NCBI GenBank assembly: GCA_965637545.1
Contig: OZ281500.1
Span: 620,001-684,000, forward strand
Direction: 5' to 3'
Length of the DNA stretch: 64,000 nucleotides
Source of the DNA: Phallusia mammillata
Taxonomy: Eukaryota
In this document: piece after piece, positions 1 through 64,000 of the stretch
Numbering within the stretch: the first letter of the stretch is position 1
Layout of the letters: the number at the start of each line of letters is the position of its first letter
Notes under the pieces: generated by a model
Database searches by the model: none
Seen by the model: the letters and a program-made list of their open reading frames with translations, nothing else
Told to the model about the DNA's origin: nothing
Translations under genes and position numbers: made by a program

Positions 1-3000
1 TCGAGCAACCGGAAACAAAATCCTCCAAACAGAAAATCTAAAACATACAATCCTTTGTTAAATGTGAGCTGCTTGCTTTTATTGCCCTGCTTAGTTACAA
101 ACAAAACTCTAATTTTGTGAATATATGGAAGTAATATATGTTGATAATAACATAGGTTACTTCAGGCTATACTCTAGTTTCATGTTTTAAACTTACCCCA
201 CACTTGATACTTCATTTTTCTCAGCAAAGTATGCAATTCTACATCCATGGAAAACACCTTCAGCAATGTAATGCAAAGTTGCAATAACAATCGCTATCCT
301 CCAGAAACTGTAAACACAAATGTTTGCCAAATTAAGATGCTATTCATGCAATGAGAAAGGATAATAAAAGACATAACTATCACCATATAACATCTGAAAG
401 CTATCAAAATGGGTATTTCATGACATTTGTGCAGTTGTCAAACAAAATAAATGATTCAATTTTCAAGCGCTAGTTAAAGGTCAATCTAAAAATGGTAACT
501 GTGTTGAAAGTTTTACACATTGCATAAAACTGCTAAATTTGACCAAACAGAGTGCATTCACAGACTATGTTTATCAACACTTCTACATAAACAAATAAAC
601 TACCAATGAAACTATTTTAAGTTTAAATCCCTTTATTTTGCGGCTTCCAATTTTTGTTGTGAAATCTTGTTTCGTATATTAGTATATAGTGTATTACTAG
701 TATATTTATATAATGAGTATATTTTGTATATTTAACAAGTGTAGACAGATCTGTCGGTCACCACCCTGTTACAGAGGCTGATTCTTGTAGTCTGCTATGA
801 CATTACACTTACTTCTTAAAAACCAAATTCTTTTTATTGCTTAAATACTTACTTCAGGATATATGCACCAGTAATGAATATAAGGTGCAGAGTGTAGTAC
901 TGGATTCTAGCTGGGATGTCTTCCTTTCTTGCTTTTTGGAAGTAGAGTTCAGGATACATATGAAACCAATATGCCATCTGCATCAGTAAATATGGTTTAT
1001 ATCACATTAATCTAAATCAGTGTGGTCCAACTTTATTTTGGCGCTGGCCATTCAAAACCTTACTGCACGGGCCAAGGTTTAAATTTTTGCAGATAAAACT
1101 TTTTCTGGGTCAAACATCAGGGAACTATACACCTTTTTTGATCCATAGATAAGTTTATTTTTATCTTTTATAGTTATACACGAAGTAGAAGCCATTAAAA
1201 ACATTCAGTTTTCACTCTGCGCAAAAATGCCCCCAACGGTTTATAGAAGCAGAACCCTTTATTACACATAACAATGCCTTATCATGTGTCACCAGGGGCG
1301 TATCCAGAAATTTTTAAAGGGGGGGTCCAACAATTTTTTGGGGGGAAATCCCCAATGACGTCATTATGACGTCACACGTCGTTCAAAACGACGCGTTATG
1401 CGGCAAAGCACTTTTTTCCAAAATTGGCGGTTTCTCTACCCATCTAATTGACAGGAAGAACAGGTAATTTTAGCGAAAGCTTTGTAGTTTTCTGATTTCG
1501 CCGCTGCTATCTAGCTTACTCAGCCAAACTGCAACTGCAAAATAAGCGTGACTGTCAGGTAATCAAAATCGTTGCTTAAAAAAACAGGGTCCAATTTCTA
1601 AAGAACTAAATCTCTTGCTGAAGCGGTAATCCTACTGTTAAGTTGCGCAAAGTCACGAATGCACTAAAGGTGGTAACTGCAGAAGGCATAAATTGTGCCT
1701 GGCAAGTAACAAATTACCCTAATAACATAACTCGATTTACATCGATCTAATGTTTTTGACAAACTATTACGTGTTTGGCGGATCAAAGCAACACAACATT
1801 ACACGTTTTTAACACTTTTACATTGTTCAAATGCAAAAACAGTTTGATATGTTGCACTTAGTGCAGTTACCATTTAGCAAGAAACTGCTATCAGCGTCCT
1901 AGCCGGAACGCAACTTTCCGATTGTTAGCGCATAAACCTCCTTATTAAACCCTTGTTACGTCACAATTGGCGATTAGATAACAAGCAAATACAAGAGATT
2001 GAAGGCTCACGTCTCGTCTTTGAGATGACGACTCCCTGTTATCACGCAGTGGTAAACGGAACGATTTTGGCCTATTTAATTTACGCACAACTTTTTGAAA
2101 AGGGGGGGGGGGGTCCGGTGAACATTGACAAAAAATGTAAACCTGTGACCTGTTCAAACATTTACTAGATATTGTCCCTTTGAAAAATCATTTTGTAAGC
2201 AGTAAATTTTGTGTCAGTTCACCCAAACATGTTAAATATTGAATGTGACAAACCTGGATGAGCATAAACAACTTGTTCTCCCATGACATCACACTGTGTG
2301 GGTAATCCTCCCATAGTAATGCAATGTTGCTGATAAACTTATTCTAAAAAGCAAAGTCTTTTATGTAGTAACCAAAACAGTTTCATTGTATACTGTGAAT
2401 TGTGTGAAACCATATGAGACATGTTACCATTGTATACACATGAATTGTGGCTTTTTGTTTCTTTTGTAGGGATTGGAAAACATACTTTTTAGAGTTTAGA
2501 CAGTACGTAATACATACAACTGTTTATCATTAATAAACATACATATTTTACAAGCATAAGCACCAACTAATCCAATGGAATACCCCTTTTCCATAGTTAA
2601 ATTAATTGTTTTACACCCTAAGTCTATGTTTGCATGTCAGTGAGGTTGTTTTTACCAATTCTGTGTGAAAGGCTGTTAGAGGTCAAATTTTGTCAAAAAC
2701 ATTCAAATATCTGTCTCTCATTCACGAGAAAATGTACTGTGACTAATATAATAGAAAACATGTTTTCACACCTGAAGCAACAAATGAATTCCCCAACCAG
2801 CCGATCCCACACACCACACAAGTAGTTGACAAGATTCACTGAATTTGCTGTTCTTTGTCTTAGAAAGATGGAGTTTCTTTGACACTTTCTGCACAATCAT
2901 ATAAAAATTTGGTCAGTTGTGTTATAGTTTTACCATGAATATAACTTTGGTTTATTACCAATAATGTTGTATAACATGCTGTGTTTTCTATTACTACCAG

Positions 3001-4559
3001 TTCAGCAGATTGCCTGACAAGATACTTCCTGTTTGGAAACTAATAATCCACAATACAGGAGTTAACCAATATGAACCATGTACACAGGTTTATATGTGTT
3101 ACACCAGGGGTGGGCAACCAGCAGCCCGCATGCGGCCCTTCATTAAAGGTTGTGCGGCCCGCAGAGATGCATGGATTTCAAAAGTACAGGCAGACAAGTC
3201 CAACTATTACATATTTTTGAGCTGACTAATGCGCCTGATGCTAGTTTTCTGCGACCTGGCTAAATGTGGCTAGAAATCAAAAACAAATTATACCTGTAGC
3301 ATATTTGGTAAGAAATAAAGGAAAATCACTTTGTGTTATGCACATGTGCGGCCCGCGATTCAATTTTGACATTTATAATTGGCCCTACTGTAACAAAGGT
3401 TGCCCACCCCTGTGTTACACGGTTCCGAACAGATGTATAAACAAATGTACACAAAGACGGAGTACACAAACAAGCGCAAATACTTAATGATTTACAATTG
3501 AGCACAAAATTACAATCCTTCACACTCACATCAACACCATATTCCTGAATCACTGCATGAACAACTGCAATCATCAAAGCTTGGAAAAACACAGCAAAAA
3601 TATCAAGAATTCCACGTCCAAACTCCTTTGGAAAAGGCACTGAAACAAACATGCAGTTTGTTGTTACACTCTCTGATTTTTTCATAGTTACAGTCTTGTT
3701 CCTATTAAAGTAAGATAGTACAGGAGGATAATATTTCACACATTGAATTTTGAAATACCAGTAAAATAGCAGTGACCCCAAACCAAAGACAGGTTTGACA
3801 TTTCATATTAAAATGTGGTTTATTATGGACTTCACTGTTTCTAGTGATGTTATAAAATCTAATGATCAATTCTAATGTTTATGGAATGTTGGTAATAATG
3901 AAAATGGCACATGTCAGAATATAGAAATACTTTCATCAGCTTTGATTTAAACTTTGCAATCATCTTCACTCGACCTAAGGGTATCTAATTTAGGTCAACA
4001 TAGTTCACAACACCGCAAAGTAGGGGTCAGGCAGAAAATATGGTTTTATAGGAGCAAGTCAAAATCAGCAATAAACTAACCTGGTGCATCAGGGTTTTCT
4101 GGTTCTTCCTCTGTTTCATCAGTTACTCCATATTGTAGGAATATAAATGGTTTGCTGAGCTTCGATGTGGCCTTCAAATGGTTACAAAACATAAGTTAAG
4201 TATTATAACCATCGCAAAATGTGTGTCATTGATATCATTAACTACATTAAATTCACAGTCATTTTTTAGCACAGTGAAACTAGCATTGGGAGTAGTTCCT
4301 TTAAAAAGTTCTTGTGTTTGTGTATTTTTTGAGAAAACTATTTTTGTTTTGTTGTCCATTGTCGGCAGCAGGTTGCTTTATACAAGAAAGTCTTAAAACA
4401 ATAACAGCACAGCAACTCTAAGAAGTAACAACTTACTTCTGAAATTAATCCCAGCACAATCACAATAGCCACACAAGCCAGGATATCAGCGTGATTTTGT
4501 ATGACGAATTCATGGCTCATCACAGGTGGGTTCTTCGGCTTCTTTCTTGGCATTCCCAT
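1..4559 (-). CDS. TRAM1: Translocating chain-associated membrane protein (TRAM1/2 family), multi-exon, 3' end outside window
   Basis: Exons (-): 4559-4437, 4171-4081, 3639-3530, 2888-2772, 2343-2254, 977-853, 307-197, 37-<1. All junctions are GT-AG with consistent phases. The spliced product contains PPVMSHEFVIQNHADI, VVHAVIQEY, LHLSKTKNSKFSES, AYWFHMYPELYFQK..EDIP and LHYIAEGVFH, matching TRAM1 motifs as I recall them (PPVLSHEFVLQNHADI, HAVIQEY, PELYFQKTKKEDIP). Confidence 0.95.
3105..3412. mobile_element. hAT-type MITE in TRAM1 intron
   Basis: TIRs CAGGGGTGGGCAACC / GGTTGCCCACCCCTG; exact 8-bp TSD TGTTACAC at 3097-3104 and 3413-3420; internal GCGGCCCGC subterminal motifs. Confidence 0.9.
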
Positions 4560-5346
4560 TGTTTGTTTGTTTTTTGTAAAGTTTTATACAATAAAATGAA
4601 TTAAAGCTGGGAATAACAACAAAATAAAGTAAATACAGAAAATATGTTAGCAATTTAACATTTTATATTTTTAGTTGGAACATCCTAAACAATAAGGTGG
4701 TAAGTCGTTTCTTTGGTTTAAAACTGAAAAATTTTAGCCAACAAAAAATCTCTGACCCACGCTTTAGTATCATATTAAATCAGCCCTACATCCAAACCGA
4801 AGTCACAAACTAAAAATAAAGTTCTTTCAAGGAAACTGAATAGTTTTGTTAATTGCATAATAGTAATAGTTTTGTTTTGTAATCATAGAATTATGAAAAT
4901 AAATTTAACTTTATCATTTCACAACATTTAGCATTCACCATTATCAATCATAATTTACGTATTAAAATCCAACGCTAACAATTTAACCATTTTTCCACAG
5001 TAATGAAATCATCTATTTATAACAATTCGGTTTTCTAATTTCTTCCATTTCGTGCAGAAACGCCAACACCACTTTTTATCCAATCAGCTGTTCGTAGACA
5101 CGTAAACGTGTTCCCTGCGTGGAACGCAACCAAGCGGAACGAGTTGAATGGTATCGTAGAAAATTTATTTTAGAAAAATGTCTTTGCCTTGCTAACACTA
5201 AAAATACATTACAATTTCAAAACAACAAATCACTGTCTTGTAGCAAAAAAGCAGCAAAATAACTTTCGATTTTAAGTGCAGTCAACAAAACAGAAAACAC
5301 AATAAATCGTTTAGAAACCAAAGTAAATCACAAAAAAATGCAACTA

Positions 5347-8038
5347 CTACAGCGCAGCAATATTTGATTGTTTTCGTTTCTTTCCATCAGGTACTCCTTT
5401 CCCACTGACGCGGAGCGGTATGACCGGAAGACGGATGACACCTTGGTTGTCACGATAGTAGCGGTCGATGAACTGCCAAAACAAGGACAAATTTCATCAT
5501 ACGTTGTACTGTTGACAATTAACAAAATCAGTTGGTTTGACAGCGTGGCTGCATTACCTGTTTAAGCGCCCGTTCCGGTACTCCGTATTTTATGCTGTAA
5601 CGCTTGATAGCCAAGGGAGTCGGAACGCCTCTTGACTTTTTTCGGGACCCACTTGGATGAAATACAAAATTATGAGGAACTTTTTCCATCACTGTGTGAC
5701 GAGTAAAAGTTTCGTTTGTCGAATGGCGTTGCACGTTGAACGCGGGATCGCCTATCTTGAGGCTTCCCAACGATTCCATTCCTATGCCAATGTAGCATTG
5801 TTTCGGTACAACTCATTTAAGTAAACGGCAGTTCAACTTTTTCTTACCCGAAATCCAAGACCAGTCTTCATTTAAGGTAGAGTTTTTCGGCAAACCTAGC
5901 ACATAGTTTTTGTCCAAGTGCGCCATTTGACGGTGCTGATGGGCGTCCATGTCGTCATCAAGGCCGTGTTTGCTGCCAGCACCTTAGAAACAAAGGTGGT
6001 GGAAAAATGTAAATGACTTACAATGCAGTAAAGTTGTTCGTTATCCGATAGTCAACTGGGATCGGCCCTGAAGCGTCTATGCAGACCAGCGATCAAGTCA
6101 CACTTGCATGTAAATCACAGTAGGCTCCTTACCGAAATAGTCGGTCACCAGGCATTCGCCAATATATGGCAAGGCGCAGACCATATGGTGGTGAATACTT
6201 GGTGACCGACTGATTCAATTTTGCGCCGTCAGTGGTCCTGGCGTACTGTGATTTATATGCAAGTGTGCCGTGATCGCTGGACTGCATAGATGCTTCATGG
6301 TTAATCACAGTTATGAATTTATGTTCATCTTGACTCAGAGTTATTTCGTTATCCGAACAGGAGTCAAACCTATGGATTGCGTTCCAGCCGTCATCACTCG
6401 TCTGGTGGACGGAACACTCGGGGATGAACAGTTGGGAAACGATCTGGATTTCGAATATGAATAAACATCGGGAGTGACTGTTGAAAATTCCAACCGTGAG
6501 GTGGCCTGACTTCTACATCTTGACCCTTTAACAATATTCACTCAATTAAGCTGCATACAGTGCACACTGTTTCATGTTACCCCCAACAAACGGGAGTGCC
6601 GTTGGATGGGTACACTGCAGGCAATACGGCCTATCTCTCGTCACTAGCTGCACTGATGAAACCTAACAGGTCAAAACAGTGTGCACTGTCTGCAGTTTAT
6701 CAGTTATTGGATTGATACTTTTATATTTAAAATTAATTCGTTTGTCTGAGGCAGTTATCCGATTCAACATTTAAACAAACAATTATGCACAAAATTTATG
6801 AACATTTTACAAAATGTAAAAAAAAACTTTTAATCTACCAATTTAATGCTATATGGGAATGCTTGGAAAATCGACTTATTTCTGTAGGCTATATTAATGT
6901 TTCAGTGCGCCTGTCGTAAGCTACCATGATTTGCCAACTTAACACAAATGTTTTTATAATGTACCAAACAAAAATTGACTAATAATCGTTGTCTGTATAA
7001 AACAAGAATTAAACCCAGCTGATAACACTTGCCTGGTGACTTGGGACTATAACTTCGATCAGCGATCGGTTTCGAATCGACACGAAATGGTTGAAAGTAA
7101 ACATTTCCACCGTAACCTGGCCAAGCCTGTTCAACACGAGAAATACGATCAAGCTTTTCCTACAGAGTTTGTGTTTGTGTTCATTCTACCTTGATTGGTT
7201 CCAGAGGCATCGGAAGTGTTTGATGAACGACCAGAGTACGATCGGGACGATGAATGAACGGAGGATCAATCTTATGCACTTTCAAAAACTCCCTCTGAGT
7301 TCAAACATAAAGTTTAAATACGATTTTCTTTTAGATTGCTGATTAATTGCTGAAAGTATATAATTTAGGCTGAGTCACCAAAATTTCCTAACTCCAATGA
7401 AATAAATCCCCCCCCAAAAAACTTACTCCGTCGTCTTGAGGAAGATTCTTTAAAATCTTTCCCTCCGAAGTGCGTAGCGATGACGTGGCATTAATAGTGT
7501 TTGGTGGGGGGAAATGGACCTAGAACAAAACCATTGTTGCGTCATACAATTTAAGACAAACACATATTCTAAAACTCAATTAGTACTTTAACATACCCTG
7601 GGAGTCATTTTCCATCCGACCATTTTTTGAGCCATAACGTCATCACTGTTTGCGTCATCAACAGGATCGATATCAGGTGCGTCATCACGAACCGATGACG
7701 TGGGTGTAGTGCAGGGGGTGTTTGTGTGGACAACTGTATAATCGTCCTCATTCGTCATGGTTGACCGAGTTGTCATCGACTTGGACTTGCGCTTTCCTGC
7801 TCTGACGTCACTTCGTCCGGTTGGAGGCCGGGTTGTGACGTCATCATCCGGACCTGAACATTGGCATGTACCTTAATATTGCTTTCGTTTTGTGATAAAG
7901 TTTTCTATTCAGAGTGAACAAATTGCGCTTACTATGTTTGGTGGAACGAATGCTAACAGCCTGAACCTCAGGGTCCTTTCCATGTTTTATTGTAACTGCA
8001 TGGCGTTGCTCCGACGAACTTGATTTAATAGATGTCAT
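5347..8038 (-). CDS. Uncharacterised ~400-aa protein, 8 exons
   Basis: Exons (-): 8038-7933, 7853-7597, 7294-7190, 7126-7033, 6525-6370, 5982-5848, 5781-5558, 5472-5347. Total 1203 nt, open from ATG to TAG with matching phases. The donor after exon 4 is GC-type (CCAG|GCAAGT). No recognisable domain. Confidence 0.7.
6055..6095. repeat. Short dispersed repeat (second copy 9954-9994)
   Basis: ACTGGGATCGGCCCTGAAGCGTCTATGCAGACCAGCGATCA vs ACTGGGATCAGCCCTGAAGCGTCAATGTAGACCAACGATCA: 41 nt, 4 mismatches, both intronic. Confidence 0.7.
6139..6211. repeat. Small palindromic element (23-nt arms); related arm at ~60555-60590
   Basis: AGTCGGTCACCAGGCATTCGCCA pairs with TGGTGAATACTTGGTGACCGACT with 3 mismatches. 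A similar GGTGGTGAATGCTTGATGACCGACTGATTC occurs near 60555. Confidence 0.55.
6551..6695. mobile_element. MITE (TGCA.ACAGTGCACACTGTTT terminal family), short copy
   Basis: Terminal inverted repeats CTGCATACAGTGCACACTGTTT / AAACAGTGTGCACTGTCTGCAG; same family as 29972-30250. Confidence 0.75.
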
Positions 8039-8139
8039 TTGTTTGTAACAGGAAGCAAATCCCAGTAGTCGAACTGTTAGTCTGTTACAAAATAAATTTA
8101 ACCTAAAAACTACACCCAGGCAAACATATTATTCACAAC

Positions 8140-8319
8140 CAGTGGTGGGATTCAAATTTTTTGTCAGCCGGTTCTATAACAAAAGTTTTATTTTTCAGTC
8201 GGTTCTGTTACAAAACATACATTGACAGTTACCAGTAATGCTAACCGGTTCGCTGACCTCCTAAAAAATCGTGAAACGGTTCTATAGAACCGGTGCGAAC
8301 CGGCTGAATCCCACCACTG
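8140..8319. mobile_element. hAT-like MITE (CAGTGGTGGGATTC family), copy 1
   Basis: TIRs CAGTGGTGGGATTCA / TGAATCCCACCACTG; internal AACCGGTTC motifs; paralogous to 19738-19895. No clear TSD. Confidence 0.8.
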
Positions 8320-9024
8320 CTCTTAAACCCACAGTTTGAAAGTATTCCTTCAGTTGTCTGGCCACTTCGTAAACTAACATCTCACTTTTAAACTGAGGCG
8401 CTTTAATATTACTCAGACAGAATTTGGAAACTTGAGACAGGTGTAAGAGTCTTCTACCGAAGCGCAGACAAAGGCTCTCGACAACTTTTAATTGTCTGAT
8501 CTATTTACTCGACAAGTTGTTCTCCAGCAGATCGCAAGATGATACTTACAGCCCCATTTGTTGGTGACATAAATGTGTGCTCAAATTACTTGAACGATTG
8601 TTCAAAAATTTACCATTAACACAAAATAAGGAAGTTCCTTTTAAATTTTAACAAATCAAATGCTAAAAGGGTCAATATTTTTTCTAATTTAGGCTTGTTA
8701 TCACTGTTTACTAAAACACATTACAACGGAAAAACAAATACAAATCGCGTACTGGTAACATAGAAACAACTTGTGATTCAGCAAAAATTTAGATGCGTCG
8801 TGATATCGTGGTGACGTTGCCATGTGCACCATTGCACAGCAAAAAACAAACTCATAGCTGGTTAAAAATGTTTAAATCGTCTATAAATTGTATGCAACCT
8901 TCCAAAATATTTCGCAGTATGGGATTTGCTGCGTTAAAACCAACATATACGTAACGTGTCAAAACAAGTTGGCGGTTTTCTAATTCACAAACTTTACATT
9001 TCAGACATTTCACTTTCCAGTATT

Positions 9025-11754
9025 ATGAGTTGTTGGTCAACGTACTTGTATTTTGTTGTTGTATCTTTGTGTGTACTGCAATGCTTTTGTGAATACGACC
9101 CCAATGCTGTAACGCACACAAGCAAAGCTGAGTTAGTGAAAATGATTGCAACTGGGGATCATGAAATGCTCATATTTCTATGTAAGTACAGTTTTTATCT
9201 GAAAAAGCAATACAGCTAACAGTCCCAATAAAAAACAATGAAATATGTTGATCATAATTGTCGATTAAATGAAATGCTTTTCTGTATTGGTAAACAATAA
9301 GTAATTTAGAAACAGGCAAATTTATATTAATAAATCGATAAATGTTTAAACAGCTTTTTGTTTTGCAGATACAAACTTTGATGAATGTCCTGATTGCAAA
9401 ATAAAAATGCCACTGTTTCATGAAGCGGTTGAGTACCTTGATCAGATTGAGGAAGGACAGGTAAACAACATACCTTTGTTATGCAGAAAGTAAATTTATA
9501 TCCAGTGTGTTGTTATTTTACAACACAACTATGCAAAGCTTAATCTCTCCAATTACTTCGTGAAGGTGAAAAGTTACAAGTTGGCCGTGAAGTTTCCAGA
9601 ATATGGGCTCACAACATTCCCACAGTTTGTTCTGTTTCTCGGAAACCATTCATTTCTCTATGACAGACTTGGTATGACAGGAAATTGATTGAATCATTAT
9701 GGCTAAAAATTTTAAACGCACATGGTTTTAGATGAGTTTGCACCAGACACTATAGTTGACTGGATTGAAGAAGCTAAACAAACTCCATTACCAGAATTAA
9801 CAGATGAAACGTTCGAACATTTAACTCAGTCATCAACTGGTGCAACAACAGGAGATTGGCTTGTCATGTTGTGAGTTGAATGATTTCAGAAACAAACAGT
9901 TTGTAGTCCAGTAGTTCCATTACAGTAAATAAAATTGGAATGAATACATTCATACTGGGATCAGCCCTGAAGCGTCAATGTAGACCAACGATCATGGCAG
10001 AATCATGGCATACTCATTGCAAAAACTAAAATAAATGACCCATTTTTTAGCACTTTCGTATATGCACTGCTTTGCCTACGTTATTTTCCGAAAACAAGAT
10101 ATTTCACTTGTTTAAACTCTAACTTTGGTTTGCAGTGCCAATTCAAATAGACCAGAATGCTTCAAACCATTTCTTCCTGATCTTGGCACAACAGCAGCTA
10201 GATTACGAAGACGGAAAAATGTTGCAATTGTTGATACGTCAGAAAACCCGATTACCACAAAAAGATTTGGCATGGATGAAAACAAACATTGCATCAAGAT
10301 ATTATTGTGAGTATGTGATCAAATTGTTATCCTAATATTCAAAGGTTTAAATGCATCAATAAGTTCAAACTATTTTGACTTACCATTCAAATTTGAATTA
10401 ATCACAGCAAACTGTATATATATATATATTTAATGTACAACACATACATTATGATCCTATTTTGTAATCTATCAGTATAAGAAAAACTGAAGTTCCAATG
10501 AAACATGCCAGGGGCAACTTGTTGTCGTACAGGTACAACTCAGATAGAAACAACTTAGTTAGTACAAGGGATATGTTTTAACATATCTTTCTGACATTCC
10601 TAACACAGAGTAACTGGTCAATTAGATGGATTTATGTTGCTGAAATCCACATTGCTAGAAGTATATCACTCAGATTTTAAATTAAAATCTGAATAGTTAC
10701 TTAGGTGCATGTTGCCAACCTGAACCTAAAAATAATACTCTGTTGTTATTGTTGCTGCGTAATGTTTGTTTACACACTAATAACTTGAAATAATAACTTG
10801 AAGTTTGTTTACACGCTAATAACCAAAATGAAAAAAGCGTTTTTTTTTGGTACAGAATGGATCTCGCTTGATAACCAGGGATGTATCTTTGTGTTTCAGT
10901 TTCCACCGAACAGATCTGTATCATTACGAAAGTGACAACCGGACATCCGCAGCACTGCTAAGCTTTGTGTTAAAGGAATATGCTAATCAAGAAGCACTAG
11001 TCGTCCCAAAACCAATTGACCACCAGTAAGTTAATATAAATAAAAACTAATTGCACATTTATGTTAACATTTAACGTAAGGTTTTTTAAACTGTAAAATG
11101 TAACAACTTCTTTGCATATTACTAAAATACCCAATAAATAAACAGTTGCTGCCAGGCTATACTCATTTATATAACACCCTATGTTTATTTGTTTAGTCTG
11201 GGATGGATTTGGTTCATCAGTTTAGTTTAATAAAGCCTTATATCATACATGTGAGATTGAATCTGACATTACGCTCTTAAACCAGTGGTCCCAAACATTT
11301 TTGACAAATTTCTCCCATAACAATCAAAACAGTTTAACTCCCCCCTAATTTTCTACATAGTAGAATCAAACCATTTAAAAAAAGGGTCATTTGTTAACTT
11401 CACCAGCCATATTTCCACAACTCAAGTGTTGTAAAATTGCCCCATTGGTAGGAATTCCTCCCTGTTTGGGACCACTGTTTTAGGCTTTTGTCAAAAATTT
11501 ACCATGCATTTCAATGCCACCTTAAAAGTGTATTTCCATATTTGTGAGGTTTTTCTTTGTAGCATTAACAAACTTACTTAATCCACAGAACAGCAAAGCT
11601 AGAGGACACCATCAACGCTATCAAAGCAATGTTCAGTGAACATGAAATTATGAGTCAGATGACATTTGTCAGTGGTGTTGGCTTCGGACTTTTAGCCGTG
11701 TTCGTCGCAGTTTTGTTTATTCTACGCAAGTTCAGAAAGCGAAAACTGAACTGA
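9025..11754 (+). CDS. Type I membrane thioredoxin-domain protein (TMX/PDI-like), probably ER-resident
   Basis: Exons (+): 9025-9181, 9369-9460, ~9539/9566-9671 (acceptor ambiguous), 9732-9870, 10136-10306, 10900-11025, 11589-11754. Product has a signal peptide, a CPDC CxxC motif, a second Trx-like domain starting [25 protein letters not shown], a C-terminal TM (GVGFGLLAVFVAVLFIL) and a KRKLN* dibasic (KxKxx) tail. Confidence 0.85.
11283..11477. mobile_element. hAT-like MITE remnant in thioredoxin-gene intron
   Basis: TIRs CAGTGGTCCCAAAC / GTTTGGGACCACTG; TSD not conserved. Confidence 0.65.
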
Positions 11755-14632
11755 TGTGTGATACCATCCTGTCACATCGAAAAGGTTTTGCTATTTTGCT
11801 TGGAATAGGAAACACAGAAATTGTGGATTATTGTAACATGTCTTGATTGGTGTGTGTGTTTGCAGAAGCATAAGTAGGAAAAAGGGAATTAAATTCAGGC
11901 ATGTTGTGCAATAAATTCTAAACGTTTGTAATAGTCCAAAACAAACACACATAGTGTCTATGTAGGTAATTAATGTAGCATTATTATTGAACATAGTAAT
12001 ACTAATTATTTTATGCTGCAAGTTTTGTTTCTTACTCACTTCGTACATCACTGGCCATAACACTGTTTGTTATTGCTATTGTATCACACTGGGCTTCCAG
12101 GGTTAAAAATCCATTGTAAGCCATTACAGTAAAGTGGTAAAATTTAAAAAGTGGTGTTTCTTGTTTACTTATATGGCCTATATGTCTACCATGTGCAATT
12201 TATACAAAATTATGTGTCTTCCTATTACTTTATGTTTTTTTTCTTGCATTCTTCTGAAATGGTTCTTAGAATTGATATGAAGCAATGTAATCACCTCACT
12301 GCCATCTTACCAGGATGCTGTTGGTCAAACCTTTTTTACTACATACCTGACATACGCTTTAAACGAAATACAAATATGTTCGCAATTGTGTGGTCTACTT
12401 CATTGTATTGAAAGCTGTGAATATATTTGGGCCCACGATTAATTTAGGCAAGGAAAGGAAACTGGTTTTTAAAGCCCAATGATACAATGTTTATGAGACG
12501 GAAACGAAAGTGACAATTTATATTCATTCGACAAATCAGGTCCAAAGCCTTGTGACTGTGTTTTAAACATATATATATATATCCGGGTTTCAATGGATGT
12601 AAAATGCAGCAACCAACCAGTATCCGCATATTTTATTACCCGCGTCATTGGGTCTTCAAACAAATGTTAGTTTTGTTAGGCGTCTCCTGGTTCATGGACG
12701 TTGAAACGTAATAGTGCTGTGTTTGTCTGAAACTTTCAATGACTGCGTTTTGGGGCTCGTGTACATTGTAAGGCGAATAAGCTGACCGAAAACAGCCCTG
12801 GGCCGATTTCAGGTTAACCTGTGAAGCATTGAAAACAAACAAAGTCTGCCTTTTTTCTTTCGCGGGTCGTGTCAGGTGTGCTGTGAAGTACGTTAGAGGA
12901 AAATAATTTCGAGGTTCCGTTGAGTTGTGAGCCGTCTTTAACAAAGTAGATCTGTTGTTTAATGAAACTCTTACATGAAACATAAGCTGGAAATGATAAA
13001 GCAGTAACAGATGGATTGAGCACGGTGTATATGTTGTGTATAGCCGCTGCCCACAGATTGGTTTCCGATATAGATTAGCTGCCTTCTGTACAGCAGCAAC
13101 TAGTCAACTGTAGACGTGTTACTGTTAAAATATTGGTAATGTTCAGTAAGCATAATAGATATACTTATTTCGACTCAACGTAAATGGTCTGTGTCCGAGT
13201 TTGGTAGTTTTTGTTGTGAGTTGTGGGAAGGACTAGGTTACGATTTGTTTTCATAGGGTGTTTAGGTTATGCTTCTGCCTGTATATGGCCCAACTCTAAT
13301 TATGGATTGTTGAAATTAAAACGATTGGTTTGACACAGTTAACTTACAGTCAGCAGTTAAAGTTATGATCTGTAAAAATCGTGGTAGAAATTTAATATTT
13401 TAGCCCTTAAAAAAGGATCATCTTTATAGGTAATTTGAATACGTTTATTTTGTAAAAACCGTAGTGCTTTCTAATGAAAAATGCCACAACAGGGCATCGT
13501 AGACTTTTAACGTGACGCCCAATGATATTGTGACCAAAATTACGCAATTTGAGTCCATGAACTGGAAAGCAGTGTTACCAATTACCATTCAACGCTCGAG
13601 CGCACATCAAAAGATCGGCAGTAGTTTTTGTTTGTTGCAAGTGGCGAAACCTGTTTTCTCGACGGATCTTTACGACTGTGACCCCTGTTTGCTATGGCCC
13701 GCATAATTGTAAAGTAGAGCTTACTATTCTCTTGATAATTGGAAAATAACAAGGAGGTACGTAAGTCCAAGGTGCTGTAGTAATTTAATTGCATTTAAAA
13801 CATACAGCATCGAAGATTAAACGATTTATGACCATTGGTGCATTCAATGAAACTTCTATCATTAAGCCAATAGATTTGAAAGGTAGCCAAAACGTAGACA
13901 CGTTTAGTTGTAGAAATTCGCACGACGGTGTGATAATTGGTATGTGGGAATAGGCTGGAAACGCCTACTGGTAAACGTTTCCGTGATTGTTTGATTGATT
14001 AGTTTGAAGGTCGAGTTGGGCAAGCTTTAAACGGGTATTTGGAATTTAATGCAATCACGACGAGTTTTAAATAAACGTTGGTGTTTTACGGTCGTTTTCG
14101 CTACAAACCGAACCACAAAACGCAAACTTATGACTCGCTGTTCAACGGTGAGCTATTTAACAACCCTGGATTGGTTTATAAAATGAAAGGTGGAAATCGT
14201 TGCGACAATGGCAATAGAATAGGGAAAGATCCCCAGAATAAATTTAGCGTTAATAAACCATGTATTATGCTTACGAAGGAACAGCACTGGCAAATTGATA
14301 GCCAAATATTGTGTGTTACAAAGTTAAAAACTGGTAAACGTTCTTGATAGCTGCGCTGGTGAGCACGGATTCATACAATAAATCTCTGCCGTTCAAAAAC
14401 TCGCGTGTGGTCATTGGTCACAGCGCGCACATATCGCCTAGTGTTCCTCACTGTAGTCCTTAGTGCACTTAAGGTGCTTGCATATTTGCCTAGAAACGGA
14501 AAAGTAATGAAAATAGCCCCACGTTTTTTCGTATTCTGCTCAGATTTAACTTACAGCTTATGTGTGATCAGCATGTCGTGTTTCAGAACTAAATACACCC
14601 CAGTCAAAACGGTAATTAAATATTCTTTGCAG

Positions 14633-17600
14633 ATGGAGTTTTCAATGTTAGTCGTAGTTTTGTCGTTTTTTCTACTCTGTGTATCAGCGGCTCCTTTGAA
14701 TGGAGAATCAAGTGCGGGATACAAGGCTCGTTTAATGGCGGAGAGGAACAAGGCTTTCAAGGAGGCCAACCCGAATTTACAAGGTCGTTTTAGCAATATG
14801 GCTGACCTTCGGAATACCAACAAGGAAAATGAGGGGTTTGCTGCTACCAATGGACAAACGCCGCCCGTTGGTGTCGCCCGTGTGCAAGACACAAGCCAGC
14901 AGCTACCCTTTGGCTATCCGGCAGATATTAAAGCTCCTTTAAACCTCAACGGATTGGTTTCGAATATGAATTCGCTTGAAACAAACGCGGGTCGTTCAAC
15001 ATTTCCTGGATCGTCGGTAGAAGGAAATGTTCCAGTCGCACTAGAGAGTGCGAACGACGTTGGTGACAAGATGGACGCCATTGAAGTTGAACTGGGTAAA
15101 GAAGATGGGGTTAAGGGCGACAGAAACGACGAAGGTGACAGCACAAATACTCAACGAGAGGACACAACCGTAAAAGGAGAAGACACAAATTCCCAAGAAG
15201 AGGCACCCAAAGTCCAAGGAGAGGTCCCCAACGTCCCAGAAGAGGACACCATGGGTCAAGAAGGCGCCTTCAAAGTCCAAGTTGACAACACAGATAATCA
15301 AGAACTGGTCACCAAAGACCAAGGAGAGGACACCATTGGTCAAGAAGATGTCCCCAAAGTCCAAGGAGAGGAGACAAATAATCCAGAAGAGGTCCCCGAA
15401 GTCCAAGCAGAAGAGACAAATAATCCAGAAGAGATCCCCGAAGTACAAGGAGAAGAGACAAATAATCCAGAAGAGATCCCCGAAATCCAAGGAGACAACA
15501 CCATTAACCAGGAAGAGGTCCCCAAAGTCCATGGAGAGGAGACCATTAACCAAGAAGAGGTCCCCAAAGTCCAAGAAGACATCACCATTAACCAAGAAGA
15601 GGTCCCCAAAGTCCAGGAAGAGGAGACCATTAACCAAGAAGCGGTCCCCAAAGTCCAAGAAGACAACACCATTAATCAAGAAGAGGTCCCCGAAGTCCAA
15701 GCAGAAGAGACAAATAATCCAGAAGAGATCCCCGAAGTACAAGGAGAAGAGACAAATAATCCAGAAGAGATCCCCGAAATCCAAGGAGACAACACCATTA
15801 ACCAGGAAAAGGTCCCCAAAGTCCAGGGAGAGGAGACCATTAACCAAGAAGAGGTCCCCAAAGTCCAAGGAGACGACACCATTAACCAGCAAGAGGTCCC
15901 CAAAGTCCAGGAAGAGGACACCATTAACCAGGAGGAGGTCCCCAAAGTCCCAGAAGACAACATCATTAAGGAAGAAGAGGTCCCCACAGTCCAAGGAGAG
16001 GACACGATTAACCAAGAAGAGGTCCCTAAAGTCCAAGGAGACAACACCATTAACCAGGAAGAGGTCCCCAAAGTTCAGGGAGAGGACATCATTAACCAGG
16101 AAGAGGTCCTCAAAGTCCAAGAAGACAACACCATTAACCAGGAAGAGGTCCCCAAAGTCCATGGAGAGGAGACCATTCACCAAGAAGAGGTCCCCAAAGT
16201 CCAAGAAGACATCACCATTAACCAAGAAGAGGTCCCCAAAGTCCAAGAAGACATCACCATTAACCAAGAAGAGGTCCCCAAAGTCCAGGGAGAGGAGACC
16301 ATTAACCAGCAAGAGGTCCCCAAAGTCCATGGAGAGGAGACCATTAACCAAGAAGAGGTCCCCAAAGTCCAGGGAGAGGACATCATTAACCAGGAAGAGG
16401 TCCTCAAAGTCCAAGAAGACAACACCATTAACCAGGAAGAGGTCCCCAAAGTCCAGGGAGAGGAGACCATTAACCAGCAAGAGGTCCCCAAAGTCCATGG
16501 AGAGGAGACCATTAACCAAGAAGAGGTCCCCAAAGTCCAGGGAGAGGACATCATTAACCAGGAAGAGGTCCTCAAAGTCCAAGAAGACAACACCATTAAC
16601 CAGGAAGAGGTCCCCAAAGTCCAGGGAGAGGACATCATTAACCAGGAAGAGGTCCTCAAAGTCCAAGGAGACGACACCATTAACCAGCAAGAGGTCCCCA
16701 AAGTCCAGGAAGAGGACACCATTAACCAGGAGGAGGTCCCCAAAGTCCAAGAAGACATCACCATTAACCAAGAAGAGGTCCCCACAGTCCAAGGAGAGGA
16801 CACGATTAACCAAGAAGAGGTCCCTAAAGTCCAAGGAGACAACACCATTAACCAGGAAGAGGTCCCCAAAGTCCAGGGAGAGGACATCATTAACCAGGAA
16901 GAGGTCCTCAAAGTCCAAGAAGACAACACCATTAACCAGGAAGAGGTCCCCAAAGTCCATGGAGAGGAGACCATTAACCAAGAAGAGGTCCCCAAAGTCC
17001 AAGAAGACATCACCATTAACCAAGAAGAGGTCCCCAAAGTCCAAGAAGACATCACCATTAACCAAGAAGAGGTCCCCAAAGTCCAGGGAGAGGAGACCAT
17101 TAACCAGCAAGAGGTCCCCAAAGTCCATGGAGAGGAGACCATTAACCAAGAAGAGGTCCCCAAAGTCCAAGAAGACAACACCATTAACCAGGAAGAGGTC
17201 CCCAAAGTCCATGGAGAGGAGACCATTAACCAGGAAGAGGTCCCCAAAGTCCAAGAAGACAACACCATTGACCAAGAAGAGAACATAGAAGTTCAAGAAA
17301 ACGACATAAATTTTGAACAAGAAGACATGATTGCCAAAGAAGACAACATGGGTTTCCAGGTTGACACAACAAATTCCCAAATTAACAACATAGATTTTCA
17401 AGAAGATTCCATTAATATGGAAGACGACACATTAGATGTCGAAGTAGACAATGCTCGAGATGAAGATGTTTTTGGACAAGAAAGTAACGTAGAAGAAGTT
17501 GAAGGCAATTTAATCCCGAATGATGATTACGAGCAAGAAAATGAAGGTAAGTTTGGAAATTTGGCTTGGTAATGTTGCAGTGTCGAAACCCAAAAGTATG

Positions 17601-18401
17601 TTTGCAGAAGGAACAACTTAGTTTTGTGACATTTGTATGCAATTTAAACTTAAGATTTGATATACGGAAAAAAATATTACAACAAAGTGTGAATTTTACC
17701 ACACACCTAAACTAGCATTGTTAAACAAGTCAGCATAATTGAACAAATAACATACCCAGTCTTAAACATCTATTTTATTGCTATCCGTGATATAATCGAG
17801 GGATAGGCCAAAACTGCGAATTCTGTTTGGTCGAGCACCGAGCATCTCACGTTAAAGCTCGGTCCTCGACAAACACGCTCGCTGCATTGTGGCGTCACAA
17901 TTATTCCCAATTCCAAGCTAGCTTGTAGCTTTTCAAGGTGCCCTTGACATTACCAGCGGTGCATTAAGCTGTATAGGCCCCAGAAGTGCGCGTTTTCCAC
18001 CATCTAACCCATTTAAAGTCACTTATGTCAGTCTTTCAGGGTTCTGTGCTCGGCTCATCCCTAATAACTACCATTAATTGAAAGTTTTGCTTGTAGACGA
18101 AAATCCTTTCGAAGATGATGACGAAATCGAATACGAGAGAGAAGATGATGACGAAAGGAAAACAACCCTGACGCAGCAGGAAATGGACGATTATGTTAGA
18201 CGTCACTCTCACAGTAACCACTTCGGTTTTTCGTTCATGCTCTTCTGTGTCGTAGCTGTCGCGGGGTTTCTATACTTCGGCGGCTGGAGGGCGGTAAAGG
18301 GGGCGGCTTACGGACTTTACATGGAAAGTAAACATAGAAGCGGATTCTCAAGATCGAGGAATGACGGCTACGTTCTCATGACTAACTCGAAACGGGCGTG
18401 A
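14633..18401 (+). CDS. Type I membrane protein with long acidic tandem-repeat ectodomain; TGN38/TGN46 (TGOLN2)/KCT2-like architecture
   Basis: Exon 1 14633-17546 starts at an ATG directly after a TTCTTTGCAG acceptor, encodes signal peptide MEFSMLVVVLSFFLLCVSA and ends at donor G|GTAAGT. Exon 2 18097-18401 (TTGTAG|AC, phase 1 matches) encodes an acidic stretch, SNHF-TM (GFSFMLFCVVAVAGFLYF) and a short basic tail with a YxxPhi motif (DGYVLM). The family call rests on architecture, not clear sequence identity. Confidence 0.75.
15220..17290 (+). repeat. Coding minisatellite, 42-bp unit (14 aa, NQEEVPKVQGEETI consensus), ~49 units
   Basis: Unit TAACCAAGAAGAGGTCCCCAAAGTCCAAGGAGACGACACCAT recurs throughout. 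Higher-order duplications have periods of 294 nt (7 units) and 798 nt (19 units). Confidence 0.95.
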
Positions 18402-19470
18402 CGCGACTAGTGATTGAGCTTTTTTACACTTTATCGCTTATTTTCGGGTTCCATACCGTTTTATGCGATTTGATACCAAGTGCGCATAAATAGATGCGGT
18501 TTAGTGCAGTTCGACAAACGATGGCTACAATTGCCTTGGTTTAATGAAGCCGCTTATTATTTTACTTTAGATTATTATCAATGAACTTTTTATACTTTGT
18601 TGCACCTTAAGTTTTTATTTTTATTTTATCGAAGCTATTTTGATGTAAGTCGAATATTCAATGCCGACGGGGTGCCTTAAAATCAACATGTACTGAATTG
18701 CCTGCAGATGCAGACCGTTATGTCTTTATCTCTTTTTCTGCAAAGCATTTTTTGCCCGGATTATTATTAGTTTTCCCACATTTCAATACCTGGTGCTTTT
18801 TTTCTGCCTGTAATTGTTATCCAATCCTTACAGCGATGCAGTTATGTACTTAACGTTTGTAATCCACATATATGCACAAGGTACGCAGAATTCCATCTAT
18901 ATCTAATGTTATTTATGCCTTTCAAATGTGCGAACGATATTTCGCCTACCTTAGTTCTTTACGTGCGGTAGTATTGTGAAACCACATATGCGCAACATGC
19001 AAGTTCAGAATAACTGGCAGTTGAACTAGGTCTGTCCGCAGAAAGGTAAGCGACATAAGTGGAAGGTCCTTACCAACCACCTTGCCCCCTTGTAGCCCTT
19101 GAAGTTGGATACATTTAGTCGGTTTATTTGTTAATATGATTAACACAGCATAAGGAAGTGCTGTATAACAAAGATTAATTCAGCCAATGTTCAGTTCTGG
19201 TGCAGTATCCGTCATTGCACACAATTAAATCTGAACACCTTCAAGGTGGTACAGCTACACAAATCCTTTTTCACACAATCCACATTATTAATTTTGAACA
19301 GTTTCTGTTTATTGAATTGCACAGCAATGCACCTCTGAAACCCGGCTGCTATGCATGTAACAAACATAGAATTCCTTGCGTTGCAATTAAGCACAGCAGT
19401 CATCTTGTATTTCCTGTGCAGCTTAAATTCCCGTCCATCACAACACCGCATGCTAATTGGTTAAACGATG

Positions 19471-22400
19471 TCACGTGTCAGTGCTGCGCACGCGTAGTAC
19501 CACAGGCACAGAAGTGCAAGGGATTTTCCCCAACTCCGTCACAACCATTGCTACGTAATCGGGCGGTGTTACGTCATAAGTCAAATGAAGAACCTGTTTA
19601 AATATTGAAGAAACTGTTTATTTGTGTTCCCTGCAGACATTACCAAAATACTTCTTGTATAATGTACTTGCTACACTACTGCAGTAGCATATAGGGCCAA
19701 TATCTTGTTACCAGCTGCACTAATGATACCTTGTAGGCAGTGGTGGGATTCAAATTTTTCGTCAGCCGGTTCTATCACAAAGTCATATTTTTCAGCAGGT
19801 CCATTGACAGTAACCAGTAATGCTAACCGGTTCGCTGATCTCATAAAATTTAGTGAGATTATTAAACTGGTGCAAACCGCTGAATCCCACCACTGGGTGT
19901 AGGCCAAAACATACAACATACATGCACTTGTTCATTAAATTTGAAAAGGTAGAGTATACAAATGTGTGCAGGCAGTTTTTAATTCTGCACAATAGTTTTG
20001 ATTCATCACAGCAGCAGCATATGGGAGCAGTTTCTGGCATAACAAAGAGCGTTTAGCAAGAAGATAAGAGTTTTTCGGGTTTCTTTTACAAAAGAACACA
20101 AACAAGATCACTTACTTTTAGAGAGTCCATTTGTTTCCAATCTTCTTCATCAAGAAGAGAAGGATTAGATTTGTGGGAATTAGTTTTGACCAACAGATCT
20201 CGGGGGTCACCTGTGAAACATGGTTACTGTTGAATAGTAAACTATAGGCAGCACATATTTAAAACAGTAATTGACTGTAATGGAAAAGTGTATTTCACCC
20301 AGCAGGTGGGAAAGTGATATCATGTTTAATTCATTTACCCTAAAAAAGTTCTGATGTATAAGTCACATTTAAAAGTTAGGCTAGGAAGTCAACTGAAAAA
20401 TAAACATATTTACCAGCTGTTAAGGTTTTTGTTTGAATCAATAAATAGTACATGTAAAAAGTGCATAGCGAACAGAACAGAGTGAAAACAGTTATGAAGC
20501 CATTACTAGTATATAGAGCAAAAACAATCTCTATCATTCCCTGCTTGAGTTTTTTGACAGATCACCTGTAAGTTTAATGCTCATTTTAATTCATAATTGT
20601 TGTTCACCACTGGTGGTGGGATGCAATGCTGTGGTAATGTTTTCAAAACCTGATATTTACCTATTTCATTGTTGACAAACGAGTCGGCCTGGACTCTCTC
20701 ACAGAACTTGTAGGCTTCACAACAAACGATCACTGGCACTCCACATGCCTTTGCTGCCATGGCAACCATTGACGTGCCCACCGATCCCATCACATATCCA
20801 TTGGATAGCAGGCCATGTGCACCAAGAACCACTTTTGTGACCTGTTTTATGTTAAATGCAATGACATTATACAGATCCCCCAGCCTAAATTCCTAAACAC
20901 TAGTAAAGAAACACAGTTTGAGTGTGCCTAGAGGATGTGCATTGAACATAAAATTAAATGTTATAAACCCCAGATCCACAAGCTTAGGACGTGTTTAAAA
21001 AAATCAACCAAAATGAAACCAACTAACGTAATGTACCTCTGGCATTATATATGATGCTGCTGACACAAGGACGTATGAACATTGGATTCCAGCTTGGCGC
21101 AATCTCCTTAGCGCTCCACGACCAGCAAGTTTTGGTCTGCTGTCGACAACAACCACACGAAAGTTTCGTCCAACTTTGTGGGCATCGCACAGGACGCGAG
21201 TGATCAGTGATGAACTGTGAAATCATACATTGAACAGAATAGAGTTTCGCAAGGGTTGTGTTTATGTTAATAATGATGCTCATAATTGCAGAATTAGTGT
21301 ATTTATGTCATTTCCTGGTATGATACACAAAATACATTTTGCTTGAATTGCAAATACCATACCAGGCATGTACTTATTGAGACCCTCAGAAAGTAAATTT
21401 GTTAAAAAAGGCTACATAATATATCATATTTTCTTTGGAGATCTTGTGTGTAAAACTTACTTTCCATAAATCATTACAACATCTCCGTCACTGATCTTTG
21501 TGCAAGCCGAATCTGAAATTGCCTTCCCAGCCAACACAATGTTCACCCTCACAAATTCACGAAGACTGTCAACCAAGCGGGACTTGGCCTGGATAAAATA
21601 TTAGTGCATTAGATGGATGTTAGACTATAATTATAAACCATATCTAGGTGAGCGAAATTCCTGACAATTTTATCAATATTTTTGGCAACACAAAACTTGC
21701 ATTCTAAGCTTGTTGTTACATTTTATAAGATATTGGCAAAAAAGCATTACTATCACAGAGATAAAAAGCGCAGTTTTTGTTACTTAAAAGTTTTTAAAAC
21801 TTTACCAAACCAGAAGGAAATGGTTTTGGGGCAATCTGGTCCTTTTACAAGGATATTCTATGCTTTAAACAAGCAAAAAATCACCGAATTGCCTTTCATT
21901 TAATGCTGATTAGTTTCTTTGCATGTGTGCCCGATTTGAGGCTCCCAGAAAAAAATTGAGAATTACTGTAGGTTAAGCAACCAGATGTGAAACATTTGGA
22001 TTTTAGGAGTTCCGGACACAGATTTTCTGCCATAATTCCAGACATTTCCAGACATCTGGTAACACTACATTAGACTTAAGTATAAAAATGCCACCAACTG
22101 AGAAACTGTTTAGGAATTACAGTGTAGCTGAAGTTTTGTTTGTCGTTTTATTGTTTACAGAGACAACAACTTAGCTTGGTATATATCAACATACTCCAGT
22201 GCATCAATTCATTAATAGCATAAAGCAATAAAGTTATAACTTACTTCAGAGTCTGACATTTTTCTGCAAACACTAATTTGCAACTTCATAAACTTGATTG
22301 CACTTCCCATTGATACGGATAACGGTCGGCACTGATTCAAGTAACTGTGCAAGTTTATAATTGATAAAGTGAATCAGGTAAAAGTTTCAGAGGCCTCATC

Positions 22401-24454
22401 ATACTAATGATTAGTGCTGATAATTACTAATCCAGTTTTGCTGCACAATGATTCCCAAACAGTGGCCTACTATTGCTTAAAAAGTGATAAATGCAAATTG
22501 CTATAAATGGTGATAGTTATTTAGTTGTAACAACGGTTTACCTGATAGCAGGTTTCAATTTCATTTCCAGGTCTCTTGAGAGTTCTTTGTGTTGTGGAGT
22601 TACATAATCTTTTATTACTCGACACACCGCAGAAATGAGGGCAGCACACCGAGCATTGGAGCCCGTTATAAGACCTTCAGCATACTGCAGCCCAAGTTGG
22701 ATTATTGCTGGGTGGATTCCTGTGTTGCCAAACCTTCAAAAATGCATTTGAGTCGGTGAATAACAGTAAATGATTAGGGCACCCTTAGCCAGTGATTTCT
22801 CTCTTATGATTTATTTTTACACTTATGTTGCACTGCTTCTTTGTGGCATCATCATTAAGCTATACTACCAAAAAAATCAAAGCCACACAGATTTTTATGC
22901 TTAGTTTACAAAGTTGGTTTGCAATTTTAACACTAGTGTAGCCAATAATCACAATTTACCAATAACATAAATATTTACTGACCCCATATTGCTTGTGATT
23001 GAAAGGCTTCTTTCATACTGATGTAGGTGTGAAAACAAAGCGACCTTTTTCTGACCTTCAGCACGTTGTGGAACCTGCTGCTTTTCCAGCTTTTTGGCAG
23101 CTTTCTTTTGCACTTTGGGGTCATCAGCCTAATCAGAAAGATAACACAGTTAAAAAGTCTTGTGTTGGTGTATACCAGCATTTCTTAATCAGCGGGCCAT
23201 AGAGCAGTTTGCAAGTGGACCAAGTCTGTCTTGCACAAATTTTTATTCACCCAGCTCCAGTTTTCTCTTTACAAAATGCATGTTCTGTTTATGTTACATT
23301 TCCCGATGTGACACAATCCTCCCCTTTGATTTGTCTAACAATTATCTTCTTGTTGTAAAAGCAAGTTTGTAGCAAAACTTATATAAATTGACTAATGTTT
23401 TTGTCTTTCATGGGCACACACTTCAATTTAGTATATGAACTGGTTTACTATTTTAAACAGCAGGCAAGTTTTGCACTAAAACAAGTAGATTTTAATGACA
23501 TAGTGGGCCACAATGTTTGCTTATTGTTTGGGGCCACATAAGAACAAAGGTTGAGAAACAGGGGTCTAAGCACACAGTATTTGTGCACCGATTTTTTGTC
23601 ATAAGGTACAGGTAAAATTCAAGCAACAAATAATCTGAAATATTTTTGATGCAGCATCATTAGTATCAACTGAAGCAGCACAAACTATTAAATTGAACTT
23701 AACATATGTACACAATGCACAGTAACTATTCTGGGCAAAAATATATGAGCCAATATCTGAAAAAAAACATCACTACTTTTCGACAGGTTCTTATGTCATC
23801 GTCAGGTAAAAATGAATGCAACACAAGGAATGTAACTTAGTGCCGTACAACTGTTAAAAAAGGACGACACGAAGTTTGAGATACTGTCAAAACATTGTTA
23901 TGTTTTTCTCCCAAATACTGACTTGTATCTATTGGCTCATAACTAAACAAAATTTGATAACAAAATGCCAAACCTGAATATTAGCAGGAACTTGTGGACC
24001 TTTTAATTTTGACCCACCGCTTGTTTGTTCAGCTTTCATGGCAGCTTTTGCAGCACGATCGGCTTCCTAATAACACAAAATTACAAAATAATGTTGTTTA
24101 ATCTGTAAATGATTTTTTAATGTTTTTATTGCAATCACCTGTTTCGCTCGTCTCTCAGCTCGTAGCTCAGCCTTTGACTTTTGTAATACATTGCTGCTTG
24201 AGGCATCAGTACCAGGAAAACTCTAAAAATATGTAATTGGTATTTTGTCACTGAATTTCACAAAGAACAGTTCACTTATTCAGTTCAGAAAAACAAACAC
24301 AAGATTGTCTTTTCTTCTAATTTACCGTTTGTACCTGGGTAGTTGATTGTGTTGCTTTCCCAGATACTTTAGCTTTTCTTCGTTCTTTTTTTAGCTGTTT
24401 CTTCTGTTCAGCAGTTAAACCTGAATTTTGGTCTCCTCCTGCTGTACGTTCCAT
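19471..24454 (-). CDS. EIF2B4: Translation initiation factor eIF-2B subunit delta
   Basis: 11 exons (-): 24454-24335, 24222-24139, 24066-23974, 23128-22983, 22733-22542, 22344-22245, 21588-21461, 21214-21037, 20841-20661, 20210-20116, 19593-19471. Total 1440 nt, phases consistent. Motifs [90 protein letters not shown]. Confidence 0.97.
19738..19895. mobile_element. hAT-like MITE (CAGTGGTGGGATTC family), copy 2, in last EIF2B4 intron
   Basis: TIRs CAGTGGTGGGATTCA / TGAATCCCACCACTG; degenerate 8-bp TSD CTTGTAGG / GGTGTAGG. Confidence 0.8.
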
Positions 24455-26880
24455 CCTGACAGCTAATAGTCAGAAAACTGGCGTCACACACGTCCACAAA
24501 ATTAAATACAACACTAAAACGTTTAAAATTATTCCTTGCCCTTGTCTGCTAAAGGAAAACTCTCTTTATTTTGGCATACACAACACAGCAAAGCTTCATT
24601 GCAAATTTTCCGTAATATAATACGGTTTTTAGCACGTGTGGCGACTGGCGACATGGATTGCAATTGAGAATTCGATTCGATATTCCCCGAAAGGGAGTTC
24701 TAAAATTTAATAATCAGGATTTCTATATTGGCCGATTGAAGATTGCACATTTGATCTTTTTAAAGAAAGATTTTAGGTTTCGAGAACCGACTGAACCGTA
24801 TATAATTTTAGTATTTGTTAAAAGTGTCAGGAATTCGGCCCACTCAGCCATGGTAACCCTACTACAGGCCTGAAGTGATTGCGTGCCATTTAATGTAAAA
24901 GCGAGTCCATAGATTGCAAAGTAGACATGGCACAGTAATTTTACATGTTGTAATGTAGTATTAAATTATGATGTTCTTCTTAGAAATAAAAATGCTGTAC
25001 TATGAAAGAACTTACACGCTTGGTTGATTTAGTAATTGCTTGAGCGGAAAATAACACGCTCGGCTGATTTCTAAAACTTTCTGGCGCTATTCTCTGCTGT
25101 AAACTTACAAACTTTGCCATGAAGTTGCGAGTTATATACGTTTGTAGCTGTGGGAAATAGGCGAAAGTTAGGCCCAGTTTTTTGGTGACTTTTGTTTATA
25201 GGAATGACATCTATGGTTTTTAGTTTGTTTAGCCTGGTAAAAAAGAGGGTCTGTGCCTCCACCCGATCCGTCTGGAAGTCCCCGATTAAAATCGGCTGTG
25301 TTGAGTTGAGTTGAGTTTATTTCGCTTGGTGAAAGACAACATAGCAACACAATTGCACTAAAACAATCACCAAGCCGGAAATAGCTGCGCAACGTTAAAA
25401 CGTTATGAAGCGCAAAAAAGTGTCGGGCACAATTGGTGGAAAGTGGTACAACGCGCTGCAGCTACACCGTATTATAAGGCGTTATATGTCGGGTGCTCAC
25501 AAGAAAGTGAGTGTGGCGCAAAATGAGTATAACACGACTGGGGGGGAAACGATGTTGGGACCAGTCGCGGGGGCCCTAGAATCTAACCACCCGTGTTAGG
25601 GAAAGAGGGTGGGGTTCGACAGGAAAAGAAACCACCGAAAGAAACCCTGCCGGATAGTTTCAAGCGCCGGAAGGAAGAACACACAACAAATCCCTAGTCG
25701 CCATTAATAGTTAACCTTGGACTCACTTGCAGTTAAAATTATTGATGAGTATTTTGGCAGTTGATTTAGTCATTTAAAATAAATAAGGATATTAGTTTAT
25801 ACACGTCCAAAGAAGTACAAAAATAAATAATAATAATAGTAATAATAAAGCATAAACAATAAACCCAAAAGAAGAAAAAACACACAAAAAAAGAACAAAC
25901 AGCAATGAAATATTGCAATGAATAATTCAAATTTGAATAGCTCGTTGTCAGCACAGCCGTTTTCTATGAAGACAGAAGGATGGTTTAATCTATGATAGTC
26001 CTGCAACAACAAACAAACAGCAGCAGTTAACTGGTTCCAGGACAAAGGCAATGCAATAATTAGCAACACAAGTACAAGACTACACCACTTCAAGTAGAAA
26101 ATGTTTTCGTGAAAACAACTTGTGTTCGGTAAAAAAAAAATAACATTCAGAAGTTTGTGCTAGTATAAATAAGAACACTGCAAGCGTGCGGGTGAGAGTA
26201 GTTTAACTTAATCAGGACTGTACAAAAGGTGGCAATCGTGAAAAAGACTTACGCAGAATAATGCGTTTCTTATCGGGCGGGATTAGAATCTTTAGAACCT
26301 ATGTTATAACACAGCCCGATTGCGGACGGTTTTATCGGTAATGGCAGTGGAGCATTAAATTTGTTTTTTTATTGGCAAATAGTATTTTTGCTGTGATAAT
26401 AATCGCAGGTAAATTGGGTTTTATGTCAAAATGGCAGTTAATTGTAAAACAGCAAGACAAAAACAAATGCATTTTAAGCTGTGAAATGAATATGTTAAAC
26501 ACTAAAATGAGCCAAGAATCAAGATTGAAGTACCTGATTGGCATCAAGCTTCTGGCAATGAAGCAATGCAAAGAGACCTTTCAGTGAGAAGAATTTCAAG
26601 TTCTTACCTTTATACACTGGCCCAATGCTGAACATACGTACTCAGTATGTATTTAAACAGCTATCTATGTATTAATTTTTTGTGACGTTGTAGAAATGTT
26701 ACCTCAGCTTATAGGATTTTCCTTTTGTTTGTCAAAAACCTAAAACTAATGTAAGCAATCACCTTGACAAAACCGGCGTAATATTGCATCATTTATTTGA
26801 CAAGGACACTTCAAAACAACTTTGTTCGTACAGAAAAAATCACATAAACTTATCACCAAATATTAAACCAGCAAACTCCG

Positions 26881-27240
26881 TCACTTTGAGCTGGTGTATT
26901 TCGTCACAGCTTTCGTTCCTTCAGATACTGCGTGTTTTGCAAGTTCGCCAGGTAGCAGAAGTCGGACAGCGGTTTGGATCTCTCTACTACTGATAGTTGA
27001 TCGCTTGTTGTAATTTGCGAGTCGAGAAGCTTCGCTGGCAATCCGCTCAAAAATGTCGTTCACAAACGAGTTCATAATACTCATCGCTTTACTCGATATT
27101 CCAGTGTCTGGATGGACTTGCTTCAGAACTTTGTAGACATAAATCGCAAAGCTTTCTTTTCTCCTTCGTTTTTGTTTCTTCACCTTTTCCACTGGAGTTG
27201 ATTTCTTGACAGCCTTCTTTGTGCCTTTTCCTGCTACCAT
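26881..27240 (-). CDS. H2B: Histone H2B, intronless, solitary
   Basis: ATG at 27240, 119 aa. Canonical core [47 protein letters not shown]...[22 protein letters not shown] with a divergent N-terminal tail. Confidence 0.97.
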
Positions 27241-27562
27241 TGTGCTTTTGTTTCGTGTTAAACAAAAATAATCTGCATCCACTGCCAAGAAAACAAAATA
27301 AGGACTGCCAAGCTAAGGCAGCTGTGCGAACTACCCGAATACCCTCAAGGCCAATTAACTCCTGCGCCTAATTCAACACATATTTGTGCGTTTGAAGGAA
27401 GTTCCAGTTTTTATTTTTCTACTGGGGTGCTGTATGTGTGGAAGAACTCTTGCCACTTCATTTGTACGTATTGCAGTTTTACCAACATCCAAGCTTAGGG
27501 CGGTATTACATCAAACCTTAGTGAACTTGAAAGTTATTAATGCTTAAACCCGAATCAAGTTT

Positions 27563-27659
27563 TATAACAAGATTTTGTTGTCAAGTTTAATATAGTTTCG
27601 CAGATATCAAAGGAAGTTAATTGTAACAAACGAAACGAAAAGTATCGCATGTCTGGCAA
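27563..27659. repeat. ~97-bp dispersed repeat (second copy 29819-29915 in GPCR-1 intron 2)
   Basis: TATAACAAGATTTT.TTGTCAAGTTTAAT...CAGATATCAAA.GAAGTTAATTGTAACAAACGAAAC..AAAGTATCGCAT.TCTGGCAA is present at both loci. Confidence 0.75.
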
Positions 27660-28806
27660 GAGCAGCTTAATAGCGGTGTCCATGCAATAACATGCAAACT
27701 TACAGGAACCGCCAATTTTCGTCTGAGTTTACAAAGATACCCCATACGAATCGCTTAGCTGCCAAGTGATGCTTGTGCAGATAAATTTTGTTGAGCCCAG
27801 TTTCAGACAGTTGGTTTAAAGTCGTAGAAATGATTTAATTGGCATTTTTTGCTCTTGGGTGATTAAATGTTCGGTAAAACTAGCCGGAAGTAAGTTTGTG
27901 ACGTAGGTTATAAATTTTTTTCGCACGATTGGGGGTAACGAATTTCTAACATGTTGTTGTTTTTCCAGCACGATTTGTTGTTTGCGAAAGCTGCAGATTT
28001 TTTGACACACTTTTCTTCAGGTTTCGCTAATCCACGCAAATGTAATGTTTTAAGGCACAAGTTGAAACTTTTCTTTACACCTCAAACTGTTTGAAATTTG
28101 CTTTGGGGTGAATACGATGTTTTCTAAAAATAAAAGTAAAAAATAATTAAAATTGCCTTAGTAGTTCTTAGCAAAAGACCTTGCCAAAAACTACAACAAC
28201 TAAATAAATGTGGTCGGTTAAAGTAAACTATAAGGGACACGAATAAGGGGATTCAGAAAAAAGTAGAAATATAGGAAAGGATATGTCAACCATTGTTCCA
28301 AACAAACAAATAGGAACAAAGAAAAGTTTACCCCTCAGTAATTGGAAACTTAAATTGTTTAGGTCAAGCTGTTTACAAATGCTGGCACTTTGTACAAAAA
28401 CGTCTTTTAATTCAAACCGGGGTTCAAAACATTTGTGCGAATTGTTGAGTTGGCCAAACGACACGAATTAATACGTGCATTGTTAACTAGCACGCAAACG
28501 ATTTCTCGGTAAACTTTTGCTTTACCGCTGCTTCGAGACTTGCTTCTCAGTTACGTGATGTTTTTTATTCAGTGTCGCGGCACAAGATGGCACAGTTTTT
28601 AACTTACGCATTTTAAACTTGGTAGTAGATGGTTCGGTCTCTTGGAGAAACTTGATTTTTACTTCGGTGAAAAAGAAAAACATCTGTATTTGTGAGGGAG
28701 TACTGAAAATTGGTTTGTTATTTTGTTTATGCCAAACTTTCGAACGTTCAAGTCGGTTAAAAAGACTAGAAAAGTTATAATTTCACATTTGGATGCAGGC
28801 AACAGC

Positions 28807-31492
28807 ATGAAGTCTTGCTTAGGTTTGATATTTGTTGCATTGATTTCGACGGTGACTCGTGTCACCTGTCAAAATGCCAGCGTACCTGTCAGTGTCACAG
28901 ATGCCAGCACAGAAGGTGCCACCAAACATCTCTGTCCGAGTATTTACAAAAATATCTACGACTTTGGCGGGCAGAATTGCTGCAAAGAAACATACGAAAC
29001 CTTCATAACCAGCTACAATTACCTGGAGGGAATTGGGTTTGCGTTTACCATGGAGAAATTGCGAGCGTGGAACTGTAGTGAATATTGGGAGCAATGTAAA
29101 TACAGACCACTGGCATTTAACCAGTTCAGCTCTCTTCTGTACGACCGGTTCTGCAACTTCACATTATACGAGAGCAAGTGTTTTGACGAAATAAAAGGTT
29201 GGTCTGGTTAAAGTGGCTGTAATTGTTGTTTGTTAAACATGTTTTCTGTCCCGTGCGTTAAAGTTTGTTCAATATGACCGAAAAAGTTGAAAGTAGCGGT
29301 AATACTTATACTTTAAGCGTGAAACTAGATTCTCCCAACTCCTTGCTTGGCAGGTGGTGACTTTAATGAACCGTATGTTTTTATATCAAGTTTATAAAAA
29401 AACAATAATTCATTTATCCTTTAGATTCCTTTAGAATGTAGCGGTAGTTACAATATTAAATGGCTGATGTTTAATATGGCGAAAAACACGGGACAAGCGT
29501 TTTTCGAAGCTCATGTATTTTACAGCATTGGGGAATAATGTGGAAACATCGGTAGCGGTGAAATCCCCGTGTCTGCAAGTCGCTGCGTATCAAACCGGTC
29601 GCAAATACGCTGAGGTCAGACGACTTTCGGTCGCTTTCTGCGGAACCGTTTGGTGCGGGTTTGACGAGAAAATGATGATTGATTTGGATTATTCCGCCTG
29701 GGATTGCTATCCAACCTCGTGAGTAATGCGATGTTGTCATAATTCTATTTTTGTTAAAATTTTGCAACAGTGCACCGTTGCCTGCAGCAAATAAAAATTA
29801 ACAAACGCGAAACGTACCTATAACAAGATTTTATTGTCAAGTTTAATAAAGTTTCACAGATATCAAAAGAAGTTAATTGTAACAAACGAAACAGAAAGTA
29901 TCGCATATCTGGCAAAATCGTTAAATTGCCAAGTAATTTATGTAAAAGCATGGAGCCAATAAATGATAAGCTGCAAACAGTGCACACTGTTTCGACCTAT
30001 AAGGTCTCATCAGTGCAGCTGGTGACGAGAGATCGGCCGCATTGGCTAGTGTAGCCATCAAATGGCACTCCAATTTGTGGTGAGCAACAGGGTACAACCC
30101 CATGCATCACCTAGTCTGTGCGATGCCACAACTGGGCATAGGCTACAGCACAGATGAAACTGGCTCACAAGTCACAATGACCAAGCAACTGCTTGGGAAC
30201 CAGCTGCACTGATGAGACCTTATATGTCGAAACAGTGTGCACTGTCTGCAAAGTAATTGTTTGGCACTTAGACATTAATCGAAACCTTCAAGTTTCTTAG
30301 AAATTGATAATCTCGGGTTGTTTCCAGATGTCAAGTCAGCACGATTGTGATTATGGCAATCAGTGGGATCCTAGCAGTCGTGACAACGTTGGCGAATGCA
30401 ACGATATTGGCTGTTATTACCCGAAACCCCAAGTTCAAAGGAGGTCATATGAAGTACAGACAGTCTCTTGCCGTTGCTGATCTGCTCGTTGGGATTTTTG
30501 TATTTCCCTCATTCATAGGAACGCTGTACTACAACGAAATCGGTCCGCTGTCAGTCTTGCCTGACTTAGTGACCTCCAACGTGTCACGGTATAACCAAAC
30601 TGACATGGGATTAGAACCCGGTGCGCCAATGAGCTACATCAACTTCGTAGGATTTGTGACCTGTCTGTCACTTATGGTGTCAGTTTACACTTTGATGTTC
30701 GCAAGCTTCGACAGATACAACGCTATCAGCTCTCCGCTTTCCTACTCTAGAGACACATCAGTACGTCGTGCCAAGCAACTGATCGTGGTGGTCTGGATCA
30801 TCTCCGCTGTTGTTTCTATCCTGCCCATCTGGACGCCGAATGTCCGACCTTACTTGCCGATAGTTGGAGGTTTAATTATCGGTGTGACACCCGAAGTGGG
30901 CGCCATCTTGTACGCGGTAACTCTCGCCCTTCCGCTCCTACTGGTCTGGATATTAAGCATCGCCACCATGTGCGTTGCTAGGCGACAAGCGCGACTCCGG
31001 AGTTCGATGGTTTCACGACAAGCCACGGGAAAAGCGAGCGTGGAGAGTCGCCTCAACAAGACTCTGTGGATCATGGTGACAGCATTTACCCTCAGCGTTC
31101 TGCCTGCTGCCCTTCTCAGCATGTTAAGCGGGGTCGGTCAAATCAGCTTCAACTACCCCGAAACACTGGACAAGGATGCCGCTTATGTCTTCACAGGTTT
31201 AGAGGTGGTCGCGGCGATGCTTCTGATGTGTAATAGTCTGTGGAATTGCTTCATCTACAGTTTGCGTAACAAGGACTTCAGGGCTGAAGTTTTGTCAAAG
31301 TACAGCAAAGTTTTCTCAGCATTTCGCTACATGGTTGTGTGTTCATGTTGTGGGTCTGTGGCGAGGGACGGAAGACGGAGGCTCAGCTCGGCCTTCACCA
31401 GTTTCAGACCGAGACAACGTAACAGAACCATTTCCGAGAACGTTACTCAACTGACATCTGTTGGAACCACCAAAGGACCGAGGAACACGTAG
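28807..31492 (+). CDS. GPCR-1: 12-Cys ectodomain + class A (rhodopsin-like) 7TM receptor, 3 exons
   Basis: Exons 28807-29197, 29526-29718, 30328-31492 (phases 1 and 2). Signal peptide MKSCLGLIFVALISTVTRVTC; 12 Cys; SLAVADLLVG (TM2), SFDRY (TM3), MCNSLWNCFIYSLRNKDFR (TM7/H8). Confidence 0.85.
29972..30250. mobile_element. MITE with ~50-bp TIRs in GPCR-1 intron 2
   Basis: TGCAAACAGTGCACACTGTTTCGACCTATAAGGTCTCATCAGTGCAGCT is mirrored by AGCTGCACTGATGAGACCTTATATGTCGAAACAGTGTGCACTGTCTGCA. Confidence 0.85.
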
Positions 31493-31931
31493 ATATTACG
31501 TAGCTGGAAAATGTTGGTTACGCTGTCAGCCATGCAGTTTGTGTATTACGTCATAATCAGGAATTGTTCTTTAGGTTTCACTAACGCTAAGCAAAAACGA
31601 GATCTGTACTTTACAATTCTTAATTTTATTCATTCATTACAAAATGCAGGAAAAATATACATTACATTTGCGATACAGTTTCTGTCACATTTTCTCGTCA
31701 TGGCACAAGGTTTTGTAAAAATGAAACAAAATATTATCAGTTTTTTGTTTCCATCAGTTAATATTTCAAATTGACATCATTACGCTACTTTATGCTCAAA
31801 AAGACTGTCATGTTTTCACGTTTACGTAACAAATCAGAAACCTTTCTGTGACATTTTCGCGATGTGAAGATCACTTTACAAGTCGAGCACAAGTAATTTG
31901 GTATTAGTGATTGCTCAACACGACCCTATTT

Positions 31932-32044
31932 GTCACGTGGTTCACACTAGGCGGGTTATGTCACGTGATTTAACACTTGGGTGGTCGTGTCACGTGATTT
32001 ATCACTTGGGTGGTCGTGTCACGTGATTTACCGCTTGGGTGGTG
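31932..32044. repeat. 28-29-bp tandem repeat x4, each unit carrying CACGTG
   Basis: GTCACGTG starts at 31932, 31960, 31989 and 32018; unit GTCACGTGATTTA.CACTTGGGTGGTCGT. Confidence 0.85.
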
Positions 32045-32329
32045 AAGACTATGCTCAGTGTACATGGGAAAATACAGGTTCGACATTAATATGTGTCGGT
32101 TTGACAATCGATGTAATTTGTGTGGGAAATATGGTTGACGCAATTACACAGGACAATATTACAAACAAAATAGGAAGACGTTCTGTTTCGTTACCTCTCT
32201 TGTTTTCGTTTTTCCATTTAAAATAAATACGTTGTACATGTGTGGCATAGGAAAAAACACAGGAGAGAATTCCTTGCGCCCTTTCAGCTTAGCATAACAA
32301 CTACATTAGCTTGTAGTGAGTGTGATGCT

Positions 32330-34469
32330 TTAAACTTCATTTTCCTCAGCGATTCCCTCCATGGTTGAAACGAACAACCGATCAGCATTAACATCGATCA
32401 CATAAGAATCGAACACTGAATCTGCCATCGCACTTTCCGACTTGTCGCTCAATTGTGCTGACTCATTATTAGTCGGCAATTTCGTGTTGGAATTCACATC
32501 GGAAGTAGTTGGAACGTTTTCGCTGAAGCCTTTGCTCGACTTGCTTTTAGATTCGGTCTCAGTACTTGCGCTGGTCAGGCGTGATTTATTTGAAGAAATC
32601 CCGCTGACTTTGGTGCTCTGTGCGTTGAACTGGGTACTTTCACGACGCAGCTGGTTAAGACGACTCCTTGTCGAATGAAAGTTTTTACGGATGTAGCCGA
32701 GACATTGTGTTATTCCCATTTTTGCCGCCAGTTCGCTGTACATGTCGTGCACTTCACCACGAAAATCCTTGTTCCTTGTGTTGTAGATGAATACGTTCCA
32801 CAGGCTGTTCGAGACTAAAATCACCACGGCAACAAACTCAGATGACGCAAACACCAACGCCGATGTTAAATCCAGCTGTCTGGGTTGAGAAAATTGAGTT
32901 TTCGGTAATCCTGAAAATGAAGCAGCGAGTACGACGATTGAAGGCAGCAAACATGCAGTGAATACTCCGACCATGATTGTCAGGGTTTTTGCGAGTCGAG
33001 CTTCAAGGTTTTCGTTACGTCTGCGGGACCTCGATGAAATATGTCTGCGGACCCGCGCGTGTTGCTTCGCCATCATATAAGTAGCAACTGTGGACGTCCA
33101 AACCAATAGAAAGGGAATGAACAATGCAAGTGCGTACATTATAACCGCTTCTTGTCCGGCTGAGCTGATGAGCACAGAAGCAACGAGGTTGTATTCAACC
33201 TGGGGCACGAAGAGTGGAAGACTTGCAAACAAGAAAGCAACCACCCAAATAACCACACAGAGAATACGAGCAAGTTTCTCAGCCTCGTGTTGGTTGTACT
33301 TCAACGGTTTAAAAACTGCCCTGAATCGGTCGATGCTTGCCACCATTAAAGTGTAAACTGAAACTACAAACGATGTGAGAGTAAAGAAGCCAACGAAGTC
33401 AATGTAACTGTATGAGATATGCTTGACGAAATCACCCGTCTGTTTGCGAATGGATATGTTAGTTGATGCGTTCACGTTTATACTTCCGTTGACAAGTGGG
33501 AATCCAATCACTTTCGTATCCACAGCTGCTTCGACTGACGGCCACACGAGCACTCCAAGTGTACTAATGCAAGTTGGAACAACTATCACACCAACGATGA
33601 GGTCAGCACAGGCCAATGACAGCTTGTAAACGGACTGGCTGTTCCGGAGTTTTTTGTTGCGACGAAATACTCCAATCACTGTGACGTTGGCTGTTATGAT
33701 GGCGATGGACAGGATGATTAACCCGATGAAAATGATAACAATGTTGGCACGGCATCTGTAAATGCAAAACAAATGTGTCTATATTTGTACTTTAATTGTA
33801 GGAATTTTTCGCAAGTGAGGTAGTATACCTAGCGCTCAAGCAGTTCCAGATGTCAATCACGCCGTTCCGGTATGACGCGTCATCCGTTCCGCACCAGTTG
33901 AGTTCACAGAAAGGCAAATTCGGTGCGACAGCCTCGTGATATTTGCCAAACTTATCATCGGATCTTTCCTTCTCGAACAAGGCGAGTTGAGTGCAGGGTC
34001 GCAAAAGTTGCTCGGTGTTAAGACGTGACGAGTCGAGCTGACCAACCATCGCTTGCCACGTCAACGAACTCACAGACTGTGGAAGAAGACGTGACACTTC
34101 GCTCCGACATGAACTTTCAAACTCTATTTGGTTGCAAAAGTACAGATAAACTGTTTTTGCAAACGGATTGAAATCGAAAGTCGGGTTTCTGCATTCGTTG
34201 GCGAACTGTGGACATTGCCACGATTTTAACATGAGCATGTACGTCGTAAGGTAGGATGCTCCATTTCGCCATTGAAACATCATCCAATCTTCCGATATAT
34301 TGCAGCAGTATAGTTGGTACGCCCTATTGCCCGGCAAATAACCAGGAGCAAAACCGCAATCCACCTCTGCTATACTTTGCAACGTATCCTGGCCATGACT
34401 TGTACTAACCATACAGATCAGGAAAATGGCCACAGCGATTAATAGGGAACTTCTAAATCCTGCTAGCAT
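32330..34469 (-). CDS. GPCR-2: 12-Cys ectodomain + class A 7TM, 2 exons
   Basis: Exons 34469-33829 and 33755-32330, with a 73-nt phase-2 intron (AG|gtatac...tttacag|A TGC). SIDRF; VSNSLWNVFIYNTRNKDFR; long Ser/Thr tail ending FDSYVIDVNADRLFVSTME. Confidence 0.92.
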
Positions 34470-35939
34470 TTTTGCTTATTGAAAATCTGAAAAAAGTAAA
34501 ACTGGTTTTAATAAACACAAACTTTTACAGCAAATTTTCTCCACCTTTTTGTGTTTTCCCGATGTGAGTAGAACATGCTTAAGCAAAGCTACCTTTAATC
34601 TGGGTGTCATTACAAATTAGTTCAGTGTGCAGAAAAAGAAAAAAAAATGCTTTAAAATAAACAATAGTTTTCGTGGGCCGTAGTAGAACAACAGAGATAA
34701 CGTCACAACCCTTACATCCCGGAAAGGAAGCGGAAGTTGTTATGTCACGTTGTATAAAGGTGGGCAACGTCACACAAAACCTGAAAGTTTCTTTGCCCTG
34801 TCTCAAAACTGATTTAAGGCGCTAAGAATATCGTGCGCCTGTGTATGTCGCCTTGTGATGATGACCTTTGATTTATCAAGTTAACCTTTTCCCTTTTTTG
34901 CTTCTCACAACGTCATAACATTTCATACTCGAAATGATTTTATTGCAATGATGTCCTTGTGATATTCATTGCTGAACAAACTAAACCCAACCCTACCTTG
35001 GCAGATAAATAGAATTTCAAATTTCGAAATGTCCTTTCGTCCGTCCAATATTTCATTCTATACCCAAATAATAGAAGTAGGGCTTCGTACCGTCTAATAT
35101 AAGGTATAATATAATGAGGCCTATGTGTTCCGAGAAAGTTATAAGAGTCACGTTATTGCGAACGGGTTAAAACTTTCCGTTTTCATCTCTTTTCTGGTTC
35201 GAGTAACATCACGGGGTTCGCAGAGCAGACCCTTCGTCGTCTCACGCCCCCGGTTCGACAGTCGGTCATAAAGAATCATACAGGGCACTTGTGCTAAACA
35301 TAAACTGGCACGATAATGCTAAAAACATATTGCTTAAGAAGATGGAAGTAGACTGCCAGGAAATTGTGATCGGTTTAACTCAATTATCATTTTAGTTTTT
35401 ATTGGTAGTGCTAAGAACCTGATGTTAGTCATTCCTTTTTAAGGACATTATTTTGCGAAATTAAAACTGGATAAAGTATTGAAAAGAGCACTAGCTGCAA
35501 AACGCGCAAACTCTGGTTATTGTCGGCATTCTGTAAGCATTTTCATTCAGCACGACGTGGAGAAGTCTAGTTTTGCGGCGGGATTCGAACCCCGGCTGGA
35601 AAAACCTGCGGTTTGTTAAAAAAATATTGGCCCTTTCATCACAACACACGCACTTTGAAAATTAATTTACCGTGTCAGCAGTGCTGGATTAACCTATAAG
35701 CAATATAAGCACGTGATTAGGGCATCAAGTAAAGAAGGGGCACCACAGAAATGGTTTCTAGGTAAATTATTGAATCTAACAAAAAACTACAACTATATTC
35801 AAAATGTAATGAAATGAATAAGTTCTGTTTATAAAGCGAGAAAATGGAATAAAATAACTGACAAAAGGGATTGATTGCGTGCTATATGACGTAACAACGT
35901 TGTGTTGTTCTGTTTGTTAAAACCTGAAACAGTCAAGAC

Positions 35940-36219
35940 TCATGGGTGCCCAACCCGTCGATCGCGATCGACTGGTCGATCTCGGACTGATATCTTTGTG
36001 CTGGTACTTTTTCTATGATCAAGATTAGCATCGGATGAATTATAAAAAAATTAGGTTCAATGCAGTGTAAAAAGTCACACCCAAACCACGATAAAAAACG
36101 TAAAACAGGGCTCGGAAAATGCGAGTTTTCCTTTGGTAATACACACATTGGAATGGTAAATCCCGAGAGTTGGACTACCCCAAACGTCGATCTTGAGTCA
36201 AAAAGATTGGGCACCCCTG
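35940..36219. mobile_element. Nested hAT-type MITE
   Basis: TIRs CATGGGTGCCCAA / TTGGGCACCCCTG; GTCAAGAC duplicated at 35932-35939 and 36220-36227; GTCGATC subterminal repeats. Confidence 0.85.
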
Positions 36220-36250
36220 GTCAAGACAGTAAGGAAATGAATGCTTAGTT

Positions 36251-36799
36251 CAGTGGTTCTTAACCGGTGGGAAATTTCCCACTAGTGGGAAATTTAATGT
36301 TTTTAGAGGGAAATTATGTGAGTCAGAAGTCACCAAACTCGGGCCCGTGGGTTGAAATTAACCGTTGAAAATTAATTTAATACAATATTTTCCGCAACAA
36401 CATGTAAGATTAAGATCACCTAGTTTTACAAGGCGCATAAAAATCCAAAAATCGTTTGTTACGTCACAGAAGTTACTAAAAGTATCAATGACTTTGTTAT
36501 TGTTCGCGAATATATGCATTTGATCTGTTGATTATGATGCAATAAATGACTAACGCAAGCATATGAGATTTTTCAAAATTCCACACGATTTTACTTTCTC
36601 ATGACTATTCAACTCAATAAGATTGCAGTATACCTTTAAGGTCCCAACCAAATCGCTTCGCTTCAAGTATTTCGATTAAACAATAACTTTTTTGTTAATG
36701 TTGGGCACAAAACATCATTATAAAAATAACAGCGGGGGAAATTCGAACTTGATGATTTACTTCAGTGGGAAACCACACAAAAAAGGTTAAGAACCACTG
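36251..36799. mobile_element. Nested hAT-type MITE
   Basis: Perfect TIRs CAGTGGTTCTTAACC / GGTTAAGAACCACTG; exact TSD GCTTAGTT at 36243-36250 and 36800-36807; GGGAAAT(T) subterminal repeats. Confidence 0.92.
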
Positions 36800-38565
36800 G
36801 CTTAGTTAATAGCATGCTGTTTGAAAACATATTCGCGTATGTGGTAAACGTAAATTAAACACGACGCTAATACTAGTATGTTTTACAATTGGGAAACAGT
36901 GCTGAGACTGGGGAAGGCAAAATTAGGCGTTTTTAATTGAGTTTTGAAGTATTTCTGACATTCTGAAACAAATCTGCCAGTTTAATATCAGCTAAGCTTA
37001 TAGTCTATTATCCTTGCTGTATATTATGTTAAAATCGAAATCTCGATAAATAATTTTGTTTCTACGTTTATATTTCGAATTAAAAACGGTGTAAGGGGCA
37101 CCAAATTGTTTTAGTGCTTAGGGCCTCTAATGGTGTTAATCCGGCCCTGCGTGTCAGTAAAACTTTTGTTTCATGCGAAAACACTTCACTGCTGTTGCTT
37201 TGAAGTGCGTCACACCCTGTTGACATCACCATTTCTCATCCGGTTGTAGTGAGATGGTGAGACTTGATCACATATGATGACTAACCGATAAAGAGTTACA
37301 ACGCATGCAGGTGAAATCATCTTTCTACTACATTTGTTTTGTCTATCTTATGTCGCAATTAAATATGCTGGTTTCATTTTTACATTTGCAATCATTGCAG
37401 TTTATGCAAAAATAAATCCATGAGCTTAATAAATTTATGCAAACATTTGGTAAATGAAACGAAAAACGAAACTGCTTGGAATTATCCCGGGTTTGCAGTT
37501 ATTTTTATTCGTGTGTAATTAATCTTTCCGTATTCCTCTCACGCTATTCTTCCACGAACAACGTGCTTATTTTATTACGCAATTGCTGCATGATGGAACC
37601 TCCCTAATGCGAAGGAGATAACCTGCATGAAGAACACACAAGTTCGGGGAAAACTTCAAGTTAACTTCAAGTTTGTGGGCGAGGTCAATAATTTTTCTTT
37701 TTTTAATTGCACAGGAATAAGACAATTCGACATACTTCAACGTACTTCAACGTTTATGCACCTTTAGAACATTTGAAATACAACTTAGCTTAGTCGTTTT
37801 TGGTCACAGTGTTTTTAGAGTCTGTTTTATGTGCTTACAAGCTTTAAAACATGTTTTGTAAGTGAGTGGATAATATCTGCAAGATGTTCGCCGCAGTAAT
37901 TCTGTGTTTTTAGCCTCGCAAGCAAGAAAGCGGTATATGTCATGTACTACTTTAGTGAGCCTTCCATACGTGTCAGCAGTGCAGAATTAAATCAAGACCT
38001 AATGCTTCGAAAAATTACCCGAAATAGAAATATACCGTGCATGAGGTGAGTAAATTAGAGCAGAACGTGTAGCGACGAAGTGGTGCGCGTATAAAAGCCA
38101 ACCTCGATGTTCATGTGCACGTGTTGAGGGAACCTCAGACAACAAGTTGCAAACGGTGAAACATGTTGCTGTGATTCAGTGTCTCTCAGCTAAAAACATC
38201 GAACTACGCAAATGCAATTAAGAATCACCAACCTGTATCAAGTTGCGTGTTGCGTAACAGCCGAGTTTGTCAGGCAATATTGTTTCTCAGAAGTCTGTGA
38301 CTTGAGCACACCTATTGTTTTGTTGTCGGGTTGAGACTATTTCGCAGGGGCAAACAATGCATTTGGTAACACCAATAAGACGGATATAGTTATACAATGT
38401 TGAAAGGTTGGAGAACGTTGTATACTATAAAGTACACACCGATGGATGGAAGTTAAATCAGGAAAGGCATAGGTTTACGATACTACTATATGTCATCTAC
38501 AAGCTTTTTTTTCTACTTTAAGATCATTTATTTCCAAGATAATTGAAATTGAAGCATTCTATAAC

Positions 38566-40753
38566 ATGAAAGTTTTTCTGTGTCTGCTGCTTGGTCTGGC
38601 ATTTGCGAGAAGTTCAATGCAATCCCACTTGGATTTGGAGACCGAAATAAATCGATGTGGCTTTGCTCCCGGTTACCGACCTGGAAACGAAACCTTCCAA
38701 CTACATTGTTGCAACGTCAGTGAAACCAACATGCTCAAAAACTGGAAGAAAGGTTCCTTATACCTCACGACGTATTTGCTCAACTTAAAATCGTGGCAAT
38801 GTCCTCAGTTCGCCAACGAATGCAATAAACCGACTTTCGATTTTAATCCGTTTTCAAAAACAGTTTATCTCTACTTTTGCAACCAAATAGAGTTTGAAAG
38901 TTCATGTCAGAGCGAAGTGTCACGTCTTCTTCCACAGGACACGCCGGTCAGTTCGTTGACGTGGCAAGCGATGGTTGGTCAGCTCGACTCGTCACGTCTT
39001 AACATCGAGCAACTTTTGCGACCCTGCACTCAACTCGCCTTGTTCGAGAAGGAAAGATCCGATGAGAAGTTTGGCAAATATCACGAGGCTGTCGCACCGA
39101 ATTTGCCTTTCTGTGAACTCAACTGGTGCGGAACGGATGACGCGTCATACCGGAACGACGTGATTGACATCTGGAACTGCATGAGCGCTAGGTATACTAC
39201 CTTACTTGCTAAAAATTCCTACAATTAAAGTACAAATATAGACACATTGGTTTTGCATTTACAGATGCCGTGCCAACATTGTTATCATTTTCATTGGGTT
39301 AATCATCCTGTCCATCGCCATCATAACAGCCAACGTCACAGTGATTGCAGTATTTCGTCGCAACAAAAAACTCCGGAACAGCCAGTCTGTTTACAAGCTG
39401 TCATTGGCCTGTGCTGACCTCATCGTTGGTGTGATAGTTGTTCCAACTTTCGTAAGTACACTTGGAGTGCTCATGTGGCCGTCAGTTAAAGCAGCTGTGG
39501 ATACTAAAGTGATTGGATTCCAACTTGTCAATGGAAGCTTGCACAACACCTCAACCATTGCCTCATACCAAAAACCAACCGGGTATTTAGCAACACATCT
39601 TACACGGGGTTACGTAGGCTTTGTTGGCTTCTTTACCCTCACGTCGTTCGTAGTTTCAGCTTACACTCTAATGGTCGCAAGCATCGATCGATTTAGAGCA
39701 GTTTTCAGGCCTTTAAGGTACAACCGACACGAAGCCGAGAAGCTTGCCCGTAGTTTGAGCATCGTCATATGGATCATCAGTTTTATATTTGCAAGTCTTC
39801 CACTTTATGTGCCAGGACTCAACTACAGTCTCATCGCTTCTGTGCTGATCGCATCGTCAGGTTCGGATGAGGTTGTTGTCCTTTACGCCGTCGCTATCGG
39901 AATCCCGCTCATAGTGGTGTGGGTCACAACTACATCAACGTATGTAATGGCGAGAAAACATGCGAGAAAGCGAAAGAACATCTCGACCTCTTCACACGAT
40001 CGTAACAAGAACATGGAACAACGACTTGTCAAAACTCTGGCCATCATGGTTGGTGTTTTCACGTTGAATCTCCTTCCTGCTATTATTGTCCTTGTTGCTT
40101 CGATCGGTTCAAGCAACATTAGTTTCTCGAAACCGAAGCAACTTGATTTGATACCAGGATCGATTTACGCTTCGTCGGAGTTTGTGGCAATAGTCGTGCT
40201 GGCTTCCAACAGTTTGTGGAACATGTTCATCTACAACGCAAGGAACAAGGATTTTCAGAATGTAGCTGACAGCATGTTTGAGGGAATCAAATCCACCCTG
40301 GGAATAACCAGATGTTTGCACCAGATTCGAAGTTCGTGCGGCTCCACCAAGCGGAGGTTGTCTAGTACAGGAGGAACAGTCTCATCCCCTTCCACCAACT
40401 CAACCGGTCTGTCATCGAAAAAAACCACCTCCTCTCAGAAGTTTTCATCAACCAGCCCAACGCAAAGCAAAACGATGAAAAGCTCAACATACAGCAGTTC
40501 CGCTATTGATGAAGAAAGCGTTAACCAATCCGAAGGCAACAGGAAAATAAAACAGGCACATAGTGCGACATCTGCCGACTGCGATGTAAACTCCAACACG
40601 AAATTGCCGACTAATAATGAGTCAGCACAACTGAGCGACAAGTCGGAAAGTGCGATGGCAGATTCAGTGTTCGATTCTTATGTGATCGATGTTAATGCTG
40701 ATCGGTTGTTCGTTTCAACCATGGAGGGAATCGCGGAGGAGAATGAAGTTTAA
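38566..40753 (+). CDS. GPCR-3: 12-Cys ectodomain + class A 7TM, 2 exons
   Basis: Exons 38566-39191 and 39265-40753, with a 73-nt phase-2 intron. SIDRF; ASNSLWNMFIYNARNKDF; C-terminus identical in protein to GPCR-2. Confidence 0.92.
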
Positions 40754-42121
40754 AGACTCACACTCTGTATTTATTGTTATGCGACCGACCTTTTTGGCGT
40801 GTTTCTACACGAAAAACCAATAAAACAGTTTTCATTAAAACGGGGCATCTTAATTGAAATATACCGACGGTTTGAGGTCAATAGAAATAGTGTGCTGGTT
40901 CAAAAAACAGATGATTGTCTTGTTTAGGCTTTTACAAATTTGTCCGACATAAAGTGTAAATTAGAAATGGTTGCATATCTTTTTCCCGTTTCATATTTAT
41001 GTCATAGGTTGCTCTTCACGTAAAAAGGAACGAAGAGTGTGACCAAAACGTCACGTAGATTATGTCATCAACCTTTAGCGGTTTACTAGAGAAGCGGATG
41101 TAAGTTACGCCATATAACAATGGGCAGTGTGACGTCACCTTTACGCAATACACGAGTTAGAAAAATTGCGGCAGGAAACTGAAATTTTCACCAACGCGCG
41201 TCAGATGGTGTAAAGCAACTTCTAATTATGACGCCCGTTGTCACGCCAACGCCGGAAGATTAATGGCGGAAACGGAAAGTCTATTAATATAAGTTTTCAG
41301 TTAAACTGCTCGTTAGTAAACTGTTGTTTAGATATTTTTGCTGTGCCCTTAAAAGGTGCTTTGAAACTTTATGAAATGATCTACTTTGCACCAGTGCTTA
41401 TTTATAGATGACACTCACCACAAACATTACATGATAATCTATGTTTGAATTATGTCAACTGATCTGGCATAGTTTTAAAAATCTGTGTTATTCTCAACAT
41501 TTGCATCTTTACCGATAATGTTAATTAGCAATGGATTATGTTGCATTGTTACTGGTTTTACATTTATATGTTTGCTTGTTGTTTTCACAACCATCGTGTG
41601 TAATGTTGTGGCATTTAATATTTCTGTGCGCGGGCTCCACTTCGCGCCAAAACAGTTCGAGCAATGACGGGTGTTTGACGTCACATATAAAGCATGTCAT
41701 GACGTGTAAAGCGTGACAGGGCCGCGCTTGTTGCATCGGAAACTGACTTAGTAATAAAAAGTGGCATAATGCGAATACTCAAGACGCCTGCCAAGACGCG
41801 AACCAAACGAGCTGCGCGGGTTTGTATAGCGGAGCTGATTATCGTGCAGCGGTTGTTTTGCGAAATTCGGTTTACATTAAAGTTTGACAGCAGTGTTAAA
41901 AATGTTGTGTTGTTTAGTTTTCTTTGTGTATTTGAATAAAACAGTGGCAGAAATAGATTTGCTAATAGGTTTAAGCACGATATAAAATTTTGAATCTTTG
42001 TTGTAACTTGCTTCTACGAAAAAACCCCTAAACCTGGTTTTGTCTGTCTAGAAAGTTAAACTGAACATTGATTTACTAATATCGTGCAAAACTGAAACTA
42101 AACTTGAACAAGATAAACGCT

Positions 42122-44826
42122 ATGTGGTTTGCAAATCACTTTGCATTTACGATTTTCGCCTGCATACTGTTCACTCTCGGGTGCGCGCAGATTGATGGCA
42201 ATTCCACTTCTGAAGGGCCGCAAGTGAAATGCCGTTATGTGCCTGGAATGTATCTTGGAAGCCGTCAGCGCGAGTTAGAGTGTTGCAACTCAACGGTGGA
42301 GTATTTCGAATCTCGTTGGGCAACCGGCGAACTATTCCTCACTCGGTACCTTGGATCTCTACAAGCATGGAAATGTCCGCAATTTGAAGTCGAGTGCCAG
42401 AAACCAACTTTCGCTTTTACTGAGTACACCAAACTCGTGTACGATTACTTCTGCAACCGCACACAGCTTGTGAACAAATGTATGGACGTTGTAAATGATA
42501 TTGTGGAGAATACAGCAACTGAGTCACTCCAAACTACCCAGCCTGTTGTTATTGCAAGCACAAGTTTGGAAGGTTCAGGGAATGTTCCAATGGTCGTGGA
42601 TGACAAATGGAACTCCTCTGTGGAACAGTTGAGACTTCTGCCTTTAGGAGTCGAAGATCTTATGAAACCTTGTGTACAAGTCGCTCTGTTTGATTCAGAG
42701 CCGGAGAAAGTAAACAACTACCACGAGATTGTCCACGCTGATATACCGGGATGCGACCTTGTGTGGTGCGGGATTGATGGAGATGTTGCGAGGAGCAGTC
42801 AGATCACAGCGTGGACTTGCATGAAACCTCAGTAAGTATTCGCTGTGAAACGTATGAGGTAAATGTTACTAACTAAACATGTATAATCATCTTTACACTT
42901 CTGATCAAAGCAGATTGTATAGAAATGCAGCACCAAAATTATGCTAAAAATTTAAATGTCATTCACGTCAATATAGTTTACTTTTAGAAAAAAGGGCTTC
43001 CAGTTTAGGCAATCCACCATCTTATTAATAGCAAAGCATAAATCCGTGCAAAATATTCGATATTTTCGTGCTGCATCATCATAAAATGTGTTGACTCAAA
43101 CATGTTGATGCTAAATAATATGTTAATTAAACGACGAAGAGATGTTGTTGTTGCTTGCAAAGTTTTTAAAAAGTAGGATAGTCGCAAAAAATATTCGTTA
43201 CATTACAGAATTATTTTACTATAACTATAGTAAAATTGATTGATTGAACTTTTTGTTGTGTTTAACAGATGTCGATCTGGGATTACGGTGATCATGGTTT
43301 TCTGTGCCTTACTTGCTCTCATCGTCACTGTAGCAAACCTAACTGTTATAGTTGTGATATTTCGTAATCCGGCAATTCGACACAGCCAGGCAATTTACAA
43401 GCTGTCCCTTGCCTTCGGTGATATTCTGGTTGGGCTGATTGTATTTCCTACGTTTATATCAACTTTCACCAAGCTTACTTTGACGCCTCACCCACACGGC
43501 AGTCTCGAGACAGTCCAGGGATACAATATATATAGTAACGGGACAGTGGCTTCTAATCTTTCGGATTTTATGTATCGTAAACCGGGAGGCGCCACTGCCA
43601 CACTCTTGGGCGAAGCCTACATAAACTTTGTAGGGTTTTTCACCACTTTGTCACTGATGGTTTCGATCTATACTCTCACAGTGGCTGGATTTGATCGACT
43701 CACGGCCGTGTACCGACCTCTGCAGTACAGAAAGGACAAAGCAAAGATTCTTGCCAAAAAAATATGTGCGGGAGTTTGGGTCTGTTCTGTTTTCTTCGCA
43801 ACTTTGTCCTTCTATGTCCCCGGTCTGCAATACAACCTCATCGTGTCATTCCTGATTTCATGCGGCGGCTCAAATGCTCTAATCCTGTACGCCTTAGCTT
43901 TTGCTGTCCCGATGATTATTATGTGGGTTGTCTCCTTAGCAACATATCACTCGACACGGAAACACGCCCAGGCACGTCGGCATCTCACCAAGGATTCAAG
44001 GCACAAGACGAGGTCGGTGGAAAACAGGCTGGCTCGTACTCTCTCACTCATGGTGGGAGCTTTCACTGTCAGTCTCCTTCCTGCTCTGGTAGTTCTGCTG
44101 GTTCCTTTGTTTACTGTCAGCGTCTACTTCAGTCGTCCAAGAGATTTCAGTTTGTCATCTGCATCCGCTTTTGTCGCTGTTGAGTTCACCGCCATGTTAA
44201 TCATTGTCTGCAACAGCTTGTGGAACTTTTTCATTTACAGTGCGCGCAACCTGGAATTCCGTCGCGTCGTCAAGGTCATGTACAAAGACATCGCTGAGAA
44301 GACCAAGCTGGCGTGGTGCTGGGATTCGACAGTCATTTGCACTCGCCGGGTGGCGCACGAGGGCGCAAGAAGATTCTCGAACATACCAAGTCTTAGCAAC
44401 AGCACAGCAGGAGGAAGAAAGAAGAGCCTTGCATCCGAGCTGACATCCACAACAAAATTGCGACGCGAGTCCAACACTATCACCAACCAGACCACGTCAC
44501 GAGGCGTATTGTCGTCTGACGTCATAAAGAGTTCTGATGCGTCACACTCGAGCACACAGGACACAATGAGCAAGACGAATTTGGAGAGCTCAACTGTTGT
44601 GGAAAGTAAGGGAAAGATTTACAAACCAAAGTATGCGAAGAATCCGAAGATAAAAGGTGGGAAGAAGGAAGAGGACGGCAAGGATGCCAGTGATGACTCG
44701 ATTTTCAACTCGTTTGCGATCGACGCGAATGCAGACAGACTCTTCCTCTCTGTGATGGAAAACATTGATGAGGGAATTGAAGAACCAGAAAACAACAAAG
44801 AGAAATACGAGCAGAGCAAAGCCTGA
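42122..44826 (+). CDS. GPCR-4: 12-Cys ectodomain + class A 7TM, 2 exons
   Basis: Exons 42122-42831 and 43269-44826 (CA|gtaagt...aacag|A TGT). GFDRL; VCNSLWNFFIYSARNLEFR; tail contains FNSFAIDANADRLFLSVME. Confidence 0.92.
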
Positions 44827-47800
44827 AGCATCCTTACCCTTAAGTTGGGTTCGATTTTATATGAGAATGCAGCACAACATTCCAGCTGAGGCCACCACGA
44901 GAAGATATTTTCTTCACACATTGAGTGATGTCGTTGGACAAACAGAAAAGTCTTTTGGTTGCTCCATATTGTAAAGGCCTTACAACGTAATATCTTTTTT
45001 CGATTTTTTTTGTACAGGTCTTTTAAAAAAGTAAAATGTTTCTACAGCCTTAGTTCCCACTGTATTTTAACCCACTGTATATCATGACGTGAGCGACTTC
45101 CTACATGACAAACTGCTTATTTGTCACATGAAGTTTCGATCTTGTTTCCTGTTGCGTTTCGGTTTCCGTCAATATTAAACAGCTTTGTTCCAAAAAAATC
45201 TTGTGCTGATTGTGAAACTGGCTAAGATGTCAGTTGTCAGAGTTTGAAAAGTTACCTTAATTTTTCTGGTTTATCTGGTATAAAAACAAATTGGCATTTC
45301 AAAACACTTTATAAACTAGCTGTAGTCTATTATGGTGGATAAACGGTGTATACACTTCAGACTCCTTAAAGTTTTCAGGCTTAAAGTTTTCAGGATTGTA
45401 ATTACAATAGACATTTAAACAAATTCCATGTTCACTCTGTAATTCTGTAGTTGCAATTGTAGACTTAGATTAAACGTTTCCAACTAGTGTAAAATATACA
45501 AGCATGAATGTCGTTAATTGTCATTAACACAACTCATGATGCATGTCATTGGGTTTGCTTAAACGACTTTATATATATATATATATATCTTCTCCTCATA
45601 GCCAAACTTAAAAACAGCAAAGCAGAAACTATTTTGTACATGACATGACACATAACTGCCCTGCTGCTGAAAAAAATGGTAGACAAACCAAATTAGACAG
45701 GCGGCTGCAAAGATTGTTTACTTCGGCAAATCAAGTCAATCGTCAACAAATATCTCAAAAATGTTTAAGAATTTTTGCTGGTTCATTGTGGTTTAGATAA
45801 AACTGTTGTTTATTTGCTTACATAGGTATAAATATACTTCACTCGTCGCAAAACAACCGCTGGAATGAAGCACTAACAACATCCGGGACTGCGATTTTGG
45901 CGCATTAAATAAATAAGTTGTAGTTGTCTAATGTCTTGCTAAACTTTAAACGTTTTTTTATGCTAACATGTTTATGTGTATGATAAACACTGCGGAGAAA
46001 AGGCAAAATGTATTGCTTTCTTAGTTTAACGATTTGTTGTATTTCTCGTTGGATATTACGTTGCAGGTATTCCGAGGAAAGTTATCAAACTTTTAAACGC
46101 TACTTTTGTAACTTAAGTTTTGTTTATCATGCGGAACAATGGCTTGTTTGGCTGATTAAATCTTGTATACCAGACTAGTTGGAAAATGTTGAGATGCATT
46201 CAGTTGCATGAATGTTTCTTGGCAACAAAAAAAACAAAAACTGGATTTTTATGTTTTGTCTCAAGCATGTTCTTTGCTGAATTTACAGGTAAGCTGATTG
46301 CTTGTATGCTGTGTGATCTACCAAAGAGTGAAACATGATAAAATTGTCATGTCACCAAATTGAAGAAACAATAGTCCACCTGTTATAGTCTACTCATGTG
46401 ACAATAAAACGTATGAACAGTTATAAAGATGTGTTAAAAAGTATTATTTATTGGATTAGCAAATGTTATAAATTTAGTTCAGTATTATACATGTCAAATT
46501 TAAATGTTGTTGTTAAAGTGGCTTTTTATTTCTGCATGTAAATATGAAAAGGGTTTTGTAACTATTTACTTTTACAAAAAAGGTATTTAGGCTAATTTAG
46601 TTTTGCTCTACCACAACCAGTTGCAGACCCATTGGATATGTTAAAAAGTAATGCATTAAAAAGACTGTCATGTTTTTGGTGTAACTAACACTTTACAAAA
46701 TCATAAATTTGTATCAACAAAATTTGTGCTTTACAAGAAATCTCATTAAATATGTAAATTTGTAAGACAATATATATATATATATATATATGTTTTAAGA
46801 TCAGGTGGTTGGACAGATGCCATTACTGGAAATTTGCAGAAAGCAGGAACCGTACAGTTTTGCTCATTGAGACGAAAATGGACATTTACAACAGAGACCA
46901 ACATCAATGCAAATTTGCTGCTACTGTACATCTCTTTACATGGCCAATGTAAGTGCAAATGTTTCCATAATACCATTTAAACACAAAACTCTATGTTGAA
47001 CTGTGTTGTGTCTTTATGTCAGCTTCAATTAATTTGTCCTGTTTTGTCTGTTGAGGGTGCTATTTTTAAATCATCTGGCAAATAAGAGGCCAATGGGACA
47101 GAAAAGATTATGGAACACAGCTTTAGTGTAACCAGTATCTTTTTGAGCTTGTAAGTTGCAACCTTTAATTTTTTGTGATTTTTTTTATACCCCTTGTTAC
47201 TTGAATTCAGCTATTGACAGGAATTGTGAACAAAAATTGTAAAAACTGGTTTTAAAGCGGTACTGTAATCAATGTCTCTAGTGATTTGGTTCAATATAGT
47301 GTTTTTATACTTTGTTGTGTTTTATCTGTTTAAAAAAAGCAGATGCCAGATCAATGAGTTACATGAATAATATTCCATGATATTAATCGACTGATTCCAT
47401 TACTCAGAAAGTATTTTTTGTTCTTGCCTGTTTTAAATTTAAGTTAACAGTTTTTACTGTATTTTACATATTACATTTATATATATATATATATCCACAG
47501 CCACAGGTTAGACAGATTTATTACTTTAAAAAGACAACACATTGGACAAATCTATCTTGGACTTTTTTATATATTGATTGGTTGTTTCAGGACTAAAATG
47601 TGATAATCCACCAGATTGCCATAATATAATTTTACTACTGTTTAAAAAGCAAAATAGAACCCCCAGGGGCCCGCGAAGTGCTCTTGGTGGGTTTGCGACA
47701 GCTTCTTAATTCGCACAATCTGAGATTGATCAATCACAACTTTAAAAAATGCTTTGGTATTTTAAAATAACTTGAAATTTGAAAACATTGCTTATAGATA

Positions 47801-48503
47801 AACCCAAATACATTGTGACATTTTAACCCATTGTGATGCAACAGAGGTAAATCAGTTGGGATTTTATGCACCATGTGTTGGTTGCTTGTTAATGAAAAAA
47901 GGTCAAAAATAGCTGAAACTTAAGGGGTCCGCAACTACATTTCAAAAAGGGTCTGCAAAAGCCAAAAGGTTGAGAACCACTGCTTTGGACTTTCCTTCTG
48001 ATGTGTGTGTGTGTGCCCATAAGCCTACACAGACATACTGCTTAGTATTTTTACCCAAGTTAGTGACCTTTTAGCACTCTGGAGTTGTCCTTTGTCAGTG
48101 TTATTCATCAACAGTTTTACAACAGATGATATTTGGTTTATTTGCTGAACAGTGTAGGGAATACTCTGGCTACCTTTTGTAAAGACTTAACTTGTCTTTT
48201 GACTGAGCTTTGGGTGAACCATGTGAGATTTCTGTTGACCTTGACCCTAAAACTCATATCTAAGTCTGTGGCACAACTACAGTTGTCATACAGTATTTGA
48301 ATATTATTTGCATTTTATACAGGATTGAATATTATTTGCAATGCTTACAGATACAATATAATGAAAAAAAAATGCATGGAAAAGACAGGCAACCCAAAAC
48401 AGAAACTAAGTAGAACATAAACCAAAATAAATGAGATACACACTGCTTTAAAACAAGATACAAGTTTAATCATATAAGTAATTTGTGTCACAAGGTTGTG
48501 TGG

Positions 48504-51117
48504 TTACATGGCTGTGTTTGTATTATCATGATCAGTTGTGTCAGTCCTGTAGTTAGTTGTCGCTTCAAGATGAATGGCGTCATCGTTGCTGGTTGTAAGT
48601 CTGTCTTCCTCTTCTGGTGACCATTTTATCAGCATTTTGCATAGTCTTTGCATTCCGAGCCTTCCTGCACAGGACGTGTACATGTTGATTGTTGCCCTAC
48701 GGAATTCCTTGTCCCTTGCGCTGTAAATGAAGCAATTCCACAGACTGTTGCACATCAGGATAAAAGCGGTCACAGCCTCTGCCGAGTTAAACGCCACTGC
48801 TGACGATTGTACGAGGTTGTCGGGGTCAGACAGGTAAATGTGGGGCAGAAAGAAGCTTGTAACCATGACAACAACTGCGGGAAGGAAGCTTAACGTGAAC
48901 ACGCCGACCATCACGGCTAGTGTCTTGGCCAGATTTGCTTCGGTTCGACTTTGTCGTTTTGTGGTCCCTGTCGGACAGATGCTCTTCCAGTGAACGAGAT
49001 ATCTTCGCGCAAAGCAATATGACGCGACACCCATTGTCCACATCGCTATAAGTGGCACTGCAAACGCTACAATGTAAAGGATAAGTGCTTCTCTGCCCAC
49101 CGACGAAACTAGTATTGATGCAACGAGTCCGTAGCGAAGATCACTGACAAACAGGGGTAGAACCGCCATCAGTATGGACAAAAGCCAAATTACCAACACC
49201 GGTATTAGAGCCTTGGGCATTGTCGATTTTGCGTTGTATTGAACAGGTCTTCGTAACGCATAACAGCGGTCTGCACCTGCAGCCACTAGTGTGTACACAG
49301 ACACACAAACTGACAATATTGTCCAAAAACCCACAAAGTCAATATAACTGCGCGGAAGCCGAGCTTCGAACAGTCCTCCAGCGCCTCTAACGGTCGACTG
49401 CTCTTCCAGCAAGTTTCCGTTGACAGCAACATATCCGGTTACGTTCGTAAGTGCGCCGACCGAATGTTTTATATGAAATTTGTTGTAGAGCGAACTTGCG
49501 AACGTCGGGAATACGATCATTCCCACCAGAAGGTCACCGAGTGCAAGGGATATGCGGTAGATTGCCTGATTGTGTAGAATCCTTGAGTGAAGTAACGCTA
49601 CAATCACTGTCGCGTTAGCTGCTGTTGTCATCACGGCAAATATCAATGAGATCGCCATCATGGCAATTATGCCTCCTCTGCAACTGTGGATATGCGAACA
49701 ATGTAAAAAATACGATAACTAATTCCTCAAGCAACGCCATAACCTTGCCTTTTCCTTTTATCAATACTAGATCTATAGGGCATGTTTTTTATATATATGT
49801 TTCGCTTTGATGGCGTCGTATTTATTAGTGATGTACCGAATCGGCTAAATTTCGATTCGGCCGAAACCGAATATTCGCCGGTTTTGCCGAATAAATTCGG
49901 CCGAATCAACCGAATCATTTATGACGTCACGCAAAGTCGTACGTTACGCGTTTGACGTGAAAAAAATGTTTATCTACCAGGCAGCCAGTGCAAAATAGTT
50001 GTGTTTCGTCCTTATTTCACTTCTGTGGGGTTTAAAATTGCCTTAAGCATGATTGGCAACCTGCCAATGAATTACTAATTTTTTTGACTACCGTGGGAAA
50101 AACGATAATGTGTTGAATAAGATAAACATTGACGCAATTTTCGTTATGTTTGGGCTTTTGAAAGATTGCGTGGACCTTAATAAGCAGAAAAGACACGTTT
50201 AACGCTTTAAATTTGTGTTCGTAAAAGATTCGGTTTCGGCCGAATCGCAACAAATTATTCGGCCGAAACCGAATCTTTGCAAAAATGATCGATTCGGCCG
50301 AATAAATTCGGCAAACCGAATATTCGGTACATCTCTAGTATTTATTACCAGTGGCTAACGTCCAATCAAATCATCTTTTCACGGCGCAGTGCGTTTATTA
50401 GCCAAAAAAGGCTGTTGCGTTTGTGGGTGAGGATATCCTAATTATACCGGGCATTTTGCTATACACCTGAAGGTACTCGTTATATAGAAGTAGTACAGAA
50501 GTGGCGACGAACCTGTTTGGCATGCAAGTCCACACCGATACGCGTCCAGCCTCAACGACGGAGTTATCAAACCCACACCACAGAAAATCGCAAAACGGAA
50601 CCAATGGTTCGATCACTTCGTGGTAATTTCCAAATCCACCTACTTCATACATTGCCGCTTGCACGCAAGGCTCTGCTAGCTGTGATGATGTGAGACTTGA
50701 TGGTTTTAGTTTTGAAATCGAGGATGTCCAGTTGGTGTTGATTTGGTTGGCAGCAGATGTAACAATTGGTAAACATTGCGATTCGAATAAAGTTTGGTTG
50801 CAAAATTTCTTGTAGGTCAATCTTGCGAATTCGTTGTATGCAAAGGTTTGAATGCTACACTCTCGTTCAAACTCGGAACAATTCCATGTTTGTAGTGTAT
50901 TTAGAAACGTTGTGAGATAGGAGCGTCCCCACGACCATTCATACTTGAAGTTTTCATACACAACCGAGCAGCAGCGGTTCTTTTCTTCATTAGAAGGAAA
51001 TATAAAATTTGGTGCAAATTCGCATGTGCTATTGTCGGTGGTCCTTGCAGCTATTAATGTCGGCATTAAACATTCAAAGCATAGAACCAAAAAGACTGCT
51101 GAACTTGTATATTCCAT
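48504..51117 (-). CDS. GPCR-5: 12-Cys ectodomain + class A 7TM, 2 exons
   Basis: Exons 51117-50513 and 49683-48504 (AG|gttcgt...ccacag|T TGC). GADRC; MCNSLWNCFIYSARDKEFR. Confidence 0.9.
49826..50337. mobile_element. hAT-type MITE in GPCR-5 intron
   Basis: TIRs TAGTGATGTACCGAAT / ATTCGGTACATCTCTA; exact TSD GTATTTAT at 49818-49825 and 50338-50345; dense CCGAAT/ATTCGG subterminal repeats. Confidence 0.92.
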
Positions 51118-53545
51118 GTTTGCGTTAAATCTAAACAGCAGTGTGTTAATTTGTGAGCTTCTACATTCTTAACAAATCCTACAGCTGTCTTGCCCTCTCT
51201 CTGGGAGCATTTAGATATATATATATAACATTTATTTTTACATCAAAAAGTTTATATAACATAAATGCTACAGCCGTTTCTTTCGCAGATTGAACAACAA
51301 ATATGTTTGCGTTACTGTCTTGCTAAACGCCTTTCTCGTTGAACGACGCTGTCTGGCAGATTAAATGTATATCGCTGGTTATAAAAAACCTCCATACGTA
51401 CAAATGTGAATGGCTTGCGGCAATATCACAACACACAATGCAATCAAATTAGTTCGTTTTAAAACTAAGTCCAATATTAGACTTGTTCGATTTGTGACTG
51501 GCCTTTCACACACATCCGAAATTCCTTGAAACCGCCTAAATTTGTTTTTCAATTCGTCTTGTACGTCACAAAACCGCTAAGTGAATTTGGCAGAAATATA
51601 TTTGGTCGTTTGTCGAAAGTGGGCGAGGCGTTTAGCAAAGAAAGAGCAGACGTTTGCTGCGTCATAATGTACTTTCATGCGTCATTAATATCGCATTTGA
51701 CAAGTGTTAGGAAGTGAAGCAATATATAAATGTTGTCCGTTAAATGATGTGAAGTCGCTACGTCAGTGCGGAATACGAAAGTAGATTCACTCACACGCCC
51801 CAAAATCGTGTCTTCATTACGTAGTTGAGGCTGCTTGAAGCTAAATCTGGAAAGCTCTCCCAACCGGGTCGTCTTAATGAGTTGATAACCGTGAAAATAT
51901 ATTTCAAAAAATAAAATGGCGTCTTGAGTTAATTTTTGCGAAATTTACTCGTTATGGGAGATTCGTTTTAATATGAATTGTGCGCATGATAATTAGTTTT
52001 ATTATGACATTAATTGTCGAGTTGTTACGGCTAGAACCACCAGTAGCTTATTTACGCTAATTACAAAAGCATTCACAATGGATTTGTAGATTCTCTCCGT
52101 TCCCAATTTGCCTCCTGCCCACTAATTTGATGCTATAAAAAACCACCTTGCTTGATCAAAGTCTTTGCTCAGGTGATTTCAACTTTTGCACCAACTAATG
52201 CTGGTTACCTGCCAGCTGTTTCGCGATTAACACTGGTTACGCTTGTACTGCTATAAATATCAGGGCCCTGAGGCTAGTTTTTGCTTGTAAATGACGAGGG
52301 CTTAGCAATTCGGTCGACACAGCTTATACTCGCGCCGGTTAATTAACCACGAAGCTAACATCCACTAGGCTTTGACGGCTCAAGCAAGTAGAATTAATAT
52401 TCCGCAATATAACAAATAAGGCAGCATTTGATGATTCATTCTATGCCGTGTATGATGCTGCACATAGTGACGTAATTGAGAAAGAAATATAGTTAGTTGT
52501 TATGAATCAAGCAGATAGCTTAGCGCATGTTTGTGTATATTGTAATCAAGTACTTTGTAAAGTGTGTGTAAAAATATGTTTACATTTAAGTTCGCATTAT
52601 ATTTGTTGCATCTGTCTGCTATTGCGTGTCCTTGGTGTTTCCAGTTTGGCCCGTGTAATGCTTCACGTGATGTCCATTTTTTGTTTGGACGCATTAAGGT
52701 TTGGTGAAAAGATTTTCCCGGAATTATTCCGGTTTTAAACGTAAACGCTGGAAACAATTTCATTAAAGCATGTTCGCTGTGTTACTCAAGGCACAGTGTC
52801 GATTCAGCTATGTTTGCTGGTTAGTTTGTTTCGTAGAAGTAAGTTATTTGCGGTCCCTCCCATTTTTACCGAAACCCAAAGCACGTACAAAACATTTTGA
52901 CGTAAGCATAAGCGTCATATGAAAGAGTAATGCATGTTAATAGTCGTGCGTTGTCCTTTGTAGCGAGTCTGATATGGTGGAGAAGGTTGTACAGTGATTT
53001 ACCAAACCTTTGTAATTGGCCTGTGGCGTGCATACAGAGCAATGCGTTAAAGATGAGAACGTTAGAGTCCAAAAATAGCCACCAGGCTTGACCCGTGACA
53101 AGTGGGGAGTAAATCTGGGTAGTTCACGTATTTGGCATCGTTCTCCGTGTCTACATGTTGTAATGTCTGCCTTCTGATTCAGTTGTGTATATTGTTTTGG
53201 TCATGCATAATTCGTTATGTTGTGTTTGTGAGTTTAACCTCACATGTACTTAACTAAAACTTTTGATTATGTTGTCTACAATGCACTTGATGAAAGCCTA
53301 CAGTGGTGACAGAGTAGCAGAGTAGCCGCAGAAAAAGTCCAACGCAGTGCATTGAGAATGCTTGCACGTTTTTTAGCCACTGTGTTGTAGAAATATAACT
53401 TTTGCACTCTCTTGTCTGCATTGTATTTACTGCCACAATAACAGCATATTAGTTTCATATGCGTTGTGGTTTTTGGATTTAACTCTTTTTAACTTGGCAC
53501 ACTTGTTTGTGTACTTTTTCAGTTATTTGCTTTGCATTCTGCATC

Positions 53546-55682
53546 ATGTCAGTAGCAAGGAAGTTTGTAACCTTGCTTGTGCTGGTGTTAGCGATTGTTG
53601 TGGTGGGTTGTAAAGCTAACCACCCTGTCAATTGTGAATACGCTCCAGGAATGAACGTTAACACGACCGTGTGTTGCGATTACGTGTCCAGACAATTTTC
53701 TTCCTACTGGGCGAGTGGCGAATTTTATTTGACGTCATACCTGGCAAGTTTGAAGGAGTGGAACTGCAAACAGTTTGACAAGGAATGTCAGCAACGGACT
53801 TTCGCGTACACCCGGTTTAGCGGTCTTGTGTACGACCGGTTCTGTGGCGACAATGTTCTGGTAGAGCAATGCAGTGCAGAGGTTATTGGGGCGACTCTGG
53901 CGCAGAATTCGTCACTTTCCAGAACTTGGCAGAACGCTGTAAACGGTTTGGACGCCACAAAATTGTCGGACGATCAACTGCGAAGTCCGTGTTTGCAGAT
54001 TGCCATGTATGAACGAGATTCAGGAGGTTTTTCACATTACCATGAAGTGATTCAACCATTTACTCCCTTCTGCTCGTTCGTGTGGTGTGGTTTTGACGAG
54101 AAACTTGTGAAGGAAGGCAGAGTGTCGGTGTGGACGTGTTTACCACAATCGTAAGTTGGATGATATGTTGTGCGTTGCAAGCAAGATAATGTGAGCCTTT
54201 CAAACATAGCTTACATTAAAAGCAACATGGGGATCAAGATCTGGTCCAGAGTAACTGCATAATTTAAACAAGTGGTAAAGCAAATAAATGATAGATAAAA
54301 AAGTTGCAACTGTAACAAGTTTATATTGTGTGCTGTAACATCGAAAACTTAAAATCATGGCCCATATGCAACATGCATGCCTATCATATCCGGTGATGTC
54401 ACGAACACGTGACTGTCAATTGTTTATGATGTTTATGTATCCGGGTTTATGCAGACAATCCTCGAAGCCTCTTCCGTGTTTAAATCTGCTGTGTTTATGT
54501 TCCAGATGTCGGTCAAGCATTATAGTAATGATGGTCTTCAGTGTGCTGCTTGCAATTGCAATAATCGTTGCCAACGCGACCGTCTTGTCCGCTTTGGGGA
54601 AATACCCTCGCATACGCCACAACCAAGCTATTTACCGCTTCTCTCTGGCGCTCGCCGACATCGTGGTTGGTTTGATTGTGTTCCCTACATTCGTCAGCAG
54701 TCTGTACATGCAATTCCACGGCTCACACGAGCTCGGAAAACTACGCAATGTCACTGGTGTTGTTGTCAACGGCTCGCTGGTTCCACAACAGTTTGCTGTA
54801 CGCGACCCTAGCGGCCAGTTTTCCAACCGCGTTCCACGCCAGTACCGTAACTTCGTCGGATTTTTCACAGTCCTGTCACTTTCGGTGTCGATTTACACAT
54901 TGGTTGCGGCTGGAATTGACCGCTGTGTGGCGCTCTCGTTCCCAGCTCGTTACAGAAAAACGTCGAAGGTTCCAATCGGCTTGATTGCGAATATTTGTAT
55001 TTGGATTCTTTCTGTTATATTTGCTGTTCTCCCGTTTGCTGTGGACTTACTGGGTTACACGCTGGTTGCGTCCATACTTGTGTCATCATCCGGCCCGACA
55101 GTTCTAATCCTTTACATCATAATCTTCGTGATTCCTCTAATTCTCATGTGGACTGTGACCATCGCTTCTTACGTCATATCGCGGAAATACGTCATCAGCT
55201 GGAGGCGGTATTCGGTCGGTGACGATCCGACAAACGGACAAGGAGCAAGCGAGAGTCAGTTGGCGAGAACATTTGGAATCATGGTCGGTGTCTTCAGCTT
55301 AAGTCTCGTTCCTTCGATCATCGTGTTGATCTGTGGCGCCACCTTGAGCACGATCTACTACAACAGACCGAACGAATTGATCCAAGAGTCCGCTGTCGCT
55401 TACACGTCAACCGAAATCGTGGTGATATTTATTCTGATGTGCAACAGCTTGTGGAATTGCTTCATCTACAGCGTGAGAGACCGGGACTTCAGGGCAGCAT
55501 GCAAGGAGATGTACGGGAATGCTGGTGCGATGGTTGGATTAAAGTGTTGGCAAGTTGAAGAGGTGGAGAGGACGAATGGTGTCGCAATGGAGGGGGGAAA
55601 TTCTGACGACAACTTTCCACAAACGCTTGCTTCTGGCGTTGATAAGACCGTGGTGGATAACGCTCAAACCACTACCATATAA
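53546..55682 (+). CDS. GPCR-6: 12-Cys ectodomain + class A 7TM, 2 exons
   Basis: Exons 53546-54150 and 54506-55682 (TC|gtaagt...ttccag|A TGT). GIDRC; MCNSLWNCFIYSVRDRDFR. Confidence 0.92.
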
Positions 55683-56329
55683 TTTGCCTCTACTTTATCG
55701 CGCCATGATGATTTCGACTTGTTTTCAATGGTTGGCTTCTGGTTAAAAATGCTGATGGTGATTGTCAATAACTAATGTCTGCGTTGTCTGCGGTGAATGT
55801 TGTTTGTTACCATCACAGACTGTCAACCTTCACGTGTCGTTGTGTGAATTTATCTACATATGCAAGTTGTGAATGCCTAATACTTGCCCGTCAAATATCA
55901 ACGTTGATATGAAACTTGTACATATTGTCCTTTGTTGGTTTTTACGGTTTACGATGGTTCCGTAAATTCTAAAAATAACACCAACTTGTTTCCGCTGTGA
56001 AGAGGTTTTTCATCATGAAGATAGTTTACGTTGGGGCTAAGAGGGCGTGCATGCCTCAACCTATTTACGAGAAAAGATTAAATTATGCGTAACGAGCTTC
56101 GTGCAGTCAGCGGTGCCGGGGATTTGGCAGTTGACAAACCTAGGTAGAAGCCATTTGTTGCTGCATTACTGATTTACTTGCTTAAACAACGAACTTGAAT
56201 GTGAGAAATTTGCAGTGCAGCTTTGTAGGTGGTGTCGAGGGCCTTTGTGGGGTTTAGTTTAAATCTCCCTTTAACCAGCCTCAGGACTTTGCTTTGTTCT
56301 TTTTCAGTTCCTGGTTTGCATTCCGCAAC

Positions 56330-58474
56330 ATGTCTGTAGCAAGGAAATTTGTAGCTCCGCTTGTGCTTGCGTTAGCGAGTGGTTTGGTTGATTGCAAAGC
56401 TCAGCAACCTGTGAGTTGTGAATACGCTCCAGGAATGAACGTCAACACGACCGTGTGTTGTGATTACGCGTCCAAGAACTTTCACATCTTATGGTCGAGC
56501 GGCGAATTTTATTTGACGTCATACCTGGCAAGTTTGAAGGAGTGGAACTGCGATCATTTTGGCAAGGAATGTCGGCAACGGACTTTCGCGTACACCCGGT
56601 TTAGCGGTCTTGTGTACGACCGGTTCTGTGACTACGATGTTCTGGTAGAGCAATGCAGTGCAGAGGTTATTGGGGCGACTCTGGCGCAGAATTCTTCAAT
56701 TCCAAGAACTTGGCAGAACGCTGTAAACGGATTGGACGCCACAAGATTATCGGACGATCAACTGCAAAGTCCCTGTTTGCAGGTTGCCATGTATGAACGA
56801 GATTCAGGAGGTTTTTCACATTACCATGAAGTGATTCAACCATTTACTCCCTTCTGCTCGTTCGTGTGGTGTGGATTTGACGAGAAACTTGTGAAGGGAG
56901 GCAGAGTGTCGGTGTGGACGTGTTTACCACAATCGTAAGTTGGATGATGTGTTGTAGGTTGCAAACAAGATAATGTGTCAGTTATAAACATGAACCACGT
57001 CAAAAATAACTGGTTTGACCTAACGTATCTGTAACTGTAAAATTTAAACATGTGGCGAGGCAAATAATTGGTAAATCCCAAATGTTGCAGCTGTGAGCGG
57101 TTTGTATTGTGTACTGTCGCGCCGAAAACTTTAAATCCTGGCCCATATGCAACATGCATGTTTGTCATATCCGGTGGCATCACGAACACGTGACTATCAG
57201 TTTTGAGCTGTTGATTACGATGTTTATGTGTTGCGGTTGATTTGCAGACAATCTCTCTAGTATTCTAGTATTTCAATCTGTTGTGTTTATGTTCCAGATG
57301 TCGGTCAAGCATTATAGTAATGATGGTCTTCAGTGTGCTGCTCGCCATTGCAATAATCGTTGCCAACGCGACCGTCTTGTCCGCTTTGGGGAAATACCCT
57401 CGCATACGTCACAACCAAGCTGTTTACCGCTTCTCTCTAGCGCTCGCCGACATCGTGGTTGGTTTGATTGTGTTCCCTACATTCGTCAGCAGTCTGTACA
57501 TGCAATTCCACGGCTCACACGAGCTCGGAAAACTACGCAATGTTACTGGTGTTGTTGTTAACGGCTCACTGGTTCCACAACAGTTTGCTGTACGCGACCC
57601 TAGCGGCCTGTTTTCCAACCGCGTTCCACGACAGTACCTTAACTTTGTCGGATTTTTCACAGTCCTGTCACTTTCGGTGTCGATTTACACATTGGTTGCG
57701 GCTGGAATCGACCGCTGTGTGGCGCTCTCGTTCCCAGCTCGTTACAGCCAAAAGTCGAAGGTTCCAATCGGCTTGATTGCGAATATTTGTATTTGGATTC
57801 TTGCTGTTATTTTTGCTTCGCTTCCTTTTGGTGTTGACTTATTAACTTACCGGTTTCTGGTGTCTACACTCGTCTCATCATCTGGTTTGACGGTCATTTA
57901 CCTTTATATTGTGATCTTTGTGATTCCTCTAATCCTCATGTGGACTGTGACCATCGCTTCTTACGTCATATCTCGGAAATACGTCATCAGTTGGAGGCAG
58001 AACTCGGTCGGTGACGATCCGACGAACGGACAAGGAGCAAGCGAGAGTCAGTTGGCGAGAACGTTTGGAATTATGGTCGGTGCCTTCAGCTTAAGTCTCG
58101 TTCCTACCCTTGTTGTGTTGGTATTTGGCGCCACTTTGCCTACTATCTACTATGACAGACCGACCGAGATCGACCAAGAATCCGCTGTTTCCTTTATTTC
58201 AGCTGAAGTCGTGGTGATATTTATTCTGATGTGCAACAGCTTGTGGAATTGCTTCATCTACAGTGTGAGAGACCGGGACTTCAGGGCAGTATGCAAGGAG
58301 ATGTACGGGAATGCTGGTGCGATGATTGGCTTAAAGTGTTGGCAAGTTGAAGAGGTGGAGAGGACGAATGGTGTCGCAATGGAGGGGGAAAATTCTGACT
58401 CTAACTTTCCACAAACGCTTGCTTCTGGCGTTGATAAGACCGTGGTGGATAACGCTCAAACTACTGCCATATAA
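56330..58474 (+). CDS. GPCR-7: tandem paralogue of GPCR-6, 2 exons
   Basis: Exons 56330-56934 and 57298-58474; exon lengths (605 and 1177 nt) are the same as in GPCR-6. Confidence 0.92.
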
Positions 58475-59105
58475 TGGTCACCTATGCCGTAAACCCATGT
58501 TTCTGTTCATGACAAGTGCTCACGATAGTTTGCTGGTCATAAATACTCAGCAATATTCATTGTACATGCCATTTGTCTGTTCGTAAATTGGAAACTATAT
58601 GTCATATATATTAGTGTGTGTAACGTTCTTCCTTGCACAATTCGATTAAAAATCTTCATACCGGTTATACAAAATAATGCATACGATGGTGGTTGTCAAA
58701 TTTATGGATCAATTTTTCGTAATGTAGAGGGCTTGTAGCAATGATACTTAAACTGTGTGATGTAGTCGTGAGAGATTTCCAAGTGTGCTGCGAAAAATCC
58801 GCTATTTTAAAGTGCAAATTTTTGTCTTGTGTTTTAGGTCTTGGCATAATGCGGGCATATGTAACAAAGTTTGAACGCTTAGTTTTTGTTATTGTAAAAA
58901 GCATGATAGCGAAGCTTTCCCATCATACTAAGTTGCAAATTGATTAGCTTTGAACAACTTATTTATGGTCGACCGGCAAAGTGTGCCGCGGAAAAAAAGT
59001 TTCTTATTGCGCAATGGTTGAACAGTTTGTGAAGCAATAGCTATAAGTTCATGGTTGCCGTCGACCCAAAGCTAAAATTTAGGACAGCATTGGAGACACT
59101 ACGAT

Positions 59106-59650
59106 CATAGGCGCCGAGTGGGCGGTGGCGGGGTGGCGCCGCCACCTTGGGATTGTAAAGCACGGTGGCGGCCACCGTGGATATTTTGATTTGTCTGTAG
59201 CGGTATAATACGAAACATCGTAAAATCTCAGGAAATTTAGCAATAATTTTGCTTTTACACAAGCATGCTGACATATAAGCAACAAAACGTGTCGAAACTG
59301 CAACTTGCTTTGGTCAGTGCTTTGTTTATGACGTCAAACACACAATTGTTGGCAGTGAATGTATGGCCATTATATTGTACTGTAATAAAATGTTATTTAG
59401 GTGATACAAGAGCAACAACTTGACGAAACATTTTCTGAGCGTTGCTAAACCAATCAAAACGTTAAAGCAAAGTGTTTCAAATGAACATTAGTATAATTTT
59501 TTTTAAGACTTTGACGAAAGTTGCATTCTTTAAAAAAAAATTCTGCTTTGAGTTGGAGCTCGTATGGTTGCACGCTTTAGTTACGTCACAAAAAGTGACG
59601 TCATAATTTACGTCCGCCATCTTGCATTTTTGTAAAACTCGGCGCCTATG
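59106..59650. mobile_element. hAT-type MITE
   Basis: TIRs CATAGGCGCCGAGT / ACTCGGCGCCTATG; exact TSD ACTACGAT at 59098-59105 and 59651-59658; GGTGGCG subterminal repeats. Confidence 0.9.
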
Positions 59651-61141
59651 ACTACGATTTTAGCAAAAACTTAACCAAACTATGTCTCGGAAATATTTGT
59701 TTTGGGCAACTAATATTAAACATCTTATTTTTGAGCTTTGCTCATGTCAAACGCTGAACAATTAGTGTTGCAAACCAATTTTGCAAGTCACTGTGCTAAT
59801 AGTGGTGTTTGCTTTTAATGTGAATACGTTTGCGATTATAAATTTAGTCCCAAGCCGTGAGGTAAAATAAAATGTCAAACGTCGTAAGAAAGTAAGAACG
59901 CGAGTTATAAATAACGAGGCCTCTTGGAAAATATGGTAATCAATTATTACAGATGTCGTCCACCAAAATAAAACACAAACCTTAGAAATATGGACCATAC
60001 TTGCACAAAGTGATGTTTATGAAGAGATCTTAAGCTTACATTTGTTGTAGTGTATCGTTCACATTTCCAAACAGTAACTCAACTGTTTATTCCGTGCTTC
60101 AATTCCTAGCAATAGCACGCTTAAACAGTAAAAAAAAACCGACTTTCAATTGTAACCACAAAGTTGTTGCGGAATTTGTAAGGCCAAACCACTGTTTGTC
60201 AATGTGTGGTGTTGCATTTGATAATCAACAAACCAAATCACGTCGCGTACTCATCAAGAAAGGTAATTAATCATAGCAAGTCACGGTGCAAACATCTATT
60301 GCCCTGTTTACTGGTGATGGTCCCGTTACTATGTTGTCGCGATTGTTGGTTGTTTACAGTTTTGGAACCCAGATTCGACCAAACACAATAGTTGGGAAGA
60401 AGTCAGTGTGAACTATTATAAACGTTTATAGTGCAATCTATGTGTCAAATATTTGCAGTTTGTGTAGATCATACATAAAGAATTGTTTGCGAAGTGAATT
60501 ATTTTTTTGGCAAGGACAATATATTTTAAAGTTCCCCTAATCGACGTTAAAATGGTGGTGAATGCTTGATGACCGACTGATTCGGTATGGTGCCTTCAAA
60601 GGGCCAGGCCTACTGTGATTTATTAATCGTGTGTTTTTTTAGGCGTGTTTTGGCGTAGGCTACGCCACCCTCCGACTCACTAGTCGTGCAAAAAGTCGTG
60701 AGAAGAGTGTTTAGTCCACAGCTATGTACGACGTCACCAATTGAACTGCCACGATGTATGGTACAAAAAGGGCTTGTGTACTTGTGTTGAAAAACGTGCA
60801 AAATTGGTATTGTAGTTTGTTGTCGTTGATACCTGCTGATTGGGTGTAGAGTTGGAAATGCGAACTAAATATAAAACTTCAACTAATTGAGTTTCTGATA
60901 TTGTTTGGGGTTACCAGGTAGGATGTTGTCTAGTTGTGGTCTACATGTTCGAAAAAGTAATATCAGTGAAAGATTATTAACGACCTGTAGTTTCAGGTGA
61001 TAATTCATTTTTTAGTCGTACCCTGATTCTCTGAAATGTAAATCAACGACTTGAAAGAAACAACCAACTTTTAAAACCTGTGTACCTTATCGGTCTTGAT
61101 AGTACCGTCATAGGTTGATCGTTTTGTTGCTTGACATTGTT

Positions 61142-62965
61142 ATGTCTACGTTGTGTGGGAAGTTACTCATATTAACGTTCGTTGGCTCTTTAATGTTTCC
61201 TGAACTGTGTGCGGTGGAACACAGAAACGTGACGCCACAAACAGTCACAAGTGACACAAAGTTTCTCACATACAGCACTTCTATTCATTGCAAAGCTCTC
61301 ACCCGTAAGTTTCACTCATGGTGGTTCACGTTTAAAGGCGGGTTAGCAGAATATCTTGCGACCCTTCGATCTCTGGGTTGTCCGTAGTTTAAAGAAGAAT
61401 GCAGCAAGAGATTGCTCGCCATCCCTTTCCCTCTCTCATCTACGACAGCTTCTGCTCTCCACAAAGCATCGTGGACAAGTGTTACCCAATGCTCAAGTCG
61501 CTGGTGAAACGTCGCAATTCTAATTATGACAACATGACTATAATACTTCATCGTACGATTGGGCTTCAGCAGCTGATCTTTTAAATGATGTTCGGCTTTC
61601 GGAGAATGAACTGAAGGAGCCTTGTGTCCAGGTTGCCTTGTATGAAATATCAAACTGCACTTTTCATGAACTTGTGATTCATAGTGCTCTATTTTGCTCC
61701 GTGCATTGGATGGGATACGATGCAAGAATGGACGTAAACCGCCGCTTAACGCAATGGAAAATGTTAGATCACAGGTAAACTGGTGTAAACTTTTTTGCCA
61801 AAACTGTTTGTGACTATAACGGCATTTTGAAATAAAAGCACTTGAAAACGACTGAGCAAACTTTGACATGTTTAGAGGTCTTGAATATCCTGTATTCATA
61901 AGGTGTATGTATAATTTCAACACTAGACAGAAGGCATACCTTATTGTAACCCTACCGTGTCTCAGGTGCCATATCAACACTTACATACTTCAAGTAGTGT
62001 GCGGTATTTTATCATTTCTTTTCACCGCTGTGAACTCTCTGGTGATAGTCGCTATAGCGAAAGAACCGAGTCTACGTCATACCCAAGGCATCTACAGACT
62101 CTATCTGGCAATATCTGACGTCATGGTGGGAGTTATCGTATTTCCTGCATCAGTTATTAATCTATGGATTTTAACGCATGGAGTGTTGAATAATTACAAG
62201 GAAGAGAATAGTTTGTGCGAGAATGGAACTAGTATTTACTCGCCAAGGGAATGGCAATTCCGGTTTACAATAGATTCACCTCAGTACATTGCCTTTGTTG
62301 GTTTCGGAACGCACTTGTCATTATTTGCATCCGTTTACATTCTCATGGTAGCGGGATTAGATCGACTCCGGGTTGTAATACATCCTCTGAAGTATCGACA
62401 AGACATAGCTAAGAAAACAGCCTAACGGGCTTGTATCGTTGTGTGGATATTGGCTTTTATTTTTGCCACACTTTCATTTTTTCCTTCTATTTCGACGTAT
62501 GTTTTATATACTTCGAGCTATGCTATATTGATAGGTAAATGGGGTTATGTGATATACGTGGTCGCTTTAGTTTTCCCGCTCTTAATTGTCTGGTTTGTCA
62601 ACTTTGCCACTTATTTCTTCACAAAACTTAACAGCCGCGCTACATCGAACAACGGGATTGATCCGGTCGAGGTACAACTGGCAAAAACCCTGCTTATGAT
62701 AACCTTGGCCTTCACCTTGAGCATCCTGCCATCGATTTTGCTGTTAATTGCTCAAATGAGTGTAACCGATATTGGTTTGCAGCGGCCTGAAACCTTAAAC
62801 ATTGCCGCATATCTGAATGTCAACGCGCTTGAATTCGTTGCTTGGACAATTTTATCATCCAACAGTTTATGGAACTTTTTTATTTACAGCGTTCGAAGTC
62901 CTACTATGCGAAAAGCGATCAAATGCTTGTTTGTAAATATGTTTTCTAGAAATTCAGCTAAGTGA
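61142..62965 (+). pseudogene. GPCR-8 pseudogene (same family)
   Basis: Exon 1 ~61142-61774 has a TAG at 61385 (CP*F where paralogues have CPQF) and frameshifts near ~61415 and ~61530. The phase-2 intron is retained in place (AG|gtaaac...ctcag|G TGC, exon 2 from 61966). There is an in-frame TAA at 62423 after GLDRL; SSNSLWNFFIYSVRS is still recognisable. Confidence 0.88.
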
Positions 62966-63614
62966 CAATTTACGCGGTGTCAACCACCTTTACCATTTTA
63001 GCACATTTGTTTATTGTTTTCAAATCGGTTGCTTGCAAAAAAAATTTGCCTTCGTGAAAAAATGGTCTCAAGGCATTCAGTAAAACTTTGTCTTAATTAA
63101 TTTTGTTACAAACGCTTCAGTAAAAACCTCTGCAACTATACAGCGCTTGTTTGCGTGGTTTTGTGGTTTTGCTTTGTGCCATACAATATACAAATTTGAG
63201 AAAATCTTATCGGATATATGATAATACTATTCATTTAAGTTAGGTTTGCCACATAATATTGTGCTATGTTGCAAATTGGACTGATTTTGTCAAAGACAGT
63301 TTTCCAAGCATTTACACATGAGGTGTGTCGTGAGGTTGGTCGAACTTGACTTGGATTGAGTTTATTTCGCGTGGTTAAATAAACAAGAAGGACTTGCATT
63401 GAATCAATATTTAAGTTGCAGCAAAGTGCGTTGATCATTATTTGGGTGAGAAAGCAGCACGAAAGATAAATAATTTACAATCGATAATTTGCTTTTGTTT
63501 TTTTAAGGTTAAATTTTCTGAGGACTATTGGTGACATTTTCTTTTTCCATTTGAAATAAGTTTGAATTTTGCAAAATCAATTTGTACAACAACGAAGCAC
63601 ACGCAGTAAAACTA

Positions 63615-64000
63615 TTATTTGTTGGAAATTGCGTCGAATTTACGCATGACTGATTTCAGGAACGTGTCCGTGTTTGCATTGATGCGGAACGACGAGAGTG
63701 GGTGATCCCCCGTATCTGAAACCGAGGTCGATTCCTCCTCATAACCATCAAGTCGACACACTGTTCGGTTAAACTCGAAACCGAAGCTGCTACTTCGGCT
63801 CGAATTAAGAGTCGATTCCGATTCTCTTCTTGACATTTTTCTCCACCCGTTGTTTATGTACGGCGTTGTAGATGTTCGACGTTTGGTGCATAAACCCGTG
63901 AAAAGCTGAATACTGGGTCTTATGACAGGCAAACGTGTGACTCTGTCCCCTAAAGTCGACATTAGCTTTCTCAGTGACGCACGGAAGGTCTCGTTGCGTG
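63615..64000 (-). CDS. GPCR-9: C-terminal fragment (helix 8 and tail); rest outside window
   Basis: The frame reads RNETFRASLRKLM..., matching the RN(K/L)(D/E)FR helix 8 of the paralogues, and ends SSFRINANTDTFLKSVMRKFDAISNK*, the same distal motif as GPCR-2/3/4. Confidence 0.75.
   Translation of the reverse strand, partial: RNETFRASLRKLMSTLGDRVTRLPVIRPSIQLFTGLCTKRRTSTTPYINNGWRKMSRRESESTLNSSRSSSFGFEFNRTVCRLDGYEEESTSVSDTGDHPLSSFRINANTDTFLKSVMRKFDAISNK

Follow-up and report, generated by a model that had tools for sequence, protein, structure and literature searches.

How should a run of paired open reading frames, one Cys-rich and one encoding a 7TM protein, be understood in the genome of the tunicate Phallusia mammillata: as neighboring transcripts or as single receptors that carry an ectodomain, and if the latter, to which family do these receptors belong and what do they recognize? 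The pairs lie in a window of 64,000 nucleotides (contig OZ281500.1), which is the whole stretch of DNA that we analyzed. We conclude that the locus is probably a tandem cluster of seven functional and one dead tunicate-specific class A GPCR genes, which belong to the ectodomain-bearing Ci-LF-receptor family, represent three other subclades of it, and would act in peptide signaling via G proteins.

When all six frames of the whole window are scanned by tblastn and by ectodomain and 7TM HMMs, eight loci are resolved between 28807 and 62965, namely seven intact genes and one pseudogene. The same scans find no ninth copy and place zero loci in 1–28000 or 62966–64000; the window thus holds eight copies only, rather than the nine or more receptors counted in an earlier note on this DNA. 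The gene structure described in that note is borne out: each of seven Cys-rich ORFs is followed directly, on its own strand, by a 7TM ORF, and all of the intact genes (7/7) splice through canonical GT-AG introns into a single ATG-to-stop frame.

The first gene, g1 (28807..31492, + strand, 582 aa), is recovered by tblastn and HMM searches and, with its splice sites read, gives a single spliced ORF from exons 28807–29197, 29526–29718, and 30328–31492. Its ectodomain is carried on two exons, and its first ORF is short because an extra phase-1 intron (29198–29525) divides the ectodomain. On the opposite strand, g2 (32330..34469, − strand, 688 aa) consists of an ectodomain exon (34469–33829), a 73-nt intron, and a 7TM exon (33755–32330). 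An intron of 73 nt also separates the exons of g3 (38566..40753, + strand, 704 aa; exons 38566–39191 and 39265–40753), while that of g4 (42122..44826, + strand, 755 aa; exons 42122–42831 and 43269–44826) spans 437 nt; both genes are defined by an RNA contig together with the spliced model. An intron of 829 nt is found in g5 (48504..51117, − strand, 594 aa; exons 51117–50513 and 49683–48504), which was identified by tblastn and HMM searches and a spliced model with a junction homologous to the confirmed ones. Two genes of equal length follow, both from HMM scans and spliced models: g6 (53546..55682, + strand, 593 aa; exons 53546–54150 and 54506–55682; 355-nt intron) and its recent duplicate g7 (56330..58474, + strand, 593 aa; exons 56330–56934 and 57298–58474; 363-nt intron). 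The pseudogene, g8 (61181..62965, + strand), emerged from the HMM scan and a direct reading of three frames. It retains a GT-AG intron at 61775–61965, but its ectodomain is spread over three reading frames, with at least two frameshifts in the pseudogene, and it has in-frame stops both inside the conserved CPQF motif of the ectodomain and in the 7TM part (TAA at 62423–62425). Two conserved Cys are missing from it as well.

The junction between ectodomain and 7TM is the same throughout the cluster. In every gene, the intron is GT-AG, of phase 2, and interrupts the identical codon, one codon ahead of the Cys at the start of TM1, and its position and phase are the same in Ciona and Styela (the Ciona protein P0173 provides an example at the domain boundary). 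The support for this junction comes from RNA for g3 and g4, from a database protein for g2, and from homology for g1, g5, g6, and g7. For g3, an RNA contig (run X8) joins 39189 to 39263, which corresponds to 39191/39265 when the cut is moved by +2 to the GT..AG sites, and thereby skips 73 nt, with 184 letters on the shorter side of the joint. For g4, a 981-nt RNA contig (run X1) joins 42831 to 43269 and skips 437 nt, and the DNA run X10 is contiguous across this intron. Both joints are seen exactly as modeled. The spliced model of g2 is identical, residue for residue, to a public 688-aa P. mammillata protein (P0001).

The 7TM part was assigned to the rhodopsin type from the letters alone, and profile searches agree, with PF00001 (7tm_1) matching g1, g2, and g4 at 88–104 bits (E of 1e-25 to 1e-29) against a gathering cut-off of 30.5. 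The hallmark positions N1.50, D2.50, DR[F/L], W4.50, P5.50, P6.50, and Y7.53 are each found in 31–34 of the 34 family members. In the same 34-member alignment, the TM3-ECL2 disulfide, W6.48, and P7.50 are missing, and positions 6.48 and 7.50 are occupied by L/I/V and F/C, respectively. These three features are common yet not universal in class A, and membership in this class therefore stands. The best matches among solved structures are alpha-group class A receptors, namely the adenosine A2A, beta-adrenergic, and cannabinoid/EDG receptors (phmmer E of ~1e-14, ~20% identity), and Foldseek superposes the full-length model on A2A and beta1AR with a target-normalized TM-score of ~0.8. The core of the 7TM part, although divergent, is intact, and its ECL1 is a long beta-hairpin. 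The names given to these genes by automatic annotation (cannabinoid, dopamine, histamine, melatonin, or thyrotropin receptor-like) are inconsistent and unreliable.

The mature ectodomain of each intact gene follows a signal peptide and comprises ~180 aa with 12 Cys, and in the family alignment all conserved Cys columns (12/12) fall inside the ectodomain and 0 in the loops. AlphaFold2 models the ectodomain with confidence as mainly helical (pLDDT 83, pTM 0.77), while in the model of the full-length protein (pLDDT 85.9, pTM 0.82) the TM1 helix begins at residue 213, directly after the ectodomain. The last ectodomain Cys is located in the first turn of TM1, and there is therefore no linker. Six disulfides are predicted to hold the ectodomain, with C38–C55 and C193–C210 among the predicted pairs, and its conserved polar residues include Q161, E179, and D196 (positions of g2); the disulfide map, like the contacts between ectodomain and loops, is drawn from just three sources, namely pTM, secondary structure, and the co-loss of Cys pairs. 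The layout expected of the receptor would be a cleavable signal peptide, a mainly alpha-helical ectodomain with 12 Cys, and a TM1 that continues from it.

The ectodomain had been described as unassigned and as other than LRR, and our searches agree with this description. Across 14 ectodomains, Pfam gives no match beyond chance-level ones, such as the O-methyltransferase dimerization domain and DUF3188, and the Frizzled CRD (PF01392), HRM, GAIN/GPS, Venus-flytrap, and LRR are without a match at E up to 10; LDLa has no match either. With the ectodomain model as query, no solved fold is recovered by Foldseek against the PDB (best E 0.69) or by VIA-align (best Z 3.9 in a wide search and 2.9 in a second look). 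In the AlphaFold DB clusters, AlphaFold DB Swiss-Prot, and the ESM Atlas, the relatives of the ectodomain are GPCR-profile proteins only (the query's own protein, F6UX23, and E4YX06). A feature search of the ESM Atlas points to nematode DUF19/CPG4 with a score of 0.85, which is below the trust level of the tool; this family has no Pfam match to the ectodomains, and the models in AlphaFold DB clusters and Swiss-Prot return GPCR-profile proteins only. Two sequence matches in the PDB were rejected. In the match of the ectodomain profile to the insect odorant-binding protein (PBP/GOBP) AgamOBP4 (E 0.07), two ectodomain Cys align to non-Cys residues, and ferritin appears at E 0.2; both are taken as chance matches because the Cys are out of register and fold searches give no support, odorant-binding proteins being absent from all fold searches of the ectodomain model. 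Literature searches yielded no description of the ectodomain. The words extracellular, cysteine, and ectodomain never occur in the 2019 PNAS paper on the Ci-LF receptors (PMC6475428), and the domain goes unmentioned in those passages of the 2008 Ciona GPCR survey that match a term search. Judged against Pfam, the PDB, the AlphaFold DB outside of GPCR-profile proteins, and the ESM Atlas, the ectodomain does look unrecognized.

The family itself has been met before. The Ciona receptors Ci-LF-1, Ci-LF-2, and Ci-LF-5/6, termed the "urochordate LF-R clade," were cloned in 2019, and their ligands were assigned in the same work (PMC6475428). In that study, full-length clones of five Ciona members were activated by endogenous short neuropeptides with EC50 values of 0.7–5 nM (PMC6475428), in Galpha16-fusion calcium assays of whole receptors. 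A search with the 7TM part recovers Ci-LF-2-R and Ci-LF-5/6-R, and a search with the ectodomain profile recovers the cluster of Ci-LF-1-R (P0062, which includes P0185). In total, the ectodomain profile collects 201 representative proteins (clusters at 50% identity), of which every named one is from a tunicate, and a tandem cluster of family members is present in Styela too. In our tree, the LF-1, LF-2, and LF-5/6 receptors form one clade with Phallusia P0011 (support 100/98), while g1–g7 are distributed over three other old clades, none of them inside the ligand-matched LF-R clade. The window genes are therefore orphan paralogues rather than LF-R orthologues, and it follows that they may have ligands other than LF-type peptides, or even ligands that are not peptides; peptide ligands are nonetheless the best-supported guess. 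Orthologue groups are shared with Ciona and Clavelina and are kept across ascidian orders. The earlier note's view of a lineage-specific expanded family is therefore correct in that the named proteins are exclusively tunicate and the family is expanded there, but the family is not new, and the assignment to an already described receptor family that the note allowed for applies in part, through the literature on the Ci-LF receptors and not through InterPro.

The genes are under purifying selection. In two comparisons of recent paralogues, dN/dS is 0.59 in the ectodomain versus 0.25 in the 7TM part and 0.36 versus 0.21. The pairs g2/g3 and g6/g7 are recent local duplicates, probably partly homogenized by gene conversion. 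The mechanism that we favor is one in which the receptors would respond to short secreted peptides and signal through G proteins, with the ectodomain as a rigid element on the extracellular side, where it may contribute to the site at which the ligand enters or binds, or else stabilize that site. It may also substitute structurally for the missing ECL2 disulfide.

The role of the ectodomain could be more modest. If it were a structural or trafficking cap only, with specificity determined entirely by the pocket of the 7TM part together with the long hairpins of ECL1 and ECL2, the lost TM3-ECL2 disulfide and the linker-less fusion to TM1 would fit a stabilizing lid, and so would the high conservation of its core residues and Cys across paralogues with different ligands. 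We nevertheless find this unlikely, as between recent paralogues the ectodomain changes more quickly than the 7TM part, in both of the comparisons given above, a pattern that fits a role in specificity. More improbable is that these are chemosensory receptors for waterborne cues at the siphons, in which the ectodomain would be a built-in odorant-binding module. The tandem birth-and-death expansion (the pseudogene, the recent duplicates, and the Styela cluster) and the size of the family at 201 clusters would fit such a role, and the weak match of the ectodomain profile to insect odorant-binding protein 4 points the same way; that match, however, is not significant and has no support from fold searches, the conserved orthologue groups and purifying selection are unlike what is seen in fast-turnover chemoreceptor families, and five Ciona members answer endogenous neuropeptides at nanomolar EC50 (PMC6475428).

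We give very little credence to a further reading, in which the ectodomain would bind a protein or matrix partner or mediate self/non-self recognition and the 7TM part would merely transduce, as in adhesion GPCRs or LGR-type receptors. Large, folded, disulfide-rich modules with their own exon and a domain-boundary intron do often bind proteins, but the ectodomain shows no hypervariability (dN/dS 0.36–0.59), adhesion-type domains and GPS/GAIN are absent in Pfam searches, and short neuropeptides suffice on their own for the full activation of Ciona relatives that carry this ectodomain (PMC6475428). Self/non-self recognition, which had been raised as one possible function, is without support because selection is purifying, with dN/dS <1 in both domains, and the orthologue groups shared with Ciona and Clavelina speak against it as well.

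Returning to the peptide-receptor reading, we put forward a more specific version of it tentatively and with somewhat less than even confidence: the ectodomain would be a tunicate-confined new domain family and a new fold, with a single origin as a separate exon preceding a class A 7TM, and it would be required in the peptide-binding site. This would be the first class A family in which a rigid, linker-less, disulfide-rich helical cap serves two-site recognition of very short peptides, replacing the ECL2 disulfide and the W6.48 toggle. The locus adds seven orphan receptors from three old subfamilies to the family of Ciona LF-peptide receptors, and a name for the ectodomain would bring order to their automatic annotation, which is chaotic. 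The Ciona relatives have known ligands of just 5–9 residues, and the question raised is what role a rigid cap with six predicted disulfides plays on a class A receptor for such short peptides. There is also a practical side, as it was suggested in the Ciona study that the expression of failed candidates be rescued by replacing their N-terminal regions (PMC6475428); should the ectodomain contribute to the binding site, this replacement would take that contribution away.

When compared to other receptor classes, the window genes resemble the LGR/glycoprotein-hormone receptors in joining a class A 7TM to a large folded N-terminal ectodomain encoded apart from the 7TM exon, whereas their ectodomain is helical and Cys-rich and has no LRR/LDLa match, hinge region, or TM1 linker. 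Frizzled/Smoothened (class F) likewise place before the 7TM an extracellular domain that is mostly helical and has about 10 conserved Cys, but the 14 family ectodomains searched have no match to PF01392, the ectodomain model has no structural match to a solved CRD, and the 7TM of the window genes is class A. With the class B1 secretin-type receptors, in which a disulfide-rich ectodomain and the 7TM pocket jointly recognize a peptide, there is possibly an analogy, of function only, as the window ectodomain has no HRM and a different fold. The cannabinoid/EDG receptors lack the TM3-ECL2 disulfide, and in this respect the window family is like them. The closest system is that of the Ci-LF receptors, with which the window genes share homology over the full length (7TM E of 1e-62 to 1e-66, 36–40% identity), the ectodomain with 10 core Cys in register, the phase-2 domain-boundary intron seen in the Ciona family member P0173, and the same divergent set of class A motifs. 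What distinguishes the window genes is their position in three other subclades and a 12-Cys version of the ectodomain with an extra predicted pair, C38–C55, that the LF receptors lack.

The ORF listing for 28000-64000 has seven Cys-rich ORFs (160-240 aa), all placed directly 5' of a 380-530-aa ORF on the same strand. The downstream ORFs match PF00001 (rhodopsin family) with 88-104 bits versus a cut-off of 30.5, and the upstream Cys-rich ORFs have no Pfam match. A tblastn search with ORFs from the window itself and six-frame scans with HMMs of either part give eight loci in total, g1 to g8 (28807-62965; strands +, -, +, +, -, +, +, and +, respectively), with no further copies in 1-28000 or past 62965, and the earlier note's figure of at least nine receptors is thus reduced to eight. 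When in-frame GT..AG pairs are listed between the members of each ORF pair, a single solution is common to all genes, a phase-2 intron placed 3-4 codons 3' of a conserved W-x-C and one codon 5' of the Cys that opens TM1. This intron measures 609 nt in g1, 73 nt in both g2 and g3, 437 nt in g4, 829 nt in g5, 355 nt in g6, and 363 nt in g7; the short first ORF of g1 is explained by an extra phase-1 intron (29198-29525) that splits its ectodomain. Each of the seven spliced models opens with ATG, lacks internal stops, and encodes a protein of 582-755 aa that has a hydrophobic signal-like N-terminal segment and, once mature, 12 Cys in its ectodomain. The eighth locus, g8, is a pseudogene: its ectodomain is spread over three reading frames and has the conserved CPQF motif broken by an in-frame stop, its 7TM part carries an in-frame TAA (62423-62425), and two conserved Cys are substituted. 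As had been proposed from the sequence, it keeps the junction, with a GT-AG intron still discernible at 61775-61965. In g4, g6, and g7, the donor GTAAGT (42830-42837, 54149-54156, and 56933-56940) places an in-frame TAA at the domain boundary, so that a retained intron would yield a secreted ectodomain ending at the domain end, while read-through of the intron in g2, g3, and g5 adds 13-36 further codons.

Wherever it is testable, the ectodomain and the 7TM are on one transcript. Comparison of contigs from runs labelled 'RNA?' with 38500-44499 recovers the g3 joint at 39189/39263 (73 nt skipped, 184 letters on the shorter side), which is GT..AG when the cut is moved 2 nt rightward (39191/39265), and the g4 joint at 42831/43269 (437 nt skipped) within a contig of 981 nt that extends 534 and 447 letters to its two sides. 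In a run from the same organism that is not labelled RNA and is likely DNA (0.92 of words present), the contig is continuous through the g4 intron, and neither the g3 nor the g4 joint is present. The spliced g2 model is identical over 688/688 residues to P0001, a Phallusia mammillata protein in UniRef/nr, a match that names the source species as well. Likewise, the Ci-LF-1 receptor from Ciona (BBC53701.1, P0185), deposited by the authors who matched it to its ligand, includes the ectodomain, and the clones of that study are described as full length (PMC6475428). The earlier proposal that the two ORFs are fused by splicing is therefore confirmed by the one GT-AG solution, the g3 and g4 joints, and the identity of g2 with P0001, with the models of g1, g5, g6, and g7 predicted from homology of the junction. 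We are highly confident that these are functional fused GPCRs.

A search with the g3 7TM ORF returns 24 proteins, the named ones all tunicate and Phallusia represented among them, including the Ciona intestinalis 'Ci-LF-2 receptor' and 'Ci-LF-5/6 receptor', and the N-termini of these relatives align to the window ectodomains with Cys in register. An ectodomain profile built from 14 sequences has 201 matches at E<=0.001 and 109 at E<=1e-30 in 1.84 billion representative proteins. Of these matches 30 were looked up, and those bearing a name come without exception from Ciona, Clavelina, Styela, or Botryllus; one cluster contains the Ci-LF-1 receptor. Many matches are 200-270 aa long and stop exactly at the exon boundary; these probably represent exon-1-only gene calls and are no proof of free-standing ectodomains. 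Automatic names conflict (cannabinoid, D1B dopamine, beta-2 adrenergic, histamine H2, melatonin, thyrotropin, and Gq-rhodopsin 'like'), and the family evidently goes unrecognised by annotation pipelines. One full-length member, P0123 (583 aa), is intronless, comes from 1.9-kb JGI/IMG environmental metagenome contigs, and has a very long branch in our tree; its source may be a metatranscriptome or a divergent tunicate.

The receptors themselves are already known and partly ligand-matched. Putative full-length Ciona GPCRs were cloned and fused to Galpha q16 and gave calcium responses, with EC50 values of 5.25 nM for Ci-LF-1-R, 0.71 nM for Ci-LF-2-R, 1.55-4.78 nM for Ci-LF-5/6-R, 2.04 nM for Ci-LF-7-R, and 1.35 nM for Ci-LF-8-R (PMC6475428). 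The same study describes a 'urochordate LF-R clade' without a close non-urochordate relative and with 21-26% identity to cannabinoid, adenosine, and adrenergic receptors. That paper contains none of the words extracellular, cysteine, and ectodomain, and its sole remark on the N-terminus is a proposed replacement for better expression. A 2008 Ciona GPCR survey lists many Ciona-specific receptors under 'Other/Unclassified Rhodopsins' (PMC2396169), and its term-matched passages do not mention the ectodomain. Full-text literature searches returned no account of this domain, which appears to be undescribed in the searchable literature. The lineage-specific family suggested in the earlier note thus stands in that all named relatives are tunicate, with the correction that it is the Ciona LF-receptor family, known already, and that g2 is itself public.

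In a maximum-likelihood tree of 40 full-length sequences (ectodomain and 7TM, C-terminal tails trimmed), the Ci-LF-1, -2, and -5/6 receptors form one clade with Phallusia P0011 and a Clavelina gene (support 100/98), and g1-g7 fall outside this ligand-matched clade. By this topology, the window genes are classed as orphan paralogues, not LF-R orthologues. The g5, g6, and g7 sequences cluster with Ciona P0031 and Clavelina P0015 (100/100), g1 with two Clavelina genes (95/85), and g4 with Clavelina P0029 and P0096 (99/97), with g2/g3 as a weakly supported sister of this last group. At least three subfamilies older than the split of these ascidian lineages are thus present in the cluster, together with recent duplicates (g2/g3 and g6/g7). 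Ciona P0173 and Styela P0040 have the phase-2 intron at this codon too, which makes it ancestral at least to ascidians. Moreover, a 25-kb Styela clava locus (L002, OZ123517.1) holds three tandem ectodomain-7TM paralogues, all on the same strand and sharing this phase-2 intron (3.1 kb in the queried gene), so tandem clustering of this family is not peculiar to Phallusia.

AlphaFold2 predicts the ectodomain with a mean pLDDT of 83 and pTM of 0.77 (14-sequence alignment); the g2 model consists of a signal peptide, ~8 helices (49-168), a beta-hairpin (177-196), and two short helices. Fold searches of the PDB, ESM Atlas, and AlphaFold DB identify no relative beyond GPCR-profile proteins, which together with the lack of a Pfam match upholds the view that this domain lies outside the known receptor ectodomains. 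The best hits are E 0.69 and TM 0.14 for Foldseek against the PDB, Z 3.9 for VIA-align against 48,161 PDB representatives (2.9 in a second look; the tool's stated background best is 7-8), TM <=0.30 in ESM Atlas, and E 0.56 in AlphaFold DB Swiss-Prot, and the AlphaFold DB clusters return only the query itself and two 'GPCR family 1 profile' proteins, F6UX23 (TM 0.79) and E4YX06 (TM 0.46). Two further leads are weak: language-model features point to nematode DUF19/CPG4 at a score of 0.85, under the tool's trust level, and a hit to insect OBP4 (E 0.07) is rejected, with its Cys out of register. The 12 columns that are rich in Cys across 34 family members are all ectodomain columns, if the Cys in the first turn of TM1 is included; the extracellular loops have none. 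Most losses of C38 and C55 (g2 numbering) affect both residues at once, as they do in the Ci-LF receptors, whose version consequently has 10 Cys, and C193 and C210 are co-lost in five sequences. This pattern of co-loss suggests disulfides C38-C55 and C193-C210.

In the full-length model (residues 1-575, 34 sequences; pLDDT 85.9, pTM 0.82), the TM1 helix starts at residue 213, two residues past the final ectodomain helix, leaving no linker between the domains. ECL1 is modelled as a long beta-hairpin (292-318) and ECL2 as a short one (401-413). Because the pTM is high for a two-domain protein, the placement of the ectodomain seems fixed, and the model suggests that it is held in one position on the extracellular face. 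Close to their C-terminal ends, the tails of g2, g3, and g4 (about 32330-32450, 40630-40753, and 44700-44826) share the acidic motif D-S-[VI]-F-[DN]-S-[YF]-x-I-D-x-N-A-D-R-L-F, which no other retrieved family member carries and which may serve in trafficking or in scaffold binding. Elsewhere in the window, a 1055-aa ORF with a signal-like N-terminus (14405-17572, +) repeats an acidic unit of 42 nt (14 aa), of the EEVPKVQGEDTINQ type, ~49 times in tandem (84% matches). This ORF accounts for the strong AT skew and raised GC at 14-18 kb and probably encodes a secreted acidic protein built of repeats.

Purifying selection acts on both domains, with weaker constraint on the ectodomain (dN/dS of 0.59 versus 0.25 for the 7TM in g6 vs g7, and 0.36 versus 0.21 in g2 vs g3). 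Nucleotide identity is mosaic between g2 (32330-34469, -) and g3 (38566-40753, +), at 98-99% in codons ~133-280, from the C-terminal half of the ectodomain to TM2, and in the last ~45 codons, 42-69% across most of the remaining 7TM and tail, and 27% in one C-terminal-tail block; g6/g7 has similar patches. Such a mosaic fits gene conversion between adjacent paralogues. Neither pair shows any sign of hypervariability or of an allorecognition role, and the self/non-self recognition raised in the earlier note is disfavoured by this and by the purifying selection. Peptide reception has a precedent in the Ciona paralogues, whose agonists are short endogenous peptides active at nanomolar levels and which can signal via G protein through a promiscuous Galpha fusion (PMC6475428). 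By analogy, the window receptors would answer short secreted peptides, a reading to which we give roughly even chances. The ectodomain, which would be locked to TM1 and probably also to the long loops, would either contribute to the path or site of the ligand or steady an extracellular face that lacks the usual disulfide, and a direct part in ligand recognition seems to us about as probable as not.

Taken together, the window receptors are spliced, transcribed, and intact class A receptors of a tunicate-only family with a conserved folded N-terminal domain. To this known family the window contributes orphan members, and the overlooked domain, apparently a new fold, merits a name and a structure; in fold comparison, no solved GPCR covers it. 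The family 7TM keeps N1.50, D2.50, D-R-[L/F], W4.50, P5.50, F6.44, P6.50, N7.49, and Y7.53 and lacks W6.48 (L/I/V there), P7.50 (F/C there), and the TM3-ECL2 disulfide. Its closest solved receptors by sequence are the beta-adrenergic and adenosine A2A receptors (E about 1e-14), which are also the closest by fold, with a target-normalised TM-score of about 0.8 over ~345 columns.

What the first reader, a model, noticed from the sequence alone, without database searches (positions are those of the whole stretch)
53546..54510. Rigid 12-cysteine signature defines a candidate new extracellular domain
Counted in GPCR-1, 2, 4, 5 and 6: C-x(12-16)-CC-x(29-30)-C-x6-C-x18-C-x8-C-x(20-63)-C-x(22-28)-C-x4-C-x16-C-x4-C, with the last Cys abutting TM1. 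The x6, x18, x8, x4, x16 and x4 spacers are invariant even between very diverged paralogues. Other conserved residues include W before C4, (F/Y)xxxxYxxFC, PCxQxA(L/M/A)(Y/F), Y(H/A)E, WCGxD and WxC. Only the C7-C8 loop varies greatly (20, 35, 39, 63 aa). Inference: a compact, probably helical fold with about six disulfides and one hypervariable loop.
Basis: partly seen in the sequence, partly recalled or inferred. Interest (0 to 1): 0.8.

Follow-up and report, generated by a model that had tools for sequence, protein, structure and literature searches.

The report
Undescribed cysteine-rich ectodomain of sea-squirt peptide receptors
A cluster of sea-squirt receptor genes carries a real, conserved 12-cysteine outer domain that matches no known protein family or solved fold; it belongs to a receptor family in which one member is already known to sense a small neuropeptide.

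Summary
The window holds seven intact genes and one decayed gene for class-A GPCRs. Each has a signal peptide and a ~175-aa ectodomain with the stated 12-Cys spacing. A phase-2 intron just before Cys12 is conserved in all seven. RNA-type contigs from two studies show exactly the predicted 54150/54506 splice for the gene in the finding.

A profile of the ectodomain finds 191 clusters among 1.84 billion proteins. All 30 that carry a name come from ascidians, and every full-length hit has the domain N-terminal to a 7TM. No stand-alone copy was seen.

The receptors themselves are not new. One family member is the published Ci-LF-1 neuropeptide receptor of Ciona (Shiraishi 2019), and that paper never mentions the ectodomain.

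Most likely this is a tunicate-specific, TM1-anchored extracellular module of short-peptide receptors. A role in ligand recognition is inferred, not shown. The scan had noted this array before only as a gene-conversion mosaic.

The parts
53546..54150 (+). Gene F exon 1: signal peptide (about residues 1-25) and ectodomain with Cys1-Cys11
   Evidence: ORF and GT donor at 54151. Cys spacing. RNA-type contigs end at 54150 and rejoin at 54506.
53873..53989 (+). Gene F variable C7-C8 loop (residues 110-148, 39 aa)
   Evidence: This spacer is 20-63 aa among the window paralogues and 27-75 aa in the family.
54151..54505 (+). Gene F intron, phase 2, GT..AG, placed one codon before Cys12
   Evidence: The 54150->54506 joint is in contigs of 3 RNA-type runs from 2 studies, with no cover of the intron. 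A DNA run covers the intron. All 7 paralogues have an intron at this position.
54506..55682 (+). Gene F exon 2: Cys12 (54507-54509), class-A 7TM domain, C-terminal tail and stop
   Evidence: Pfam 7tm_1 E=2.6e-16. Nearest PDB sequences are beta-adrenergic, TAAR, alpha-1 and A2A receptors at E about 1e-8.
28807..31492 (+). Paralogue A (582 aa). Exons 28807-29197, 29526-29718, 30328-31492, with an extra intron inside the C7-C8 loop
32330..34469 (-). Paralogue B (688 aa). Exons 34469-33829 and 33755-32330
   Evidence: 100% identical to database protein P0025. This is the protein modelled.
38566..40753 (+). Paralogue C (704 aa). Exons 38566-39191 and 39265-40753. Head-to-head with B
   Evidence: Its ectodomain is 84% identical to B's; its exon 2 is 67% identical.
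42122..44826 (+). Paralogue D (755 aa). Exons 42122-42831 and 43269-44826. Has the longest C7-C8 loop, 63 aa
48504..51117 (-). Paralogue E (594 aa). Exons 51117-50513 and 49683-48504
   Evidence: Groups with F and G in the tree.
56330..58474 (+). Paralogue G (593 aa). Exons 56330-56934 and 57298-58474. Recent tandem duplicate of F
   Evidence: F-G dN/dS is 0.59 in the ectodomain and 0.25 in the 7TM.
61103..62962 (+). Paralogue H, decayed. The ectodomain is spread over three frames, WCG has become WMG, the WxC Cys is lost, and there is an in-frame stop in the 7TM part

Best explanation
The 12-Cys region is a real, folded, disulfide-rich ectodomain of about 175 aa. It is mostly alpha-helical with one beta-hairpin. 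It is found only in ascidian class-A GPCRs, and it is always the N-terminal part of the receptor. Its last Cys lies in the first turn of TM1, so the domain sits directly on the 7TM bundle rather than on a flexible tether.

The window carries a tandem array of seven such receptor genes plus one pseudogene. The family includes the Ciona Ci-LF-1 receptor, which responds to a short neuropeptide at nanomolar concentration. The window genes are therefore most likely receptors for short peptides.

Inferred mechanism. The conserved, membrane-proximal C-terminal half of the ectodomain (PCxQxA, YHE, PFC, WCGxD, WxC, Cys9-12) probably packs against TM1 and the unusually long ECL1 and ECL2 hairpins. Together they would form a vestibule over the binding pocket. 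The variable N-terminal segment and the C7-C8 loop would tune which peptide is admitted or bound.

Shown: the domain, its conservation, its fusion to the 7TM on one mRNA, its restriction to ascidians among the named hits, the absence of any known family or fold, and homology to Ci-LF-1-R.

Inferred: the disulfide pairing, contact with the extracellular loops, and a role in ligand recognition.
For: - Cys pattern and gene models. Model B equals an independent database protein.
- The splice joining ectodomain and 7TM is present in RNA-type contigs of 2 studies.
- Profile search of 1.84e9 proteins: 191 hits, 160 at E<=1e-10. All 34 hits of at least 400 aa have the domain at the N-terminus followed by 5-9 hydrophobic segments. 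The short hits are exon-1 ORFs or truncated receptors.
- 30 of 30 named clusters are from Ciona, Styela, Clavelina, Botryllus or Phallusia.
- No family or fold match.
- AF2 ectodomain model: pLDDT 94.3, pTM 0.90. The full receptor gives pLDDT 91.3 and pTM 0.88 with the same secondary structure. The TM1 helix starts two residues before Cys12. ECL1 and ECL2 carry beta-hairpins.
- Cys12 is conserved in 49 of 50 full-length rows.
- The cluster of P0085 holds UniProt A0A1W5B9R1, 'Ci-LF-1 receptor'. F's ectodomain is 37% identical to it, E=2e-39.
- Ci-LF-1-R has an EC50 of 5.25 nM for Ci-LF-1. The LF receptors form a urochordate-only clade (PMC6475428).
- Co-loss of C10 with C11, and of C1 with one Cys of the CC pair, suggests disulfide partners.
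Against: - No experiment or model here shows that the peptide touches the ectodomain. The published assays used full-length receptors, and the prediction method behind them used TM descriptors only.
- F, G and E lie in a different subclade from Ci-LF-1-R, so their ligands need not be LF peptides, or peptides at all.
- I could not read the model's coordinates. Disulfide pairs and ectodomain-loop contacts are therefore not verified. The high pTM is only indirect evidence for a fixed arrangement of the two domains.
- AlphaFold DB was not searchable, so a matching fold among unsolved proteins is not excluded.
- Only 30 of the 191 clusters were checked for taxon.
Confidence: 0.7

Rival explanations
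1. The ectodomain is a structural cap or folding and trafficking module. It covers the pocket, as the N-terminal caps of lipid-type class-A receptors do. It is needed for stability or surface delivery but takes no part in ligand selectivity, and the peptide binds only within the 7TM and loops.
For: The domain is rigidly joined to TM1. The family lacks any conserved Cys at the top of TM3 or in ECL2, so the usual class-A disulfide is absent; from my own knowledge, cannabinoid, S1P/LPA and melanocortin receptors share this absence. The LF peptides are short enough to fit a 7TM pocket. The 2019 paper reports that several Ciona candidate receptors failed to express in heterologous cells.
Against: The C7-C8 loop and the N-terminal segment differ strongly between paralogues while the core is fixed. 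That pattern is more typical of a specificity surface. The ectodomain dN/dS between F and G (0.59) is higher than that of the 7TM (0.25), though the counts are small.
Confidence: 0.25
2. The family is a lineage-specific sensor of external cues, a chemoreceptor-like repertoire in which the ectodomain binds waterborne or microbial molecules. The peptide responses of a few Ciona members would then be only part of its function.
For: The genes form a tandem array with a pseudogene and recent duplicates. There are many divergent copies per species; at least 14 of the named clusters I looked up are from Styela. Ci-LF receptors except LF-8-R are reported as specific to the oral and atrial siphons. Ciona lacks olfactory-type receptors according to PMC2396169.
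Against: Five Ciona members respond to endogenous neuropeptides at 0.7-5 nM with selectivity. Several subclades each contain members of more than one ascidian genus, which does not fit fast birth-and-death alone. dN/dS is below 1.
Confidence: 0.12
3. The domain is a very divergent member of a known cysteine-rich helical fold, such as Frizzled/Smoothened CRD, folate receptor/riboflavin-binding protein, GFR-alpha, RAMP, saposin or PLA2.
For: Helical, disulfide-rich ectodomains recur on receptors. Sequence searches can miss such relatives. AlphaFold DB was not available.
Confidence: 0.05

Closest known systems
Ci-LF-1 receptor of Ciona intestinalis (UniProt A0A1W5B9R1, BBC53701.1, KH.C4.122; Shiraishi et al. 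2019, PMC6475428) and the 'urochordate LF-R clade'
   Same: The architecture is the same and homology runs over the ectodomain and the 7TM. Ectodomain identity to F is 37%, E=2e-39. It is class A and 21-26% identical to cannabinoid, adenosine and adrenergic receptors, as found here for F. The clade is tunicate-only.
   Different: F, G and E sit in another subclade, together with Ciona XP_002123433 and Clavelina LOC143445492, and their ligand is unknown. Ci-LF-1-R lacks Cys1 and Cys2 and has two extra Cys in the variable loop. The paper's main text does not describe the ectodomain: 'cysteine' and 'extracellular' each occur 0 times.
Frizzled/Smoothened cysteine-rich domain (class F GPCRs)
   Same: A helical, disulfide-rich ectodomain sitting N-terminal to a 7TM.
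   Different: It has 10 Cys with different spacing and is joined through a linker. There was no Pfam Fz hit and no structural match.
Class B1 hormone-receptor ectodomain (two-domain peptide binding)
   Same: A possible functional analogy: a disulfide-stabilised ectodomain that helps a 7TM receptor recognise a peptide.
   Different: It has a different fold with three disulfides and a different GPCR class, and its ligands are long peptides of 30-40 aa. Here the domain is fused straight onto TM1. No sequence or fold match was found.
Class-A receptors with large ectodomains (LGR/glycoprotein-hormone/relaxin receptors; Ciona LDL-A repeat GPCRs, PMC2396169)
   Same: Class-A 7TM with a structured N-terminal module. 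The Ciona LDL-A receptors show lineage-specific expansion in ascidians.
   Different: Those modules are LRR or LDL-A repeats with known folds. This domain is a single non-repetitive helical unit with no known relatives.
N-terminal caps of lipid-type class-A receptors (S1P1, CB1; from my own knowledge)
   Same: The pocket is covered from above by N-terminal structure. The canonical TM3-ECL2 disulfide is absent.
   Different: Those caps are short segments or single helices, not a 175-aa domain with 12 Cys.

Membership tests
Class A (rhodopsin-like) GPCR | 7TM domain matching the rhodopsin-family profile and fold | tested here: met
   Pfam 7tm_1 E=2.6e-16, 60.3 bits against a cut-off of 30.5. Foldseek of the full model hits the A2A receptor at TMt 0.83, plus beta-1/beta-2 adrenergic and orexin receptors.
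Class A (rhodopsin-like) GPCR | Conserved micro-switch motifs (N1.50, D2.50, DRY, CWxP, NPxxY) | tested here: inconclusive
   N1.50, D2.50, D-R of DRY, P6.50 and N7.49..Y7.53 are at least 98% conserved. The residue at 7.50 is Cys or Val rather than Pro (motif NSLWNxFIY), and no column at the 6.48 position reaches 80% conservation (the modelled protein has L, not W).
Ascidian LF-neuropeptide receptor family (Ci-LF-R clade) | Sequence homology to a deorphanised Ci-LF receptor over the whole length | tested here: met
   The P0085/P0195 (Ci-LF-1-R) ectodomain matches the window-based profile at E=7.6e-42. F against Ci-LF-1-R ectodomain gives 37% identity, E=2e-39. They form one family in the tree.
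Ascidian LF-neuropeptide receptor family (Ci-LF-R clade) | Placement in the same subclade as the characterised Ci-LF receptors | tested here: not met
   E, F and G group with Ciona P0002 and Clavelina P0003 (SH-aLRT 99). Ci-LF-1-R groups elsewhere, with P0097, P0068, P0108, P0104 and P0089. Only LF-1-R could be placed.
Ascidian LF-neuropeptide receptor family (Ci-LF-R clade) | Activation by an LF-type peptide | not testable with these tools
   This needs a cell-based assay such as the G-alpha-q16 calcium assay of PMC6475428.
Frizzled-type CRD | Fz profile match and the Fz helical fold with five disulfides | tested here: not met
   None is listed by Foldseek-PDB or by VIA-align over 48,161 representatives. 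There were no Pfam hits.
Class B1 hormone-receptor ectodomain (HRM) | HRM profile or fold | tested here: not met
   No Pfam hit and no structural match.

The most novel reading that the evidence does not exclude
The ectodomain is a truly new protein fold that arose in the tunicate lineage. It would be the ligand-selecting part of a large, tandemly expanding receptor repertoire expressed in the siphons. On this reading it serves as the ascidians' substitute for the olfactory-type receptors they lack, with the hypervariable C7-C8 loop as the recognition surface, and it also senses endogenous LF-type peptides.
Probability: 0.15. Interest if true: 0.8.

Novelty: new variant of a known kind. Interest (0 to 1): 0.55.

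Why it matters
Structured ectodomains on class-A GPCRs are few, mainly LRR and LDL-A modules. A confidently modelled domain of about 175 aa with 12 Cys, no relative in Pfam or the PDB, welded onto TM1, would be a new way of building the extracellular side of a rhodopsin-type receptor.

One family member already has a nanomolar peptide ligand and a working assay. The question 'what does the ectodomain do?' can therefore be tested directly by deletion and swap chimeras.

It also bears on practice. [quoted passage not shown] In this family that would remove a whole folded domain.

Finally, the domain gives a clean marker (an HMM) for annotating these receptors. Automatic pipelines currently name them cannabinoid-, adrenergic-, dopamine-, histamine-, melatonin-, S1P- or thyrotropin-receptor-like.

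Tried and rejected
- The word-index search with the Ciona homologue's ectodomain (P0002, region 46-236) returned only itself and missed obvious relatives, so it says nothing.
- The ESM-Atlas feature search with F's ectodomain gave no usable hit.
- A PDB sequence search with one sequence and with the 116-row profile gave only chance hits at E>=0.18.
- The Pfam scan of all 116 members gave 28 families, each hit by 1-2 members. I rejected these as chance.
- The look-up of encoding contigs for P0002 found nothing on record.
- The supplement with the Ci-LF-R sequences is not held, so only Ci-LF-1-R could be placed in the tree.
- Literature searches for a description of the domain found none: the Ciona GPCR repertoire paper, the 2019 PNAS paper, a 2022 review and general searches. 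The library covers only open-access papers and bioRxiv.
- I could not obtain the models' coordinates. Disulfide pairs and the ectodomain-7TM interface could therefore not be read out. I used Cys co-loss instead, which resolves only C10-C11 and the pairs involving C1, the CC doublet and C4.
- I considered a stand-alone secreted form of the domain and rejected it. Short hits end at the exon-1 boundary or run on into TM1-TM2.
It aligns to B at 36% identity, with Cys1-Cys11 (all that its exon-1 reference covers) in register.

Full report
WHAT IS THERE

The window is eukaryotic DNA with GT..AG introns. A tblastn of the spliced gene at the finding against the window shows eight related loci between 28.8 and 63 kb. 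I built gene models from ORFs and splice sites.
- A: + strand, 28807-31492, three exons.
- B: - strand, 34469-32330.
- C: + strand, 38566-40753.
- D: + strand, 42122-44826.
- E: - strand, 51117-48504.
- F: + strand, 53546-54150 and 54506-55682. This is the finding.
- G: + strand, 56330-58474.
- H: about 61103-62962, decayed, with frameshifts, an in-frame stop in the 7TM part and lost cysteines.

In all seven intact genes a phase-2 intron lies one codon before the last cysteine. My model of B is 100% identical over 688 aa to an independently predicted database protein, P0025.

For F, contigs of three RNA-type runs from two studies join 54150 to 54506 (GT..AG) and do not cover the intron. A DNA run does cover it. 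The ectodomain and the 7TM are therefore on one spliced mRNA, and the gene is transcribed.

THE OBSERVATION

C4-C5, C5-C6, C6-C7, C9-C10, C10-C11 and C11-C12 are 6, 18, 8, 4, 16 and 4 in all seven genes. C7-C8 is 20, 37, 39, 63, 35, 39 and 39. The last Cys is the second residue encoded by exon 2.

The pattern holds in a 116-sequence family alignment. C5, C6 and C8 are invariant. The fixed spacers hold in 94-100% of rows. C7-C8 ranges from 27 to 75. It is not absolute: C10 and C11 are lost together in at least 21 members, and C1 plus one Cys of the CC pair are lost in several.

WHAT THE 7TM PART IS

Exon 2 matches Pfam 7tm_1 (E=2.6e-16). Its nearest solved relatives by sequence are beta-adrenergic, trace-amine, alpha-1 and A2A receptors at E about 1e-8.

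The full-length AF2 model superposes on A2A (TMt 0.83), beta-1/beta-2 adrenergic and orexin receptors.

Family-wide, N1.50, D2.50, the DR of DRY, P6.50 and N7.49..Y7.53 are conserved. Position 7.50 is Cys or Val, not Pro. No conserved Cys exists at the top of TM3 or in ECL2, so the usual class-A disulfide is absent.

WHO HAS THE ECTODOMAIN

A profile built from the window's ectodomains plus three homologues was scored against 1.84 billion representative proteins. It found 191 proteins at E<=1e-3 and 160 at E<=1e-10.
- All 34 hits of 400 aa or more carry the domain at the N-terminus, followed by 5-9 hydrophobic segments.
- Eighty short hits stop within 12 residues of the domain's end. These are exon-1 ORFs, and they show that the intron position is shared across the family.
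- The few hits with longer tails either read into intron or continue into TM1-TM2.

I found no stand-alone form. All 30 clusters that carry a name are from ascidians: Ciona intestinalis, Styela clava, Clavelina lepadiformis, Botryllus schlosseri and Phallusia mammillata. Their names are 'uncharacterized' or contradictory automatic labels.

I did not test that.

IS IT A KNOWN DOMAIN?

- No Pfam family matches F or G at E<=1. None is shared among the 116 members.
- No PDB sequence matches, either with one sequence or with the profile (best E=0.18).
- AlphaFold2 on the 116-row alignment gives a very confident model for B's ectodomain: pLDDT 94.3, pTM 0.90, five models at 93.7-94.3. It has eight helices of four or more residues before the segment that joins TM1, one beta-hairpin (residues 146-165), and short C-terminal helices.
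- The same secondary structure reappears in an independent full-length prediction made from a different alignment.
- Foldseek against 350,542 PDB chains gives nothing better than E=2 and TM 0.21.
- The ESM Atlas gives TM at most 0.35.

The limit is that AlphaFold DB could not be searched.

THE RECEPTORS ARE NOT NEW

The 90% cluster of hit P0085 contains UniProt A0A1W5B9R1 / BBC53701.1, named 'Ci-LF-1 receptor'. F's ectodomain is 37% identical to it (E=2e-39).

Shiraishi et al. 2019 (PMC6475428) paired this receptor, KH.C4.122, with the Ciona-specific neuropeptide Ci-LF-1 at an EC50 of 5.25 nM. They paired four relatives with other LF peptides at 0.7-5 nM. They reported that the LF receptors are 21-26% identical to cannabinoid, adenosine and adrenergic receptors and form a urochordate-only clade. 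They also reported that the LF receptors, except LF-8-R, are expressed in the siphons.

The main text of that paper never uses the words 'cysteine' or 'extracellular'. Its prediction method used TM descriptors only. The Ciona GPCR repertoire paper does not describe the domain either. Within the searchable literature I found no description of the ectodomain.

In a maximum-likelihood tree of 38 full-length members, E, F and G group with Ciona XP_002123433 and a Clavelina protein (support 99). B, C and D group with other Clavelina proteins. Ci-LF-1-R lies in a third subclade. The window genes belong to the same domain-bearing family, but they are not orthologues of the characterised receptor.

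HOW IT PROBABLY WORKS

Shown or modelled:
- The full receptor model has pLDDT 91.3 and pTM 0.88 over 549 residues. With two domains of about 185 and 360 residues, such a pTM implies a confident relative placement (my inference).
- The TM1 helix begins two residues before Cys12.
- ECL1 is about 45 residues long with a beta-hairpin, and ECL2 has a hairpin.
- Cys12 is conserved in 49 of 50 full-length rows.

Inferred:
- The ectodomain is stapled to the first turn of TM1, probably by C9-C12 nested around C10-C11. The C10-C11 pair is supported by joint loss.
- Its conserved C-terminal half packs on the loops, forming a vestibule over the pocket.
- The variable N-terminal segment and the C7-C8 loop contribute to ligand selectivity.

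Between the recent duplicates F and G, dN/dS is 0.59 in the ectodomain and 0.25 in the 7TM. Both are under purifying selection, with the ectodomain more relaxed, but the counts are small.

Rivals. The domain may be a purely structural or trafficking cap. The family may sense external cues. The domain may be a highly diverged known fold. I rate these at about 0.25, 0.12 and 0.05.

VERDICT

The receptor family is published and partly deorphanised, and its proteins sit in public databases under misleading names. What appears to be undescribed is the ectodomain as a domain, and the lack of any known structural relative for it.

Its function is open but directly testable in an existing assay.

Noticed in passing
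window 14405-17572 (+): A single long ORF of 1055 aa with a signal-peptide-like start. It contains about 49 tandem copies of a 42-bp (14-aa) acidic repeat of the type EEVPKVQGE(D/E)TINQ (TRF 15220-17281, 84% matches). This explains the strong AT skew at 14-18 kb. It is probably a secreted repetitive protein.
   Followed up: partly
window 26881-27288 (-): An intronless ORF of 135 aa whose C-terminal ~90 residues look, from my own knowledge, like a histone H2B core. It lies just upstream of the receptor array. No search was run on it.
   Followed up: no
window 32330-40753 (genes B and C): B and C are head-to-head. They are more alike in the ectodomain exon (84% aa identity) than in exon 2, which holds the 7TM and C-tail (67%). 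F and G show a similar contrast in dS: 0.11 in the ectodomain against 0.25 in the 7TM.
   Followed up: partly
window 61103-62962 (+), gene H: An eighth family member that is decayed. The ectodomain reading frame is split over three frames, WCG has become WMG, the WxC cysteine is lost, and there is an in-frame stop in the 7TM part.
   Followed up: partly
7TM exons of all paralogues, e.g. window 54506-55682: Family-wide departures from class-A consensus. Position 7.50 is Cys or Val instead of Pro (NSLWNxFIY). There is no conserved Trp at 6.48. There is no conserved Cys for the TM3-ECL2 disulfide. ECL1 is about 45 residues long and predicted to form a beta-hairpin.
   Followed up: partly
window 28807-31492, gene A: A is the only paralogue with an extra intron (29198-29525). 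The intron lies inside the variable C7-C8 loop, which is also the shortest at 20 aa. A has the longest branch among the window genes in the tree.
   Followed up: no
database homologues (P0002, P0066, P0113, P0133, P0140, P0144, P0155, P0087, P0192): Automatic annotation gives members of this one family at least nine unrelated names: cannabinoid, beta-2 adrenergic, D1B dopamine, histamine H2, octopamine, melatonin, S1P3 and thyrotropin receptor-like, and rhodopsin Gq-coupled-like.
   Followed up: yes
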